A stretch of 64,000 nucleotides of DNA, taken from NCBI GenBank assembly GCA_030704615.1, contig CM060733.1, positions 53,630,001 through 53,694,000 on the forward strand, given 5' to 3'. The DNA comes from Takakia lepidozioides. Its lineage: Eukaryota > Plantae > Bryophyta. This document shows positions 1-64,000 of the stretch, piece by piece; position 1 is the first letter of the stretch, and every line of letters starts with the position of its first letter. Under the pieces are notes generated by a model. That model was not told the origin of the DNA and made no database searches. It was given only the letters and a program-made list of their open reading frames with translations. The position numbers were made by a program, and so were the translations under genes.

Positions 1-1470
1 TCCCCTACCATGAAGAGCTTCATCCTAAAGCCAGTTGTAGGGTTCCAATCCACCAGGATAGATGCCCAAATTGCAGCAGCTGACAACAATTCCGTTACAG
101 TGAGTGAGTGAGTGTTGTTTTAGGGGCAGGCATTGTGGTACTAGGACCGTGTAATGCAGAGTACAAGTTCAAACTTCATTTTGAAAGGTAAGTGAGACCG
201 ATAATTAGGACATCTCCAAGGTAGAAGAGAAGGTCTTCACAAGAAGATCATTACAACTGCAGCCTTGTATCTTAGACAGTTAACTTTAGAGTACAAGTCA
301 AATCAACCATTTCTTGAATAACAGTTACTAGATGGTGCTAAGATTCCCACCGACTGGTCATTGCTAGTGCTTAAGACTATTGGTGGGTTCCAAAAACTGT
401 GCCAACATATTGAGTTTCTTCCATCATTCCGGAAAGGCAATGGGAAGCCTCACGCCAGAATCTGAGTGGCACTAGGAGAAGAGAAACAGATAGGGGACCT
501 AACTAAACCAAAGTGGTCATACTTAAAAGTGTCAGTCTGTTTTTCCCTCCTGTCGCTCTAGCTTGGAGGTTTGGCACTCTGATGGGAAAGAGCACAAGAA
601 AGAGCGAAAGAAAGGACAGAGGGAGGAGCTCTCAACATCAGTGAAAGCTCAAAGGGTTTATGAAACAGTAATCCATAACAAACAAAAGGTCTGCAAACGA
701 ATCGTTGGACGGAGGTAAAGGGTCGTGTGAAGGTAACTTGATTAGTATTTTTGAGCCTCAAACTAAATGCCTCCTATGCCAGTGGTCAATGTTAGTAAAT
801 GCGAGGTGGTAGTCTTCAGTGATAGGGGGGAGGGAGGGGGGATCTCAAATGGACATAGGGCAGTGAAGAGATCCATGTGCTCCCTTCCTACACATATCGT
901 GGTCGAGTTCTCCTAGGATGCCCATGTACAAAAAGTGGTTCAAACAGTTAAATGCAAAGCGTTAGGTCTCACTCAATTTTCCACTGCAGAGGGAATACTG
1001 AAGTTGAAAAGACCATGCTTTGCAATGTTATTAGGCTACCTTGGAGTATGCATTTGCCATGTGGGAGGGCAACTCCAACCATGCTAAAACTTTAGAAGCC
1101 CACCCTAAACCTTCCCAATGCCCTCAGAAAGATGGAGATAAAGTGGCAGGCAAGTAATTGGGCATTCTATCATCGTGGAGGACCAAGAATGTCTCCCGAT
1201 AGAACTGCAGCTTTGTTGTAAGATTGACTGATTCCAGGTCCGCCTAACATGAAGTTCCATCAGCTCCTGCCTCATGAGTTTGTTGCAGCTGTGTTTGGAA
1301 GAAATTTTCAAACCTTCCATATCCAGAATGTCCACGTGCATGGACATAGTAGAAGACCAAGCAAAGACAATATGAGCCACAGGGAGAAACACAACTTAAT
1401 AACGTCCTTAGAAAATAAACCTCCACACTCAAACAGTTTCCATTCGGAGCAGTAAGTTAAAGTCACACAC

Positions 1471-3864
1471 CTCCACAAAGTAAAGACTTCCAAATGTGTA
1501 GGCGCGCACGGTATCGAGGCGTCGGATCTCATGGTGGTGGTTAAGTGCCATGTATGTGACTTTCTGTATGAACTCAGGGGGTGCTGCTTGCCCAATCAAG
1601 GATGCTGCATCCACAATTAAATAACGCTCTTCAAGACCCCCATGCTATAAGCAAGAATTGAGGGACAAATCGGTAAGACTAATGACATTTTACAGGTGAC
1701 TGGGAAGAAACGGAAGGTCTTTTGCATCTGCTAGACACAGTTTATCATGAAACTGACGACAATCACCTAAGTCAGAAGAAGCCTTTGGAAACTGATGAGA
1801 GCAGGGCTATGCGTGTTTTCCAATCAAAGAAATCAACAATTAGAACGAAATTTCAACAAAAGGATGATCATCACCAATGGCAACATGAGTCTTGGTCGAG
1901 ATAACTAGTCCAATTTTTAATATGGAGGCGTTTAGAAGGATACCAGCATTTTCCAGCACAGTTTTGGACCATTGAAAGATGGTATAGATGGCAATGAGGA
2001 TGGCACCCGCTGGGTCAATCCACCAATAGAAGCGTTCAGCCAGCAGTGCCGCTGCCAGCCCCACTGCATTTGTCATGATATCAAAACCATGGTCCTGCAC
2101 TCCTTACACATGACCAAGTTAGAGTACATCTCAAATGACATCTCCCAAGTAGCATAGCAAACAGCCCGTGCTCAATGATAACGGTCTTCCAAAAATCAAC
2201 AATGTTCATAACTATCTCCATGCATGCGATGTGTTCACAATTACGTAAATGACTGGGTGGCCCTATAGGAATTTACCTGTGTAGCATGTATAGCATGTGC
2301 AATCTACGTCAGTAATGAAGAAATGCAGCTTTACAATACTCAGCCTCCTCAAATTGAAACTGAACGAGGAACGAAATGCGTATGCCTTTGGACGTTGGAA
2401 ATAATACCAAAGCATAGGTTTGCACTATATCACTGCTAAAACTCTGACAGTAAATGTAGAGGAGGAATTTGGTAACTATGACCACCCCCATCACAACTAT
2501 GAGCCATATCCGCTCCTCGATAGTTGTCTTTTTGTTCTTATCCCCCTCCACTAACTGCTCCGCTCCTGTTATAAAAACCTGCATCCCTGTCATTATCACA
2601 CCCCTCAACAAGTTACCTTGCCTTGCCTTCAACATGGTGTCAATACAGTCAACCTCAAAGACAGTTAAGGACAAGGAGGGGAGAGACATGTACACAGGTT
2701 TCCAGTGGTTGGCGGATGAGACATACCAAGGGTGGCCATGATTGCAGCAAAAACTACAATCCCAACAGGTTGCATACGCAGTTTGCCAATAGGGTACTTA
2801 TATTTATTCTCCTGCTGCATGGACCACCGTGTGAAAAAGAGGATGAGCCCTGCCAGCAGATCCAATAAAGAATCCAATGTAGATGCCACAATTGCCAGTG
2901 ACCCACTCTTCACTGCCGCATATACCTGTGGAGAAATAGATGTATAGCATGATTGAGCCACTTAATAACTGCAACACTATGATATAATTCGAAATATTCC
3001 ATGTCAAGAGTGCCATAGGCAGAGATCTATGCCATGCTTCACGGAAGGTCCACATGTTGATTTAGTCACTGAAAGTGCAAAACAGACACTTCAAAAGTTA
3101 TCATTGAAGGAATCTATGCCAAACTAGTGGGTTGGTTTTCACCAAGTGGAAAATTCAGCGAGCTTCCCACTCAAAAGTAAAACTCCTCGAACCTGTTCAA
3201 ATTCTGCCCAGCTCGGACACACACACACAGGGTAGGGAGAGGAGAGTATTGTGATGGATGTAGCGATGAGCGTGGCCTACAATATAGTAACTTCCAGAGA
3301 AGAATATGCTCCGCAAGAACGACATATCTAGATCTGGAGGGAGGTTCTGAGAATAAATTCACCTTGATTATGAGGAGAACAAAATTGGCGGCATTTGAGA
3401 GATTGATGGCAAGAGCTTCCTGAGGTTCCACTTGGCCACTTCCATCACTCGTCTGTGCTCCGGTAGCCGTAGAGTCCACATCACGAAACAAAGCTAGTGC
3501 TTGTCTCTGCTTTCTGTTATACTCCCGTCTCCCTGCGTACGACAATCACGCATTTAAGCTGAAAAAGGTTATCCAATTTTGACGTCTCTACATTTGTGGT
3601 GAAATCCGGTTGAATCACACAAAGAAAATCATTTTTACCCTCGCTGAGACCCTCTGTGTCGTTGAAGGCTTTGCCAGATAGAAACCTGTGATATTTAAAC
3701 TGCCCTCTGCCTGACATGCCCCCGATTCCACCATTTTGTTTGCCGGCCAGTTTCCACGAATTCGTGACCTCCGGGGCACCCTCTCTGGCCAATGTGGATT
3801 CATCAATTCTAACTTCTCCGTTGCTCTCTAACAGCGGTGCACTCAGACCCGGATTTCCCTCCAT
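1471..3864 (-). CDS. MTP8: Metal tolerance protein (Mn-CDF, MTP8-like cation diffusion facilitator); exons 1-6, last exon not found in window
   Basis: Phase-compatible GT-AG exons: 3864-3639, 3532-3363, 2925-2727, 2586-2408, 2094-1944, 1604-1471. Spliced protein contains [20 protein letters not shown] (TM2 DxxxD), [29 protein letters not shown] (TM5), [11 protein letters not shown] and [15 protein letters not shown], typical of group 8/9 plant MTPs. KLR/AAxMATLG/GQxAPP favour MTP8. Symbol is family-level, not orthology-tested. Confidence 0.93.
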
Positions 3865-4226
3865 CACGAAACTCCACTTGCAATCCCTCCCACTCTGACC
3901 TTCAACGCCCAGCAACACCCCCCATATCTATGAATTCATCGCCCATTCAATCATTTCCCATCCCAGGCACATCTGCCCACACAAATACCTCTCTCTCCGC
4001 ACTCATACAGTTGCAGACAGAGGGCTGCCCCACAGATCGCGCGTGAGATCACCAGCAGCTCCACTGTCCATTCTTGATGGGCTGTATGCTGAGCAGTAGG
4101 CTCTGTAATTTCACTGGACGTTAAACAAACTTTACTTTACTTTACTTCTCATGGAACTTACTGCGGTTACTTCAGATTTTTACTTAAGAGTTTTGTTTTC
4201 TTTTTATTTTTTATTTTTATTTATTC

Positions 4227-5487
4227 TATATATATATATATATATGACGCCAGCCGAAGCTAGCGTAAATAAGAGCCTCTTCCCGGTGTGGGTACTTTCG
4301 GGGGTGGGCTCTATAGTAACAAGAACCAGTTACTAAGCGGCAAGTTGGCCACTTTCAATCTTTCTTTTGTTGAGGATAATTGCTGTTAGTGAAGTGATGG
4401 CTGTGAGGTGTAATGTTCATGATAGGGGGGTGGTATATTTCTGAGGTAGTTTCAGGTTTTCTTTTAGGATTAGACTGTTGTGACAGTGAGCTCCCCCTCT
4501 GACACCAGCTGTGATGATGGTCAGAGAAGCAGTGTTCCATCCATATTGACAGAGGGTTAGTACGAGGGGGTTCGTATTTTTCACGTTTAAACATAATGGA
4601 TTGGTCAGGATCTCTATCATGACAGAAGGCAAATTCAATGCTGTGGATAGTGAGGGAGGGGAGTGGAGTGGACCTGTTGGTGCTGCCGACGAAATGGGGA
4701 GTCCTTGGACAAGAAGAATATCTGGACATAATCTTGCCAGACAAAGGCATGGGTAATTAGCGCATGTACAAGGTAGTAACCATGAAGGTATTGTGTGGTC
4801 CGACAGCCTGCCTTGAAATGTGTCTGCATTAATGAGGTTGTACCATCTAGCTTTAGGGTGTGTGAGAAGAAGTTTATGGAGTTGCCAAACTCCTTGATTA
4901 TGTCGAGTAATGTGAAGTCCATGGATGATGGGATGTTTACAGTGGAGAAGAAGATGCGGCCATGTGTCCACTCGAGGGGGTTGGGAATAGCATAACGTGC
5001 AGTGCTTGTTAGGATATAATAGAGGCCAAAATAAATTACGTCGTTGATTGCCCATGTATTGTCCGTATCGAAATCGGAGTGTTTGTTTAATTTGGGCATC
5101 AGTGATTATTGGAGATTTCCAGAAGTGATTAGACATACTGTGGAGCAGCTGAGGTGGCATAACTCATTTGAATATGTAGGGTTTTAGATAGGTGGGCGAT
5201 GCACGGATTTGATCCATAGTTTTTTCTGCCATATGTGCATACAGGTCCCGAATGGGGGCTATGACCGGGAATCTAGCTTTAGTGGATGTCAGCCAGAATG
5301 GATATATGTGTGCCAGGTGATCAATAGGGTCAGTCGTGGGGTAAGTAACTCCAAGTTAGGCAAGTTGGTTTGCTATCTCATTACCCGTGATACCTATATA
5401 GGATCTGACTTTGTGGAGATGAATGTGTATTGGGGATGAGTGTACAATATCTATGATGGCCTTAATGAGGTGAAGGTCAGGGTGATG
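4227..5487 (-). mobile_element. 3' end of a Dualen/RandI-type LINE: RNase H remnant, CCHC finger, restriction-like endonuclease, 3' stem-loop and (TA)n tail
   Basis: HHPDLHLIKAII...KVRSYIGITGNEIANQLA (RNase H C-terminus, ~5355-5487); CTLC...DTWPHLLLHC; RHN...PDILLV...IEF...KREKY (RLE motifs, frameshift near 4670); ends in a hairpin at 4247-4266 and (TA)n at 4227-4245. Confidence 0.8.
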
Positions 5488-7720
5488 AACCCCCAAGCCC
5501 CCAGATCTCAAGTTCAAATCCCCTTAGAGCTGGACTGGTTTTTCATCCAGCGGACTGGTATTCCATCCATAAAAAATCAAATCAAGGACACATGCAGTCA
5601 CTCGGTCGCTCGGTTGTCTCTCTCGTTTGGAACCCCAATGATCCTTGGTTGAAATTCTATGGACTTCCTTCCCTCTTTCCTTCGCCGAGATGTCTCGTAT
5701 AAACCCAAAAGGCCGTTTCGGCCCTAAGTAATTTCCTATGACTCTAAACGACGGCACCGAGGTGACCTTAGCAACCCCCTTAACTTCAAGATTAGCCACT
5801 AAAAACTACCCCAAATGCACCATCTCCATAGCCCTTGCTATATTAATCTCCCTCAAGAGATTAAAGTGATTACCCCCATATGATCCTAGGGACCGCTGGT
5901 TAATAGAAAGATGTCTTTATCCCGCGGACGCAGGGCCTGCCACACGTGTGGTGGTGCGGCGCTATTGGCGTTGGTGCAGGTCCCACACCAAAATCCAGCG
6001 GGCGACGGTCCAAGGCTGGGACCAGGGGATCTGGACAAAATTTAGCAATCCCCCACGTTTCTTAAGCTTGTTGAACAGCCTGATAGCCGCGTCGGCCTAG
6101 CGCCAGTCAACGCCCCCCTTCTCGTTCATGCTTAAGTACTTCACAATAGCCAAGGCTAGCTATTGCCTTGGGCATAATGGCCCATCATCATGGCCAAATA
6201 AATTCCATCATGCCTGAAAAAGGACAACCCCATCCCCCATAACATGCCAAAACCCTTTGGGGTTGTGCTAACCGTTATGGTTTGTCAAAACTCGCCTATT
6301 TCTTCAAAGAACAAAACACCCCAAGCTTTCTATGGGCTATGGGGGCCTAAACTTAATAGATTTAGGATCTGAAAATTGGGTTGGGTTGGTTTTTAGATTT
6401 CCAGCAACATGGTAGAAGAAAAAAATATACTTTGAAAAAAAGATTCCTCCTCCCTAGCCTCTTTTGTTTCCTCTCTCTCTCTCTCATGGGGGAAATAGGG
6501 CCTAGTGGAGAAGACAAAGAAGGGATTGACCTAGTTGCTCTAGGCTTCACTTTCCTCAACTTCAAATGACAAAACTAACACACCTATTGATTCCAAGCTT
6601 GAACTAAGCTACCCTTGCATGGTTAGTCTTGGAAATCAAGGGTTAGTGGTTCATCAACTTTAACAACACAAAGGGCCTAGTGGCCAACACAAAGAGAACC
6701 CACACCCATCTTAGAGCTACTCCACTGCATGGCTAGCACTCTAGGGTTAGATCTTTCCACTCTTAAGACAAAAAACAAAACATAGAACAAAATGACAACT
6801 CCTTGGGCCTCTTGGCCACTAAGGAGAGTTAGTCTTCCTCTCTTTCCCAAGCTCCCACCACTCTCTTGTTAGTAGGACCAAGCTAAGGTTAATACAAGGG
6901 ACTTCCAACAACAAAACACAAAAGAACAAAGCAAAACTTTGAGCAAGGACCAAGAAACCCTCTTTCCACTCTAGGGTGTCTTCACTTGGCTAAAAGGACT
7001 ATCAAAACCTAGGGGAAGGGATAGAAGCTCACCTCTTCTATGGGGTTGTTGCTTTTCTACCTCATTTTCTCTTTCTAGGGGCTCGCCACTCTCTCAAGTT
7101 GAATCATACTCCTTTTTTGGAGGGAAGATCTCTCCTTTTCAAAGCATAAATGGCACTTGGCCTACAACTTAAGCACATAGGGTATCCCTAGTCTTCCTAA
7201 GTTGCACGCTTGCCAAGTCCAGGAGGCACCACATGGACCTGAAGTTTGGTGGGTATTTCAAGCATACCCCAAGGGCATTTGTGGCCAAGTTTCAATATTT
7301 TTGGAAATGATTTGCAACAAATCACCATTTATGAAGTTTTCGAGCGCCCGTGGCCACAAGAAATTCAATTAAAAGGGATTTTTGGGGCCTAAAAGAGATA
7401 AGAGCGCCTTGGGACAGATGGTTGGATGAAATATAACACCTATCAACCAAGAAGTGTTGAAATCTTTTCTCATCCAAGAATTTCGGATATTCCATCCAAT
7501 CAATTTTTACAGTTTTTCTCGTATAAGTAGCTTAGGAGGTGAGTTTGCTCACCACTTCGCTTCTAGTTTTTTCTTGCTTAGTTGCTTGTTAGTTACTTGC
7601 TTCGAAGAGCTTGCTTGAGAGCAAGGCTTTGCTTTATGCAACTTATTTTGTGAAGTCCTAGTTTGCTCTTGAGCTTAGAGCTTAGCCTAGATGTTTTATG
7701 CAAGCTTGGAGGAAGCAACT
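5488..7720. mobile_element. Unclassified non-coding TE-like segment (possibly LTR-derived) between the LINE 3' piece and the ParB-gene piece
   Basis: Both flanking elements are cut abruptly at its edges; no credible ORF; no TG..CA or TSD identified. Confidence 0.3.
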
Positions 7721-7965
7721 AAATGGCGCCGAATTCCCAGAATGGGTGCCAGCCACCCCCGGGACTTAGCCATTTTCGGGGCCCGGAACTGGAAATTCGG
7801 CGTCATTTTCCAGGCTGGGTCCGAAAGTGGCCATGTCCCAGAAATGGCTGGGCCCCAACCTGGAAAAATGGCGCCGAATTTCCAGAATGTGTGCCAGCCG
7901 CCCCCAAGACTTAGCCATTTTCGGGGCCCAAATCTGGAAATTCGGCGCCATTTTTCCAGGGATTT
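7721..7965. repeat. Intronic GGCGCCGAATT-core repeat (partial copy of the 55.3-56.2 kb array)
   Basis: 7721-8100 closely matches ~55944-56325. Confidence 0.85.
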
Positions 7966-8062
7966 AGCCATACTTCACAACCAGTTGTCATGCCCCACAC
8001 AAGCCGTTTTACATCCAGGGACTACAATGGCCACAGATCAAAGAGGAGCACCGCATATTTAC

Positions 8063-10011
8063 CTGTACAGAAGGCGCATTGCCGCTTTGTCCGAGTTCGG
8101 CTGGTCGGTGAACTCGTGGCTCTGGCGGGCATGCGGTATCTCTCGAAAGAACAGGTCGGTTTTGTAGAGCAGAAAGTACCTCGCCACATAGTCGCGTAGG
8201 CTCTCTGCTTCTCCATAAATCTCCAGCTTGAACTGATGTGCTTGGGTGTCAAGCTGCTCTTGCGCATTTGTCGTCACCTGTGGAGATTCTCCATCAGACC
8301 GCAGTCCTCAATAAATACAAGAAATCCATCAGATACAAGAGTAGAAGCGCCAAACAAAGCGTTGGAAAGTACCTCTGAAACCACCATGTCATGCGGTTCA
8401 TCCACATGTCAAATGTGGGGTCAGACAGTTTGTCGGGTTTGGGGAAGTTCCACATGTCCCTTGTACTCTGGGACCCATTCCAGATTTGGAGCCACCGGGT
8501 CTGTCCAACCACCGTGCATATTAGTAAGCGCCAAACACCACGAAAACGAATTGTTGCCACGACAATTTGGTTAAGAATGTATAACCTTTTCTGTTGCATC
8601 CACACATGTTGTGGCTAGACGATGCAGCTTCTCCAATGTCATCGTGGGCTTCCGAGCGCGGGAGTAGTGCTTCCCCACCTCCACCAGAAAGTCGGCACAA
8701 AGGGCGGGATCAGCTATGGCCACGTACTTCACCATCTGCAACTTGTACTTGATGCGGGCCTTCGCCTCCGCAGCTTTGAGATATGATTCCAGTGCCGGGA
8801 GGGTTAGTTTCTTCTCCTCTGACTCCATATAGAACCTCCGCGCATGTGGCAAATCCTGCTGAATTTTTTGTCTGTCAAGAATGCGCACATAAGATTAGAA
8901 ATCCTGGTCCACACTTTTTCTTCTATTGGGGGAGCAGAGACAGATTAGCTCAACAAAAGAGTTCGGAGTTGTACCCGAAATATTTAATCCACCATGGCGT
9001 CCATGCTCAGCCTATACCAGATTCTGTCTGCCTTTGCCTCCAACTTGCGCAGGAGGTCGGCACTGAGCGAATTGGCAAACTCCTGCACCACCTGCTTCCG
9101 GACATCCTTCACTCGGAAGAGCATGTGGGACAAGTTGGTGGCAATGAAGGCATTCTCAGTCACCGTGCAATGCCACATTTCCATTAAATGATACTGAAAT
9201 GAGAATTTGCAACAAATATGACGATTGGCGATGAAATGACTTTCAAATTCAACGTCCAAAACAAGAGGCATTGTAACTTACGAGTTGATGTCTGCCATTG
9301 CAGCTTTGAGAAGACTTCGATCTTTGGGCCCCACAACCTTCAGCACAAACACACTCCACGGCGTAATGCCAATCCAGGTCGTTGGGGTGGGCTTGGGCTA
9401 TGTGCTCCATCTATGCCAGGAGGCGATGATTGCCATCACACACGTAAAACATCTTTCAGGACAAGTGCTGGAAAAGAGAATCAGTAGCAATCAATCTCTC
9501 AAACTCCTCATTTCGTCTTTGCCAATGGGGACCCCATTTGTCCACCTCATCGGAAGTATGGGCACGAGAAGCTCCGTGGTTGTTCTCAATGGAAACATAA
9601 AACGCGGCAGACCCCATTCGATATCCCTCCCGGAAAGAGAATTTCAGTTTTTCGATATCGCCTGGGAGGGCAGGTCTCACCACCTGCAATGATACCAAGC
9701 GGCAGAGAGGAATCCGAAGCTTGGCCGGGTACACCATGCCCCCCAGGACCCTACCAATGTTGTTGTGGCTTGCCTCCAACATCTTGGCAGCGGCCAACTT
9801 CGTATCCGCCTCCAACATGACGTCTGCTGCAGAGGGGTTCTCCGGCAGCTCACCAGGACCGCCAAATCCAGCCTGTATGCTCCGGGTTTGGAGCCTGTGC
9901 CCGAGTAACAATCTTACCACGAACAGTATACTCACACTTGATCACCTGTCAATTCAAGTCCTGGGGAGGGAATTTTAAAAGGGCTAAGTTTGTAAGGTCC
10001 AATTTGTCCAT
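8063..10011 (-). pseudogene. 5' half of an intron-containing ParB/Srx-domain gene (N-terminal part of the ParB-methyltransferase gene)
   Basis: RIPLCRL..VVRPAL..DIEKLKFSFREGY..FYV...KMFYVCDGNHRLLA*MEHI (DGNHR at 9423-9437). Intron 9194-9281; splice donor AG|GTAAAT at 8063/8062. In-frame stops and frameshifts; the ATG at 10011 is tentative. Confidence 0.72.
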
Positions 10012-10034
10012 ATGGGTGTTGTTGTTGGGCTGAC

Positions 10035-10280
10035 CGTGGGGTCGCAAAATAGCCCTTTTCGGGTAGGTTGGAGGGGCCAATTTGCGACGCCCGGGCGTCG
10101 CCAAAAAACGTCGCAATTTTGCGACCGATGGGGGTCGCAATTTTGCGACCGATGGGGGTCGCAATTTTGCGCCGGCGCGACCGGGCGTCGTCAAAAAATA
10201 AATAAATAAAAATCATACTCTGCAATGTCGAATTAGTAACATCCGGGGGTCGCAAAGTGCGACGCCCGGACGTCGCAGTT
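10035..10280. repeat. Cluster of GTCGCAATTTTGCGAC palindromes (24-bp period at 10110, 10134, 10158)
   Basis: GTCGCAA-TT-TTGCGAC is an interrupted 16-bp palindrome (third copy slightly degenerate), with further GCGAC/GTCGC half sites; lies just upstream of the ParB gene. Confidence 0.85.
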
Positions 10281-12082
10281 TAAGGGGGTACATTTGAATT
10301 TAGGTGCGAAAATTTGAATTTGAAATTTGAATTTCAAAAACTTATTGACCATTGACTCCGGCGTTGACCATTGACTCTGGTTATGTCCAAAGGCGATATA
10401 TTCATTGTTCTATATATATTAGGCAATGCATACTTAAACCTAGGACCTCCACGTTATAACATTTCGAAGACACTACAGACTAACCAACACACCTACGATC
10501 ACTAGAAGCATTCGTGTCTTTTCCGAATCGACTGGGTGTCCGCCAACCACTCCGGAACCACTTGGCAGTAAGCGGGACTACTAGAGAGTCGAAACGGACA
10601 ATGTGGGCCCACGGGGGTATTTCAGACGGCGGGCAGAAGTGGGGTCAACGACTCCGGAGTCGTAGCAAAAATCCGGGCTATTTAATTAATTACGTAAATA
10701 CATAAAATTTGAAAAAGCGGAAATTACAAATGGTTCTAATTATTGCACATGCGACTAGAAATTTTCATCCATAATTTGATTAATGGCACCCGTGATTCAG
10801 GGCCACATTTGCTGACGCGTGTTTCACAAAAACAGGTAAAGAAAATATGGCCTCGGTGGAATAGATATTTTAATATGTATTGCCTCCACCTGGAAGTGAC
10901 ATAGAAGGTCCATGGTCCAGCTTGTAGGGTTTGTCGTTCTGAACACCGCCCTGGTGGACATGTATGTTGAATGCGGAAGCATTAAAGATGCGAAGGTAGT
11001 GTTCGACTGTGGCTCAACGAGATGTGGTGTCGTGGAGTGTGATGATCGCATTGGCAACAAGACAAGGATGTATGCATAATTTGTGCAGAGGCAGTGATAA
11101 CTGAAGGAGCAGGATAGAGTGTGGGTCCATATTCATCCAAGAGGGTTGGATTTCAAGCTCCAGATTACCTATGGATCCATGTGGAAGGATAGCTATAAGA
11201 AACCTCCATGGGTAGATGGTTAGCTGGAAGCGGCAGCTGTAGCGGCACAATTGATAAAATCAAGCACCTCAACCATGACCACAGCTTCTGGAAGAGGATC
11301 AAGAGAGGGAGTCCACAATGCCTCTTCTGGAACTTATGGGCATGTGAAGATGCTTTATGAGGCAGGCAGACTGAAAGAGGCTCTACAAATTTTAAGCCAA
11401 AGAGGCATTTCAGCAGATGTAGATACGTATGTGTGTCTCTTGCATAAGTGCATCAAGATGAAAGGCCTAGAAGTTGGAAAGCAGGTGCACACTCACATTG
11501 TCCAAAGTGGATTCACGCCGAACGTTTTTCTACTCAACAACCTTGTCAACATGTATGTTAAGGGGAGCATCATGGATGATCACCAAGTGTTCAACACAGA
11601 ATGCCTCAACGATCTTTGATCACGTGGACTATAATGTTGGCAGGATTACCAAGCATGGGCGTTGTACGAATGCTTTGGAGACCTGTGAGCAAATGATGTG
11701 CGAAGGGGTGAAGCCCAACCACATCGCGTTTGTATGTGTTTGCAATGCATGTGCAAGCCTGGAAAAGGGGAACGAGGTCCATGGTGACATCGGTCAAAGC
11801 TGGAATTGCACCGGATGTCATTCTGAACACTGCCCTGACCTGGACATGTATGCCAAATGTGGATGCATTGAGGATGCAAAGGGAGTTTTCGACACTATGG
11901 CTGAACGAGATGTGGTGTTGTGGAGTGCGATGCTTGCAGGGTATGCACAACAGGGACGTGGGATTGAGGCTTTGGAGACCTATGATCCAATGATGGGGGA
12001 GGGGATGAAGCCCGGCCACTTTGTGTGCATTTGTAATGCTTGTGCAAGCCTGGCAGCCCTGGACAAGGGCAAAGAGGTGCAT

Positions 12083-12835
12083 GGGGATATCATCAAAGTT
12101 GGAATTGTACCAAATGTCATTCTGAACACTGCCCTGGCAGCTCTGGAAAAGGGGAAAGAGGTCCATGGCGACATCTTCAGAGTTGGAATTGTACCAAATG
12201 TCAGTCTGAACCATACCCTGGTGGACATGTATGCGAAATGTGGGTGCATTGAGCCTGGACGAGGGGAAAGAGGTGCATGGGGTATCATCAAAGCTGGAAT
12301 TGTACCAAATGTCATTATGAACACTGCCCTGGCAGCTCTGGAAAAGGGGAAAGAGGTCCATGGCGACATCTTCAGAGCTGGAATTGTACCAAATGTCAAT
12401 CTGAACCATACCCTGGTGGACATGTATGCGAAATGTGGGTGCATCGAGCCTGGACGAGGGGAAAGAGGTGCATGGGGTATCATCGAAGCTGGAATTGTAC
12501 CAAATGTCATTATGAACACTGCACTGGCAGCTCTGGAAAAAGGGGAAAGAGGTCCATGGCGACATCTTCAGAGCTGGAATTGTACCAAATGTCATTCTGA
12601 ACCATACCCTGGTGGACATGTATGAAAATGTGGGTGCATTGAGCCCTGGACAAGGGCAAAGCGGTGCATGGGGTATCATCAAAGCTGGAATTGTACCAAA
12701 TGTCATTATGAACACTGCCCTGGCAGCTCTGGAAAAGGGGAAAGAGGTCCATGGCGACATCTTCAGAGCTGGAATTGTACCAAATGTCATTCTGAACTAT
12801 ACCCTGGTGGACATGTTTGCAAAATGTGGGTGCAA
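12083..12835 (+). repeat. ~195-bp tandem repeat x4 within PPR fragments
   Basis: Units start near 12083, 12279, 12474, 12670 (65-aa period GIIKAGIVPNV...GERGAW). Confidence 0.9.
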
Positions 12836-12852
12836 AGGGATCTAGGATCTAG

Positions 12853-13930
12853 GATGCAAAGGGAGTGTTCGACACTATGGCTGAACGAGATGTGGTGTCG
12901 TGGAGTGCGATGCTTGCAAGGTATGCACGGCAGGGACGTGGGATGGAGGCTTGGGAGACCTATGAGCAAAGGATGGGGGAAGCACATCATGTTTGTGTGC
13001 ATTTGCAATGCTTGTGCAAGCCTGGTAGCCGGCCTGGAGAAGGGCAAGAGGTGCATGGGGATATCATCAAAGCTGGAATTGTGCCAAATGTCAATCTGAA
13101 CACTGCCCTGGCAACTTTGGAAAAGGGGAAAGAGGTCCATGGCGACATCTTTAGGGTTGGAATTGTACCAGATGTCATTCTGAACAAAACCTTGGTGAAC
13201 ATGTTTGCAAAATGTGGGTGCATCAAATGCAAAGGGAGTGTTCGACACTATGGCTGAACGAGATGTGGTGTCGTGGAGTGCGATGCTTGCATGGTATGCA
13301 CGGCAGGGACGGAGCAGGGACGTGGGATGGAGGCTTTGGAGACCTATGAGCAATGCAAGCACATCATGTTTGTGTGCATTTGCAATGCTTGTGCAAGCCT
13401 AGCAGCCGGCCTGGAGAAGGGCAAGAGGTGCATGGGGATATCATCAAAGCTGGAATTGTGCCAAATGTCAATCTGAACACTGCCCTGGCAGCTTTGGAAC
13501 TGGGGAAAGATGTGCATGGCGACATCTTCAGAGCTGGAATTGTACCAGATGACATTCGGAACAATACCCTGGTGAACATGTTTGCATAATGTGGGTGCAT
13601 CTAGGATGCAAAGGGAGTGTTCGACACTATAGCTGAACGACATGTGGTGTCGTGGAGTGCGATATGATGTGCTTGCAGAGTATGCACATCAGGGATGTGG
13701 AATGGAGGCTTTGGAGATCTATGAGCAATGCAAGCACATCATGTTTGTGTGCATTTGCAATGGTTGTGCAAGCCTAGCAGCCGGCCTGGAGAAGGGCAAA
13801 GAGGTGCATGGAGATATCATCAAAGCTGGAATTGTGCCAAATGTCAATCTGAACACTGCCCTGGCAGCTTTGGAAAAGGGGAAAGAGGTCCACATGGCGA
13901 CATCTTCAGAGCTGGAATTGTACCAAGGTG
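12853..13930 (+). repeat. ~375-bp tandem repeat x~3 within PPR fragments
   Basis: ATGCAAAGGGAGTGTTCGACACTAT recurs near 12853, 13227, 13605. Confidence 0.85.
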
Positions 13931-16900
13931 AATGCCTGTCAAATTACCAGATGCAAAGAGGTGCATGGTTGCATCGCCAAAGGCAGCAACTGCAGCGGCA
14001 CAGTTGATAAAGTCAGGCACCTCAACCATGACCACAACTTTTGGAAGAGGATCAAGAGAGGGAGTCCACAATGCCTCTTCTGGCACTTATGGGCATGTGA
14101 AGATGCTTTGTGAGGCAGGTAGACTGAAAGAGGCTCTACTGACTTTAAACCAAGGAGGCATTTCAACAGATTCAGATACGTATGTCTGTCTCTTGCATAA
14201 GTGCATCAAGATGAAAGGCCAAGTGAAGCTAGAAAGCAGGTGCACACTCACATTATCCAAAGTGCACGCCAAATATTTTTCTACTCATCACCCTTGTCAA
14301 CATGTATGTTATGTGCGGGAGCACATGGATGCTCACCAAGTGTTCAACAGAATGCCTCAACGATCTTTCATCACGTGGAACACGATGCTTGTAGGGTGTG
14401 CACAGCAGGGGCGTGGTATGGAGGCCTTGGAGAATGTGCTGAGGGCACCTTCTTCTTGACCTATTTCAGCCTGTTTTTCCCTCTCATCAGACTCGGCCTT
14501 GAATTTACATATTGAATTGTCAAGGACAATGTGGTGAGGGCACCTTCTTCTTCGACCTATTTCAGCCTGTTTTGCCCTCTCATCAGACTCGGCCCTGAGA
14601 TGCATATTGAATTCTATAAGTTAGCTCGTTGGGTGGATCTGTGGTGGTTTGGAATGACTATGACAAGTAACTGCCGATGTGGCAGTAGGAAAGTATCCAA
14701 AACAGATAACAGAGATGAGGAGAAGGTGTGGAATGAATACTTTGTTGACCCCAGTGAATGGTGGAACAACCGAGGCAAAAAGTTGAATGCCTATTAGATG
14801 ACAGAGAGTAGCAGACGCAATTCAGCATAGGAACTAGTGTGATTGGGTGTTTCCTAGGTTGTCATTGTCAGCTGCTAGCAGTAAGGGCAAAGATGAATGC
14901 ATGATTTGTGCAGAGGCATGGATAGTTGAAGGAGAAGGGATAGAGTGTGAGTCCAGATTCATCCAAGAGGGCCGGACTTCAAGCTCCAGATTACCTGTGA
15001 TTCCATGTGGATCAATAGCTACAAGAAACCTAAATCGATTGATCTCATATTACTCTGGGGCGTCTTACATGGCACATTGAACATAGTGGCCAAGTCTCAA
15101 AGCCATGGTCAACTAAAGGCAATAGCTGCAGCGGCACAGTTGATAAAATTAGGCACGTCCTCAACCATGACCGCAGCTTCTGAAAGAGGATCAAGAGAGG
15201 GGAGTCCACAATGCCTTTTCTGCGGGGCATGTGAAGATGCTTTGTGAGGCAGGCAGACTGACAAAGGCTCTAGGTCTGGAAGCTGGAATCAGGTGCACAC
15301 TCATATTATCCAAAGTGGATTCATGCCAAATGTTTTGTCTACTCAATACCCTTGTCAACATGTATATTAAGTGCAGGAGCATCATGGATGCTCGCCAAGA
15401 TTTCTACAGAATGCCTCAGCGATCTTTGATCATGTGGAATATAATGTTGGCAGGATTTACCAAACATGGGTGTGGTAGGAATGCTTTTGGCGACCTATGA
15501 GCAAATGTTGCGTAAAGGGGTGAAGCCCAACCACATCACGCTTCCGCATGTTTGCAATGCGTGTGCAAGCCTGGGACCTCTGGAAAAGGGGAAAGAGGTC
15601 CATGATGACATCGTCAAAGCTGGAATTGTACCAGATGTCATCCTGAACACTCCCCTGGTGGATGTGTATGCCAAATGTGGGTGCATTAAGGATGCAAAGG
15701 GAGTTTTCAACATTATGGCTGAACCAAATGTGGTGTCATGGAACGCGATGCTTGTAGGGTATGCACAGCAGGGACATGGTATGGAGGCTTTGGAGACCTA
15801 TGATCAAATGATGGGGGAAGGGGGGGGGGACCTTCTTCAATAGCACAACGGCTACAACTAGGTAGATGGTCAACTGGAAACAGCAATGAAAGCAACACAA
15901 TTGATAGAACAAGGCCCACTGCTAATGAAGGTATCTTCTTCAACATATTTCACCCTGTTTTCCCCTGCTATCAGAGTCGTCCCTAAATTTTCATGTTGAA
16001 TTCTACAAGTTAGCTCGTTGGTGGATCTATGGTGGTGTTGGAGTGATATTGACACGTTACTGCCAATGTGGTCGACAGGAAAGTATCGAAAAATAAATAA
16101 TAGAGATGTGGAGAAGCTCTGGAATGAATACGGTTCCGACCCCAGTCAATGGTGGAACAATCCAGGCAAAAAGGTGAATGCCTGTTGGAAGCAGATGCAA
16201 AGCATAGAACTAGTGTGATAAGTAGGGTTGGGGTGTTTGCTGGAACAACTCTAGAGTGTTATTGTCAGCTGCTAGCATCAAGGCAAGGATGTATGCATGA
16301 TTTGTGTAGAGGCATGGATAGCTGAAGGAGCAGGGAGTAGTGTGGGTCCAGATTCATCCAAGAGGGCCGGATTTCAAGCTCCAGATCGCCTACAATTCCT
16401 TGTGGAAGCAGCACACACCTCGCACACACAAGAGGTCCTCTTGGGTGCATGGTCAGTCAAATCCTCCATGGGTCATGACACAAGGTCGAGGACAATGTGG
16501 TGAGGGCACCTTCTTCTTCGACCTATTTCAGCCTATTTTTCCCTCTCATCAGACCCAGCCTTGAATTTACATATTGAATGCTGTAAGTTAGCTCGTTGGG
16601 TGGATGTGGGGTGGTTTGGAGTGACTTTGACAAGTTACTGCTGATGTGGCAGCAGGAAAGTACCCAAAAACAGATAACAAGATGAAGAGAAGCTTTGGGA
16701 TGAACACTTTCCGACCCCAGTCAATGGGGGGACAATGGAGACAAAAAGGTGAGTGCTTGTTCGACTACAGAGAGAAGCAATCACTACAACAGATTGCGGC
16801 TTTTATGACTCCCATGGGTGCGTAGTCATGGCAGATTTGTGGCAGAAATGCCATTTGCAGTCGTAAAATGCTTTTGAAGTCATAATGCAAGTCTGGGGAA

Positions 16901-17867
16901 GGCGTATATGCGACTGCATGGCTCCGGACTCTGCGCAACACAGGTCAAACATGTTTGACCACGAATATTGGCATGGCAGATATGACTACTAGTCACGGTC
17001 ATGGCTACACTGGAATGACGTGTACATATTGCTAGACAGACATATGACTTCATGACTCTCATTCTAATGCATTCTGCCAGATCATCACATAGATGAATCA
17101 CTACATGACTGCACGTGTCAACACATGCTTTTCTGGTTATATATATAATATATGAGTATTTATATTTTGAAAAAACGGAGACTCTGACCACTAGAATGAA
17201 TTAAAAAAAAACAAAAACAAAAAGTGCAAAAAGATTTAAAGAAAAACACATGATAGAGTAAGTGGCACAGTGTGTCGCCCTGGTGGTTTGGGATTCAAAC
17301 CCGCTGCCCTTATCCTATATGTGGGATTGTTCGTGACGGTATGTCTGGGCGTTGATCATCCTGTAGGTCTTATGGCCCATAAATGAAGGCGGGTGAAATT
17401 TTCCCCCTCCTCAAGGGCCCGTGGTTTCCTTTAAGAAAAAAAAAAAAAAAATCAAAAATCAAAAAGGGGCTTTTAGGGTTTATAAAAAGGTTTAAAATCT
17501 TAAAAAGTTGCCCATCACGGTAGGGTGAACAGACTTAGAGCAAGTGGGAGGGAGAGAGAGAGATGGCTGGGATTAGAGTGAGCGAGCGGGAGTGAGGGCA
17601 AACATGCATGGGAGTCAGCTTCGTCTTAGCAGGCCGTGTTTCAATCTCTACCCGCTCAGCCCTGATTTTACAACACGGAGGAGAGCTGGCATTAGTTTCT
17701 TAAAGATCCTTCACGATGGTTGGACAACCGCAATCGCAAGGTGTGGCTTTTACTTGGTTGAACGCCGTCATGTCTGTCTTCGTAGCCTACTTTCTTTGCT
17801 GCACGACATCTTGTAGATGCCCCTTAGATTTCCTTTCTAAGCTTCTCCTAGACGACAAACAATTCAC

Positions 17868-20786
17868 ATGCAAAGGGCTGGCTTGCGGCTGGCCACTTTC
17901 AACTTCTCAGGGCTTACTAACCAAAGGAAACAACTCGAAGTTGGACAAGTCCTTCGGACTAATGATATTCATATCTGTGCTGGGCAAGAAACATGGGAAA
18001 CTTCGGATAAACTGGTTGGAGATGTCAATGGTTATAAATGGGCAGGTAGGATGTGTACTCTCAAGGCAGCCTCTGCCAAACGCGGTCATAAAGGGGTTGG
18101 ATTCTTTGTTCGTGTTCTCTTGTTTGATAATTGTGAAATTATCAACAAGGGTTTGAGGTACGAACATAGTATCTGGCTAAAACTGAATCTGAAGGGCGGC
18201 ATGAGTACGAAGGACCTCTTTGTGGGTTGTGTTTACATGCCCACAGAGGGGACCCTTAGTGCTGACACAGACAAAGCCTTCGAAGATGTAAAGTTGGACT
18301 GTGCTTCGTTCCTTGCCAAAGGTCAGGTAGTGCTATTGGGTGACTTCAATGCCCGGGTGGGCAAAGGGCTCCATCAGGACGATATCATAAGCCTTTTGGT
18401 GAGGACGAGCTGAATTCTAATGGCAGACGGTTAATTAACTGTCTGGAAGAGCTTCAGCTTTTGACCTTGAATAACAGGACAAGAGGTGACCAAGTGCAGT
18501 GGACTCGTGAGAAATCCCAAAATGGGGAACGTTCCATTGTGGACTATATCATAATGGACAAAAATTTGTTTCCCCAGTGTGCCAATGTGTTGATCGATAG
18601 AACTGATATTGGTACCTCTGACCACTTCCTGGTTTGGACTGAGATCAAAAGGTGTTTTCCCAACACCAACAGATCTGTGAAACGTTCGATTCGGAAGTGG
18701 CGCATAGAAAAATTCCATAATGAGGAGGTCAAGGCTGAGTACGTCCAGGCCTTGCAAGAGGCTCTCCCTCATTTTGTCCAATCGCTCCAAGAACTTCAGT
18801 CTCGCTCTGACAACGCAAGAAATGAAGTCGAAAGAGCAGTGGACTCTTGGGAGAGTTTCGTCTCCTCCGTGGCTGACAAGATCATTGGGAGGAAACTAAT
18901 TGTCTGTGGTAGAGCTGTTAATTGGTGGACCAATGAGATCAAACTCAAGATAGCTGAGAGACGAGCCCTCTATAAAGAGTGCTGCAATTTGAAAACCAAC
19001 AGAGAATTGTGGGCGAGGTACTATCAGCTCCGGAAAGATATCAATCAGCTTGTTAGGTCTCAGAAGAAATTATACTGGGATAAGTTATACAGTGAAATAA
19101 ACTCAAACCACCATGGTGGTAATGACAAGAAATTCTGGTTGGCCCTTCAACGTTTGTACAAGCCTAAAAACGGTCAGCAAGTACAAGCGCTGAAGACTAC
19201 TAAAGGTGCAGTGGTGACTTCATCGGTTGACATTGTCAAAACCTTTGAAAATCACTACAGTATCCTTGGCAGAACTTCTAGGTCTAACAGTGAGGGGTCT
19301 TCTGCTGAATGGAGGGACACAGTTGGAAAAATTGTTCCTATGATTCAAAACAGCCCTGATGAACTGGAGTATATTTCAATGGCTTATAACGCTCCCATTA
19401 GTTCTTCTGAGATTGTGGAAGCAATTGAACATTTAAATGGATATAAAGCTGGTGGACCTGATGGTATTGTCAACGAGCTTATCAAGCACGGTGGCGATCC
19501 TATGATAGAGGCCCTAGTTCTCCTCTTTAACCTTATCTGGAAGACTGAAATGATCCCCTTTCGCTGGCGACAGGGGGTCATTGTCAGTCTATACAAGAAG
19601 GGTGACAGAGAAGAACCGGGGAACTACCGTGGCATCACGCTCCTCAATGCTGTTGGCAAGACATTCTGCAGAGTTATAAGTACTCGTCTCGAGGTTGATC
19701 TGGAGTCTAGAGGTTGTTTCCACGAAGGCCAAGCTGGCTTTCGGCGAAACAAGGGCTGTGTGGATCATATCTTCACTCTAAGCCAGATTATTCAGGGAAG
19801 GAAAAAAGAAGGGAAACCCACTTATGTTTTTTTCCTGGATGTCAAAAAGGCTTATGACATAGTGTGGAGAGATGGCCTATGGTTCCGCCTCTGGTCTTGT
19901 GGGATCAAGGGAAAGATGTGGAGAGTTGTCCACAACTTGAATGCTCACACCAAAAGCTGTGTCACTGTTAACGGACAGAAGTCCAACTTCTTTGACATAG
20001 ACCAAGGTGTAGCTCAAGGATGTACTCTCTCCCCTCTGCTCTTCAATGTTTTCATCAATCAACTCCTCGAGGATGTGGAAAGTGAAGGATTTGGGTTAAG
20101 GGTGGGTAATACCACCATACCAGCCCTTATGTTTGCAGATGACTTTGCAGGCATAGGGGAGACTCCAACCAATCTCCTTAGAGGCTGTAGTGTCTGAAGC
20201 CATGTCTGTTGCCATGAGATTGTCTGATGAAAATGAAGTTAGGCAGAGAACTTCCCTAAACTTGTTTCCAGTCAGTGACATGGGGGTGGACATCTTGGAT
20301 GACCTCAAGGGTCTACCCACTCTCGGCACTAGACTGAAATTTAAACTCAGGGCAGGAAGCCTACCTTTGAACAACAAACAGAAGCAGAGAGGAAAGGGAG
20401 AGTGCAATTGTCCGTTGTGTGGGCAATCTGAAGACAATATTCATTTTCTGATACGCTGTCCGGGGTTCTCTCACCAAAGAGACGCTCTCTTCAATTCTAT
20501 CAAGGGAATTGTGCCTGTACCCCTGTTTACCAACTTTGAAAGTCTCGAGGCTGAGCCAAAAGCCCAGGCCCTCCCTAGTTTTTGGGCAAATCACACACAG
20601 CAGATTGATGCTTGTGTGAAGGGTTTTCTAGAGGATATATGGAAAACCCGGATTAATTCCTTATATGATGGTAAGTCTTACTACCAACGTCAGCCCCTGA
20701 CGGAGGTAGGTTCTGTTCCTTTTGTTCCTGCTCAAACTGGGCGCGGGGTCAATGGCCACAAGGCTACGGCAAACAACGTCTTATGA
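17868..20786 (+). mobile_element. APE-RT-CCHC LINE ORF2 (RTEX/RTE/L2-like, clade unresolved), disrupted
   Basis: APE: ATFNFSGL..QETW..VYMP..LGDFNARVG..SDHFLV. RT: GPDGI..NYRGITLL..QAGFR..FLDVKKAYD..QGCTLSP..FADD. C-terminal CPLC..EDNIHFLIRC. Frameshift ~18395; deletion after FADD ~20180. Confidence 0.9.
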
Positions 20787-20964
20787 GTACAATCTAAGCT
20801 TCTCCGTCAGCTCCGTAGGGTTTGTGTTATTGTATGGCAGCGTCCAATTTATATTCCTAGTCATTTTGTTGGTTGATAGATTGCTGTCACAGTACGCGTG
20901 TCACAGTACAAGCTGTAAGAAAGCAAGAGATACATAGTTATACAGTCAAATAGACAACTATCAG

Positions 20965-22250
20965 TTTATGTGGAATCTCTTCCCAATGGCAGGATGGGTT
21001 GGGAACAGCCAAGTCAGGAGGCGAATGCCTGTCAAATTACCACATGTCCTTCTAAACACTGCCCCTGCCCTGGTGGACATGTATGCCAAATGTGGGTGCA
21101 TCGAGGATGCCAAGGGAGTGTTCAACACTGTGGCTGAACGAGATGTGGTGTTGTGCGATGCTTGCAGGGTATGCACAGCTGGGGTGCGGGATGGAGGCTC
21201 CAACCTTTGAGCAAATGATGGGGGAAGGGGTGAAGGCCGTTGACATAACGTTTGTGTGCGTTTACAATGCGTCTGGCAGCCCTAGAAAAGGGCAAAGAGA
21301 TCCCTGGTAACATCATCAAATCTGCAATTGTACCAGATGTCATCCTGAACATTGCTCTGGTGGCCATGTATGCTAAATGTGGGAGCGTTGAGGATGCTAA
21401 GGGAGTGTTCAACACTATGGCTGAACCAGATGTGGTGTCGTGGAATGCGATGCTTGCAGGGTGTACAGAGCAGGAGCGCGAGATGGGGCTTTGGACACCT
21501 GAAAGCAAATGATGGGGAAAGGGGTGAAGGTACATTCTTCAACATATTTCACCCTGTTTTCCCTGCTAGTGTTTGCTTTGACAATTTTAGGCTGTCATTG
21601 TCAGCTGCTAGCAGCAAGGTGAGGATATATGCATGATTTGTGCAGAGGCATGGATAGCTGAAGGAGTAGGGATTTTGTGTGGGTCCAAGAGGGTCAGATT
21701 TCAAGCACAAGATTACCTGTGATTCCCTGTGGATCAATAGCTACAAGAAACCTGCATGGGTAGATGGTCAACTGGCAGCAACGGCACAAGTCCGGACCAA
21801 TCAGGCACTGCTAATGAAGGCATCTTCTTCAACACATTTCACCCTGTTTTTCCCTCTTTATCAGAATCGGCCCTAAATTTACATGTTCAATTCTACAAGT
21901 TAGCTGGTTGAGTGAATCTAGTTTGGAGTGACTTTGACATGATACTGCCAATGTGACAACAGGAAAGTGTCAAAAAACAGGTAACAGAGATGAGGAGAAG
22001 TTGTGGAATGAATACTTATCTGAGCCTTGTCACTGATGGGTCAACCGGGGCAGAAAGGTGAATGCCTGCTACATTTCAAAGAGTAGCAGACGCAATTCAA
22101 CATAGGAACTAGTGTGCTACGCTGAGTTGGGTGTTTCCTAGAACAAATGTAGGCTGTCATTGTCAGTTGCTAGTAGCAAGACAAGGTTGAATGCTTGATT
22201 TTGTGCAGAGGCATGGATAGCTGAAGGAGTAGAGATAGAGTGTGGGTGAC
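20965..22250 (+). pseudogene. PPR and PDF-motif fragments inside the innermost CACTA
   Basis: ALVDMYAKCGCIEDAKGVFNT..; PRGSDFKHKITCDSLWINSYKKPAWVDGQLAA. Confidence 0.85.
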
Positions 22251-23429
22251 GCAGGGTGTTGGGCAATGGGCAAGACGTCTTTGTATAAACGTGAGTGACC
22301 TTCCTATCCTCCTGGCTCTCATTTTTAGTGCATGTTTCTTTGTGAAGTATCTGACGACTTTGCCAACACACACCAACCTTTTTGCTTTGGTTTGTTTACG
22401 AGTCCATGGGATAGAAGTTACCATAAATAACACTGGCATTGGTTTTTCATATATGGTATTAGACAATTCTCTTAATTATTTCCGCCTTGGCAGGTTGCTC
22501 AGTGACCTTCCCTGGACGCTTTGGAGTATAACGAGTGAGTGTCTCACAATGCAATGTTGGTTGGTGCATCTTATGCAAGAACTTGGAAAACAAATAGATG
22601 TCATTGCTGTAGTAATTCTTAAAGCCATGCAAGCTTTAGTTTTTGATAGGTTGCAGATTGATGGAATAGCATGAGTAGTTAGAAGATTATGGGTGAACAC
22701 TTTTCAAAGTGTTATAGTTAGACAATATAATTCACATGAGAACATGTGACTATTTTATGTATTTTTAGATCGCGACCAAAATGATAATGATAAATAGATT
22801 GGTAAATAGAGAATGTATACAATCTCTTGGTTTTGCTCAGCTTGTTGCAGTTATGTCTTGCTGCCTTGTTCTCTTTGTATTATATATTATATTTCATTGT
22901 TGTAATAGACATGTACATGATTACTATCATAGTCATAATAATGACTACATATATTTTCACTCTCCAATAGTACTACACCATGTGGCAGAAATACAAATAT
23001 GTAAAAAAAAATAGCAATACACCCAAAAAACACCAATCATGACACATGTCAATCTGCTAAGGGACCATGTGTGAAAATTACAATGCGCCACGTGTTGCAA
23101 TCGGATTAGCACTCCCGTAGTCATAGTTGGCAGTCATGGAGAGCGAACACTCTGCCACGTGTCATTTCATGTATCGAGCACGTGCCACTCTTGCACAGCC
23201 GCTGACATGGATTACATTGTCCGTTCAGTCATTCAGTAAAGCCAGCGTGTATGACTACCCCCACAGCTGCTCAGGCGCCACGTCACAGCCAGCCTGGAGA
23301 GTCATATCTGCCATGTCACAACTGACTAGGTCTTTACGTCTTCAGAGTCAGGAAGTCATAAATGGCTTCCATGACTGCATTTGCAGTCATAACACAGAGA
23401 CGTAAAAGCCGCTTTTTGTTGTAATGAAT

Positions 23430-24515
23430 TGCAATTCAGAATTGGAACTACTGTTAAGTCCTAGGTTGGGGTGTTTTTTGGAAGAACTTCACACCATCAC
23501 TGTCAGCTGCTAGCAGCAAGGCTTAGGGATGTATTCATGATCTATACACGGGCAAGGATAGCTAAGGGACCAGGGATAGAGGTCCAGATTCATGTTCAGG
23601 TTCAGGCTGAGGGATCAATAGCTAAAAGAAATCAGCTGGAGTAGATGGTCAATTGTTGCAAGTGGAAACAGTAGCGGCAACACAATTGATAGAATGAGGT
23701 GCTGCTAATGAAGGCACCTTCCTCAACACATTTCAGCCTGCTTTTCCAAATAGGGTTGGGGTGTAAGAACAAATCTAGGCTATCATCATCAGCTGCTAGC
23801 AGCAAGACAATGACATATGCATGATTTGTGCAGAGGCATAGATAGTTGAAGGAGCAGGGATAGAGTGTGGGTGCAGATTCACCCAAGAGGGCCAGGCTTC
23901 AAGCTCTGGATTGACTCTATAGCTAAAACAAACCTGCATGGGTGGATATATGGTCAACTGGCAGCAGCGGCACAATTTATAAAATCAGACACTAGTAATG
24001 AAGGCATCTTATTCAACATATTTCAACTTGTTTTTCCCTCTAATCAGAATCGACCCTAAATTTCCATGTTGAATTCTGCAAGTTAGCTGGTTGAATCTAG
24101 TTTGGAGTGACTTTGACATGATACTGCCAATGTGACAACAGGAAAGTATCAAAAAACAAGTAACAGAGATGAGGAGAAGTTGTGGAATGAATACTATTCT
24201 GCCCTTTCAATGATGGGACAACCAAGGCAAAAAGGTGAATGCCTAGTTACATTTCATAGACTAGCAGACGCATTCAGCATAGGAACTAGTGTGAGAAGCT
24301 GAGTTGGATGTTTCCTAGAATAAATCTAGGCTGTCATTATCAGATACTAGCAGCGAGGCAAGGATGAATGCATGATTTGTGCAGAGGCATGTGTAGCTGA
24401 AGGAGAAAAGAGAGTGTGGGTCCAGATTCATCCAAGAGGGCCAGATTTCAAGCACAAGATTACCTATGACTCCCTGTGGATCAATAGCTACAAGAAACCT
24501 GCATGGGTAGATGAT
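23430..24515 (+). pseudogene. Further PDF-motif exon/intron repeats
   Basis: IHPRGPDFKHKITYDSLWINSYKKPAWVD at ~24426-24512; degenerate copies at ~23580, 23878, 24165. Confidence 0.85.
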
Positions 24516-25949
24516 CTATTCCGTGGGACTCAATCTGTCACTGAGCCTTGCATTATGAGGATCACAATTGTTTGGCAGCTTACCTGCATGAGGCCTTGAC
24601 CCTTAGGCAATCCCCAGAGCAGTAGTAGCTTTGGGCTGCTTTTTTACTTTGGTTTTTTCATTTTGTATCATAACCTCTTTGAGCTTTCCGCAGCTGTAAT
24701 GAAGTACCATTTGTTTTGTTTCATTTCATTTTCATTTTGTTTTGTTTCATGGCATGTCTTTCATTGTTTTCGCATTTCTAATGACATGATTAGTTCTCTT
24801 GTATGGCATTACATGCGTATGTACTAGTCGGCTCATTACAAACACCAAAACTTCAAAGCATGAACCACTATGAGTTATTGTTCAAGTAATTTCGAGCACT
24901 TCATTTAAAGTAGTAAAGCAGTGGTTGCGCTGACTTCTGCAGTCGCAATTGCCACTGGGCATGTAGCACTGCAAGTTATGTGGTCAACTACCACGTGGTG
25001 CCTCGGGCCCGTGGCCACGTGGCAGCAATGCTGCTCGCCGTGGCGCCGCCACGTCGGCGTCCACATCGTCGTCCACGTCCGCGTCCATGTGTCACCACGC
25101 TCCGGTGAGTCAGTCCACTCATCCGGAGGGAAAAGTCAAAATCAGCCCAAAAGGTCAGGGCGGCCCGCTTGGTTACGCCACGTGGTCTTCAGCATTAATC
25201 GCAATAATCGCTGAGCAGTTGTTCGCGCGTCTGCGTCCTTTACCACTCCAATCATTGGATGTCCGACCCAACTTCCACGTCTGTTGTAACTAGTCATTTG
25301 TAACTTCCAGTCGATCCCGGTTTTTTTTTTACTTTTACGACTCAAAATGAGTCGTTACCCCAGTGGTATATGACACGAATGCTTCTAGTGGATACATCTA
25401 TAAATCACAAAAGCAATCTAAATATATATATGCATATCAAGATTTCTTTCAAGTTCCTTCTAAGGGGTCCCTCTTGTGACGTCGGGGAGTTGCAACCTCC
25501 ACAGCCTTAGTGCCCAGCCCCAGCCCCAGCCCCAGCGTCGTCGCCGTTGTTGCAGCCCCACTGCCAAGTGCCCCAAGCAACGTCCTTGTGATGACCTAAG
25601 CTAACTACAACACTATTGCGACCCCCTGACGTCGCAGCGCGGGGCGTCCCCAACGACGCTTTTGTGACGATGAGGGCCGCAAAGCCTAAAAAAAAAAAAA
25701 AAAAAAAAAACATTGTGGCGATGTCGTTGCAACGCCCTGGCGTCGCAGATGCACTGGGGCACCCTCAGTGACGCTTTTGCAACGCAGAGGCGTCTCAAAA
25801 AATAAAATAAAAAATGTCGCAGCGGGGCCCCTTTCCCCTTCATGCCACATTGCGACGGCTGGGCGTCGCAACGGGGGATTGCGTTGTCAGCGCCGTGCGG
25901 GGCGTGGGGGCGCGGCTGGCGTCGCACCCCCCCCCCATTTGCTGTAGTG

Positions 25950-28566
25950 GTTATACAAGCTAGAGTAACTCTTCATCCTCATGGGGCATATGAGATGGTT
26001 AGAGTAGTATAAGTGAGTGAGTTTAAGTTATGCTGTAAGAAAGTCTAGGAGGGCCATGGGTAGGGTTGAATGGGAACGTGCGAGGGAGAGCTTGTTGGTT
26101 GTAATTGGACACTTGGGGGGCAAATCTTGAGCATAACGCTGGAGGAGTATAAAAACTTTTGTCTCAAATGTTAGTGGGATCTGGGGTTGCAGACTAGGTA
26201 GGGGGTTTAAATGGGACATGTTCCATAGCCAGTTCAATCTAGCAAGTGATATGCTTCCAATGTAGCAGCCTAGTGGTCCATATATGTGGACAAGGCCATC
26301 GTGGGTCTGGATCTTTGGGTGGGTGCAGAGAATATCTATGTCTGGGTTGCACTCGTCTAGAAAAATATGTAAGTTGAATACATTTCTTGGTGGGCTAATG
26401 AAACGTTTGTCAGAAGTTTGCAGTTCCGCAATATGCTGATTATGAATATGCGCTAAATAGTTAAAGTTGGTTCTACGGTAGTAATCAGCTATATTGTGTT
26501 GCAATTGTTGTATTGATGGGCGATCAAAGAGGGTGTCATTATGTTCCCAAGTGGCTTTCTTGTCGGGGTCACTTTTCCATTTACATAGGTACATAGTATC
26601 AGTGCACAAGGCTCCATATTGGTCCACTCGCATTTTTTTAACTATACCTTGTATTTCTTCAAGCTCATAGTGGGGTTCCAGTAGCGTTTGTACTAATTGG
26701 GTCGCTTCAGGTTGTTGTGGATCCGTTGTTTGGGCAGTTATAGGTTGAGCGGCTCTTGGATGAGATATGGGGGCGTCAAACAGTCTAGTGCTAGCGAGTG
26801 GGGGGCATGTAGGTTGGGAGTGGTACTGAGGTAGAAGCTCCCATGGATGATGGGGCGAAGTCGCACAGTTTGTGGGGCAATTATTTTTGCAGGCAGTTGT
26901 GGGGTAGCAGAATATGGTTTGTAGGTGACCTAAGTGGATATGTTGGGAACATGTTAATGGTCTAGGGTATTTTAGGCGAAAAGCGTGTCGGTTGATAAGC
27001 TTGGTTCCGGTTGCATCTATTAGTTGCTAAATTGTAGATATATTGTACTGCATAAAGAATTTCAGGGTGGTTTGTTTGTGGGGTTTACTACTTGGGTCAA
27101 AGAGGCATTGTTGTGGACTTGTATCCCATGCTATATCTAGGGGTGAAATGTGGAGTTGAATATTAGGTAGCGATGTATTAATAGTAATATGCATATGTTT
27201 GAGGATGTACAAGGTTCTGAGGAGCGGCGAGTGGGTGCAGGCAATGGGGTTTATCATATGTAAGTGATCTAGACCTCCAAATTTAGAAGCAACATGTTAA
27301 AGAAGTCCTTGATAAATGCTTCCAAGCTTGCCAGGATCATTTAAAGCTTCTTGTAGTTGCGTGCCCAGTGTTCTAGCATATGCTTCAGCTAGGGTCGTAG
27401 TTCCAAGGCCATATAGGTTTTGAGGTAGTTGTACCAGTGCACTAGGGACACTGTTTGGAAGACCACACACCTTTTTTGATAATCGTATCTAATGCATTTA
27501 AGTCTGGGATAGAGAATGAGGTTGCATGGAACGAGTATTCTATAGACGGCCTGATTACGGTGTAGATGATAAACAATTTTTGGCGAATGGTGGCTGGTGA
27601 GTTTAACAAGGCTATAGCCTGTGATATAAGTTTGTTTCTTGTAAAAGTTCTTTGAGTTTCTCAATTTAGTGATGGCGTCATTTGTATACGAAGATACGTG
27701 TATGGGTTGTCATGGTCTAGATATGGAAATGGGGGGTTATTATAGAGCAATGTATCATGTTTAGTATGGTGTGCGATTCACGTTATTGCGCATTTGTGTA
27801 TGCTTAGTTCCATTGCCACCCATTTATTGAATCTTTCCAATTTTTTAATTTGCCGACTAAGATGTGTGGCTTTATTAGAGAGTAAAAGGAGGTCGTCTGC
27901 ATAAGCAGTTGTTGGGACATTATTTGGTGAGGTAATGTATTGGTATCCGAGGTTGCCTCGGGCCAGCCATCTGAGAAGAGGCTCCAAAAATACAACAAAA
28001 ATGTATGGGCTGAATGTGTCACCTTGTATAGTGCCTTTGTTGATTGGTATAGGTGATGTATCTCCAAATGAGGGACCAGAGTAAATGGTGGTGCTCTCTG
28101 TATATATATTACCAATGAGCATCACTGCATCTGTCGGGTATCCGAGATTGAACATGACAGAGAGCATGTGGGCTTGGTCAAATGGAGCCAAACACATTTT
28201 TACAGTCAATGTATAGTAAGTATATATCTTGATGTGTATATCGTGCATCCTCAAGGGCAGAGTTTTGAGTTGGATTTGTCTAGTTGTACTTCTTGCAGTT
28301 CTAAATCCCTCTTGTGCGTCACTGAGGATATGGTGTTGCTCTCCATAGGACGTGGAGAGATTGGTTAGCGTATTGGTGAGTAACTTATATATGGTATTAG
28401 CGAGGGATATGGGTCTATAGTTACCAAGTTGAGTGGGGTCATCTTTTTTATAAATAAGTATTGTTCTGCTCTTTTTCCAAGGTTTGGGTATTCGATGTAG
28501 CTGATAACATAGTAGAAAGAATCAGAAGATTAATCGATGTAAATGTGGGTCTAATGCTTTGAGAAT
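25950..28566 (-). mobile_element. Dualen-type LINE ORF2: reverse transcriptase and downstream chromodomain-like region (pseudogenised)
   Basis: IYKKDDPTQLGNYRPISLAN; GTIQGDTFSPYIF; TTAYADDLLLL (YADD 27892-27903); YELEEI..MYLCKWK..ATWE (~26530-26669). Confidence 0.85.
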
Positions 28567-31204
28567 CTAATGTTTACAATTTGTTCACTCTTTAAGATGA
28601 GGCCTAGAAGATGATAATTTGTTGAGAGCTGCAATTGTTAGCAGAAGAAGTGTAGGGGAAAAGTCTTGAGGAAATAATGTTAAACATAAAATGCACACAC
28701 AATTCTAAGATGGATAGTGGTGCTTTTGTCAGACGTACTTTGTCAAGATTTTGGAACATATGGATGGGCTTGATTCTGCCCAATAGAACATCTTGGCAAC
28801 ACATAGTTATCAAATCTTAGCCCTTAATGGACTAAGTACAGATCTATAGGAGCATAAGCCATTTACAAAAAATTGACAATGAAAGTATTGGGACTTGATC
28901 ATGTGGAAGAGTAAGTTTCCACAAAAACTTATCTCAAGGGCATGCAGTAGTTCACCCTTTAGATATATGAATGGTTGAAATCGGGAGTGACAAGCTGCTA
29001 ATTTAGAATATCTCGGCTTTTTCCACCAAGTGAATCTCCAAACTCTTTATGCAATTGATAAATGGTGGCAGTAGTATTCAAATGATAATTGGTGGTAGTG
29101 CTCATCTCATACAAATTTTCCTTTTCCTCTAGAAATTTGCTATCGAGAGTAAAATAAAGTGCAACACAAACTTCATCGAGATCACAAAATCCTATCAATA
29201 GTAGCACATCGTTTCACAACGGAAGCGCACGGCCCATTGAAGCATCTGCAGGGCTGAAATTGACAACAGATCATGGGTACATTTAGGCTACATACAATTC
29301 ATTTGATAATACAAACGCCGGAGGATGTACATCCAACACCTGTACTTCATCACCAAAGTACACTTTTCCCTCACTGACTCTTCCATAATTGCCATCACCG
29401 CCTTGACCGGAAACTTTTGCCTGGTCGATTGTGACTTGGCCTTGGGTCTTTTTGTAGAGCAAAGAGCATCCGAATATGACGATGTCCCCCCCCCCCGAGT
29501 GTGCAATTCATGTTGACTCCTTTCAGCTGTCGGCCCACCAACTTTGCGATTTATAAGAATAGTCATAGATTGCCGCCTGCACATCTCCTACAACCCTCAA
29601 GCCCACTACATCAAAACCCCCTCGAACAAAGTACTCCAGGCCAAAGGCCGAGTCTTGTAGGTCCTGATGGGTCCTCAAAACAGTTGCTACCACATAATCC
29701 GAAAAGAATTTGCTCAAAAATTCCTACAAAACAGTAGGTAACATGCTCGTAGAATATGCATCAACATCTCCCAGAGCACCAAAATCTAAGACATGTATGC
29801 CCAAAGCATACGTATCTTTATCAAGTGAAGCATGAGCACTTTTCCAATTTCTCGAACTAGTTCACCCCGGAGTTAGCTCCCACATGGAGGCCAGACTGTA
29901 ATAGCCTTGTCCGTTGTCTGTGCTTGAGGCTAGGATGACCATGGTGGTACAATACGCCGCGGAGATTGGCCTAGCAGCATATTGCCTAGAGATGAGGATC
30001 CGAGTGTAGACTCTACAAGTATAACATCAAAATTAAACAAACCCGAGCCAAACCCCAACCAGAATCGAGTAGGGTCGCAATGTATGTTGGTTGATGCCTC
30101 AATAATCAACCGGATGCGGATGTTACATGAGCGGTGAGCGGGATTAAGCATGAGCAGAACATATTTTATGGATTTTTTGCCAAATTTATCTCTTGTGGAG
30201 GTAGTTTTGGACTGCTTTTCCGGTAAAAAAAATGCCAAGTTCTCCATCATCATTGGCTTCGACCTTAGGTTCGGATCAGAAAATATGGGTTTGGCAGTTT
30301 CCGAACCTGAGTAGTCGGTGCCGATTATAGCACAACAGTGCTATGAGAGTTGGGTAGTCGGTGCCGATTATAATATAATAATGCTCGGACGGATGGAAAG
30401 CGGCTACCGCGGAAATAGGCCTGTTTTCTATTACCATGGTCTGGCCGAGCCGGCCGACCTTGTGGCCGACTATAGTCGGTGTATATTTTAATATTTTAAT
30501 ATTTTTCCGCATTGACAATAGTCGAAATTGGACGACTACTTCAAAAATTCTAGTATTCCCGCTTGGTACCATAGCTTCTCCTTCTCTTTGTTCTGCAGAA
30601 ACAATGGTGCTGCAGATTGTGGCTTGTCGGGGATATGTGGAGAATTTGCAGTAAGGATGGATTGACGCAGGCAGATGTGTGTGGTGCTGCAGGTTGTGGC
30701 TCGTCGGGGATATGTGGACCAGATGAACTGTGACGGATCCAAGAGCGAGATAGAGAAATTCGATATAGTCAATTGCGTGTCAACATAGTAGACATCAAGA
30801 TAATGAAGGAAAGAAAATTGATGTTGGAGAAAGACTAACCTATAAATGGACCGTCCTTGGGAATGATGAGCCCGCGGATGAATGCCCCCAAAATGACGTG
30901 AATTCCAATAAGATCAGAAAGTAAATTAGCTGCTGTCAAAACTAACACAAGTGTAAAAGTGATTATGGGCTCTGGAATTGGCTCCTCGTAGTGTGTCATA
31001 ACAAATGCAATGGGGTGAACTAATAGATGGCATTAGAGCTAGAAAACAATCCCTAGTACAAGAACCCATAAGGCCAATATAGGCGATGATCCAACATTTG
31101 GTATGGTGACTGCGAGGGCTAAGAATATCCACGCCACAATGTCGTTTTCGGCTGCTGCCGACATGGCTATCTTGCCGGTCTACAATTTTCAGCACATCTT
31201 TTCC
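28567..31204. mobile_element. 2.6-kb unclassified insertion splitting the LINE at PGPDNIPNE|ILKAL
   Basis: LINE reading frame rejoins across 31205/28566. The insert has degraded coding-like pieces and AGTCGGTGCCGATTA repeats (~30310-30480); no TIR or TSD resolved. Confidence 0.65.
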
Positions 31205-33310
31205 TTCATTAGGTATATTATCTGGTCCAGGTACTTTAGAGTTGGATAGCGATCTAAGACATGTGTGATAGATTTCGGGGGTGAGGGATGCACTTAGGTC
31301 TATGTTCAGAGGGCCTCTTCTTTCTAATTTGAATCCATCGATGTCATGCCATGGATAATGGCGAGCTTGGCATGCACAATGTTGTATATGAGAGGAGGGC
31401 TGGAAGCATGCATGGGTTTGTGGTTGGTACATGGCTGAGGCCTGTTGGTAAATGGTTTTATTTTTGAGTTTGAGAAAGTGTGTAGGATTCCAGTTGTGTC
31501 CCGAATCGCTTATAAAGGGAGAGAGGGGGAAGAGTTGAAGATTGATTTATGAATGATACGAGGCTTGTCTTGCAACATTTTACAATAGGATTGGATAAAT
31601 TTCTTCTGATTATGTCGAGCTTGCTCTTTGGTAATATTATAAGTAGTTTTTTTGGCGTCTCGGCCAATTTTGGAGATTGATTTAATCCATGTTTGAATGT
31701 CATCATCATCCTGAGGGCCGGGAAAGCTGTGTAACATGTAGGGATTGTACGGAGGGCTGCAATATGTGGGGCATTTCTTCATTGGGGGTCTTATGGAGTG
31801 GTTGAGAGTACTGTAATAGCTTTTCGGACTGTGTGATGTGTGTTTGGTTCTTTTTGCCACTGTCTTTGCTGCGTTCTAGTTAGGTGTCCTCCATTTATTT
31901 TGGATCTTCCAGTTGGGGGGGAGGTGTGAGCCACCATACACGTATCTAACGTGCATTCTGTAATTTGAGTAAAATTTTGTTGCAATTTAGAGCTCGCCTC
32001 GTCCCAGATCTGAGGGGGGGGGGTTCAACGAGCATCAGTCTAGTATAGTTTGCAGTTCCGATATGGTTGTGGAGGATATGGATCTAAATTTAGTTTGGAA
32101 AGCCAGGATGGACAAGGGCGAGATAAGAGTAGGTATTCGAGGTCTTGTATCTAAGGAGGGGTCGTTCAAGATTGGACCTATTGGTATAATATGTGATGGG
32201 ATGCGGAGGAGAATTGGGTAGTGGTCAGAGTTATATATGGGGTCATATAGTATTGTGTTGTGTAATTGTGTGGGATTGTCGTTATGTGTTTTGAGAAAGT
32301 AGCCATCGATGAGACTATGTGAGGTATAGTCTAGTCCTCTTTGCCTCGAGAAAGGTTGGTTTGAGGGGATGTACTAGAATCCCAGATTTTGGGTGTAAGA
32401 TGTCTACTCTATATCTTTTAACGAAGGAGGGGAATGTACTCCATTATACAGTCTGCCATGTAGGGTTAGGTCTCTGTTGAAGTCTCTCGCAAGAAGGATT
32501 ACAGAGGAGGAGTTAATTGGGTTATTTGAGAAATTTGCAATTTGTTGTAGTATGTCTTGGGTAAGTGGTGCATCATCTGGATGTGAGGGCATATATAGAT
32601 GGATGATACTGAATTTTGGGTAGGGACCGATGTGTATTTGCACTATTTGTGGGTGGGATTTGAGGTGAGCTGGGATAGTAATCTTGGAGGTTGTATCTTG
32701 CAAGTGCATGGATTTGTGTATTCCAATTGCTACTCCTCCCCGAGCTAGTTGATACGGTAAGGCGTGTCGTCTAGTGTATTTTTCTGGTGAGGGGGTGCTA
32801 CCGTATATCAAATGATATTTATGTAATATCTTATTTATGTACGTATTAGACGTATGCGATTGGAGTTTGGTTTCTTGCAGTAGTATAATGTGTGGGGGAT
32901 TCGGCTCTTGGAGTATAAGTGATAGGGTGGGGACACTAGAGGCGATGGAGCCGATGTTCCATGTGAGACGTATTAGGGGCTGATCTAGTAGATAGTCTTG
33001 CTCATAAGGAGGAGGGTTGTTTGGAGGCAGGGGTATAGCTGGTGGTGAGTTTGGTGTGATGTCAGCAAGACTAACCGACGTGGTTGGTTGTGGTGTATGT
33101 TTGGGTGTGCAAAAACTAGGCAGACTTGTGAGAGTGTTTAGTGTGGCTGAGAGGATCTCTATGAAAGGAAACTTCATGGTGATATGTTGTAGGGTATGGC
33201 AAGATGTGGGTGGGAGAGATAACAGATACGTTGTGAGTAGTTGGTGAATTTGGCCAGGTGGAGCTTAGAGGAGATCAAGAGAATTGTGAAGGCAGTTGAG
33301 GGGGTGTGGC
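31205..33310 (-). mobile_element. Dualen-type LINE ORF2: APE endonuclease and linker (pseudogenised)
   Basis: LTWNIGS..IILLQETKL..GGVAIGI..HLYMPS..DFNRD..SLIDGYF..NSDHYPILL (~32205-32975); KVPGPDNIPNE at the 31205 end. Confidence 0.88.
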
Positions 33311-33317
33311 GGGGCAA

Positions 33318-33895
33318 CCCCAATACAAAATGTGGTCAATCATCCCCCATACAAAATGTGGTCAATCATCCCCCAAAGGCGGCAAAAGATAGATATACCT
33401 CAGACTTTTGTCATGCCGCAATTACTCTAAAGCTAGAACCACAAAATACTCCTTATTCAACTGTACGATTTAGGAACGAATATTCTATAGCCGTTGTGAC
33501 ATGCAAAATAATCGGACAAAGATGCAAAAATGTAGCTCTCAGCAGCATAAAACAACCCACACAGTTCTTGCCACTATTCTCAACGAACAACAACAACTCC
33601 CAACTATCCCAAAAGGTAGAACAAATATTGATCCTCTCATCTCCAAACAAGCTAAACGAAAATTACAAAAATGGATGCACAACTATACAACTGTGCAATT
33701 ACATATATTACTTATACGATGTGGAGATATCCACCCCAACCCAGGTCCTACAAATCGACACTGTTGCATAACACCACTAGCTACTAACCCAATCATAAAT
33801 GTTGTCCATGTACCAGACCCCATTCAGAACATTGTAATGCATATCCAAAGCAACCAAAACAAGATATGATATATACTTTTACCCCTCCACAATTA
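33318..33895 (+). other. Inverted internal segment of the LINE containing a 2A-like motif (LLIRCGDIHPNPGP)
   Basis: Strand skew flips to A/C-rich relative to both flanks; 26-bp tandem duplication (33323-33374) at the left junction; motif at 33720-33749. Boundaries approximate. Confidence 0.7.
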
Positions 33896-35372
33896 CGCTA
33901 GAATCGCGCTAGGTTTCGTATGACGGCGGATGTCTTGGGGGCTTGGTATTATGAAGTATATACAAGGCGCTTGTAGTATATTTGGACGTAATAATGTATG
34001 TATATTTGTAATATTGTTGGGTTTCAGTTTATGTGTCATGAGCATACGAAGTCCGAATATATGAGAATCATTTTTATTACGATTATTATTATTATTATTT
34101 ATTTCATTATTATTATTTTTATAATTTTCTATTTTGTTTCTTGGTGTGAGCGGGGATGAAAGGGATAGGGCAAAAGAGTCGTAACCAATCTGGTTACCCC
34201 TTGGATGTATGTGGAGTGTATTATTTGGATGATATCCATGGGTTTGAAAGTTGGGTAGGGCAAGTGGGCTTGGAACTGTGCATGGACTTGGTTGCGGGCA
34301 ACAGGAGCTCTCATGGAGGTATGCTTCAGTCGAGGTTGAGTGTAGGGTGGTGTATGCATGGCAGCCGGGTGGCAGCGTTGTCCTTGGGCCATGTGGGCTG
34401 TGTCGTGTATTTATGTGTGGGCTTGATAGACGAAACAAACGTCATTCATTTTTATTGTAGGGAATTGAAGATGGCTGGTGTGATAGTAGTGTGTTCGCAT
34501 TGGGAGCTGTATTTCGGTTATTGCAGTGGCTTGAGTAAGTAGTCTTCGTGCAGGGGTGCAGTTCATGAATTGAGGTAAAGGAGTGGCAGACGTGTTGTGA
34601 TTCAGAGAATCCTGTAGGTATCATCAATAATAGGTTTTGTGCGGCATGGTCCTAAGCTGTGTGATGACGCACGTTGTTACACGGGTGGTGTTGATTTCGA
34701 GTTCCTGGTGTATTTTGGCAGGGAATGCAGACTATTGAGGGAAGGCAGATTATTGAATGACATCCATTTAATGTTGGTTTAGTCCAGTTTGGGTATGTCG
34801 AAAGTATGGGATTTTCTCGTGACAGCCCGAGTAGCAGTTTTGTTGCAATGAGATAGCATGTGCAGTTTTGGTTTGGGTTGGAATTGATGTAGGGGTTTTT
34901 ATGCTGGGCAGGATAGGTTGCTAAGGCAAGATTATATTTTCTGCGTTGTGTTAATTTTAGGTGTAATGTCTGCAGCCAGGTAGTGGTGGTTGGGCTTTGG
35001 GTACTTGAAGTGTCATGTTTTTGAGATTGTGCTGGTCGATCAGTGTCGTGGGAGTAATATTGATTACATGCAATGCAATGGAGTTTGTTAGTAGCCTTGT
35101 GAGATGGCAGCAAATTCTGGTCCCGTGAGTGAGAGAGTATGATGTTGTGTGTTAGTCGTGTTTGATCATCTATGTCGGGGGCAAACAAATCGTATAGAAA
35201 TATCTTGTTGTATAGCATTATAAGCATGCTCAAGTACATGATAGCTGGAAGATAAGTAGAGCTTAAACGGTATTTTGCTTTGTTGGACAGAGTATGGTTT
35301 CCTAACAAGCTCCTAACACCAGCAGTGTCACTCATTTCCCAATCTTTTCCTGGAGGTACTAGTCGTCGGGTG

Positions 35373-36960
35373 CTAGTTTGGCACAGGGGAAGGATGGTCA
35401 CTTGTGATAACAATTTGTTCGATATCCCGTAGGGTTGCTTGATTACGCGTCCATCGTGAGAATGCGTTAGCCGGTGGTGGCTGGTATTGGAAGACCGATT
35501 CCAGTTGAGCAGGTGCCATAGTATTCGAGTGGCTGGTCAGCTGTAGCTTGGAGACAGCAAATTCCGGCAGCTTGTTCATCATGGTGTTGAATTGCGTCTG
35601 ATACGCTGTCATGTTATAGGCCAACTCCTCTGGTTTTGCCTCAATTTCCGAGACAACCTCGTCCTTGAGGGTAACCAATTTTTGTTTGTGTTTCTTATAT
35701 TGTGCTGTCACCAGGGAGAGTAGCTCTTGCATTAGCACTCCGTTATTGGGTCCCGACTGGAGCTGTATTGATTCAACAATGTTAGCCAATGCCTTGTTTA
35801 TGTCCGTGATCTGCGTACGCTAGAGTGTTACAGGGTCAACCGGAGTCGAGCCATTCAAGCTGTGGGGGTGTGGTGTGATATCCAAATTTTTTCCCAGGAT
35901 TCGAACATTCTATTTCCCTTGCCAAAAGTTGTAGATCGTAGCATTCTTGCAGGTTATGTGGATAGTTCCTGCGTGCTGAATTCTCTCTTTGGAGAGATCG
36001 TTGGTGAAAAAGGTACCGGCAACATTTTCTTTTCCCATTATTTGCAGAATGACATTACAAACCTTAATCTATGTTGAAGTGCTCCGGAGCTGATGGATGA
36101 TGACAGTAAGCGCATCTCGTTCTGCAACTTGTTGCTTTGGCTGGATAGTTGCCCCGCTGAGGCTGTGCAATCATTCCTGCACCTGGAGCATCTCATTCTC
36201 ATGTCATAGGCCATGTGCCAGGGCTCGAGCTCTGGTTTCTTCTGTTGCTGCGTACAGATAACCAAAGTTGGTCTCTGTCGTGGGTTTGCCAACATAGAGT
36301 ATTTCAAGTTCTTCTCCCGCATTATAGGCCTCGTAAACGATGTTCGCAGCGACTTGTGTGCCAGGTAGTCCTTGCATGGTGGAGCCTTTCATGTGCAGTG
36401 AGAGTCTGTCCCCGCTACTCTCAATTTCAAAAAAAATTTCACCTTGCTTTGAACTTGTGTATCATTTGTCATTGGAAGTAAGAACGCTCTGTTGTTGAGC
36501 AAAAGATCGATGCCATCCTTTTCTGGATGCTGGAGGCAGACCTTGATGAGCCCGGACCATATCGTAGGGTCTTTCTTATGCCCGAACACGGAGATTGGAT
36601 GTAGCACTTCAGTCCCCAATGGGAATGGATGTGAAGCGAGCCTTAGTTTGCGCCATGATTACAGAACATTTGATGACGCGTTCTTTTTCGAACCAGGTGA
36701 GTATGTGGTATCCCACCGAGAGTCCGATGGCTGGATGCGTTTCTGCATTCTTCGGAAGTTGAGTGAGATGCAGGTACTGTTCTTCTTTGTTATCGGGTTT
36801 TTTAAATAGATATAACAGCTGAGGCACTCAGGGAAAAGACTTTGGGCACTCCAGCAATTCGCTGCATTTTTCTGGGGTGATGCCTAGTTGTAGGAGTTCT
36901 TTGGGCAATCTGATGTCATGTATGATTGGAGCTGCATAGCTCTGCGCGATGCTTTCCATA
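35373..36960 (-). mobile_element. LINE ORF1-like pseudogene (RRM-like + coiled coil), copy A
   Basis: YLHLTQLPK..IWSGLIKV..DGIDLL..EILYVGKPTTETNFGYLYAATEETR; helical C-terminus; upstream of ORF2 in the same orientation. Confidence 0.6.
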
Positions 36961-36999
36961 GTAGGGAAGCCTAGCCAAACAAGTCATGAAAACAAGTTG

Positions 37000-38030
37000 T
37001 GGGGCGACCGTCCGGCTTTGAGCGACCGCTGAGCGACGGCGACGACCGGACGACGGATGGGCGACCGCACGACGACCGTAGAACGATGATATTTAATTAT
37101 TTTTAGTTTTTTCTAAAATTAAAATCGGGACTGCCAGACCGGGACTGCTATTATTAATATTAATATTGTTTAATGAATAACTTTGGTGATCCCAATTTTT
37201 TTGTTATTATTATTTATTTATTTTTCTTATTAATATTGAAACCATCAAAACTGACGGACGTAAATTATTATTATTATTATTATTATTATTATTTCTTATT
37301 AATGCGGGAATTAATTCGAGCTAGCGGTCCAAAATATTATTATATTATTATATCATTATTATATTATTAATATTGGGACCATCAAAGCAGATGTTTGAAA
37401 ATATTATTTTAAAATTAATATGAGGACCACCAGTGACGGCCCTAATTCTTTATTATTTTTATTATTATCAGGACTGCCTAAGCTGACGATCCCAGTTATT
37501 ACTAATATTTTTATTACTAATATCGTGACCGCCAAAGCTGGCGGTCATGCTTTTAATAAATTAAAAGTAAAACATAAAAATTGGGACCACCAGCTTTGGC
37601 GGTTCCGATACTAATAAAAAATAATCATGAATAATAAAAAAATTGGGCTACCAGTTTTGGCGATTCTCAATTTAATAATAATAATAATAATTGAGACTGT
37701 GATATTTTTATTTTTTTCGTGCGACTGATGAGCGACAGCGAATGTTGGCCCGACCACTGGAAGACCGTGGCTATGTGGGGGGTTTTTTTTCCCATTGTGT
37801 TTTTTGATTGAGCGACCGCTGGGCGACGATGACGGTTGTCCCACCGTCGCCGTGCTGACGACCTTTCTAATCGTTAAAATTCAATTTAATTGATTTTTTA
37901 TATTGTAATTTTTGGGGGACGGTGAATACTTACGTTTACATTTAAGAAAATATGAAAGTATTTTAAGGATTTAAAATATATATTTTTAAAATTAATAAAT
38001 TAGCTGCGAGAGACAAGTTCTAGTGTCGTT
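37000..38030. mobile_element. AT-rich non-autonomous element with ACCGCC/GGCGGT and CGACG repeats
   Basis: Short GC motifs spaced by A/T tracts; block TTCAATTTAATTGA..GTAATTT..GGTG.A.ACTTACGT.TTACA shared with ~57340-57410. Confidence 0.55.
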
Positions 38031-38176
38031 TCAATTTTTGTATTCTGCAATTTCGTCGTCTCGTTTAGAGTGAGTCCCTGGCAGTTGAGATAGCCTTGTA
38101 AGCACGAGGTCTGCATGGTAGTAAAAACTAGCCAGATTTTGTCCCAAATTGTCCGAAATAGACTTGTGCAATGAGA

Positions 38177-39600
38177 TCATGTACTTGTGATATTCCAATT
38201 GCTAGTGAGTGAGAGAGTCAGTGAGTCGAGCTTCCATGGCGTTGAGCTCACTGCAGAGATCTGTTCGAATAGAAATAGACTGTGCTTCGAATTTTTTGTC
38301 AATCTCGGCCATCCAGTTTGTGCTCTTGTTTTGATGCTTGTGCGTTGGCTGGATCGTGATGGTTTCCACAGTGTCGAGGAGGGCTTGATTAATGTTGTCA
38401 ACTTGCAACTTGTCTTGGAGCTCCTATGAAGGCGGTTCGAGCCCATTCAGACTGTTGCGGTGCGGGGAGAAGCTAACGAATCGGCCTAACATCGCGACAT
38501 ATGGGCTGCTATATCATTGAGTGTAAACGATAGGATTCTTACAGGTAACATGCATCATCCCGATGTGCTTGACGCGTTCGCTAGGGGGCATCATGCAGAA
38601 GTAGGTGTCGGTGATGTTGTCATTACCCATCAGGCCGTACAGTTCCTCGAAAATGGTTTCTTGGGGATGAAGCTGGTACAGATTCTTGACTACCACAGTG
38701 AGCACATCTCGTTCTGCAATCGCCTTCTTCTCGGAACCTCTAGCCTCTGTCTTGTTCTGTTTTTTTATCCTGAGTTTGGGTTTGATTAGAATGTTGTCAA
38801 TTTTAACACCCATGTCCATGATTCCAGTACGGGTATCCTCAGTAGCAAGATAGATAAAGCCAAAATCGGTGTCGGGGCTGGGCTTGGCCACGTGTAAGAT
38901 TTCAAAATTGTCTCCATGGTCGAATGTTTTTGTTTTGAAGTGCATGGCCAGTTGCATGCCCACTGTGCCCTGTAGTACGTCGTCGATGTAGTAAAGTGAT
39001 AACCATTCGGAGGAGGCAAACAAATCATAGGTCTTCTCAACTTTACCTTGCATTTTGACATCTGGTTCGACTTCAAGGACGAAGGGTCGGTCTCCTCGGA
39101 GGAGGGCCTGCAAGCCATTTCTTGCAGGGTGTAATAGCTTGACTTTATAAGGCCGGACCAGATCTGTGTGGTTGGTTTAGAGTACACAGAGAGAGAAAAG
39201 AAGAGAGTTGTACCTAGTGGGACAATCATGTCCAGAAAAATTGTTGAGTACGGGTGAGAACCAACTCCTTGGGTAGTTCGTAGGTGGAATTAAACTGTAT
39301 CATGATATGACACAGGTTGGCCGGTAGGCCTGTCTCGTTGTTGATGATCGTCCCCTTTGGAAGTTGAGTAAGGTGGAGAAATTGGCCATCGACGTCATCT
39401 GGTCGAGTAGCAGGGTAGAGACGTTGTGGCACTCTCGGGAATGCTATTTGCAGTTGATTAACTCGTCACACTCTGAGGGTGAGGTGCCAAGTCGAAGCAG
39501 CTAATCCTTTGAGCAGTTATCCATGATTATAGGGTCGTTGTTCTCGTATGCCTAGTTTTGCATGTTTTGGAATCCATACCACAGCATAAGAGGTGCCTTG
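38177..39600 (-). mobile_element. LINE ORF1-like pseudogene, diverged copy B
   Basis: FLHLTQLPK..IWSGLIK..FEILHVAKPSPDTDFGFIYLATEDTR..VVVKNL..GMMHVTC (RNP-like), then coiled coil; homologous to copy A. Confidence 0.6.
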
Positions 39601-41449
39601 GCACTGTTGACTTCCAGGCCTGAATGATCCAGCGTTATTGTGTATTAACTTCGGGATTTTTTTGTTTCGGTTGCGGGGGCAACCTCACTATGGACTTCAC
39701 TAGAAGTCCTTTTGATGAGCATGTTGTTTGTGTAGAGTTTGTGGTGGGAGTATGCCCCTACGATGCAACCAGTTCTCCATCTGGTGTGTTGGGCATGTCA
39801 GATTTTGTCACGTTGGTGAAATGCATGATTACCGTTGTGGTGGAGAAGCTTGGTGACGGATGTTGTTGGGACAGGTCGGGCGTTTGCAATCAGAGAGGCA
39901 GAGTATTCAAGTTCCATCGTTTGGGTGAAGATTGAATACATACTAGGAGGTAATGAGTTCATACTTGTCGAGGATGCAACTGCGGATTTTTTAGGTCCAT
40001 TGCGAGAAACCTAACTAAGGCATGGACACAATTTTTCAATGATCCTAGGGTATGTATACTTATATTTCTTGGTTTTGTTCTTGCTTTCAAAATGTTTGGT
40101 TGCAAAGTTGTACGCTACATATTAGTACTTATACAACAATATTATTTTGGACATACTTGGAGGTATTTGTATCATCTCCTGATAGCAACATACTAAGGTT
40201 AAAGCCAGCTCCTTAAACGTTGATGGACATGAAGAGAGAAACATTTCAATTTTTTGGCCATTTGAAGTTCTTGAGGCATTATATGTACTAAAAGTGTCAG
40301 GATTGATGTCTCTGTCTACTCTTGCAGGCAAGATCCCAAACAATTTTATGAATCTTATGGTTGATACGTGGATAGAAGACTACACAATATTGTTTCATTT
40401 GTAATGTTTAACGATGGAAACATGCATAGTTGTTGAGAGGGATGCTCAAAGGGTGACAAAGATAGACATATGCGAGGTTCCATTTTGTACTGAAGCTGTG
40501 ATGAGTTGTATAGGGTCCCAACTGGGCCCACATTCGATATTGAGGTTCATAAGATGTTGAGAGCCATGGTGTTTTGGAATTTGTTCACAAATGTGCGGTC
40601 GGCAGGAGAGGCCGTGAAAGATGATTTCGAATTCTCTATTAAGTCCACCATATCAAACAATGAGTTATCTGTATTTGAGAAAAAAATGATATTGGAAGAG
40701 CTACAAAACATAAGTCCTTCAATTATAAAATGAATGTTTATCGAGGAGACACTTGTTGATGTAGATCCATTTGTGAACATTTGCAAGTTCCACAATGTGT
40801 TGAGGTATGCAATATAATTGCACTTTTAAATGTTTGTAAATTTGATACTTATTGAGTTATTTTTTATCTTATACATGCTACACATGCTACATGTTATATG
40901 TCTCGTATATGCCATTATACAAGATTGAAGAGAAATGAAGGTTGAATTCACATATGCGGCACCTCACTCGGGTGGTGCATTTGGAAACCTGTAATAAGTG
41001 GTTATTTCGGTTTGTACGGAAGCATACTATGTATGTCTGATAATACTTATTACTTGACAACTTCAGTTTTATTTATATAATTTGTTGGAAGAGTAGTAGA
41101 ACATCAAAACATTCTCAATATAATACGTGAAATGATTTAGATGAAGTCATGTGATGAGAGGATTTTTGTAGATGTAGGTTTTAGTTGACTATTGCATGTG
41201 GATTTTCGTTTTTTTTTTGGAGTGTGTGAGGTGCTGGCTCAAATGCTCAGATTGTGGCCCTATCAGACTGCTTACGGAGCATATTGTACAGATAGAATGT
41301 GTGTGCATGTGTCTTACTAATTATATTGATAATATTTTGAAATATGCTCAATTAAACACTGTGTTGATGTACAGAAATTGTATGATAGGAAATCTCCATT
41401 CATTGTACTTTAATATTATCTATCTTTGGTATGTTGAAGTAAATTTTCT

Positions 41450-42330
41450 CTTGCTCTGGCGGTCCCCATTAATTTATTTAATTTGAAATAGAATCAGAAT
41501 CATAAGCTGACAGTCATATTTTTATTTTAAATTATTTTAAAAAGTAAAATCGAGAATGTCAAAGCTTGTGGTTTTTCTAAATTTTTAAAATGGGTCTATC
41601 ATGTTTTTATTTTTATTTTTACTAGAACAAATCGAGATAGTTTGTGGTTCTAATTTTATTAAAAAACAAATATCGGGACTATCATGGTATCGATTCTAAT
41701 AAATTAGAATTAAAAAACACCTGCCACCTCTGCTAGTCCAAATTTTATATTTGAAAAGTTAAAATTATTTCAAAGAAAAATCGGGACCGCTAGTTCCGAC
41801 GGTCCCGATTTTATCCAAATTTTCTTTAAAATGAACCATTACGACCGATGGCAATCCTCAAAAAACAAAAAAAAACTACCAGGTGTAGCAGCCCCGCTTT
41901 TATCCACAAAAATATCTTAAGAAAAAATGGGACCGCCAGCTTTGGCCGGGCCAATTTTACCCAAATAAATAAATAAAACGTCAACTCTGGCGGTCCCGAT
42001 TTTGTCCCAAAAATATAAAAAATGGGATCGTCAGCTCTATCTATCCTGTTTTATTAAGTATTTCTTAAAAATTCAAGACCGCCAAAGCTGGCTGTCCCAA
42101 ACTTATTAAATAATTTCTTCAAAACCGAGGCCGCCAGAGCTGGTGGTCTTGAATTTATTAATTTGTTTTTTAAAATTAAGACGGTCAGAGCTGGCAGGCC
42201 TGAATTGAAATATTTATTAATTATAAGAGGATCACCAGCATCGACGGTCTTAGATTAATTACAATATTTTGAATTATTTGGAAATACCAACACTGGCGGT
42301 CCAAATTTCATTTAAATAAATTTTTAAAAT
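41450..42330. repeat. Subterminal-type array of GACCGCCA(G/A) / TGGCGGTC motifs in AT-rich spacers
   Basis: More than 10 imperfect inverted pairs; same motif family as 37.1-37.7 kb and 56.5-57.3 kb. Confidence 0.7.
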
Positions 42331-42909
42331 ATATATTGGACCTAATTAGACTTAATCAAACTTCTAAATTTTGTATACTGTCTATTTCATTGACATGGCA
42401 TTTTTTGGTTGTTTGTTTAGGCCACGTGATTGTTTTTGCGTAATTTTTTAATGTTGTCGTCAACTGCGTGTTCTTCCCCATTGATGCTTGTGAGTAACAC
42501 GTAAAATGCTTGGGACCCCATCAAATATTCGTGCACGAAATCCCCTTGCAGTTTTTTAATATCGTATGTCTGTGCAGGCCTCACTGCAGGAGGACTGCAG
42601 GCATATATACTATCTTGAACAAGGGAATGAAGAGCGTACCGTTGGGAACACGTATGAACTGAGTTCTCAGTTTGTGTTCGTTTGATGACATGAACTGAGT
42701 TCACCTTCGAAGATGACATGAGGTATCTCACTTTGTTTTCATAGTGCTCTTCAATTTCTTCCTCATCCTCTTCATCAATATCTGTTTGCTATGAAGGCTG
42801 ACTTCCCTCCGTTTTATTTATTTATTTATTTATTTATTAAATTTGTTTTTAGCCCCTGCACATCACCATGTCAGCGAATATCAGTTTGAGTTGTCAGATT
42901 ATGATTGCG

Positions 42910-43135
42910 TTGGGAGGAGGTGCTGGATTAAGCTTGTTTTTACGCAAGCTTAATCTGACGCTTTATATAGTATACAATATATAGAAAGAGATGCGGACAC
43001 CATGGAGGTAGGAGGAGGTGTCGGATTAAACTTGCTTTGAATCAAGCTTAATTTGGCGCTCTATATAATGTATGTACAACAAGAGATGCAAACACCATGG
43101 AGGTGGGAGGAGGTGCAGATTAAGCTTGCTTTATC
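42910..43135 (+). repeat. ~95-bp degenerate tandem repeat x3
   Basis: GGAGGTG..GATTAA.CTTG.TT near 42915, 43013, 43107. Confidence 0.7.
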
Positions 43136-43139
43136 TACG

Positions 43140-44400
43140 AGTTATGTCTATTGCCATTTGTGACATGCAGTCCGAAGATACGGAGTCCCAAATGATCATG
43201 TGGAATTCTCTGCTTTCTGTCATGGAATCCAATGAAGATACATGCACAAATATCATAGGGTTCATGGCTGATAATACGCAGGCAAACTTCAATGCAATGC
43301 CCCGAGTTTTTGGATCGGTAATCCAAAGGTCCTCATGCCAAATAGCTAGGGAGTGTACCTGCCTTTTCCATTGGGTCTCTAGAGAGGCAGACGAAAATGT
43401 ACATAAGATCCGAGATCTTCAAGCGGAGCATATGAGGCTCTGCTTCATGTACGAGAATGCTACTACAATGGGTGAGGCTAATACGGACAAGGTGGCTTCG
43501 TCTGGGACTGCCGATATTGAGGACGGTGTCAAAAAATTAGATGACTGATTGGGCTTCTAGCGTTTCAGATACCTGCAATCGGGAGCTTCCATGATAATAG
43601 TAAGCTTTCTTTCACCTATGGTTTTCCCACGCGTCTGCCCAAATTAGTTGAATGTTCCATGCTTCAACTCCGCACACTCTTAAAATGACGTTCATTCATA
43701 TTTCTGTTGCAAAACATACCCTTTGAAGACATTGCAGATATGCCCTCCTGCAATTTGGCGGAAACCGTTTACAATGCTTGGCTGTAGCAATCTGGCAAAT
43801 CAGGCCGACATCTCTACATTGCTACAACAGACGATATTGTGCGAGCTCTTACTCAGCAAATAAGATATCGTGATATTCTGAGAGGACGGTTTGGAGGCAA
43901 AGGACCTGATATAACAAAGTTGATGTTGACGGCTGCAACAAGGGCCAAGGCAATGAACAGGTGTACCATAGGCTCGCCTTTGCAATCAAGGGTTCCACAT
44001 CTGGAAGGCGAGGAAAGGTTCGGTTCATGCAAACGCAAAATACACCTTCAGGTTCAGATGGAGATTCACATCGCCATGACAGGGTTAACTTCTCTGATCC
44101 CATGATGTCTCCACTAGTACCAATGTCATCTGGTAACAAAGTTGTTGGTGCATCCTCATTTACCCAACCCAATCATTTGCTGGTCATTTGTCTCTTGGGG
44201 GCCAATACCACTGCAATTGCGAATAGTGTAGAAGACCTCAGGGGGGCTGTGCAGGAATCTGCACATCAAATGGACTGCTGCTGGGTCTAGAGTTGGCTGC
44301 ACAGCAATGACGGCCAAAACTTTTGTGAAATATAAGTCGATGATAGCGAAAGGCTCTGCAGGCACCCCCAACTCTTACGTTCACATGGGGATTGTTTTTC
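43140..44400 (+). pseudogene. MULE-like DDE transposase remnant
   Basis: IAICDMQSED..GFMADNTQANFNA..RECTCLFHW (CxxH) ..PSCNLAETVYNAWL (catalytic E context); probable intron starting ~43600; stops and frameshifts. Confidence 0.6.
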
Positions 44401-45167
44401 CATGAGCAGTGAGCAGACCAGCCATGAGCATGAGCAAAAGAGAATCGGAGGCGTATCTTGACAGATTCGGCGGAATTACACACTACACCACCTAATTCCG
44501 CGGGGTGTAAATGGCGACGGTTCTGGGGTAAATCGGCGCCGAATTATCCCAAAATCCGCGGAAAGAAAAAGAAAATGCATAGAAAATGGAGTAGGAAACG
44601 AAATTAAAATTGGACGGTGATATGTAAACAAGTGTGGGCAAGTCAACGCCGATTTGCTCTTTATCCGCGCAAAGCTCGTTATGAAATACACATAAAATGG
44701 CGCCAAAAAGTGTTGAGAAAAATATGAAAAAAAAAAGATAAAAAATACGGGCCGCCGTTTATTTGCAAGTCGCGCCGATTTCCCATTGCAGCATTATCCA
44801 CAAACAATATGTGTGGACGTCGTCGGAAAAAAAGCGGAATGCCGGTGGGAAGAATATCGGAAGATGAAAATTATATCAATTAACCATCATGCAACTGATA
44901 GACACAGTTCATGCAAAAAATTATTCCATTGATATGAAACAATGACTCTTAGCAGCTGAAACGTCTCCACAGGGTCACAAAGTATATATCTGTAATTCAC
45001 TTGTAGATGAAGAAGTCTGAGCACAGATTACAAAGGAAAGAACTTTGGCTGTACTTATAATATTCGACACCGAAGCCCAGAGAACCAAAGGCAGTACTGG
45101 TACTTTTGACTAGAAACTAATTGGTTGAAGCGTAGTTCCTCGAAAAGATAAGGTCTAAAAACATTCT

Positions 45168-45800
45168 CTATCTTCCTGTGTTCACATCCACAACACGAAT
45201 CCGTGAATCCTCAAAAAACAGGTCAAGAATGAGGAGTGGTGAGTGTGTCGTCCACCGCCCATTGTTCATTGCTGGATGGAGATGGCATACATAAAGATAC
45301 AACACGTCTATATTCATGAAGTTCGTGAAGACGTGCTGATATTGAAGGCCAGGAGGCAGGTAATCTATGTCCGCGTCAAACTGCCGTGCATCAACCTGAA
45401 ACCTATTTCGAGTCTGCCTTAAAGTCAGCAAGATATTCCCCGCCGCAATTGACTGAAAGAGCAATTGATGAGTCCGATCAGGGTGACAATACTGTGGAGG
45501 TGCAATGTAAGCATGGGTGTACGACACGACCAATTCTCCACAACAACATGTCATGAGGAAGAGCCAAACATGGCGTTGTCCATCTGTATCTCTCACAACA
45601 AGGATCCACTGCATTCCACTTCATTCCGGTCTGACCCAATGCAAGTCAAACAAAACTGCTCGAAATAGGGTCACCGTGCGAGTATTGCCAGCGTTTGTAA
45701 AGTGTAACTCCACCACAATGTCGCCCATTTCTGGTTCTCGCCACAGCGATCGTCGGCATCCACTTCGGCGAATGCAGGAGGATGTATTGCAATAAGACAT
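45168..45800 (-). pseudogene. Unknown ~210-codon reading frame broken by one TGA (probable TE cargo)
   Basis: ORFs 45621-45962 and 45168-45614 are in the same frame; globular-looking composition; no family recognised. Confidence 0.35.
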
Positions 45801-47870
45801 ACTGCTGGTAAACGTGGAAGTGAAGAAAAAAACGTATGAGCTCCAAGATGAGCATGAACATTGAATTTTGAAAGCATCAGCCTCGGACTCTCCTTTATTG
45901 CGAGCCCTCCTTCCAACGACTACGTGTTCATGACCCAAATAACAGTTGAATGAGAAAAACAATGGTCAACAGGTGGTCTGACAAACACATGGGCTGTTTC
46001 ATCTGTGCATGTCAGCTTTGTTTGTGCTGCCTTATTAGACAAGTACAAAATGGCAGATATGGGCCACATGCATGTCAGATTGGGTTTTTGTGAATGCAAG
46101 TATTGCAGGTGACATGATGTCAAATGTCAGAAGTCGGCGCCGACTTCCCAGTGAATCGCAGGTCGGTCAGAAATAATATAAAGTGGAGCCCACCCCAAAG
46201 TTACTCGGAATTGAAAATGTGGAATTTGAATTGCAGCATAAATTTCGAAAATTTCCATGTTCTTCCTTTACTAACGGCAAGTCGGCGTCGACTTCCCCAG
46301 AGATGTCCTAAAATTTGTTAACTTCCTCAAAGTATATGAACAATTGTCCTTCATTCATTTAGCCTCACAAGAATGATTTGTCAGGGCCGGAATCACCCAA
46401 CACGCATCTATACCTTGAAATAGTTAGTTGGTGCCGAATTCAGTGTCTTTGAAATCCCTAATTTGCAAAAGAGAAGATGGGGTGGGCATTCATCCACATA
46501 ATCTCGGAAGAGCACAAATGACCTCAGGTTTTTGCTATAGAATGTGACGACAATTTATAAACGACAAAATTACAACGTTTGAGTGCCAAGTCCGCACCGA
46601 TTACACAGGCTCCAACACGAACGCAGGAGCTCAACTACAGGTGATAAATTATTCCTCAACCAACATAAAATGTACCTGGAAAGTCATCACAGAAAGATCG
46701 TCTGCATAAACGGAAAATAACAAAAGGTTCGCCTACACAATGGGCAGGCGACGTTCATCTGCAACCATGTATCTATGCAAGCGGAGTGGAAACAGTGCCC
46801 ACACAAAGTCAAAGTTCGCACGGAGTCTGCTGGCTATGGACACTCCATACAAATACTACAGGCATCGTAAGCAGACCCTTCATCAACAACAATACATTCG
46901 GGAAAAGCCGTGGAAATGAAATCCAATGACAAACCAATCCAATGCGGATCAGAGTCGTCGACGCCCATCTCGTCAACGTCATCGTCGCCGATTTCGACTT
47001 CAAGCCCTTCTTCCGAGTCGTCCGAGGTCGAGGAATCAGATAATGCATCGAGCTGTGGGACTATAGATGCATGGAGTACTTCGTGTCTTGCAAGGCAATC
47101 CTCTAGTATATCTGCCTATTTTCTAGTAATTTTCTAAGCAGAAAACCCCTTTAAAACTAATTATTTAGGCTGGAAATTCACTCATAATACAAAAATAGGC
47201 ATTAGGTAGGAACTTATCTAAGCTTTCCAATGACCTATGGCTTGGCCTCTAGATACTTCACTAACCCCTTCTCATTGCCCAAAAACCCTTCTCATGGTGA
47301 GGAAACCATAGGGAAATGGCCTTATAGGTCAAAACACCCCCTTAGGCCCTTAATATGTCATCCTGGTCAGAAAGCTCCCTGTCGTCGTCCTCAAAATGGT
47401 CAATCACCGCTTTACTAGAATTGTCATTCATCACACGATCATTATAATTATCATCTTTTCATCTCATGAACAAGACTTACACATTCAACCATTTCGAATT
47501 TTGTCCCCTAGTGACTCAGGGCGTATAGAACAATACATTATGTACGGCGCCTTTGCAGCAAACCATGTTGGGGTCGGTATTTTTGGAGGAGGAAAGGAAG
47601 GATTCAAACAGAGTTGTAGTCGAAAGTATTGTTGTGCTCCACGATGATTTTGACGACGGCAGGGATTGGCGAGTTCCACCATCGGACAACGTCATATACA
47701 GGGCTGTTGGGGACTTCATTTGCCCGCAAAATGCGTCTTCTATCCTAGCGCTTCCACGAAACAATCCGCGAATCAGAGAGTGGGTACCTCAAAGAGAGAA
47801 GTCCGCAACGAAGTAAATCTAGAGCCGCTGTGCCGCCAGTCTATTTTTCGTCTGAATGGCACAGCCTACA

Positions 47871-48650
47871 TTTCCATCCGAGGGCGCTCAGATGAAGTCG
47901 TCTTGGGGGAGAGGCCGACACGTGACTGACAGAGAACATCCCCCAGATGGAAAAACGGCGCCGAATTTCCATCCGAGGGCGCTCGGATGAAGTTGTCTCG
48001 GGGGGAGAGGCCGATACCTGGCTGACAGAGAATATCCCAGGGATGGAAAAACAGCGCCGAATTTCCATCCGAGGACGCTCGAATGAAGTCGTCTCGGGGG
48101 GAGAGGCCGACTCCTGGCTGACAGAGAACATCCCCCGGATGGAAAAACGGCGCCGAATTTCCATCCGAGGGCGCTCGGATGAAGTTGTCTCGGGGGGTGA
48201 GGCCGACACCTGGCTGATAGAGAACGTCCCCCGGATGGAAAAACGGTGCCGAATTTCCATCCGAGGCCGCTCGGATGAATTCGTCTCGGGCGGAGAGGCC
48301 GACACTTGGCTGACAAAGAACCTCCCTCGGATGGAAAAACGGCGCCGAATTTCCATCCGAGGGCGCTCGGATGAAGTCGTCTCGGGGGGAGAGGCCGACA
48401 CCTGGCTGACAGAGAACGTCCAACGGAGGGAAAAAGGGCGCCGAATTTCCATCCGAGGGCGCTCGGATGAAGTCGTCTCGGGGGGACAGGCCGACACCTG
48501 GCTGACTGAGAACGTCCCCCGGATGGAAAACGGCGCCGAATTTCCATCCGAGGGCGGTCTGATGAAGTCGGCTCGGGCGGAGAGGCCGACACGTGGCTGA
48601 CAGAGAACATCCCAGGAATGGAAAAACGGCGCCGAATTTCCATCCTCGGA
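47871..48650. repeat. 96-bp minisatellite x~8 with internal hairpins
   Basis: Unit ATGGAAAAACGGCGCCGAATTTCCATCCGAGGGCGCTCGGATGAAGTCGTCTCGGGGGGAGAGGCCGACACCTGGCTGACAGAGAAC..; shorter related units at 48790-48930. Confidence 0.95.
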
Positions 48651-50819
48651 CGCCCGTATCGACCCATCATCAACAATTTTCAGTCGTTGCATTACCTTTC
48701 TCGCGTTATTTTGTCTAATCCGACACTCAACTTAGAGTTTTCTCCCTTCGGGCCACTTTTTTGGCACGTTATCCCTACAAATGTCGTCCGCTGGAAACAA
48801 ATTCGGAGCCGGTTTTCCATCCGGTCGAGCTCTGACTTACCTGCACGATGGAAATTCGGAGCCGGTTTTCCATCAGGCCGAGCTCCGACTTACTTGCACG
48901 ATGGAAATTCGGCGCCGTTTTTTCCATCTAGCAGGTTGTTAATGAAGTCTCGGGGGGAGGGAGGGCCAGTTGGCGCCTATGGGCGAGCTCCATACCTATG
49001 ACATTCATGTGCGCCGGCCCGCATTAAATGCCCCCCGCCGTCGGTTTTGAATTGGACGTTCCACACGGATTCCGCGCTTGCTTCCCGGATACGCCTTGGA
49101 CACCTGATGTGACGGGTGGATGAAGTTCCATTGGAGGCCTGTACGCACACATTCTGCGGGAGATTTTTTGGTTACTCGGACTTATGCCACGTGGAGAAGG
49201 GCGTGGCTCTCTTGAGAGAAACCCCACATCAAGACCGCGGCACAAACTCAAGCCTTTGTACTACGGGCGGCATCCAACGTCTCGCATGGCCAAACTGAAG
49301 CTCCAGCAGGAGATCCCTTGTCTTGCTCACAGCCCGCGCCAACTGAAGCCGAGCACTCTCAGGCGAGCCCCTGCTTCTTTCGCTTTATGAAACATGTGTG
49401 GTCGTCTTCTTCGCTTTGTTTTGATTGTTTTGGCATCCTTCTGCTGCTTCTGCATGTGATTGTTAGCCATTGCTTGGTTTTGCTTTCATGGTTGTTCCAT
49501 GCCACTCCCTACTCTGCCTCTCATGATTGTGGCTCGTTTGTTGCTTCCATTTCATTGCGATTGTGGTGCTCATGTTGGGGATGACAGAGTGAAGACGAGC
49601 GCGACACGGTGGTGGTATCATCGACAGCTCCAACTGCTCGAGCAGTCACTCCAAAAGCGGCTACTCATCGAGCGCAGTCAGACAATCGTCGGCAGCAATC
49701 GTCGGACCTAGTGCTTGGCATTTTTGGATCGCCAAAGTTGGGGCAGGAGGGCACACACAAACTTGCTCCTTTTGTTGGTGGACGGGAGGACCTGCAGCGG
49801 GAGTACTCCATAATAGGCATTCGGGAGGTTGGTGCAGCCGGCATGGCAGGTGAAGGGCGTTGGATGAGGACAGCAGATCCGCCAATTGAGGAAGCTGATG
49901 CACATGCAGGAGGGCCCGCCCACGCAAAGAAGAAGAGGAAAGCCAAGCACATGCAATCCCCGGCGAGAGAGCCATCACAGGCCGTGGAGGGGGGAGTAAA
50001 CACGGCGCGTGAGGGTGTCAGTTCCCCTCAATCAAAGGTGGTCATCCTGGAGGTCTCCCTTGCTGCTACGCCTAGTAAGAAACAGAAGGCCCGTGAGAGG
50101 GCAAAAGAGAGGGCAAAAGAACAGGCGAGACAAAAGGCTAGCCAGGAGGCAATGAAGAGGCCAGGGGTGTGGAAATGACAGATGCCCATGTAAGCGAGGG
50201 ACACACAGAGACGGTGGATCCTTCCAAGACACCAGAACAGGCAGTAACACACCGGCTGCATTCTTACCGGTTACGCCATCGCGGGTGGGAGCAGCCCCTG
50301 CAATTACCCATACGGTGGAGACTGGGGGAGGGGAAAGAACACCACAAAGACCACGGATTGTAGGAGGTGGAGGTGAAGCCGGGGAGAGGGCAGTAGAGAC
50401 GGGGAGAGGGCACGATGTGGATGCGACTGTGCCTCGTATCACTCGACCTAGTTTAGTGAGAATGATAAAATACACTAGTGTTTTCGAAATGAAAATAAAA
50501 CTGGTCGACATGTTGCGAAAACTAATGGTGGCGTATTGGAATTTGTATTATTATGATCTTAAGGTGAATAACCCGAGGAGGTGCACCAGTTTTGGTTACT
50601 CATTGATTTTGCAGCAGAATTACTTGGTGTTGTTCGGGATGAATATTTGAGAGAGGGTTGTCAATTCGCATGTCCGGATGTGGAAATGAATTATGTTCTT
50701 TTCTGCTGCATGTCCTTATGTTTATTTAGGGGCTTTAACATGTACGTCATCAATAGTTGCACATATTAGATGACAAATAGATTACTTGGTTGGAACCTGT
50801 AATCATTAGAAGAAAAACA

Positions 50820-51850
50820 CGGAATAACCACTCTGGTAACCACTCATTTTGAGTGGAAAAAAAACACCCAAACACTCTGGCCCTAGAGTGGTCCAGACCC
50901 AGTGGATCTTGACTCAGCAGTGGTTAAAGACATGACGTGTCCAAAGTGATTAAAGACAGTGGTTACGATCACTTGCCTTCGAGTCCAGCTGTTCGCTTAC
51001 GTGTCACGGTGGTAAATTAACCACTTATGACATGTCATAGTGGTAAGCCAAGGCACGTCTGACGTGTCACAGTGGTAAACTAACCACTTCAGAACATAGT
51101 GATCCAACCACTTCCACCATATGCGACGTGGACGCAGCAACTCCGTCGATCATACTTAGCAGTGGACGGACACGTGTCCGTATCCATATGGACACGTGGC
51201 CGAATCCAGTTAGACGATTATGGGCTCCATTATCTAGACACGTGGCGATATTGCAAATGAGCACGTGCCCTATTTTAGGGATATGCTGAAAAATGCAATG
51301 ACTTCACAAACAACTATGTGAGTGAGACTTAAATGATTCTAATAGTCATGAAACGAGAATAAACAATGTATATTATCACTGAATGTGTGGTTCTAATAGT
51401 ATTGATGTGTGCTAAAACCACTTACTGAGTGGTTCTACCAGTATCAATGTAGTGGTTATACCAGTATCAATGTAGTGGTTAGGTTGTGTGCTAAAACCAC
51501 TGACGAAGTCATCCAGTGTGTCCCACCAAGTAGGAACCATGTATTTGAATTATTACTACCAGAGTGGTATGTAAGTGATTGGTACATCTGGAGGAGTATA
51601 ACCACTCTTGCATATTGTCACAGTCTTACATATACCACTGACAGAGTGGTACCAGTATCAATGTAGTGGTTAGGTTGTGTGCTAAAACCACTGACGAAGT
51701 CATCCAGTGTGTCCCACCAAGTAGGAACCATGTATTTGAATTATTACTACCAGAGTGGTATGTAAGTGATTGGTACATCTGGAGGAGTATAACCACTCTT
51801 GCATATTGTCACAGTCTTACATATACCACTGACAGAGTGGTGTGTAAGTG
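50820..51850. repeat. ACCACT/AGTGGT-rich subterminal-like region with a 191-bp exact tandem duplication (51460-51650, 51651-51841)
   Basis: Direct comparison; the duplicated ORF translations in the track are identical. Confidence 0.85.
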
Positions 51851-52054
51851 ATTCATACATTCCCATACAATTCTCCTACAATTCCCATACATTCGAAGTG
51901 AATCTGCAAATCCAAATACTCTTGAAGATTCACCATTCAAAAAACATAATAGAATCCAAGACAGTAAGTGTTGGAACAGAGTCAACAAAATCCAGCCATG
52001 AGAAAGGGTGACATACTACATCTACACTACGTCTCCGCAGGCATGCTAGAAGCC

Positions 52055-52762
52055 ATGAACTACTTTCCTACCTTTTGGTCAGTGATAGACCATCTACCCA
52101 TGCAGGTTTTTGTAGCTATTGATCCACAGGGAATCATAGGTAACCTTATGCTTGAAATCTGACCCTCTTGGATGAATTTGGACCCACACTCTATCTCTGC
52201 TCCTTCAGCTATCCATGCATTCATCTTTGGCTTGCTGCTAGCAGCTGACAATGACAGCCTATAGTTGTTCCAGCAAACACCCCAACCCTACTTATCACAC
52301 TAGTTCATATGCTCAATTGCATCTGCTACTCTCTATAATCCAACAAGCATTCACCTTCTTGCGTTGATCGTCCCACCATTGATTGGGGTCAGAAAAGTAT
52401 TCATTCCACAGCTTCTCCTTATCTCTGTTACTTGTTTCTGGATACTTTCATGTTGTCACATTGGCAGTATCATGTCAGTCACTCCAAACTATCAAAGGTT
52501 CACTCAACCAGCTAACTTGTAGAATTCAACATGGCCGATTATGATAAGAGGAAAAACAGGGTGGAATGTGTTGAAGAAGGTGCCGTCATCAGTAGTGCCT
52601 GATTTTATCAATTTGTGCCGCTGCTGCTGTAGCTTCTAGTTGACCATCTACCCATGCAGGTTGGTAGTAGCTATTGATCCACAGGGAATGATAGGTAATC
52701 AGGAGCTTGCACACAAACGTGATGTGGTTGGGCTTCACCCCTTCCCCCATCATTTGCTCATG
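52055..52762 (-). pseudogene. PDF-motif/PPR fragments, third location, opposite strand
   Basis: Reverse complement of the IHPRGSDFKHKVTYDSLWINSYK and EEKLWNEYFSDP repeats, plus a PPR piece (EQMMGEGVKPNH). Confidence 0.85.
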
Positions 52763-53447
52763 GGAGGGCTGCTATTTCATGAGCGGTATGAGCATGAGCG
52801 GAAAAAAAAAAACATGAGCGGACAATTGTGTGTCCACGAAAATAGGGTTAGGAGGCATGGAAATAGGGTCATTCGAAGCTGGAATGTGGCACCAGTGGAC
52901 TCGTCATAACAATGAAATGCAATATTTTATTGCAAATTTTGTGGCAAGCCACATCTATACAAGTGTGTCATAACTGTTATAGCCGGAATGGGCACTACTC
53001 TCCTACACCCTCCGAGGAACTTGCCCCACCTTCCTCCTCATCCCCCTCATCCCCAAGACAAATCCACGAGCTTGTTGGGCTCTAATAGCTATGCCTCCTC
53101 CCCTCATCTTCATTTTCTTGAGGCTTGCCTCGTCTAAAATCTGCTGTATACGAGTAGGTTCGGAAGACCTCCTAATGGACACCGAAGCAAGCCGGGTAGC
53201 ATAAGTAGGAAGGATGTAGTCCTTTTTTGGACTTGGCATGAAATCCCCCCTGGCAAAAAAAGGCACGTTCCTCCTACCCATGAACTGCGGTGTAGACGTC
53301 CCTCCTGCAGTACTTGGCATCCCACAGTAAGAACAAATCCACTTCAAGAATGTCAATACCAGCAGAAGCAGAAAGGGTCTTTCAATGAAATAAGAGAGCA
53401 AAGGGAGGTGCCTCACGAAATCAGGAGGCAATTTACAATGCAACCAC

Positions 53448-56325
53448 TCACTCGTAAATCGGGGGCTCCTCGGCCTCGATCCCAACTTGTACCTCCCCCT
53501 GCTCCTTCTCGGATTCTTCCTCATCCTCCGAGGATGCCTCTTCCTCTTTTGGCAGACATTCAGCCGCTGCAAGTTCGGAGTTGTGGAGGGCAGTATCTGG
53601 CTCAAAGGCGAAGACATGCCTGTCGGACAACGTCGCAGCCCACATTGAAGCACCTGAGGGACAAAGCGGGCGGTTAGTAGCAGGCGGCATGCAATTGCAA
53701 TCGGGCCAGGGGACATACTGTGCACGTGAAGGCTTACCCGTGCCGCATGTGAGGTCAAGAATCCGCCCTTGGACATCGGAGCACGTCTCCATGAGGGTTT
53801 GGATGAAAGCAGGGCTCCCGATCCGGCTGTACCGCCACGATTTGCATGTCTTTGTGTCCTTCGGCATACTGGAGTGGGGCACATAGTTGTAGAGGACATT
53901 GTAGGTAACAGGGTCCACAGAGGCATCAACAAGACGACCGTCGTTGCAGAATTTGAACGTAGACCCTCTCTTCACAAAACAATATGCCTCAAACACCAAT
54001 GTCTGCACATCCAACAAAAGAGGGATCAACTCCAAGGTCTAGTTTAGATACACCACGATATGAAGTGAAGGCAATAGATTGATAACTTACACTTTGGCCC
54101 TCTGTTCGCAACCCCTGCATATTGATGCAGAACCATTTTTTGAGGAGGACCGGGGTGGGACTTTCAGTGTCCACCTTGCCACAACATTCTCTGTGGTCTT
54201 CCCTCTTGTGGCAAGGACCACCATACATCCACCGTCATCCAGGAGCATCCCCGCCAGCCCAAACCCAGCTCTCCAGTAGTCCTCCATAAACTTGTTCTAG
54301 GTGGGCACACCATCCAGGCCCTCCAGCAGCTCCCCATCTGGAATATCGAGGAGAATCATATCGCAGGCTCTCTCCACCTCAAACCCCCCCCCCCCCCCAA
54401 GTGCTCTTACAATCCGTGCTCACAGCCGTGAAGAATTCCATCATGGCTTCCAAACCAGGGGTGTCTTTAGGCTCTGTACCGGCAGCCCTCTTCTTGGCTT
54501 TCCCTTCAGCTCCTCCAGAGACTTGTTGTGTGCCACCTTCTTCGCCCTGGCAGCCAGAGCGTCAAGGAAGCTCTCATTGAAGCATTGGATGATTGTTGGG
54601 GGTTCTAGCTTTGGCCTCTGGGGAAACATCACCGCCGAATACCGCCGTGTAGGCTCGCCCTCAAATGCCAACTTCTTGGCAGAGCCAGTCCCAGTCCGAA
54701 CTGACTTGGGAACCCGGACAACCGGTGACTTGGTAGCAGCAGCAGCAGTCACAGGACCTTGCACAAAGTCGTCATCGGAGTCACTACCTTCGGGCCCCTC
54801 CTGCGCCTCTTCTCGTGCCCCGGTGGTTTTCTGTTTTTTAGGGGTTACTGCAGTCCCCTGTTTCCGTGTCCTTTTCTTTTGTCCTTTATTCTTCTCATTC
54901 AACTTCTCCTAAATACTTGCCTGAGCAAGCTCTGCCACTTTCCTGGACTTGGCAAGCGCTTTCGCCTCCTTTGGACCCAGCGGAGGCAGCGGAGCCCGGT
55001 TTTGGCGGGCCTCAGCCTCCGAGCATCCAGCTTCAATTGAAACTCAGGCGTCGAGCGAGCCGGGTGGAAGGTCCACATACCAAGGGCAGTCGGGCAAATG
55101 CTCCAGATGCCACTCCTTCACGATAGCATCAGTGTACATGGAGTCAGCTCTAGGGTTCCTCCATGCGAGGAAGAATGGCGGCTCGAAGGACAGATGACCT
55201 TTCTCCAATAGGGAGAACTTGCAATACCTGCATTCAAGTAACCCACAGAGAATCAGGTCCCGGGAATGAGGTTAATGTTTCGGTAAGAAATTGTAAAAAT
55301 GGTGCCGGATTTCCATGCGGGGGGTGCCCGCTGCTCCCGGCTCCCCATGGTGGCGGGCAACGAAACTGGTAATTCGGCGCCATTTTTTCTGTGGGCGAGG
55401 CAGCCCCTTCTGGGACTTAGCCACTTTGGGGCCCAAGTTGAATAAATGGCACCGAAATTCCAAATTCGGGCCCCGAAAATGGCTAAGTCCCGGGGTAGCT
55501 GGCACTCATTCTAGAAATTCGGCTCCATTTTTCCAGGTTGGGGCCCAGCCATTTCTGGGACTTGGCCACTTTCGGACGCAGCCTGGAAAAATCAGGTTGG
55601 GGCCCAGCCATTTCTGGGACTTGGCCACTTTTTCGGACGCAGCCTGAAAAATGGCGCGAATTTGGCAGTTCTGGGCCCCAAAAATGGCTAAGTCCCGGGG
55701 GTGGCTGGCACCCATTCTGGAAATTCGACGCCATTTTTTCAGGTTGGGGCCCAGCCATTTCTGGGACTTGGCCACTTTCGGACGCAGCCTGGAAAAATGG
55801 CGCCGAATTTGCAGTTCTGGGCCCCGAAAATGGCTAAGTCCCGGGGGTGGCTGGCACCCATTCTGGAAATTCGACGCCATTTTTTCAGGTTGGGGCCCAG
55901 CCATTTCTGGGACTTGGCCACTTTCGGACCCCAACCTGGAAAAAATGGCTCCGAATTTCCAGAATGGGTGCCAGCCACCCCCGGGATCTAGCCATTTTCG
56001 GGGCCCGGAACTGGAAATTCGGCGCCATTTTCCAGGCTGGGTCCGAAAGTGGCCATGTCCCAGAAATGGCTGGGCCCCAACCTGGAAAAATGGAGCCGAA
56101 TTTCTAGAATGGGTGCCAGCCACCCCCGGGACTTAGCCATTTTCGAATCTCGAAATTCGGCGCCATTTTTCCAGGGACTTAGCCATTTCTTCACAACCAG
56201 TTGTCATGCCCCACACAAGCCGTTTTACATCCAGGAACTCCGGGGACTACAATGGCCACAGATCAAAGAGGAGCACTGCATATTTACCTGTACAGAAGGC
56301 GCATTGCCGCTTTGTCCGCGTTCGG
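53448..56325 (-). pseudogene. 3' half of ParB-fused beta-class amino (N6A/N4C) DNA methyltransferase gene
   Basis: Intron 55228-56287 joins RLLYR|YCKFSLL in phase. Lys/Glu-rich linker, then motif IV-like CDMILLDIPDG (54333-54347) and LLDDGGCMVV. Then PAFIQTLMETCSDVQGRILDLTCGTG|ASMWAATLSDRHVFAFEPD (motifs X, I, II) after removing an 84-nt GT-AG intron at 53654-53737. Stop at 53448-53450; internal stops present. Confidence 0.78.
55310..56200. repeat. Intronic ~140-bp composite repeat array that inverts near 55910 (long fold-back)
   Basis: Units GAAATTCGxCGCCATTTTTTCAGGTTGGGGCCCAGCCATTTCTGGGACTTGGCCACTTTCGG..; 55927-56190 is the reverse complement of the preceding units. Confidence 0.9.
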
Positions 56326-56519
56326 TGACACAAACACGTTGATATATGCATTTAAAGAAAGACAGAGGGGAGAAGGGGGGGGGACCATGTGTGCAGGCCG
56401 CCACCTTGACAATGGGATAAATTTGGTCGCGTGAAAATAAAATAGTAAAAAAATACACGATGCAAAGTCGGTTTGGAATGTAGCATGCCGCCAATACTGA
56501 AAAAAAATCATTTTTTTTC

Positions 56520-57520
56520 TTAAAATTTATTTACAACTGCCAATATTGGCGGTCTCATGTTTTTTCTCTTTCTTGAAAACGCCTACGACCGCCAATATTG
56601 GCGGTTACAAACATTCTTAAGGAAAAAAAAAATTCTGTTCTTTTAAAATGCTTACACGCATTTTGAAAAACAAAAAAAAAAAAACATACGATCGCAAGTA
56701 TTGACAGTCGCAATCAAAAAGTTTAATTTATTCTTAATTTAAAAAAACCAATTTCAGTTTTTTCTTGAAAAATACGTGCGATGTCAATATTGACGGTCGT
56801 ATGCATTTATAAGTAAAATAAATTGCTGCGATCGCCAATATTTGTGGTCGCATGCATTTATTTATTTTTAAAAATTACGACCTTCGATGTTGACGGTCGC
56901 ATGTACTTAAAAATAAAATAAAAATGACATGGTTGTTGATGTGACACATTTTTAGCTTTAATTTTTTTTACTAATATATACGCAAAACCGACGTGATGCA
57001 GATCGCGTCAGCGTCGGGTCTGACGGGACCTAACGTGACGCGACCGACGTGACGCTGATAACTAGGGCTCCATCGGGCGACGAGTGACCAGCTTAGGCGG
57101 TCCAGATATTAATAATTATTAATAGTTAAAATCGTCAACTTTCATGGTCCCGATGTCAATAATAAAATTGGAACTGCCAGATCTTGCGGTCCCGATACTG
57201 ATAAAAAATAATATAAATATCGGGACCGCGACTATGCTGTTTTTTTTTGTTCTTTTTTTCTTGATGACCGATAGGCGATGTCGACGATTGGGCAAACGTT
57301 GGACGACCGTTCAATGATCGTACTTCTAATTACTTCAAATTTTCAATTTAATTGAATTTTTTTCTCATACGTGTAATTTCCGAGGGAGGTGGACACTTAC
57401 GTATTACACTTTTCAACCCGGCCTGAATTAGATTACTGACACTTAAAACTAACGTGACGCAGGCCGCTTCAGCGTCAGGTCTGCCGCGACCTGACGTCAC
57501 GGACGCAGATAACTAGGGCA
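56520..57520. mobile_element. AT-rich non-autonomous DNA-element ends (CGCCAATATTGGCG palindromes; two CGTCAG..ATAACTAGGGC blocks)
   Basis: Repeated GCCAATATTGGC palindromes at 56530-56900; related direct repeats at ~56990-57068 and 57450-57519; shared block with 37.9 kb. Confidence 0.5.
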
Positions 57521-58287
57521 TAAAAAAAAAAAAAAAATTGTGTGTTATGGCGCTAAGGTGGGGTGGTCTCTCCAACTTCTTCCTGTGCACGGGTTGAGAA
57601 GAACGCTACGACGTGAGCGTGTGAGCCCAGGCTGACGCTTTGGAATCACAAGATGGAATTACGGATGGATGCAATTATATGAGGGATGGAATTATAATAT
57701 GGATGAAGGATGACCAGGTCAGCGGAAAGCGGATGATGAAAAAATAAGTGGCTCAATCTGGTCCGTCCAGATAAAGGGGGCAGATTTGAAGGAGAAACAT
57801 AATATATCTTTTATATTATAATAATGAAGAAAAACTGATTAAACAGTCTCATGGGTATCGGTGCTTACATTCACATTAGTTGGTTACTATTTTTAAAAGA
57901 TACTAGAAGAATGGATGACATCCGTCTGTCAAATCGACAGTGATGATGACAAAGGTAAGGAGCCGCAGTGGCTGCTATAAAGCAGCCCTGTTCGAGGTGT
58001 CAAGTTAAATAAGCACAGTGTGAAACTAACTAGAATAAAGCTAGTTATTTATATTTAACACTTGGATTTAGGTCAAGTGTTAAATCAGGTGTCAAGTTTA
58101 GTTGACACCTGAACCGTCTTATCTTCACGAGAGCGTCAGTCGCGCAACTCATCTCTCTCGAGTTGAGCCTGCGCGACCGAGCTCCTTCATCGCTTCAGGA
58201 GTGAGTGTGCCATGAAAGATCCACAATCCTGTTTCTAGAACCTGTTCTGGTCTACATGAGAGATAAATCTGGGGATGTACTCCTTGT

Positions 58288-59037
58288 ATGGCTGGGGGAA
58301 ATGAGGACGTAATTGAAGGGCAGGTCTCTTCTCTTAGCTTGTGCACACAAGAGGACAAGATTTATGTTTCCCAAGGAACTCAGACTGATTTGAGTGGAGA
58401 ACAGTTGGACGAGTTGATTGCATACTGGGAGTCAGGCATTAGCAGTAGACAACAGACTGCTGTAGTTGGCGTTGAGGGCCTCAATATCGCTTTGGACAGT
58501 CAGAACTCTGTTGGAGCCAGCAGTTCTGCAGCTGTAAGTGAAATACCAAAGTGGGTGAAAGCTAGGCTTGGAACACAGCCAAAGACAGCCCCGGGGACCA
58601 AGGTGTTCAACCACAAGGTTGTGGTGTACTGGAGCAGAGGAGCAGGAGCTACACAAGTTTGTGCAATCAGACACGGTTGCAGCCAGACACGCTCTGCACA
58701 AGGCAATCACGAGCGGGGGTTCATTAGCAATGACAAGTTTGTTCTGCGGGAAGGAGATGCAGTCATTCGCAATGAGGACACCCGCAACCGTCTCAAAGCT
58801 TTCGAGTTGAGAGACTATCAGACCCTACCTTTGTTTTCTTTAATGTTCAGTGAGCGGGAGATAGGGGGATATTGCTTTGTCTCTACTTGGCAGAAAGAGG
58901 AGGAGGGTTGGTTAGAGCGAGCTACTGTAGCTTGGGACAAGGTTAGTGGCAAGTTTCTGGACATAGATATACCTCCTACACCTTACCATCATGCAGAGCG
59001 AGACACTTTGAGAGTAGTCTGGCAGTTGATAGCATAG
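58288..59037 (+). CDS. Uninterrupted 249-aa ORF upstream of gag, unknown function
   Basis: ATG-to-stop ORF, same strand as gag-pol, non-repetitive composition; no family recognised. Confidence 0.45.
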   Translation: MAGGNEDVIEGQVSSLSLCTQEDKIYVSQGTQTDLSGEQLDELIAYWESGISSRQQTAVVGVEGLNIALDSQNSVGASSSAAVSEIPKWVKARLGTQPKTAPGTKVFNHKVVVYWSRGAGATQVCAIRHGCSQTRSAQGNHERGFISNDKFVLREGDAVIRNEDTRNRLKAFELRDYQTLPLFSLMFSEREIGGYCFVSTWQKEEEGWLERATVAWDKVSGKFLDIDIPPTPYHHAERDTLRVVWQLIA

Positions 59038-59739
59038 ATCAGGATTACATCTTGCTTGGTCGGGCTTCTATTCTTCCCCTCCATCTCTGTACTCATTACC
59101 TTGTACTTGTAGTTGCCAAAGCCTCTCTTGGTGGAGGCCAGTCAGTCCGGGGTTTTGGGCTGGGATATTCTGCAGGATCAGCATTGCAGCCGGATTTTGG
59201 TGTGGGGGTGTTGATGTTTTGATTTCTTGTGTTTGGATCCCCCCCAACACCTGCATGTTTGACTGTGCGCCATGTTGGTTTTGTGTGGGCGCTTGCTTTC
59301 ATAGGGATTAGGCCAGATTTGATCACCGGTCAATCCTAGAATATGCTGTCGGTGGTGAGGCTGGAGTGATGACCAACAAGACCACCAGTGTTTCTTCTAT
59401 GGTGAGGCTGGGTTGATGACTAGCCAACCATAGGAGTTCTTGCGGTGGATGCAGGTGCAGGTGCCCTGAGCCATTGGAATATGACCCTTAAACTGCAACA
59501 GGTGCCTACCCGTGTCACTATTAGAATTAGTAATAGAGCCTTATAGTGTTACGTGGGGAAGGTGCACATTGTGAGTGTCATCACGGAGTTACCCAGGGTT
59601 CTGAGGGGAGTACGGCTACAGGCAATAGCAGTGAGAGTGGGTTCACCAGACAAGGTGTTCGTTTCAGACCACCTTCACCTCCACCCTCAACTAGTGCAGA
59701 GTCAGACACAGACTTGGAGGCTTCATCAACATGTGTGCA

Positions 59740-60990
59740 GTTTCATTCGCCATTGTTGTGGGACGACATGGAGGAGATGTATGGAGCTACCAAGGGGCCT
59801 CGTAGGTACTCTGGAGCTGTGGGCACAATCGAGTTGGATGGCTTTATCCAGGAGTTCGACAGCTGGTGTGATTTGCAGTAGATGCGCAATCCACAGCTAT
59901 TCACCCCATTCATGGCGTGGAAGGGACTGTTCCAGCATTTGGAAGGCCCGCCCATGGACGATTACCACAAGTTCAGGCGAGGACATGAAGCAGAGATTGA
60001 GGAGTGGAGGATGTATTGGTCACCTGACTACGTCTCCATTACTCGAGGCACGACGCGACTAGTAGCTGCATCAGTACCAATATCTCCCACTGCCAGCACT
60101 AGTAGTGGAACAAGTAGTGTTGGTACTTCTGCAGGTGGTACCAGTTCAAAAGGTGCTACTACTCCTCCTGCCACGACTACAACACATGTGCCTAGATTCA
60201 ACCCGGTGGTGGAGTTCTTCCAGGAGTTGCGGAGGAACTACCAAGGTGTACGGACAGAGAAGCTGCGAAGTTTGCAAGACTTCCAGCGCAAACCCAGTGA
60301 GAGCTTGCGAGAGGCCTACACTCATATGAGGCGCTTGATAAGTGTGACCCAAAGGGTTACTGAAGCTCAGGCAATCTTGTTTTGGTATGGAATTTTGGAC
60401 AAGGAGCTCAGGAGAAGGGTGCGGGATGCAACCCTGTTACAAGCAGCCCAACCCACATTAGCAGATGTGTTAGGCACAAGGGACTGCCCAACAACGTGGT
60501 CAGGGGGGCAAGGTTTCCCAACCCAAGTTCCATGGAGCTTACAGGGGACCTCAGGTGCAAAGGCCCGTGGCATCTTTTGCAGGCCAACAGCAACCGGGGG
60601 TGATATGTTGGACATGTGGAGGACCCCATGTCAAGAGAGATTGCCCAGAGAGTGGCAAAAGGCCGGCACAAGCACAGCCTGCACAGTTGCAGTGTGGGCA
60701 TTGTGGCAAGTATGGGCATGGAGATGCCCAGTGTTATGACTTGCATCCTGAGTTGCGCCCAGGCCAGTTCCAAGGGAACAATGGTGGCCGGGGGCGAGGT
60801 GGACCAGCCCAGAGAGGACGAGGTGGTCGGGCACGAGGTGCAGGCCAAGGGCAAGCTCAACATGGCCAAGGACGCGGAGGTCAGGGTGTTGACCAAGGCA
60901 TGGCCAACTGGCTTCAGCAGCTAGAGCAGAGGCTCGCTGCCATGGCCACAGCCCAGGCGGTACCGGCGGGATGGTCCACCTCCTGCGCCT
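59740..60990 (+). pseudogene. Gag (capsid-like + two zinc knuckles), disrupted
   Basis: LDGFIQEFDSWCD..LQDFQRKPSESLREAY; CWTCGGPHVKRDC and CGHCGKYGHGDAQC; RGG-rich tail; in-frame TAG at 59879-59881 and a frameshift. Confidence 0.85.
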
Positions 60991-61659
60991 GAGGGAGGAG
61001 ATATGGGAGGCATGGGATTCATGTGCGGAGCAGCGCTACCACTAGAGCAAGTGGAGTCTGCTGCAGCCGTGACTTGAGGAGCATCACGAGTTCCTGAGCC
61101 ACGAGGTGCAGAGGTGGAATTGGATCCACAGCGTGGGGAGGCAAGCCGTCAGGCGAGGCTTCCTCAGTCATTCACATTGGCGGAGACAGTGTCGACGCCA
61201 TCCATGGCACATAGTTCTCGCCTGACTGTTACCGAGGCGGAGGTTACTATGCCATAGGGGAGATCTACACGTGCAGCACTGACACCTGCTACCAAGGCTA
61301 GTGCAGCCGGTGTTGTTGGGGGCAGCCACCTCTGTGTGTCAAGCCCCACTGTTCTTGGCAACCATGATTGCGACGCTGGGGGTAAGACCAGCTGCAGTGT
61401 TCAGACTAGCAGCAACACTCTGTGAGAGTGGGGAGGTCACTTCATCTTCTGCGGAGTTAGTGGAAGGTGTAGTGGCAGAGGGATCCTCGGATTTGAGGGT
61501 CAAGACTGCCACGGCTGCGCCATGGCAAGTTGTAGCTGCCAGGTTGACGGAGCTGCCAGCTATGCCAGCCTTTGAGCGCGCCATGGTGACACCTGGAGTT
61601 GTCTTGTTAGACAACCAGGATGACATTTTCACTTTGAGTGGACCGGCAGGCAAGAAGTA

Positions 61660-61975
61660 CCGGCCACTGCGGGTCTTGTTGGACTCAGGAGCTCAGCCAC
61701 TGATGTTGGGCAGAGCTGCTATTGCAGGTTTGGGCCTCATGGAGGCGGATATGGAGCCTTGTCCTTTCCAGATACAGACATCTCTGGGAGGATCAGAGCA
61801 GGCTCAGGGCATGACACGACGTGAGTTGGCCATTGGACTACAGTCGGATCATCCTGTAGATGGCTCAGTGATGCGAGCCAAGGCCATTGTGACAGACGCG
61901 GTCTCTTACGATGTCCTCGTTGGTGGGGCAGTGTTATATCCCATGGGCTTCACCCTGGACTTTTGGGAGGAGTCA
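61660..61975 (+). pseudogene. Retroviral-type aspartic protease domain
   Basis: RVLLDSGAQPLMLG...YDVLVGGAVL. Confidence 0.85.
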
Positions 61976-62389
61976 GCATCCTACAGGCCTAGATGGCAGT
62001 CAGGGGATGGTCGTCGTGCACAGCTCCCTGTGACATTCATTGGGGGTATTACGGCTGCCCAACGGGGCAAGATGCCAACACTAGCCGCCTTTACAGCTGC
62101 AGTAAGTTGGCCTGGAGAGTTGCTGGAAGGCAATGCCCATGCAGAGGATGTGCCACCTCCAGCAGAGCAGGATGACATGCATGGTATGGCGGAGTTGCCT
62201 GCCATGGTTGCTCACACTCCATTGTGGGGTACAAGCAAGGATTTGCAGCAGGTTGCTGATCGACGGGTGCAACAAGCCTGGGTAGAGGCTTTTGTACCGT
62301 CAGGAGAGGAGGAGTGTGCGGGTATTGCACCAGGACCACCTCAGTTGTCACCATTGGATACCACACCTATTGTGTGGCAGTATCCGGAT

Positions 62390-63310
62390 GAAGGCATTTG
62401 CCTTCTGGACTTCTTTGGCGGGATCAGCACCGGATTGGCTGCTGTGCTACAGACAGGTATGCGGATAAGGCGTTACCTATATGTGGAGAGGGATGAGACT
62501 GCACGATGCGTCTCACTGCGCCATGTTGCTCAGTTGATACAGCAGTACCCTGCTTTGTTGCCAGTGTCTGCAGTTCGTGGATACCAACAAGCCTTGCCAG
62601 CAGACATTTTGTTGCTGGGGGCGCCGGATTGCTCCATTGATCTGGTAGTGGCAGGTTGGCCCTGCCAAGGGCATTCATCAGCCGGGCATGACAATGGATT
62701 GCGAGACTCAAGGACGGGTCTGTTTTGGGAGATGGTGCGGATTTTGCGCCACTTGCAGCTTCATCAAGCTGTATCGCCAGCATACATCTTGGAAAATGTG
62801 CCACTGATGGGTCCGGTCGTGGCTTGGGTCAGCAGTGTTGCTGGATGCAGCTGTAGTGGGGTCACGGGCTCATCGTCCACGGCTTTGGTGGACTAACTTG
62901 ATGCCACCCGCACTGCTCAAGCGTGCATTTGATGGGGTGCAGCGGCCAGCACACCTCACCGTGGATGGCATTTTGGACACAGGGAGGCAGTCTCAACGTG
63001 TGAGACACGATGACCGTTCGCCTTTGGCAGTGGTCAACAGGGTGGGTCAACCACGAGCAGCATTATCTACATTGCTCAGCTTCCCAGGATCCCATGCTTT
63101 TCGGGATGGTGGACCTGGCCTCCTGTGGGATGCTCAGTTGCAACAGTTAGTGGAGCCTAATGCCGACGAGCGAGAGCAGGCTATGGGATTTTCCACTGGG
63201 ACCACGGCGGTGCCTTCTCTTTCTGAGGCATCACGTCGTCAGGTGTTGGGGCAAGCAATGGATCTCAATTGCTTGACTTGGATTATCAGCTTGGCTATGG
63301 CTGAGCAACA
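62390..63310 (+). pseudogene. DNMT3-like cytosine-5 DNA methyltransferase domain within pol
   Basis: Motif I LLDFFGGISTG (62402-), II YVERD, IV DLVVAGWPCQG (PC 62660-62665), VI YILENV (62792-62800), VIII RAHRPRLWWTN, IX EREQAMGF, X LGQAMD; frameshift near 62810-62835. Confidence 0.92.
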
Positions 63311-63399
63311 TAGAGTGCGGAGTGCACTTCCCTTGACGGTCTCTCTGCCTACCGAGACGGCACAGGCAGCGAGTGAGGGCGAGCCGGTGAGGACCACGT

Positions 63400-64000
63400 T
63401 GGCCACTAACACGCCAATCTTTCGGAGACCCTATAGATACAGTGACATGGAGAGGTCTTTGATTCAGATGAGGACTCAAGATCTCTAAGAGACAGGTTTG
63501 GTGGAGCTCTCTGGTGGAGAGTATGCTTCAGCCACAGTGATGCCAGCCAAGAAGGGTGTCTATGGCAATTGGACGGAGAGACGTATGTGCGGTGATTACC
63601 GGCCTGTAAATCGTCAGACCAAGTCCGATAGGTATGCCATGCCGACACCAGAGGAGATCTTTGATGCCATTGGGCATTCCAAGGTCTTTAGCACGTTGGA
63701 TTTACGATCCGGATATCACCAGTTGCCGATCAAGGAGGCGGATAAGCAAAAGACGGCATTCTGGGGGATCAATGAGCACGGGAAGGATTGCCTATACCAG
63801 TGGCGGTTCTTACCATTTGGGCTTAAAAATGCTCCCGCTAAGTTTCAAAGAGTCACGGACAGGATTCTAGCAGGGGTGGAGTTTGCTCGGTGCTACATAG
63901 ATGACATCATCATCTTTAGTGCTATGATGGAGGAGCATGAGAGACCCCCTCAGGGGGTATTTGAGCGCTTGAGGACGCACGGATTGAAGTTACATCCGGG
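63400..64000 (+). pseudogene. Ty3/Gypsy reverse transcriptase (partial)
   Basis: PIFRRPYR..RMCGDYRPVN..FSTLDLRSGYHQ..KTAFW..LPFGLKNAPAKFQR..CYIDDIIIFS (YIDD 63894-63905); TAA at 63486-63488. Confidence 0.95.

Follow-up and report, generated by a model that had tools for sequence, protein, structure and literature searches.

The window, by which we mean the whole 64,000-nucleotide stretch of Takakia lepidozioides DNA analyzed, holds two decayed pieces of one real spliced gene which, judged by domain make-up, would be the land-plant form of the ParB-methylase type of accessory gene known from algae. At slightly better than even odds (probability roughly 0.55), what survives here are dead copies of a gene that large DNA transposons of plants carry as an accessory, the most frequent carrier being a Mutator-like element in which it sits head-to-head with the transposase. 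The family is very abundant (its relatives number 319 loci and 505 proteins), and the dead copies in the window add little beyond what the family as a whole reveals. A first metagenome scan with one gene piece, two viral scans, and a scan of prokaryote genomes, with one short pattern each, returned no relatives, which says little about origin.

An earlier note had rebuilt the gene from two overlapping copies. The overlap (7721-8100 versus 55943-56325) is 91.5% identical, only 38 nt of it being exon (37/38 identical) and the remainder intron. That both halves belong to one gene is borne out by single loci in which the ParB/Srx and methyltransferase-like halves are collinear (L001, L005, L006, L007, L011, L023, and L090-L092); three of these, L001, L023, and L092, have matching introns and appear intact. 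Read in order, the gene comprises a ParB/Srx-fold domain, a middle region, a methyltransferase-derived domain of beta order, and a C-terminal motif that is conserved. As the note had it, RLLYR is joined in phase to YCKF across intron 56287-55228, intron 53737-53654 has GT..AG borders, the motifs DGNHR, DIPDG (54347-54333), DLTCGTG, and FAFEPD lie where it placed them, and both copies are pseudogenes with stops or frameshifts in each. Two boundaries required revision. The intron proposed at 9194-9281 (88 nt) yields an out-of-frame join, and acceptor 9194 was rejected in favor of the homologous acceptor of the first intron of copy 1 at 9165, where AG has become AC and the intron is 117 nt and in frame. 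Position 53448 was rejected as the stop of the gene, as a splice donor GT at 53451 precedes it and a further exon lies downstream (53273 to ~52995), whose conservation extends to more than 10 distinct relatives. Positions 9458 and 9347 are read through in other copies from the same organism. The break at 7720 that ends copy 1 is not an assembly error, since three runs of one sample each yield a zero-difference contig across it. A Pfam search with the window's own gene pieces gave nothing significant, and word-index searches with single window pieces, limited by query length and sensitivity, gave no matches.

Table 1. Gene pieces, transposon remnants, and repeats in the window.
Feature	Position	Strand	Remarks
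Copy 1 ParB/Srx-fold exon	9282..9872	-	40% identity to L001 exon, E 2e-27; fold via family alignment
Copy 1 ParB exon defects	9282..9872	-	Two in-frame stops, frameshift near 9347; putative 5' acceptor 9873
Copy 1 intron 3' of ParB exon	9165..9281	-	Acceptor mutated to AC; position and phase 2 as in L001, L023
Copy 1 middle exons	8063..9164	-	Collinear with L001, L005, others; small introns resolved in part
Copy 1 start of array-bearing intron	7721..8062	-	Broken at 7721; junction spanned by contigs
Copy 2 last 38 nt of shared exon	56288..56325	-	37/38 identical to copy 1; 5' break at 56325
Copy 2 array intron, 1060 nt	55228..56287	-	146-bp tandem and inverted array; 10 copies of 24-bp palindrome
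Copy 2 exon(s)	54091..55227	-	Conserved YCKF block, basic/acidic linker, motif-IV region (DIPDG 54347-54333); stops and frameshift
Copy 2 intron before motif-I exon	54003..54090	-	
Copy 2 motif-I exon	53738..54002	-	Ends in DLTCGT
Copy 2 intron before motif-II exon	53654..53737	-	GT..AG
Copy 2 motif-II exon	53452..53653	-	FAFEPD and acidic tail
Copy 2 intron before last exon	53274..53451	-	
Copy 2 last exon	52995..53273	-	PFF..F.PSP...LP.Y; score 72 versus L023, 0/500 shuffles as high; 3' end approximate
Third remnant, partial ParB exon, other lineage of family	42444..42746	-	tblastx to L001 E 8e-15; tree
Mutator-like transposase remnant	43132..44063	+	45% and 35% identity to L092 transposase, E 1e-29 and 1e-20
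96-bp tandem array and flanking sites	47870..48925	.	10 further copies of same 24-bp palindrome
Piece of separate CACTA-type repeat abutting copy 1	10038..10930	+	GCGAC palindromes; internal CACTAC 10471 faces away from gene
CACTAC, then dispersed sister palindromes (core TCGGCGCCGA)	44481..46600	+	14 core matches/2.7 kb versus 1.3 in shuffles

The ParB/Srx fold of the N-terminus is confirmed by an AlphaFold model of the L001 exon. This model was built from 28 family rows (pLDDT 88.5) in place of one with 8 alignment rows (pLDDT 41). Its first 44 Foldseek matches are all ParB, Noc, KorB, Srx, SbnI, or SerK-type chains (best match E 0.011, prob 1.00). VIA aligned it to KorB at Z 7.7 and an rmsd of 2.5 over 90 residues, with ranks 1-11 being ParB/Srx-type, and Atlas gave a TM of 0.59 to ParB_N. 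Sequence-profile searches of the PDB with three exon alignments retrieved chance matches only. The GxxR nucleotide-binding motif is present as DGNHR, almost invariant across the family.

The second half had been read as a beta-class amino-methyltransferase, a 4mC/6mA writer. The beta-class order, motif IV before motif I, holds; the catalytic motif does not, and sequence kinship to N6/N4 methylases is weak. PF01555 matches 4 of the 12 motif-I exon members, below the cut-off (best E 0.006), the Atlas neighbor of the C-terminal part is N6_N4_Mtase (0.92), and the annotated phage matches with a named product are all DNA methylases, at E 7-10. Motif IV reads D-[I/L/V/Y/C]-P-[E/D/S/N/R]-[N/G]. In none of approximately 25 copies does it contain an aromatic residue or conform to the catalytic (D/N/S)PP(Y/F/W), DPPY and SPPY included, and the SPPY motif of DN4MT1/N4CMT-type N4C methyltransferases is absent from the plant family. 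Motif I is degenerate (D-x-[T/H/N/S]-x-[G/S/M/N]-T-G), with the F lost and the first G often lost (several intact copies have S, M, or N in its place); motif II retains E-x-D. With such motifs IV and I, the writer claim is unproven. Binding of SAM or of a flipped base has probably been retained by the domain, but since the whole family lacks the stacking aromatic of motif IV, we give canonical 6mA/4mC writing less than even odds. Loss of this aromatic predicts either a pseudo-enzyme reader or unusual chemistry.

A less likely alternative is an active amino-methyltransferase with a non-canonical loop, in which the conserved Trp of PxWN or the acidic residue would replace the Tyr; such an enzyme would write 6mA or 4mC on the palindrome or close to it and so label the element as self. 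Relatives of 40-50% identity keep D and P in motif IV, D..TG in motif I, E-x-D in motif II, and the K of an REKS block that matches HPTEKP of a phage methylase, and the Ectocarpus protein carries an N4/N6 methylase annotation. Weighing against activity are the first-glycine replacements in motif I of intact copies and the uniformly non-aromatic fourth position of motif IV, where the Tyr of N4CMT is modeled as stacking on the target base (PMC10406627).

Evidence from relatives and from the window supports the proposal that the gene is transposon cargo, and shifts the carrier away from the proposed CACTA element, the commoner neighbor in both being a head-to-head Mutator-like transposase. Such a transposase lies on the opposite strand at L092, L035, L014, L037, L038, and L052 (five distinct relatives), loci that are scattered over the ParB tree, and in the window the third remnant (42746-42444) stands head-to-head with a Mutator-like transposase remnant. 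The label "Mutator-like" rests on a D-D-CxxH-W-E pattern read by eye in the L092 transposase, a type that has no Pfam, NCBIfam, or PDB match. At L092 and the further loci inspected, the ends of which may fall outside the examined DNA, neither long TIRs nor an 8-10 bp (9-bp) duplication was found. Of the relatives with at least 4 kb upstream, about two thirds gave no match to a transposase, which may have decayed or lie out of range. Copies of the copy-1/2 lineage were never observed alongside a transposase of their own, so the carrier of this lineage is judged from relatives.

Carriage of the copy-1/2 lineage by a CACTA/EnSpm element, with the palindromes acting as subterminal transposase-helper sites, is possible yet rather unlikely; it concerns the carrier and is compatible with the reading as an accessory gene. 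The question is kept alive by one relative (L081/L086), immediately upstream of which stands, in tandem, a complete but decayed CACTA transposase (PF02992, E 1e-51), and by the sister palindromes after CACTAC 44481, the only residual hint in the window. Red-algal accessory genes, moreover, switch transposon families. Against this, no CACTA (Tnp2) transposase occurs within the window, L035, the nearest tree sister of L081, is head-to-head with a Mutator-like transposase, and CACTAC 10471 faces away from the gene. The last sits in a repeat with approximately tenfold lower summed depth and is linked to the gene through a rare stretch. CACTAC occurs 29 times in the window versus 22.7 expected, which is chance level. 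No enclosing pair of CACTA termini with a 3-bp duplication was found; both copies are truncated, and an end may be lost. As element ends we rejected three further CACTAC, one inside the coding tail (52993) and two inside a host repeat (52592 and 52025); L067:12790-14484, a suspected CACTA transposase, proved not to be one. The repeat piece at 10038-10930 is related to a CACTAC-ended piece at 25949-24900.

The intron common to both copies carries an array of a family-specific 24-bp palindrome, TGGAAA-N3-GGCGCC-N3-TTTCCA. This candidate site has 22 matches versus 0.06 expected and is absent from all related loci. In most relatives the corresponding intron measures 80-370 nt, and that of L014 is 3.1 kb long with a different array; several intact relatives have no obvious array. 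In the accessory-gene reading, the protein would bind as a dimer to the palindrome of its own family, the ParB domain may act in loading or spreading under nucleotide gating, and the protein might protect or activate its own element against host silencing, by analogy with VANC for VANDAL elements.

A more far-reaching and improbable version posits an ancient and very abundant transposon system of non-seed land plants. Its ParB-type nucleotide clamp would load at parS-like palindromes specific to each element, its rewired methyltransferase domain would lay down a non-5mC mark (or perform some new chemistry) and thereby keep silencing off the element, and site and protein would diversify family by family. 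Least likely is a captured or domesticated host gene that spreads passively, Pack-type, without a role for the element: L090, L091, and L023 are intact and intron-rich without a visible transposase, but the head-to-head layout is fixed across distant lineages, each sample holds many decayed paralogues, and the arrays are family-specific.

The architecture has precedent in algae. ParB-methylase-type genes in algal transposons were reported in 2025, and an accessory gene uniting ParB and N4/N6 methylase has been described in Ectocarpus (PMC12477816). This gene, from the large DNA transposon Sola1-1_Ec32, encodes a single 1104-aa protein with ParB-like and N4/N6 methylase domains, a combination also fused here, and it and the transposase lie on opposite strands, as in several relatives; self-binding and self-modification have been proposed for its product (PMC12477816). 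It differs in its brown-algal host, Sola carrier, and recognizable methylase domain, and is likened to the plant gene by description rather than sequence. In red algae, Plavaka (EnSpm superfamily) and Chondrus Mutator PAG2/PAG3 elements carry a ParB-like gene beside inverted-repeat tandem arrays and an N6-methylase accessory gene, a cassette that moves between transposon families (bioRxiv 10.1101/2025.02.11.637652). There, ParB-2OG oxygenase and methylase-SET fusions form two genes, whereas the plant ParB and methylase-like domains form one. The literature searched held no description of land-plant ParB-methylase accessory genes.

Marchantia DN4MT1 and bdelloid N4CMT (bioRxiv 2021.02.12.428880; PMC10406627) are also eukaryotic proteins of beta-class prokaryotic origin with motif IV before motif I. 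These are host genes with TSPPY/SPPY and demonstrated activity, in contrast to transposon cargo with D-x-P-E/D, and "ParB" is absent from the Marchantia DN4MT1 paper (bioRxiv 2021.02.12.428880). Bacterial ParB, Noc, and KorB share the ParB/Srx fold and the G-x-H/R-R nucleotide motif (here DGNHR), and their parS-type sites have a counterpart in the palindromic candidate site; an HTH domain was not identified in the plant gene, whose middle region has no Pfam match. VANC of VANDAL elements (PMC5735166) differs in its demonstrated activity and shows no sequence relation, its role being extended to the plant protein by analogy; like the plant gene, it is a transposon-encoded second gene with element-specific targets that evolve as tandem repeats. 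VANDAL/VANC is the only system shown to recognize and modify its own transposon sequence (Bostrychia preprint). For the algal ParB-methylase accessory genes self-recognition and modification stand as a proposal, and the intact plant relatives (L001, L023, and L092), together with a defined candidate site, make the self-recognition idea testable.

The earlier note had placed two minus-strand pieces of one gene in the window, an N-terminal piece with a ParB-like domain (copy 1) and a C-terminal, methylase-like piece (copy 2), and both lie where it put them. They overlap by 390 nt at 91.5% identity, with only 38 nt of exon in the overlap. On the coding strand the C-terminal piece comes first and the N-terminal piece downstream of it, so these are two independent copies truncated oppositely; a single gene split by insertion is ruled out. 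A contig matching at every position crosses the break at 7720 (three runs, one sample). In the organism's own reads, summed contig depth, which is not to be equated with copy number, reached 2–4 × 10^5 on the gene body versus ~57 for single-copy contigs, showing that the family is very abundant in the source organism. Most other copies in these reads carry neither the stop at 9458 nor the frameshifts at 9347 and 8864. None of the RNA runs checked supports expression.

A HMMER search with the frame at 53451-54035 retrieved seven relatives, and a subsequent profile scan expanded these to 319 related loci and 505 related proteins. At the family level, the halves are contiguous in single copies: the best HMMER relative, L001, carries both in order within 4 kb on one contig, as do L005, L006, and L007, and the whole gene is present in L011, L023, L090, L091, and L092. 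The exons read of L001, L011, and L023 contain no stops, and intron positions and phases agree among the window copies, L001, and L023. Comparison with relatives revises the first intron, previously given as 9194-9281, and extends the gene by one more exon; its PFF..PSP..LP.Y motif is shared by more than 10 distinct loci. Many of the JGI contigs bearing relatives presumably derive from peat-moss-associated samples.

No family member matched a ParB Pfam profile, and two gave a weak DUF1015 match. AlphaFold nevertheless returned a confident model of the L001 ParB exon (28 alignment rows), for which ParB, Noc, KorB, PadC, and sulfiredoxin topped all three structure searches; on this modeling, the N-terminal fold is settled as ParB/Srx type. 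The intron common to copies 1 and 2 holds a 146-bp array, in both orientations, with the interrupted palindrome TGGAAA-N3-GGCGCC-N3-TTTCCA at its core. This site occurs 22 times in the window against 0.06 expected, is confined to the two introns and a different 96-bp array, and is absent from all related loci. That two repeat units of unrelated sequence share it suggests that the site has been under selection. The counterpart intron is short in most relatives, but in L014 it contains a different array. A third type of palindrome lies close to a third remnant, a ParB-exon fragment of another lineage. One GACCGCCA-N4-TGGCGGTC array flanks this remnant, and another adjoins the 5' break of copy 2.

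The CACTA end to which the gene had been linked is doubtful as its terminus. CACTAC occurs at chance frequency in the window, and the sequence that starts with the instance at 10471 runs away from the gene; this instance sits inside a repeat to which the CACTAC-ended piece at 25949 is related. Summed depth is ~237,000 on the gene, 415 across 9920-10050, and 16,000-40,000 on that repeat, which marks the repeat as a separate family joined by a rare junction. Six relatives (L092, L035, L014, L037, L038, and L052) have a long DDE transposase upstream, encoded on the other strand; with the third remnant, the orientation is head-to-head in 7/7 upstream cases. We take its D-D-CxxH-W-E pattern to be Mutator-like; no profile support for this assignment was found. 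Transposase-linked loci are scattered across the ParB tree (drawn without the near-duplicate L037). The L081/82/85/86 group, which has a CACTA Tnp2 transposase upstream in tandem, adjoins the Mutator-linked L035, a placement compatible with a host switch or with a nested insertion. In the tree, copy 1 stands alone on a long branch, which leaves its carrier unproven; a Mutator-like element is the better bet, and CACTA is possible.

In its content the window resembles a land-plant genome rich in repeats, with PPR fragments, a cation-efflux gene, a LINE, and Gypsy pieces. Ty3/Gypsy elements with a C5 cytosine methyltransferase have been described in charophyte algae and dinoflagellates.

Features of the window and of related loci (L prefixes)
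Location	Strand	Feature
2300-3900	-	Spliced cation-efflux (MTP-type) host gene, PF01545
9281-9165	-	First intron, copy 1; acceptor mutated
10038-10930; 25949-24900		Inward-facing CACTA-type pieces; possibly one Pack-CACTA element with the PPR fragments between
10930-24500	+	PPR-gene fragments, numerous and decayed, arranged in tandem units of 195 and 377 bp
17868-20786	+	LINE nested among PPR fragments; endonuclease, reverse transcriptase (PF00078, E 1.5e-25)
37470-37550; 42077-42150; 56535-56900		GACCGCCA-N4-TGGCGGTC, AT-rich arrays
42746-42444	-	Third remnant
43132-44063		DDE transposase remnant, head-to-head with third remnant
44500-46600		Sister palindrome
46690-47100	-	RING-H2 gene fragment (E 8e-11) within sister-palindrome stretch
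47870-48925		96-bp array
49609-50650	+	Basic, low-complexity reading frames directly after 96-bp array; no Pfam match
51459-51841		Tandem duplication of 191 bp, copies 100% identical, ACCACT-rich; either recent or an assembly artefact
53273 to about 52995	-	Last exon, copy 2
59882-64000	+	Ty3/Gypsy element: gag, protease, in-frame C5 cytosine methyltransferase domain (PF00145, E 5.5e-12)
L014:12118-14100; L028:4860-6150		Own, different repeat arrays in long introns, same gene part
L092:6933-6957 / 14594-14618		Perfect 25-bp inverted repeat around intact ParB-methylase-like gene; transposase outside; no target-site duplication seen at the repeat

The methylase-like domain is distributed over three exons and runs from a strand-D-x-P start through a later Trp, the K of REKS (in place of HPTEKP), motif I, and a small-residue helix to an acidic motif II. 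Its catalytic motif is D-hydrophobic-P-(E/D/S/N)-(N/G) in ~25 distinct copies, none of which, intact ones included, has Y/F/W there; DN4MT1, in contrast, has TSPPY. In N4CMT, the motif Tyr was modeled stacking on the target base (PMC10406627). Because intact copies share the non-aromatic motif, DIPDG in the window is the family state rather than decay. Motif I lacks F and often the first G; with the non-canonical catalytic motif, neither 6mA nor 4mC activity can therefore be assumed. The N6A/N4C methyltransferase of the earlier note thus survives as a consistent but weak relation to PF01555, without the canonical catalytic motif.

We favor, at roughly 55%, a self-recognition and anti-silencing factor for its transposon: the ParB-type module would load the protein onto the element's own palindromes, as candidate sites, and the methylase-derived domain would bind rather than write. 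An active writer with an altered loop seems unlikely, though it is the stronger competitor. Passive cargo, set beside the recurrent head-to-head layout and the family-specific arrays, is improbable. The gene has algal counterparts. An Ectocarpus accessory gene encodes ParB and an N4/N6 methylase opposite a transposase (PMC12477816), and red-algal Plavaka and Mutator elements have published ParB accessory genes with inverted-repeat arrays. No publication describing the land-plant family turned up in our literature search; ParB-methylase accessory genes being already known from algae, it is a variant of a published kind.

Follow-up and report, generated by a model that had tools for sequence, protein, structure and literature searches.

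Gene content of the locus

The window analyzed here, a stretch of 64,000 nucleotides from the moss Takakia lepidozioides, carries on its forward strand a decayed Ty3/Gypsy element that extends from position 57998 to the window edge at 64000 and encodes Gag with zinc knuckles, an aspartic protease, a DNMT3-like domain and a reverse transcriptase (RT). The copy is dead and present here with its 5' part; it belongs to a highly repeated family that encodes a DNMT3-type cytosine methyltransferase. The original prediction of a Ty3/Gypsy element with a DNMT3-like domain between protease and RT agrees with both the domain order and the Pfam matches.

The probable 5' end of the element lies at 57998-58200 (+), with the right limit approximate. 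It starts with TGTCA, like repeat A of the relatives described below, whose 5' ends start with TGTCATG. In contigs of public runs mapped onto the window, the depth rises from about 57 to more than 250,000 within the bin 57964-58027, and the contig of the unique flank ends at 58024. Two hairpins were found at this end (58053-58085 and 58085-58112). The interval 58029-58112 as a whole can be read as three adjoining short hairpins with three GTCAAGT-like repeats; these are perhaps sites for the integrase or a promoter.

An open frame of 256 codons, a doubtful gene, follows at 58267-59037 (+). Neither Pfam and NCBIfam nor the Atlas and the loci of the relatives gave a match to it, its structural model failed to fold (pLDDT 33), and its polymorphisms (3 synonymous versus 7 non-synonymous) gave no synonymous excess; we did not accept it as a gene. 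The frame lies in the repeated 5' region, and no indels are listed for it in the family contigs.

Gag and its two zinc knuckles together span 59768-60764. The capsid part (59768-60472, +) matched Retrotrans_gag with an E-value of 0.008 and is 63% identical to residues 1-226 of the Marchantia protein P0385; it is interrupted by a stop at 59879-59881 and by a frameshift near 60472. The two CCHC-like knuckles, the second of them degenerate, are at 60606-60734 (+). The aspartic protease (61604-62002, +) has its active-site motif at 61676-61696, while the aspartyl protease Pfam models matched at E-values of 0.002-0.004, under their curated cut-offs.

The N-terminal half of the DNMT3-like domain (62375-62811, +) has motifs I (62408), II (62480), IV (62648-62671, with the catalytic Cys kept) and VI (62786-62800), and a small in-frame deletion near 62631. 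As originally predicted, the protease site and these four motifs share one frame. It runs from stop to stop at 61283-62896 and is 537 aa long, the 531 aa given earlier presumably having been counted from a start codon. This frame matched Pfam DNA_methylase with an E-value of 5.6e-12. The frameshift inside the domain arose because about 40 letters present in other family members (runs X1, X2, X6) were deleted from the window copy at 62812-62815 (+), where the alignment shows a gap. The C-terminal half (62829-63317, +) continues in the next frame (62808-63488) with motif VIII (62868), the target-recognition region, motif IX (63168) and motif X (63246). Alone, this second frame had no Pfam match, yet it showed 70% alignment identity to an intact relative.

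A remnant of the linker between DNMT and RT occupies 63318-63397 (+), as seen from loose contig ends at 63398 and from comparison with the linker of the relatives. We estimate that some 110 codons are missing here, including the stop conserved in the relatives; the family contigs carry additional sequence relative to the window copy at both 62631 and 63398. The RT (63398-64000, +; RVT_1 E-value 4.4e-24) has YIDD at 63894, contains a stop at 63486-63488 and is cut by the window edge. Thus, of the earlier description of motifs VIII, IX and X passing into RT in the next frame, the motif positions hold, while the stop at 63486-63488 lies inside the N-terminal part of RT. The direct run from DNMT into RT proved to be a product of an in-frame deletion near 63397 by which the window copy lost its linker.

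The window copy is dead, with at least four frameshifts and two stops (59879 and 63486). A Marchantia protein aligns to it in five blocks with at least four changes of frame. The CpG observed/expected ratios of its DNMT (0.57), gag (0.41) and RT (0.67) regions, set beside 0.45 for a LINE of the same window, revealed no CpG depletion specific to the element, as its ratios are not below that of the LINE.

Family abundance and relatives

We gauged the depth of the family by contigs of public runs mapped onto the window. In run X1 the summed depth was 57-153 over the flank (57000-57935) and 291,000-1,284,000 over the element; these sums are not copy numbers, but so large a difference marks the family as highly repeated. 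Depth over the DNMT (675,000-1,284,000) was not below that over RT (805,000-1,044,000).

A protein search with the N-terminal half of the DNMT returned 19 long proteins with up to 71% identity, 14 of which are Marchantia polymorpha models. A DNMT profile search (7992 candidates scored) gave 100 proteins; the species-named ones come from Marchantia, Calypogeia fissa, two Sphagnum species, Klebsormidium nitens and Closterium, with no vascular plant among the species-named proteins of these 100 matches. The full scan with the DNMT produced 487 clusters at an E-value of 1e-30 or better. In viral contigs we saw only distant DNMT matches, at 17 loci with 23-43% identity.

The position of the DNMT between protease and RT is shared by Klebsormidium P0224 (protease-DNMT-RT-RNase H-integrase), Closterium, Sphagnum and Marchantia; in Calypogeia the protease-DNMT part is visible. 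RNase H and integrase lie downstream of RT in relatives such as L022, L057 and P0224. The DNMT domain of 331 residues is collinear from Klebsormidium to mosses and liverworts. In Marchantia polymorpha the family accounts for many unlabelled gene models, several of which hold a full Gag-protease-DNMT frame of 1278-1281 aa. The domain order in the named Marchantia, Calypogeia and Sphagnum proteins bears out the suggestion that the lineage persisted into land plants. The family is thus repeated and keeps the same slot across lineages, the opposite of a domain present only in this copy, which the original prediction had set against itself.

Two architectures were observed, one with the DNMT between protease and RT (the same slot as in the window) and the other with the DNMT between RNase H and integrase (the other slot). 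The DNMT domain either moved or was gained twice. The second arrangement forms a large group of its own (loci L072-L084; P0019 and 46 other proteins) with the order RT-RNase H-DNMT-integrase-PHD, often in open frames of 1600-3300 codons.

Conservation of the DNMT3-like domain

The best PDB matches of the domain are to DNMT3A, at 76 bits, compared to at most 39.5 bits for HaeIII, DRM2, DNMT2 and HhaI. A structural model of the open-frame domain of L022 (pLDDT 96.6, from a 52-row alignment) had DNMT3A/B as its first structural matches, with TM 0.72/0.84. By sequence and predicted fold, we assign the domain to the C5 cytosine methyltransferases of the DNMT3 family, with DNMT3A/B as the closest members. 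Motifs I to X stand in unpermuted order with the Cys, ENV and RxR residues, and in the window copy they are split by the frameshift.

The residues for SAM binding, together with the Cys, ENV and RxR, are nearly invariant over 165 proteins (50 same-slot and 115 other-slot). All but one of the 50 same-slot proteins (49) and all 115 other-slot proteins retain the catalytic Cys, and the Glu of ENV is present in all 165, the 50 same-slot proteins included; loss of the catalytic PC/ENV from most members, which had been named as a possible objection, was therefore not observed. The Pro before the catalytic Cys is replaced by Glu in 12 of the 50 same-slot and 57 of the 115 other-slot proteins. Of 50 genomic copies, 49 retain the Cys (the remaining one is uncovered), while the first Arg of motif VIII survives in 31, its changes being of the CpG-decay type.

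The original proposal to compare dN/dS of DNMT and RT was followed. For the eight pairs shown between families, pS was saturated (0.67-0.77), with pN of 0.19-0.25 for DNMT and 0.12-0.20 for RT. The median dN/dS of the DNMT was 0.15 over the 43 computable of 65 distant pairs, in place of the neutral evolution that had been considered. Close copies (496 pairs of one close family), where decay after insertion dominates, gave 0.51 for DNMT, 0.36 for RT, 0.37 for RNase H and 0.53 for integrase; the 55% identity filter dropped Gag and protease from the set. These ratios indicate that the DNMT domain is under purifying selection, somewhat weaker than that on RT.

Phylogeny

In the larger DNMT tree the sequences with the protease-DNMT-RT order fall on one side of a branch (57 of 181 rows, support 0.905). 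They form one clade in the smaller DNMT tree (33 of 46 rows, support 100/99), the rows of which were hand-picked from the 181, and also in the RT tree (20 of 90 rows, support 0.975). The DNMT and RT trees leave out host DNMT3 and DNMT-free Gypsy elements, and the DNMT tree leaves out redundant partial Marchantia models and domains of less than 230 residues. The window copy belongs to a starred group of 12 rows in the 46-row tree, together with Calypogeia, Marchantia and Sphagnum sequences.

According to the RT tree, Closterium and the land plants group together to the exclusion of Klebsormidium, while the DNMT tree leaves that node open. The branching order of the hosts is the same, with Klebsormidium outside Closterium and land plants. 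The simplest reading of the trees would be vertical descent from algae to land plants. The suspected common lineage with the Klebsormidium element is supported by the shared slot and by the single clade in both the DNMT and RT trees. We accordingly place the window element in the land-plant branch of KnitGypsy-Dnmt3, and not among one-off captures, because named relatives have the same domain order, their DNMTs form one clade and the domain is under purifying selection.

A conserved stop after the DNMT

In loci of the land-plant type, DNMT and RT share one frame with a stop 76-77 codons after the DNMT (91 in L022), and RT, RNase H, integrase and a PHD finger follow behind the stop in the same frame. 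In 21 of 31 loci the stop could be read in frame, and the others mostly have a frameshift in the linker. Its context fits the motif TAR-CAA-YY in 29 of the 31 loci (20 with TAG, 9 with TAA), which we take to resemble the signal UAG-CAR-YYA that directs readthrough in tobacco mosaic virus. The Marchantia and Calypogeia models end 92-94 residues past motif X, and the two closest proteins (P0172 and P0364) end shortly after the DNMT. With its linker deleted, the window copy does not display this stop.

Since an in-frame stop follows the DNMT and the Marchantia and Calypogeia models end there, the DNMT forms the end of ORF1 (Gag-protease-DNMT). This differs from the original picture of a DNMT inside a continuous Pol: in the land-plant relatives the domain precedes the conserved stop. 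RT, RNase H, integrase and PHD finger are likely made by readthrough, which at a low rate would add them to Gag-protease-DNMT. Because the DNMT ends the Gag-protease frame ahead of a readthrough-like stop, it is likely that the enzyme is made in bulk, at the level of Gag.

Terminal repeats and a proposed route of insertion

The evidence on repeats was drawn from metagenome contigs of two related families; members of one family are not independent of each other. Self-comparison of four loci (L057, L085, L063 and L065) revealed the layout A-coding-B-A-B, and B-A-B ends were seen in three more (L037, L064 and L069). Six loci have B without a following A (A-coding-B). Two complete identical LTRs flanking the coding region were not found in the relatives, and the window stops short of the 3' end of its own copy. 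The relatives would therefore be classed as Gypsy by their domains and as non-canonical by their repeats.

The ends of the relatives are TG...CA. The six insertions with both ends available have target duplications of 4 bp, perfect in four cases and with one mismatch in two. No B was found upstream of any of 15 distinct 5' ends. The B|A joints, six in total, all read CA-GC-TG or CA-AT-TG and are near-palindromes. A polypurine tract precedes B1 (the B before the second A), while the stretch directly after A1 is complementary to the middle of A over up to 17 nt. This primer-site complement exceeds that in shuffled sequences in 9 of 13 loci, L020 having been excluded from the shuffle test as its A repeat precedes other sequence; the second family has a different sequence in the same place. 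In the window copy (57998-59770) no such complement of at least 9 nt was found.

We propose that the working LTR would be B+A, because the polypurine tract stands before B1 and the self-complementary primer site after A1. Reverse transcription would be self-primed via the site next to A1, and the resulting linear cDNA (B-A...B-A) would be closed into a circle. The DDE integrase could then open the circle at the palindromic B|A joint inside the LTR, leaving CA-3' ends, such that the inserted copy would be the circular permutation A-coding-B-A-B. The six A-coding-B forms may stem from circles with a single LTR or from recombination between the B repeats. We never saw the other permutation, A-B-A-coding-B, and the model leaves its absence without explanation.

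Alternatively, a tyrosine recombinase acting along a DIRS/Ngaro-like route, or a rearrangement that followed ordinary insertion, could have produced the same layout with no integrase cutting a circle. The layout is indeed that of DIRS-type elements (PMC5890265), and the six loci with B lacking a following A would also fit. However, the relatives have an rve integrase in which, apart from decay of the G-to-A type, the DDE triad is kept (D in 18 of 18, D in 14 of 19 and E in 16 of 19 covered loci). A tyrosine recombinase in its place is unlikely, no recombinase family being among the Pfam domains listed for the proteins of the profile search. In L057 only about 750 bp separate the integrase core match from B1, and these hold the PHD finger. 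The TG...CA ends with 4-bp duplications likewise speak against these alternatives, as do the private variants common to B1 and B2 within a single element, seen in two of the four cases (L069 and L085). We therefore regard both versions as very improbable.

Two further observations concern joints between repeats. An A|B joint in L054 (13165-13453) still has some of the primer site lying between A and B; this is what a circle closed imperfectly would leave, although rearrangement could also have produced it. The distant other-slot loci L082/L083 have a joint of LTR end to LTR start, an 11-nt primer complement and one 12-bp CA-GC-TG palindrome in the LTR (an equal palindrome was reached in 47 of 2000 resamples). 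This pattern is in line with the circle route and suggestive only, as the tandem may reflect assembly.

Circles of LTR elements are usually viewed as by-products or a dead end. If the proposed route is true, the family would be an exception to that view, and its absence from the output of pipelines built on paired LTRs would be explained in spite of its great abundance.

Possible role of the element-borne methyltransferase

Fused to Gag and protease, the DNMT would be carried into the particle, meet the new cDNA there and methylate the element's own DNA before insertion. We consider it reasonably probable, and the best explanation, that the enzyme is made in bulk on the Gag-protease protein, packaged, and active on the element's own cDNA ahead of insertion. 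In our opinion the benefit would most likely be that a new copy resembles ordinary methylated host chromatin from the start. In inserted copies the C to T values were 0.186 at CG, 0.214 at CHG and 0.057 at CHH, compared to 0.019 for A/T. Such decay in all contexts points to the pattern of host silencing, with no private mark and no lasting escape. Since inserted copies show the CG, CHG and CHH decay of repeats silenced by the host, any benefit would be early or indirect. The lack of activity of the Klebsormidium enzyme in yeast (PMC5890265) also speaks against methylation of the element's own cDNA.

The DNMT might instead act in the nucleus on chromosomal DNA, at existing copies or host loci, for example by damping the family's own expression. 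Production at Gag level, far above the need of one cDNA, would fit such a role, plant DNMT3 acts on heterochromatin (PMC6453930), and self-limitation was raised earlier (PMC5890265). Still, a fusion to Gag and protease should bring the enzyme into particles, and the DNMT has no chromatin-reading domain, the PHD finger being on the integrase. We find a nuclear role unlikely.

Even less probable, in our estimate, is that the domain was kept for something other than DNA methylation, either to bind cDNA ends or the circle joint or to methylate element RNA. The unusual end structure could need a helper, the algal enzyme was inactive in yeast (PMC5890265), and the Pro-to-Glu replacements next to the catalytic Cys would also suit this reading. 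The near invariance of the SAM-binding, Cys, ENV and RxR residues argues against it, as does the domain being far closer to DNMT3 than to the tRNA enzyme DNMT2. Capture of a host DNMT3 piece by the window copy alone, followed by neutral decay, can be dismissed: the broken state of this copy would suit it, but the collinear domain in the same slot from Klebsormidium to mosses and liverworts, the single DNMT clade, the low dN/dS and a DNMT depth equal to that of RT rule it out.

Returning to packaging and cDNA methylation, we tentatively advance a wider reading, with confidence somewhat short of even. It would describe an ancient green-plant Gypsy lineage, extending from algae to mosses and liverworts, whose DNMT3 at capsid stoichiometry methylates the cDNA and whose DDE integrase opens a circle at the LTR palindrome as its normal substrate.

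Relation to known elements

Retrotransposons with a DNMT were already known, as the original prediction had stated, from Klebsormidium and dinoflagellates (PMC5890265). The closest is KnitGypsy-Dnmt3 of Klebsormidium nitens, a Gypsy element with an unpermuted DNMT3-like domain (de Mendoza et al. 2018, PMC5890265). Expressed in yeast it gave no methylation, a result called inconclusive by its authors (PMC5890265). The land-plant family resembles it in the slot between protease and RT (P0224), in the DNMT and RT clades and in the purifying selection; the DIRS-like A-coding-B-A-B layout (PMC5890265) is shared with the close relatives of the window copy, itself cut before the 3' end. The differences are the land-plant host, the very high repeat depth compared to few copies in PMC5890265, and the conserved stop between DNMT and RT in the land-plant relatives, whereas PMC5890265 puts the DNMT in the Pol frame. 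In its available parts that paper is silent on target duplications, a primer site, the junction and any model of integration; entry into particles and methylation of cDNA are proposed there for DIRS elements.

The dinoflagellate elements SymbioDIRS-Dnmt3 and SymbioLINE-Dnmt also carry a C5 methyltransferase of their own, and the former established de novo CG methylation in yeast (PMC5890265). With their tyrosine recombinase or LINE backbones they are independent captures (PMC5890265). Another independent capture of a C5 methyltransferase is found in the EpiLTRs, in which the DNMT is sister to DNMT4 and accompanied by DAM and a chromodomain (bioRxiv 10.64898/2026.05.21.726589). Among host enzymes, plant DNMT3 (PpDNMT3b) is of the same family with unpermuted motifs, and differs as a cellular gene whose product acts in CHH methylation and in de novo methylation of CG (Yaari et al. 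2019, PMC6453930). The element DNMTs are reported to form a separate, divergent clade (PMC5890265).

As in the relatives described here, the primer site of the self-priming Tf1/Sushi and Tcn1 Gypsy elements is directed to their own LTR and not to a tRNA (Neumann et al. 2019, PMC6317226). Those elements have ordinary paired LTRs and mostly a chromodomain (PMC6317226), in contrast to the PHD finger, DNMT and permuted repeats seen here. The survey in PMC6317226 required canonical LTR pairs with target site duplications, which our elements would likely fail. A parallel to the proposed B|A cut is offered by the foamy-virus integrase, which cuts palindromic junctions of 2-LTR circles (Delelis et al. 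2005, PMC1180852). In foamy virus the cut at the LTR-LTR junction restores the normal linear form, while the cut proposed here, inside the LTR, would lead to a permuted insert.

In the open-licence literature, with subscription papers, theses and repeat libraries outside the search, we found no paper that places DNMT-bearing Gypsy elements in land plants or describes permuted ends. Two texts (bioRxiv 10.64898/2026.05.21.726589 and PMC12344493) speak of 'streptophytes' with reference to the 2018 paper, and their figures or supplements could include bryophyte sequences. The available parts of PMC11982613 and of the Chlamydomonas v6 preprint hold nothing on DNMT-bearing Gypsy elements. Within that literature, then, the kind of element was known from Klebsormidium, and the land-plant members, the stop and the anatomy of the ends were without an earlier report that we could find.

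Transposon-borne methyltransferases have raised the question of their role since 2018, in hosts that are difficult to handle experimentally. The family members in Marchantia polymorpha make the question testable in a model land plant. An extra source of de novo DNMT3 also bears on work on bryophyte methylomes and on counts of DNMT genes.

Other features of the window

The remainder of the window contains a host gene and several decayed repeats. A multi-exon cation-efflux (MTP4-like) gene lies at 1300-3550 (-), with an exon at 2725-2925. Apart from three seed-plant entries that led by summed score with 74-76% identity, the best species-named full-length single-domain matches of this exon (67 residues) were to the mosses Ceratodon and Physcomitrium (82%) and Sphagnum (85% over 88% of its length), compared to 72-75% for liverworts and 73-79% for seed plants, which makes a moss host likely. 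The PPR repeats reported earlier are real; they belong to a degenerate PPR gene at 11471-14456 with tandemly repeated internal segments and frameshifts. Two segments that lie in separate frames, and that an intron may divide, are present at 53450-53900 (-). We take them to resemble the SAM-binding end of N4/N6 DNA methyltransferases; they had no Pfam match and, in NCBIfam, only a methyltransferase match at an E-value of 0.16. Decayed LINE elements with endonuclease and RT pieces occupy 17841-20786 (+) and 26000-35500 (-). GC-rich tandem repeat arrays were observed at 47840-48730 and 55150-56200, the latter of which resembles the sequence at 7691-8167.
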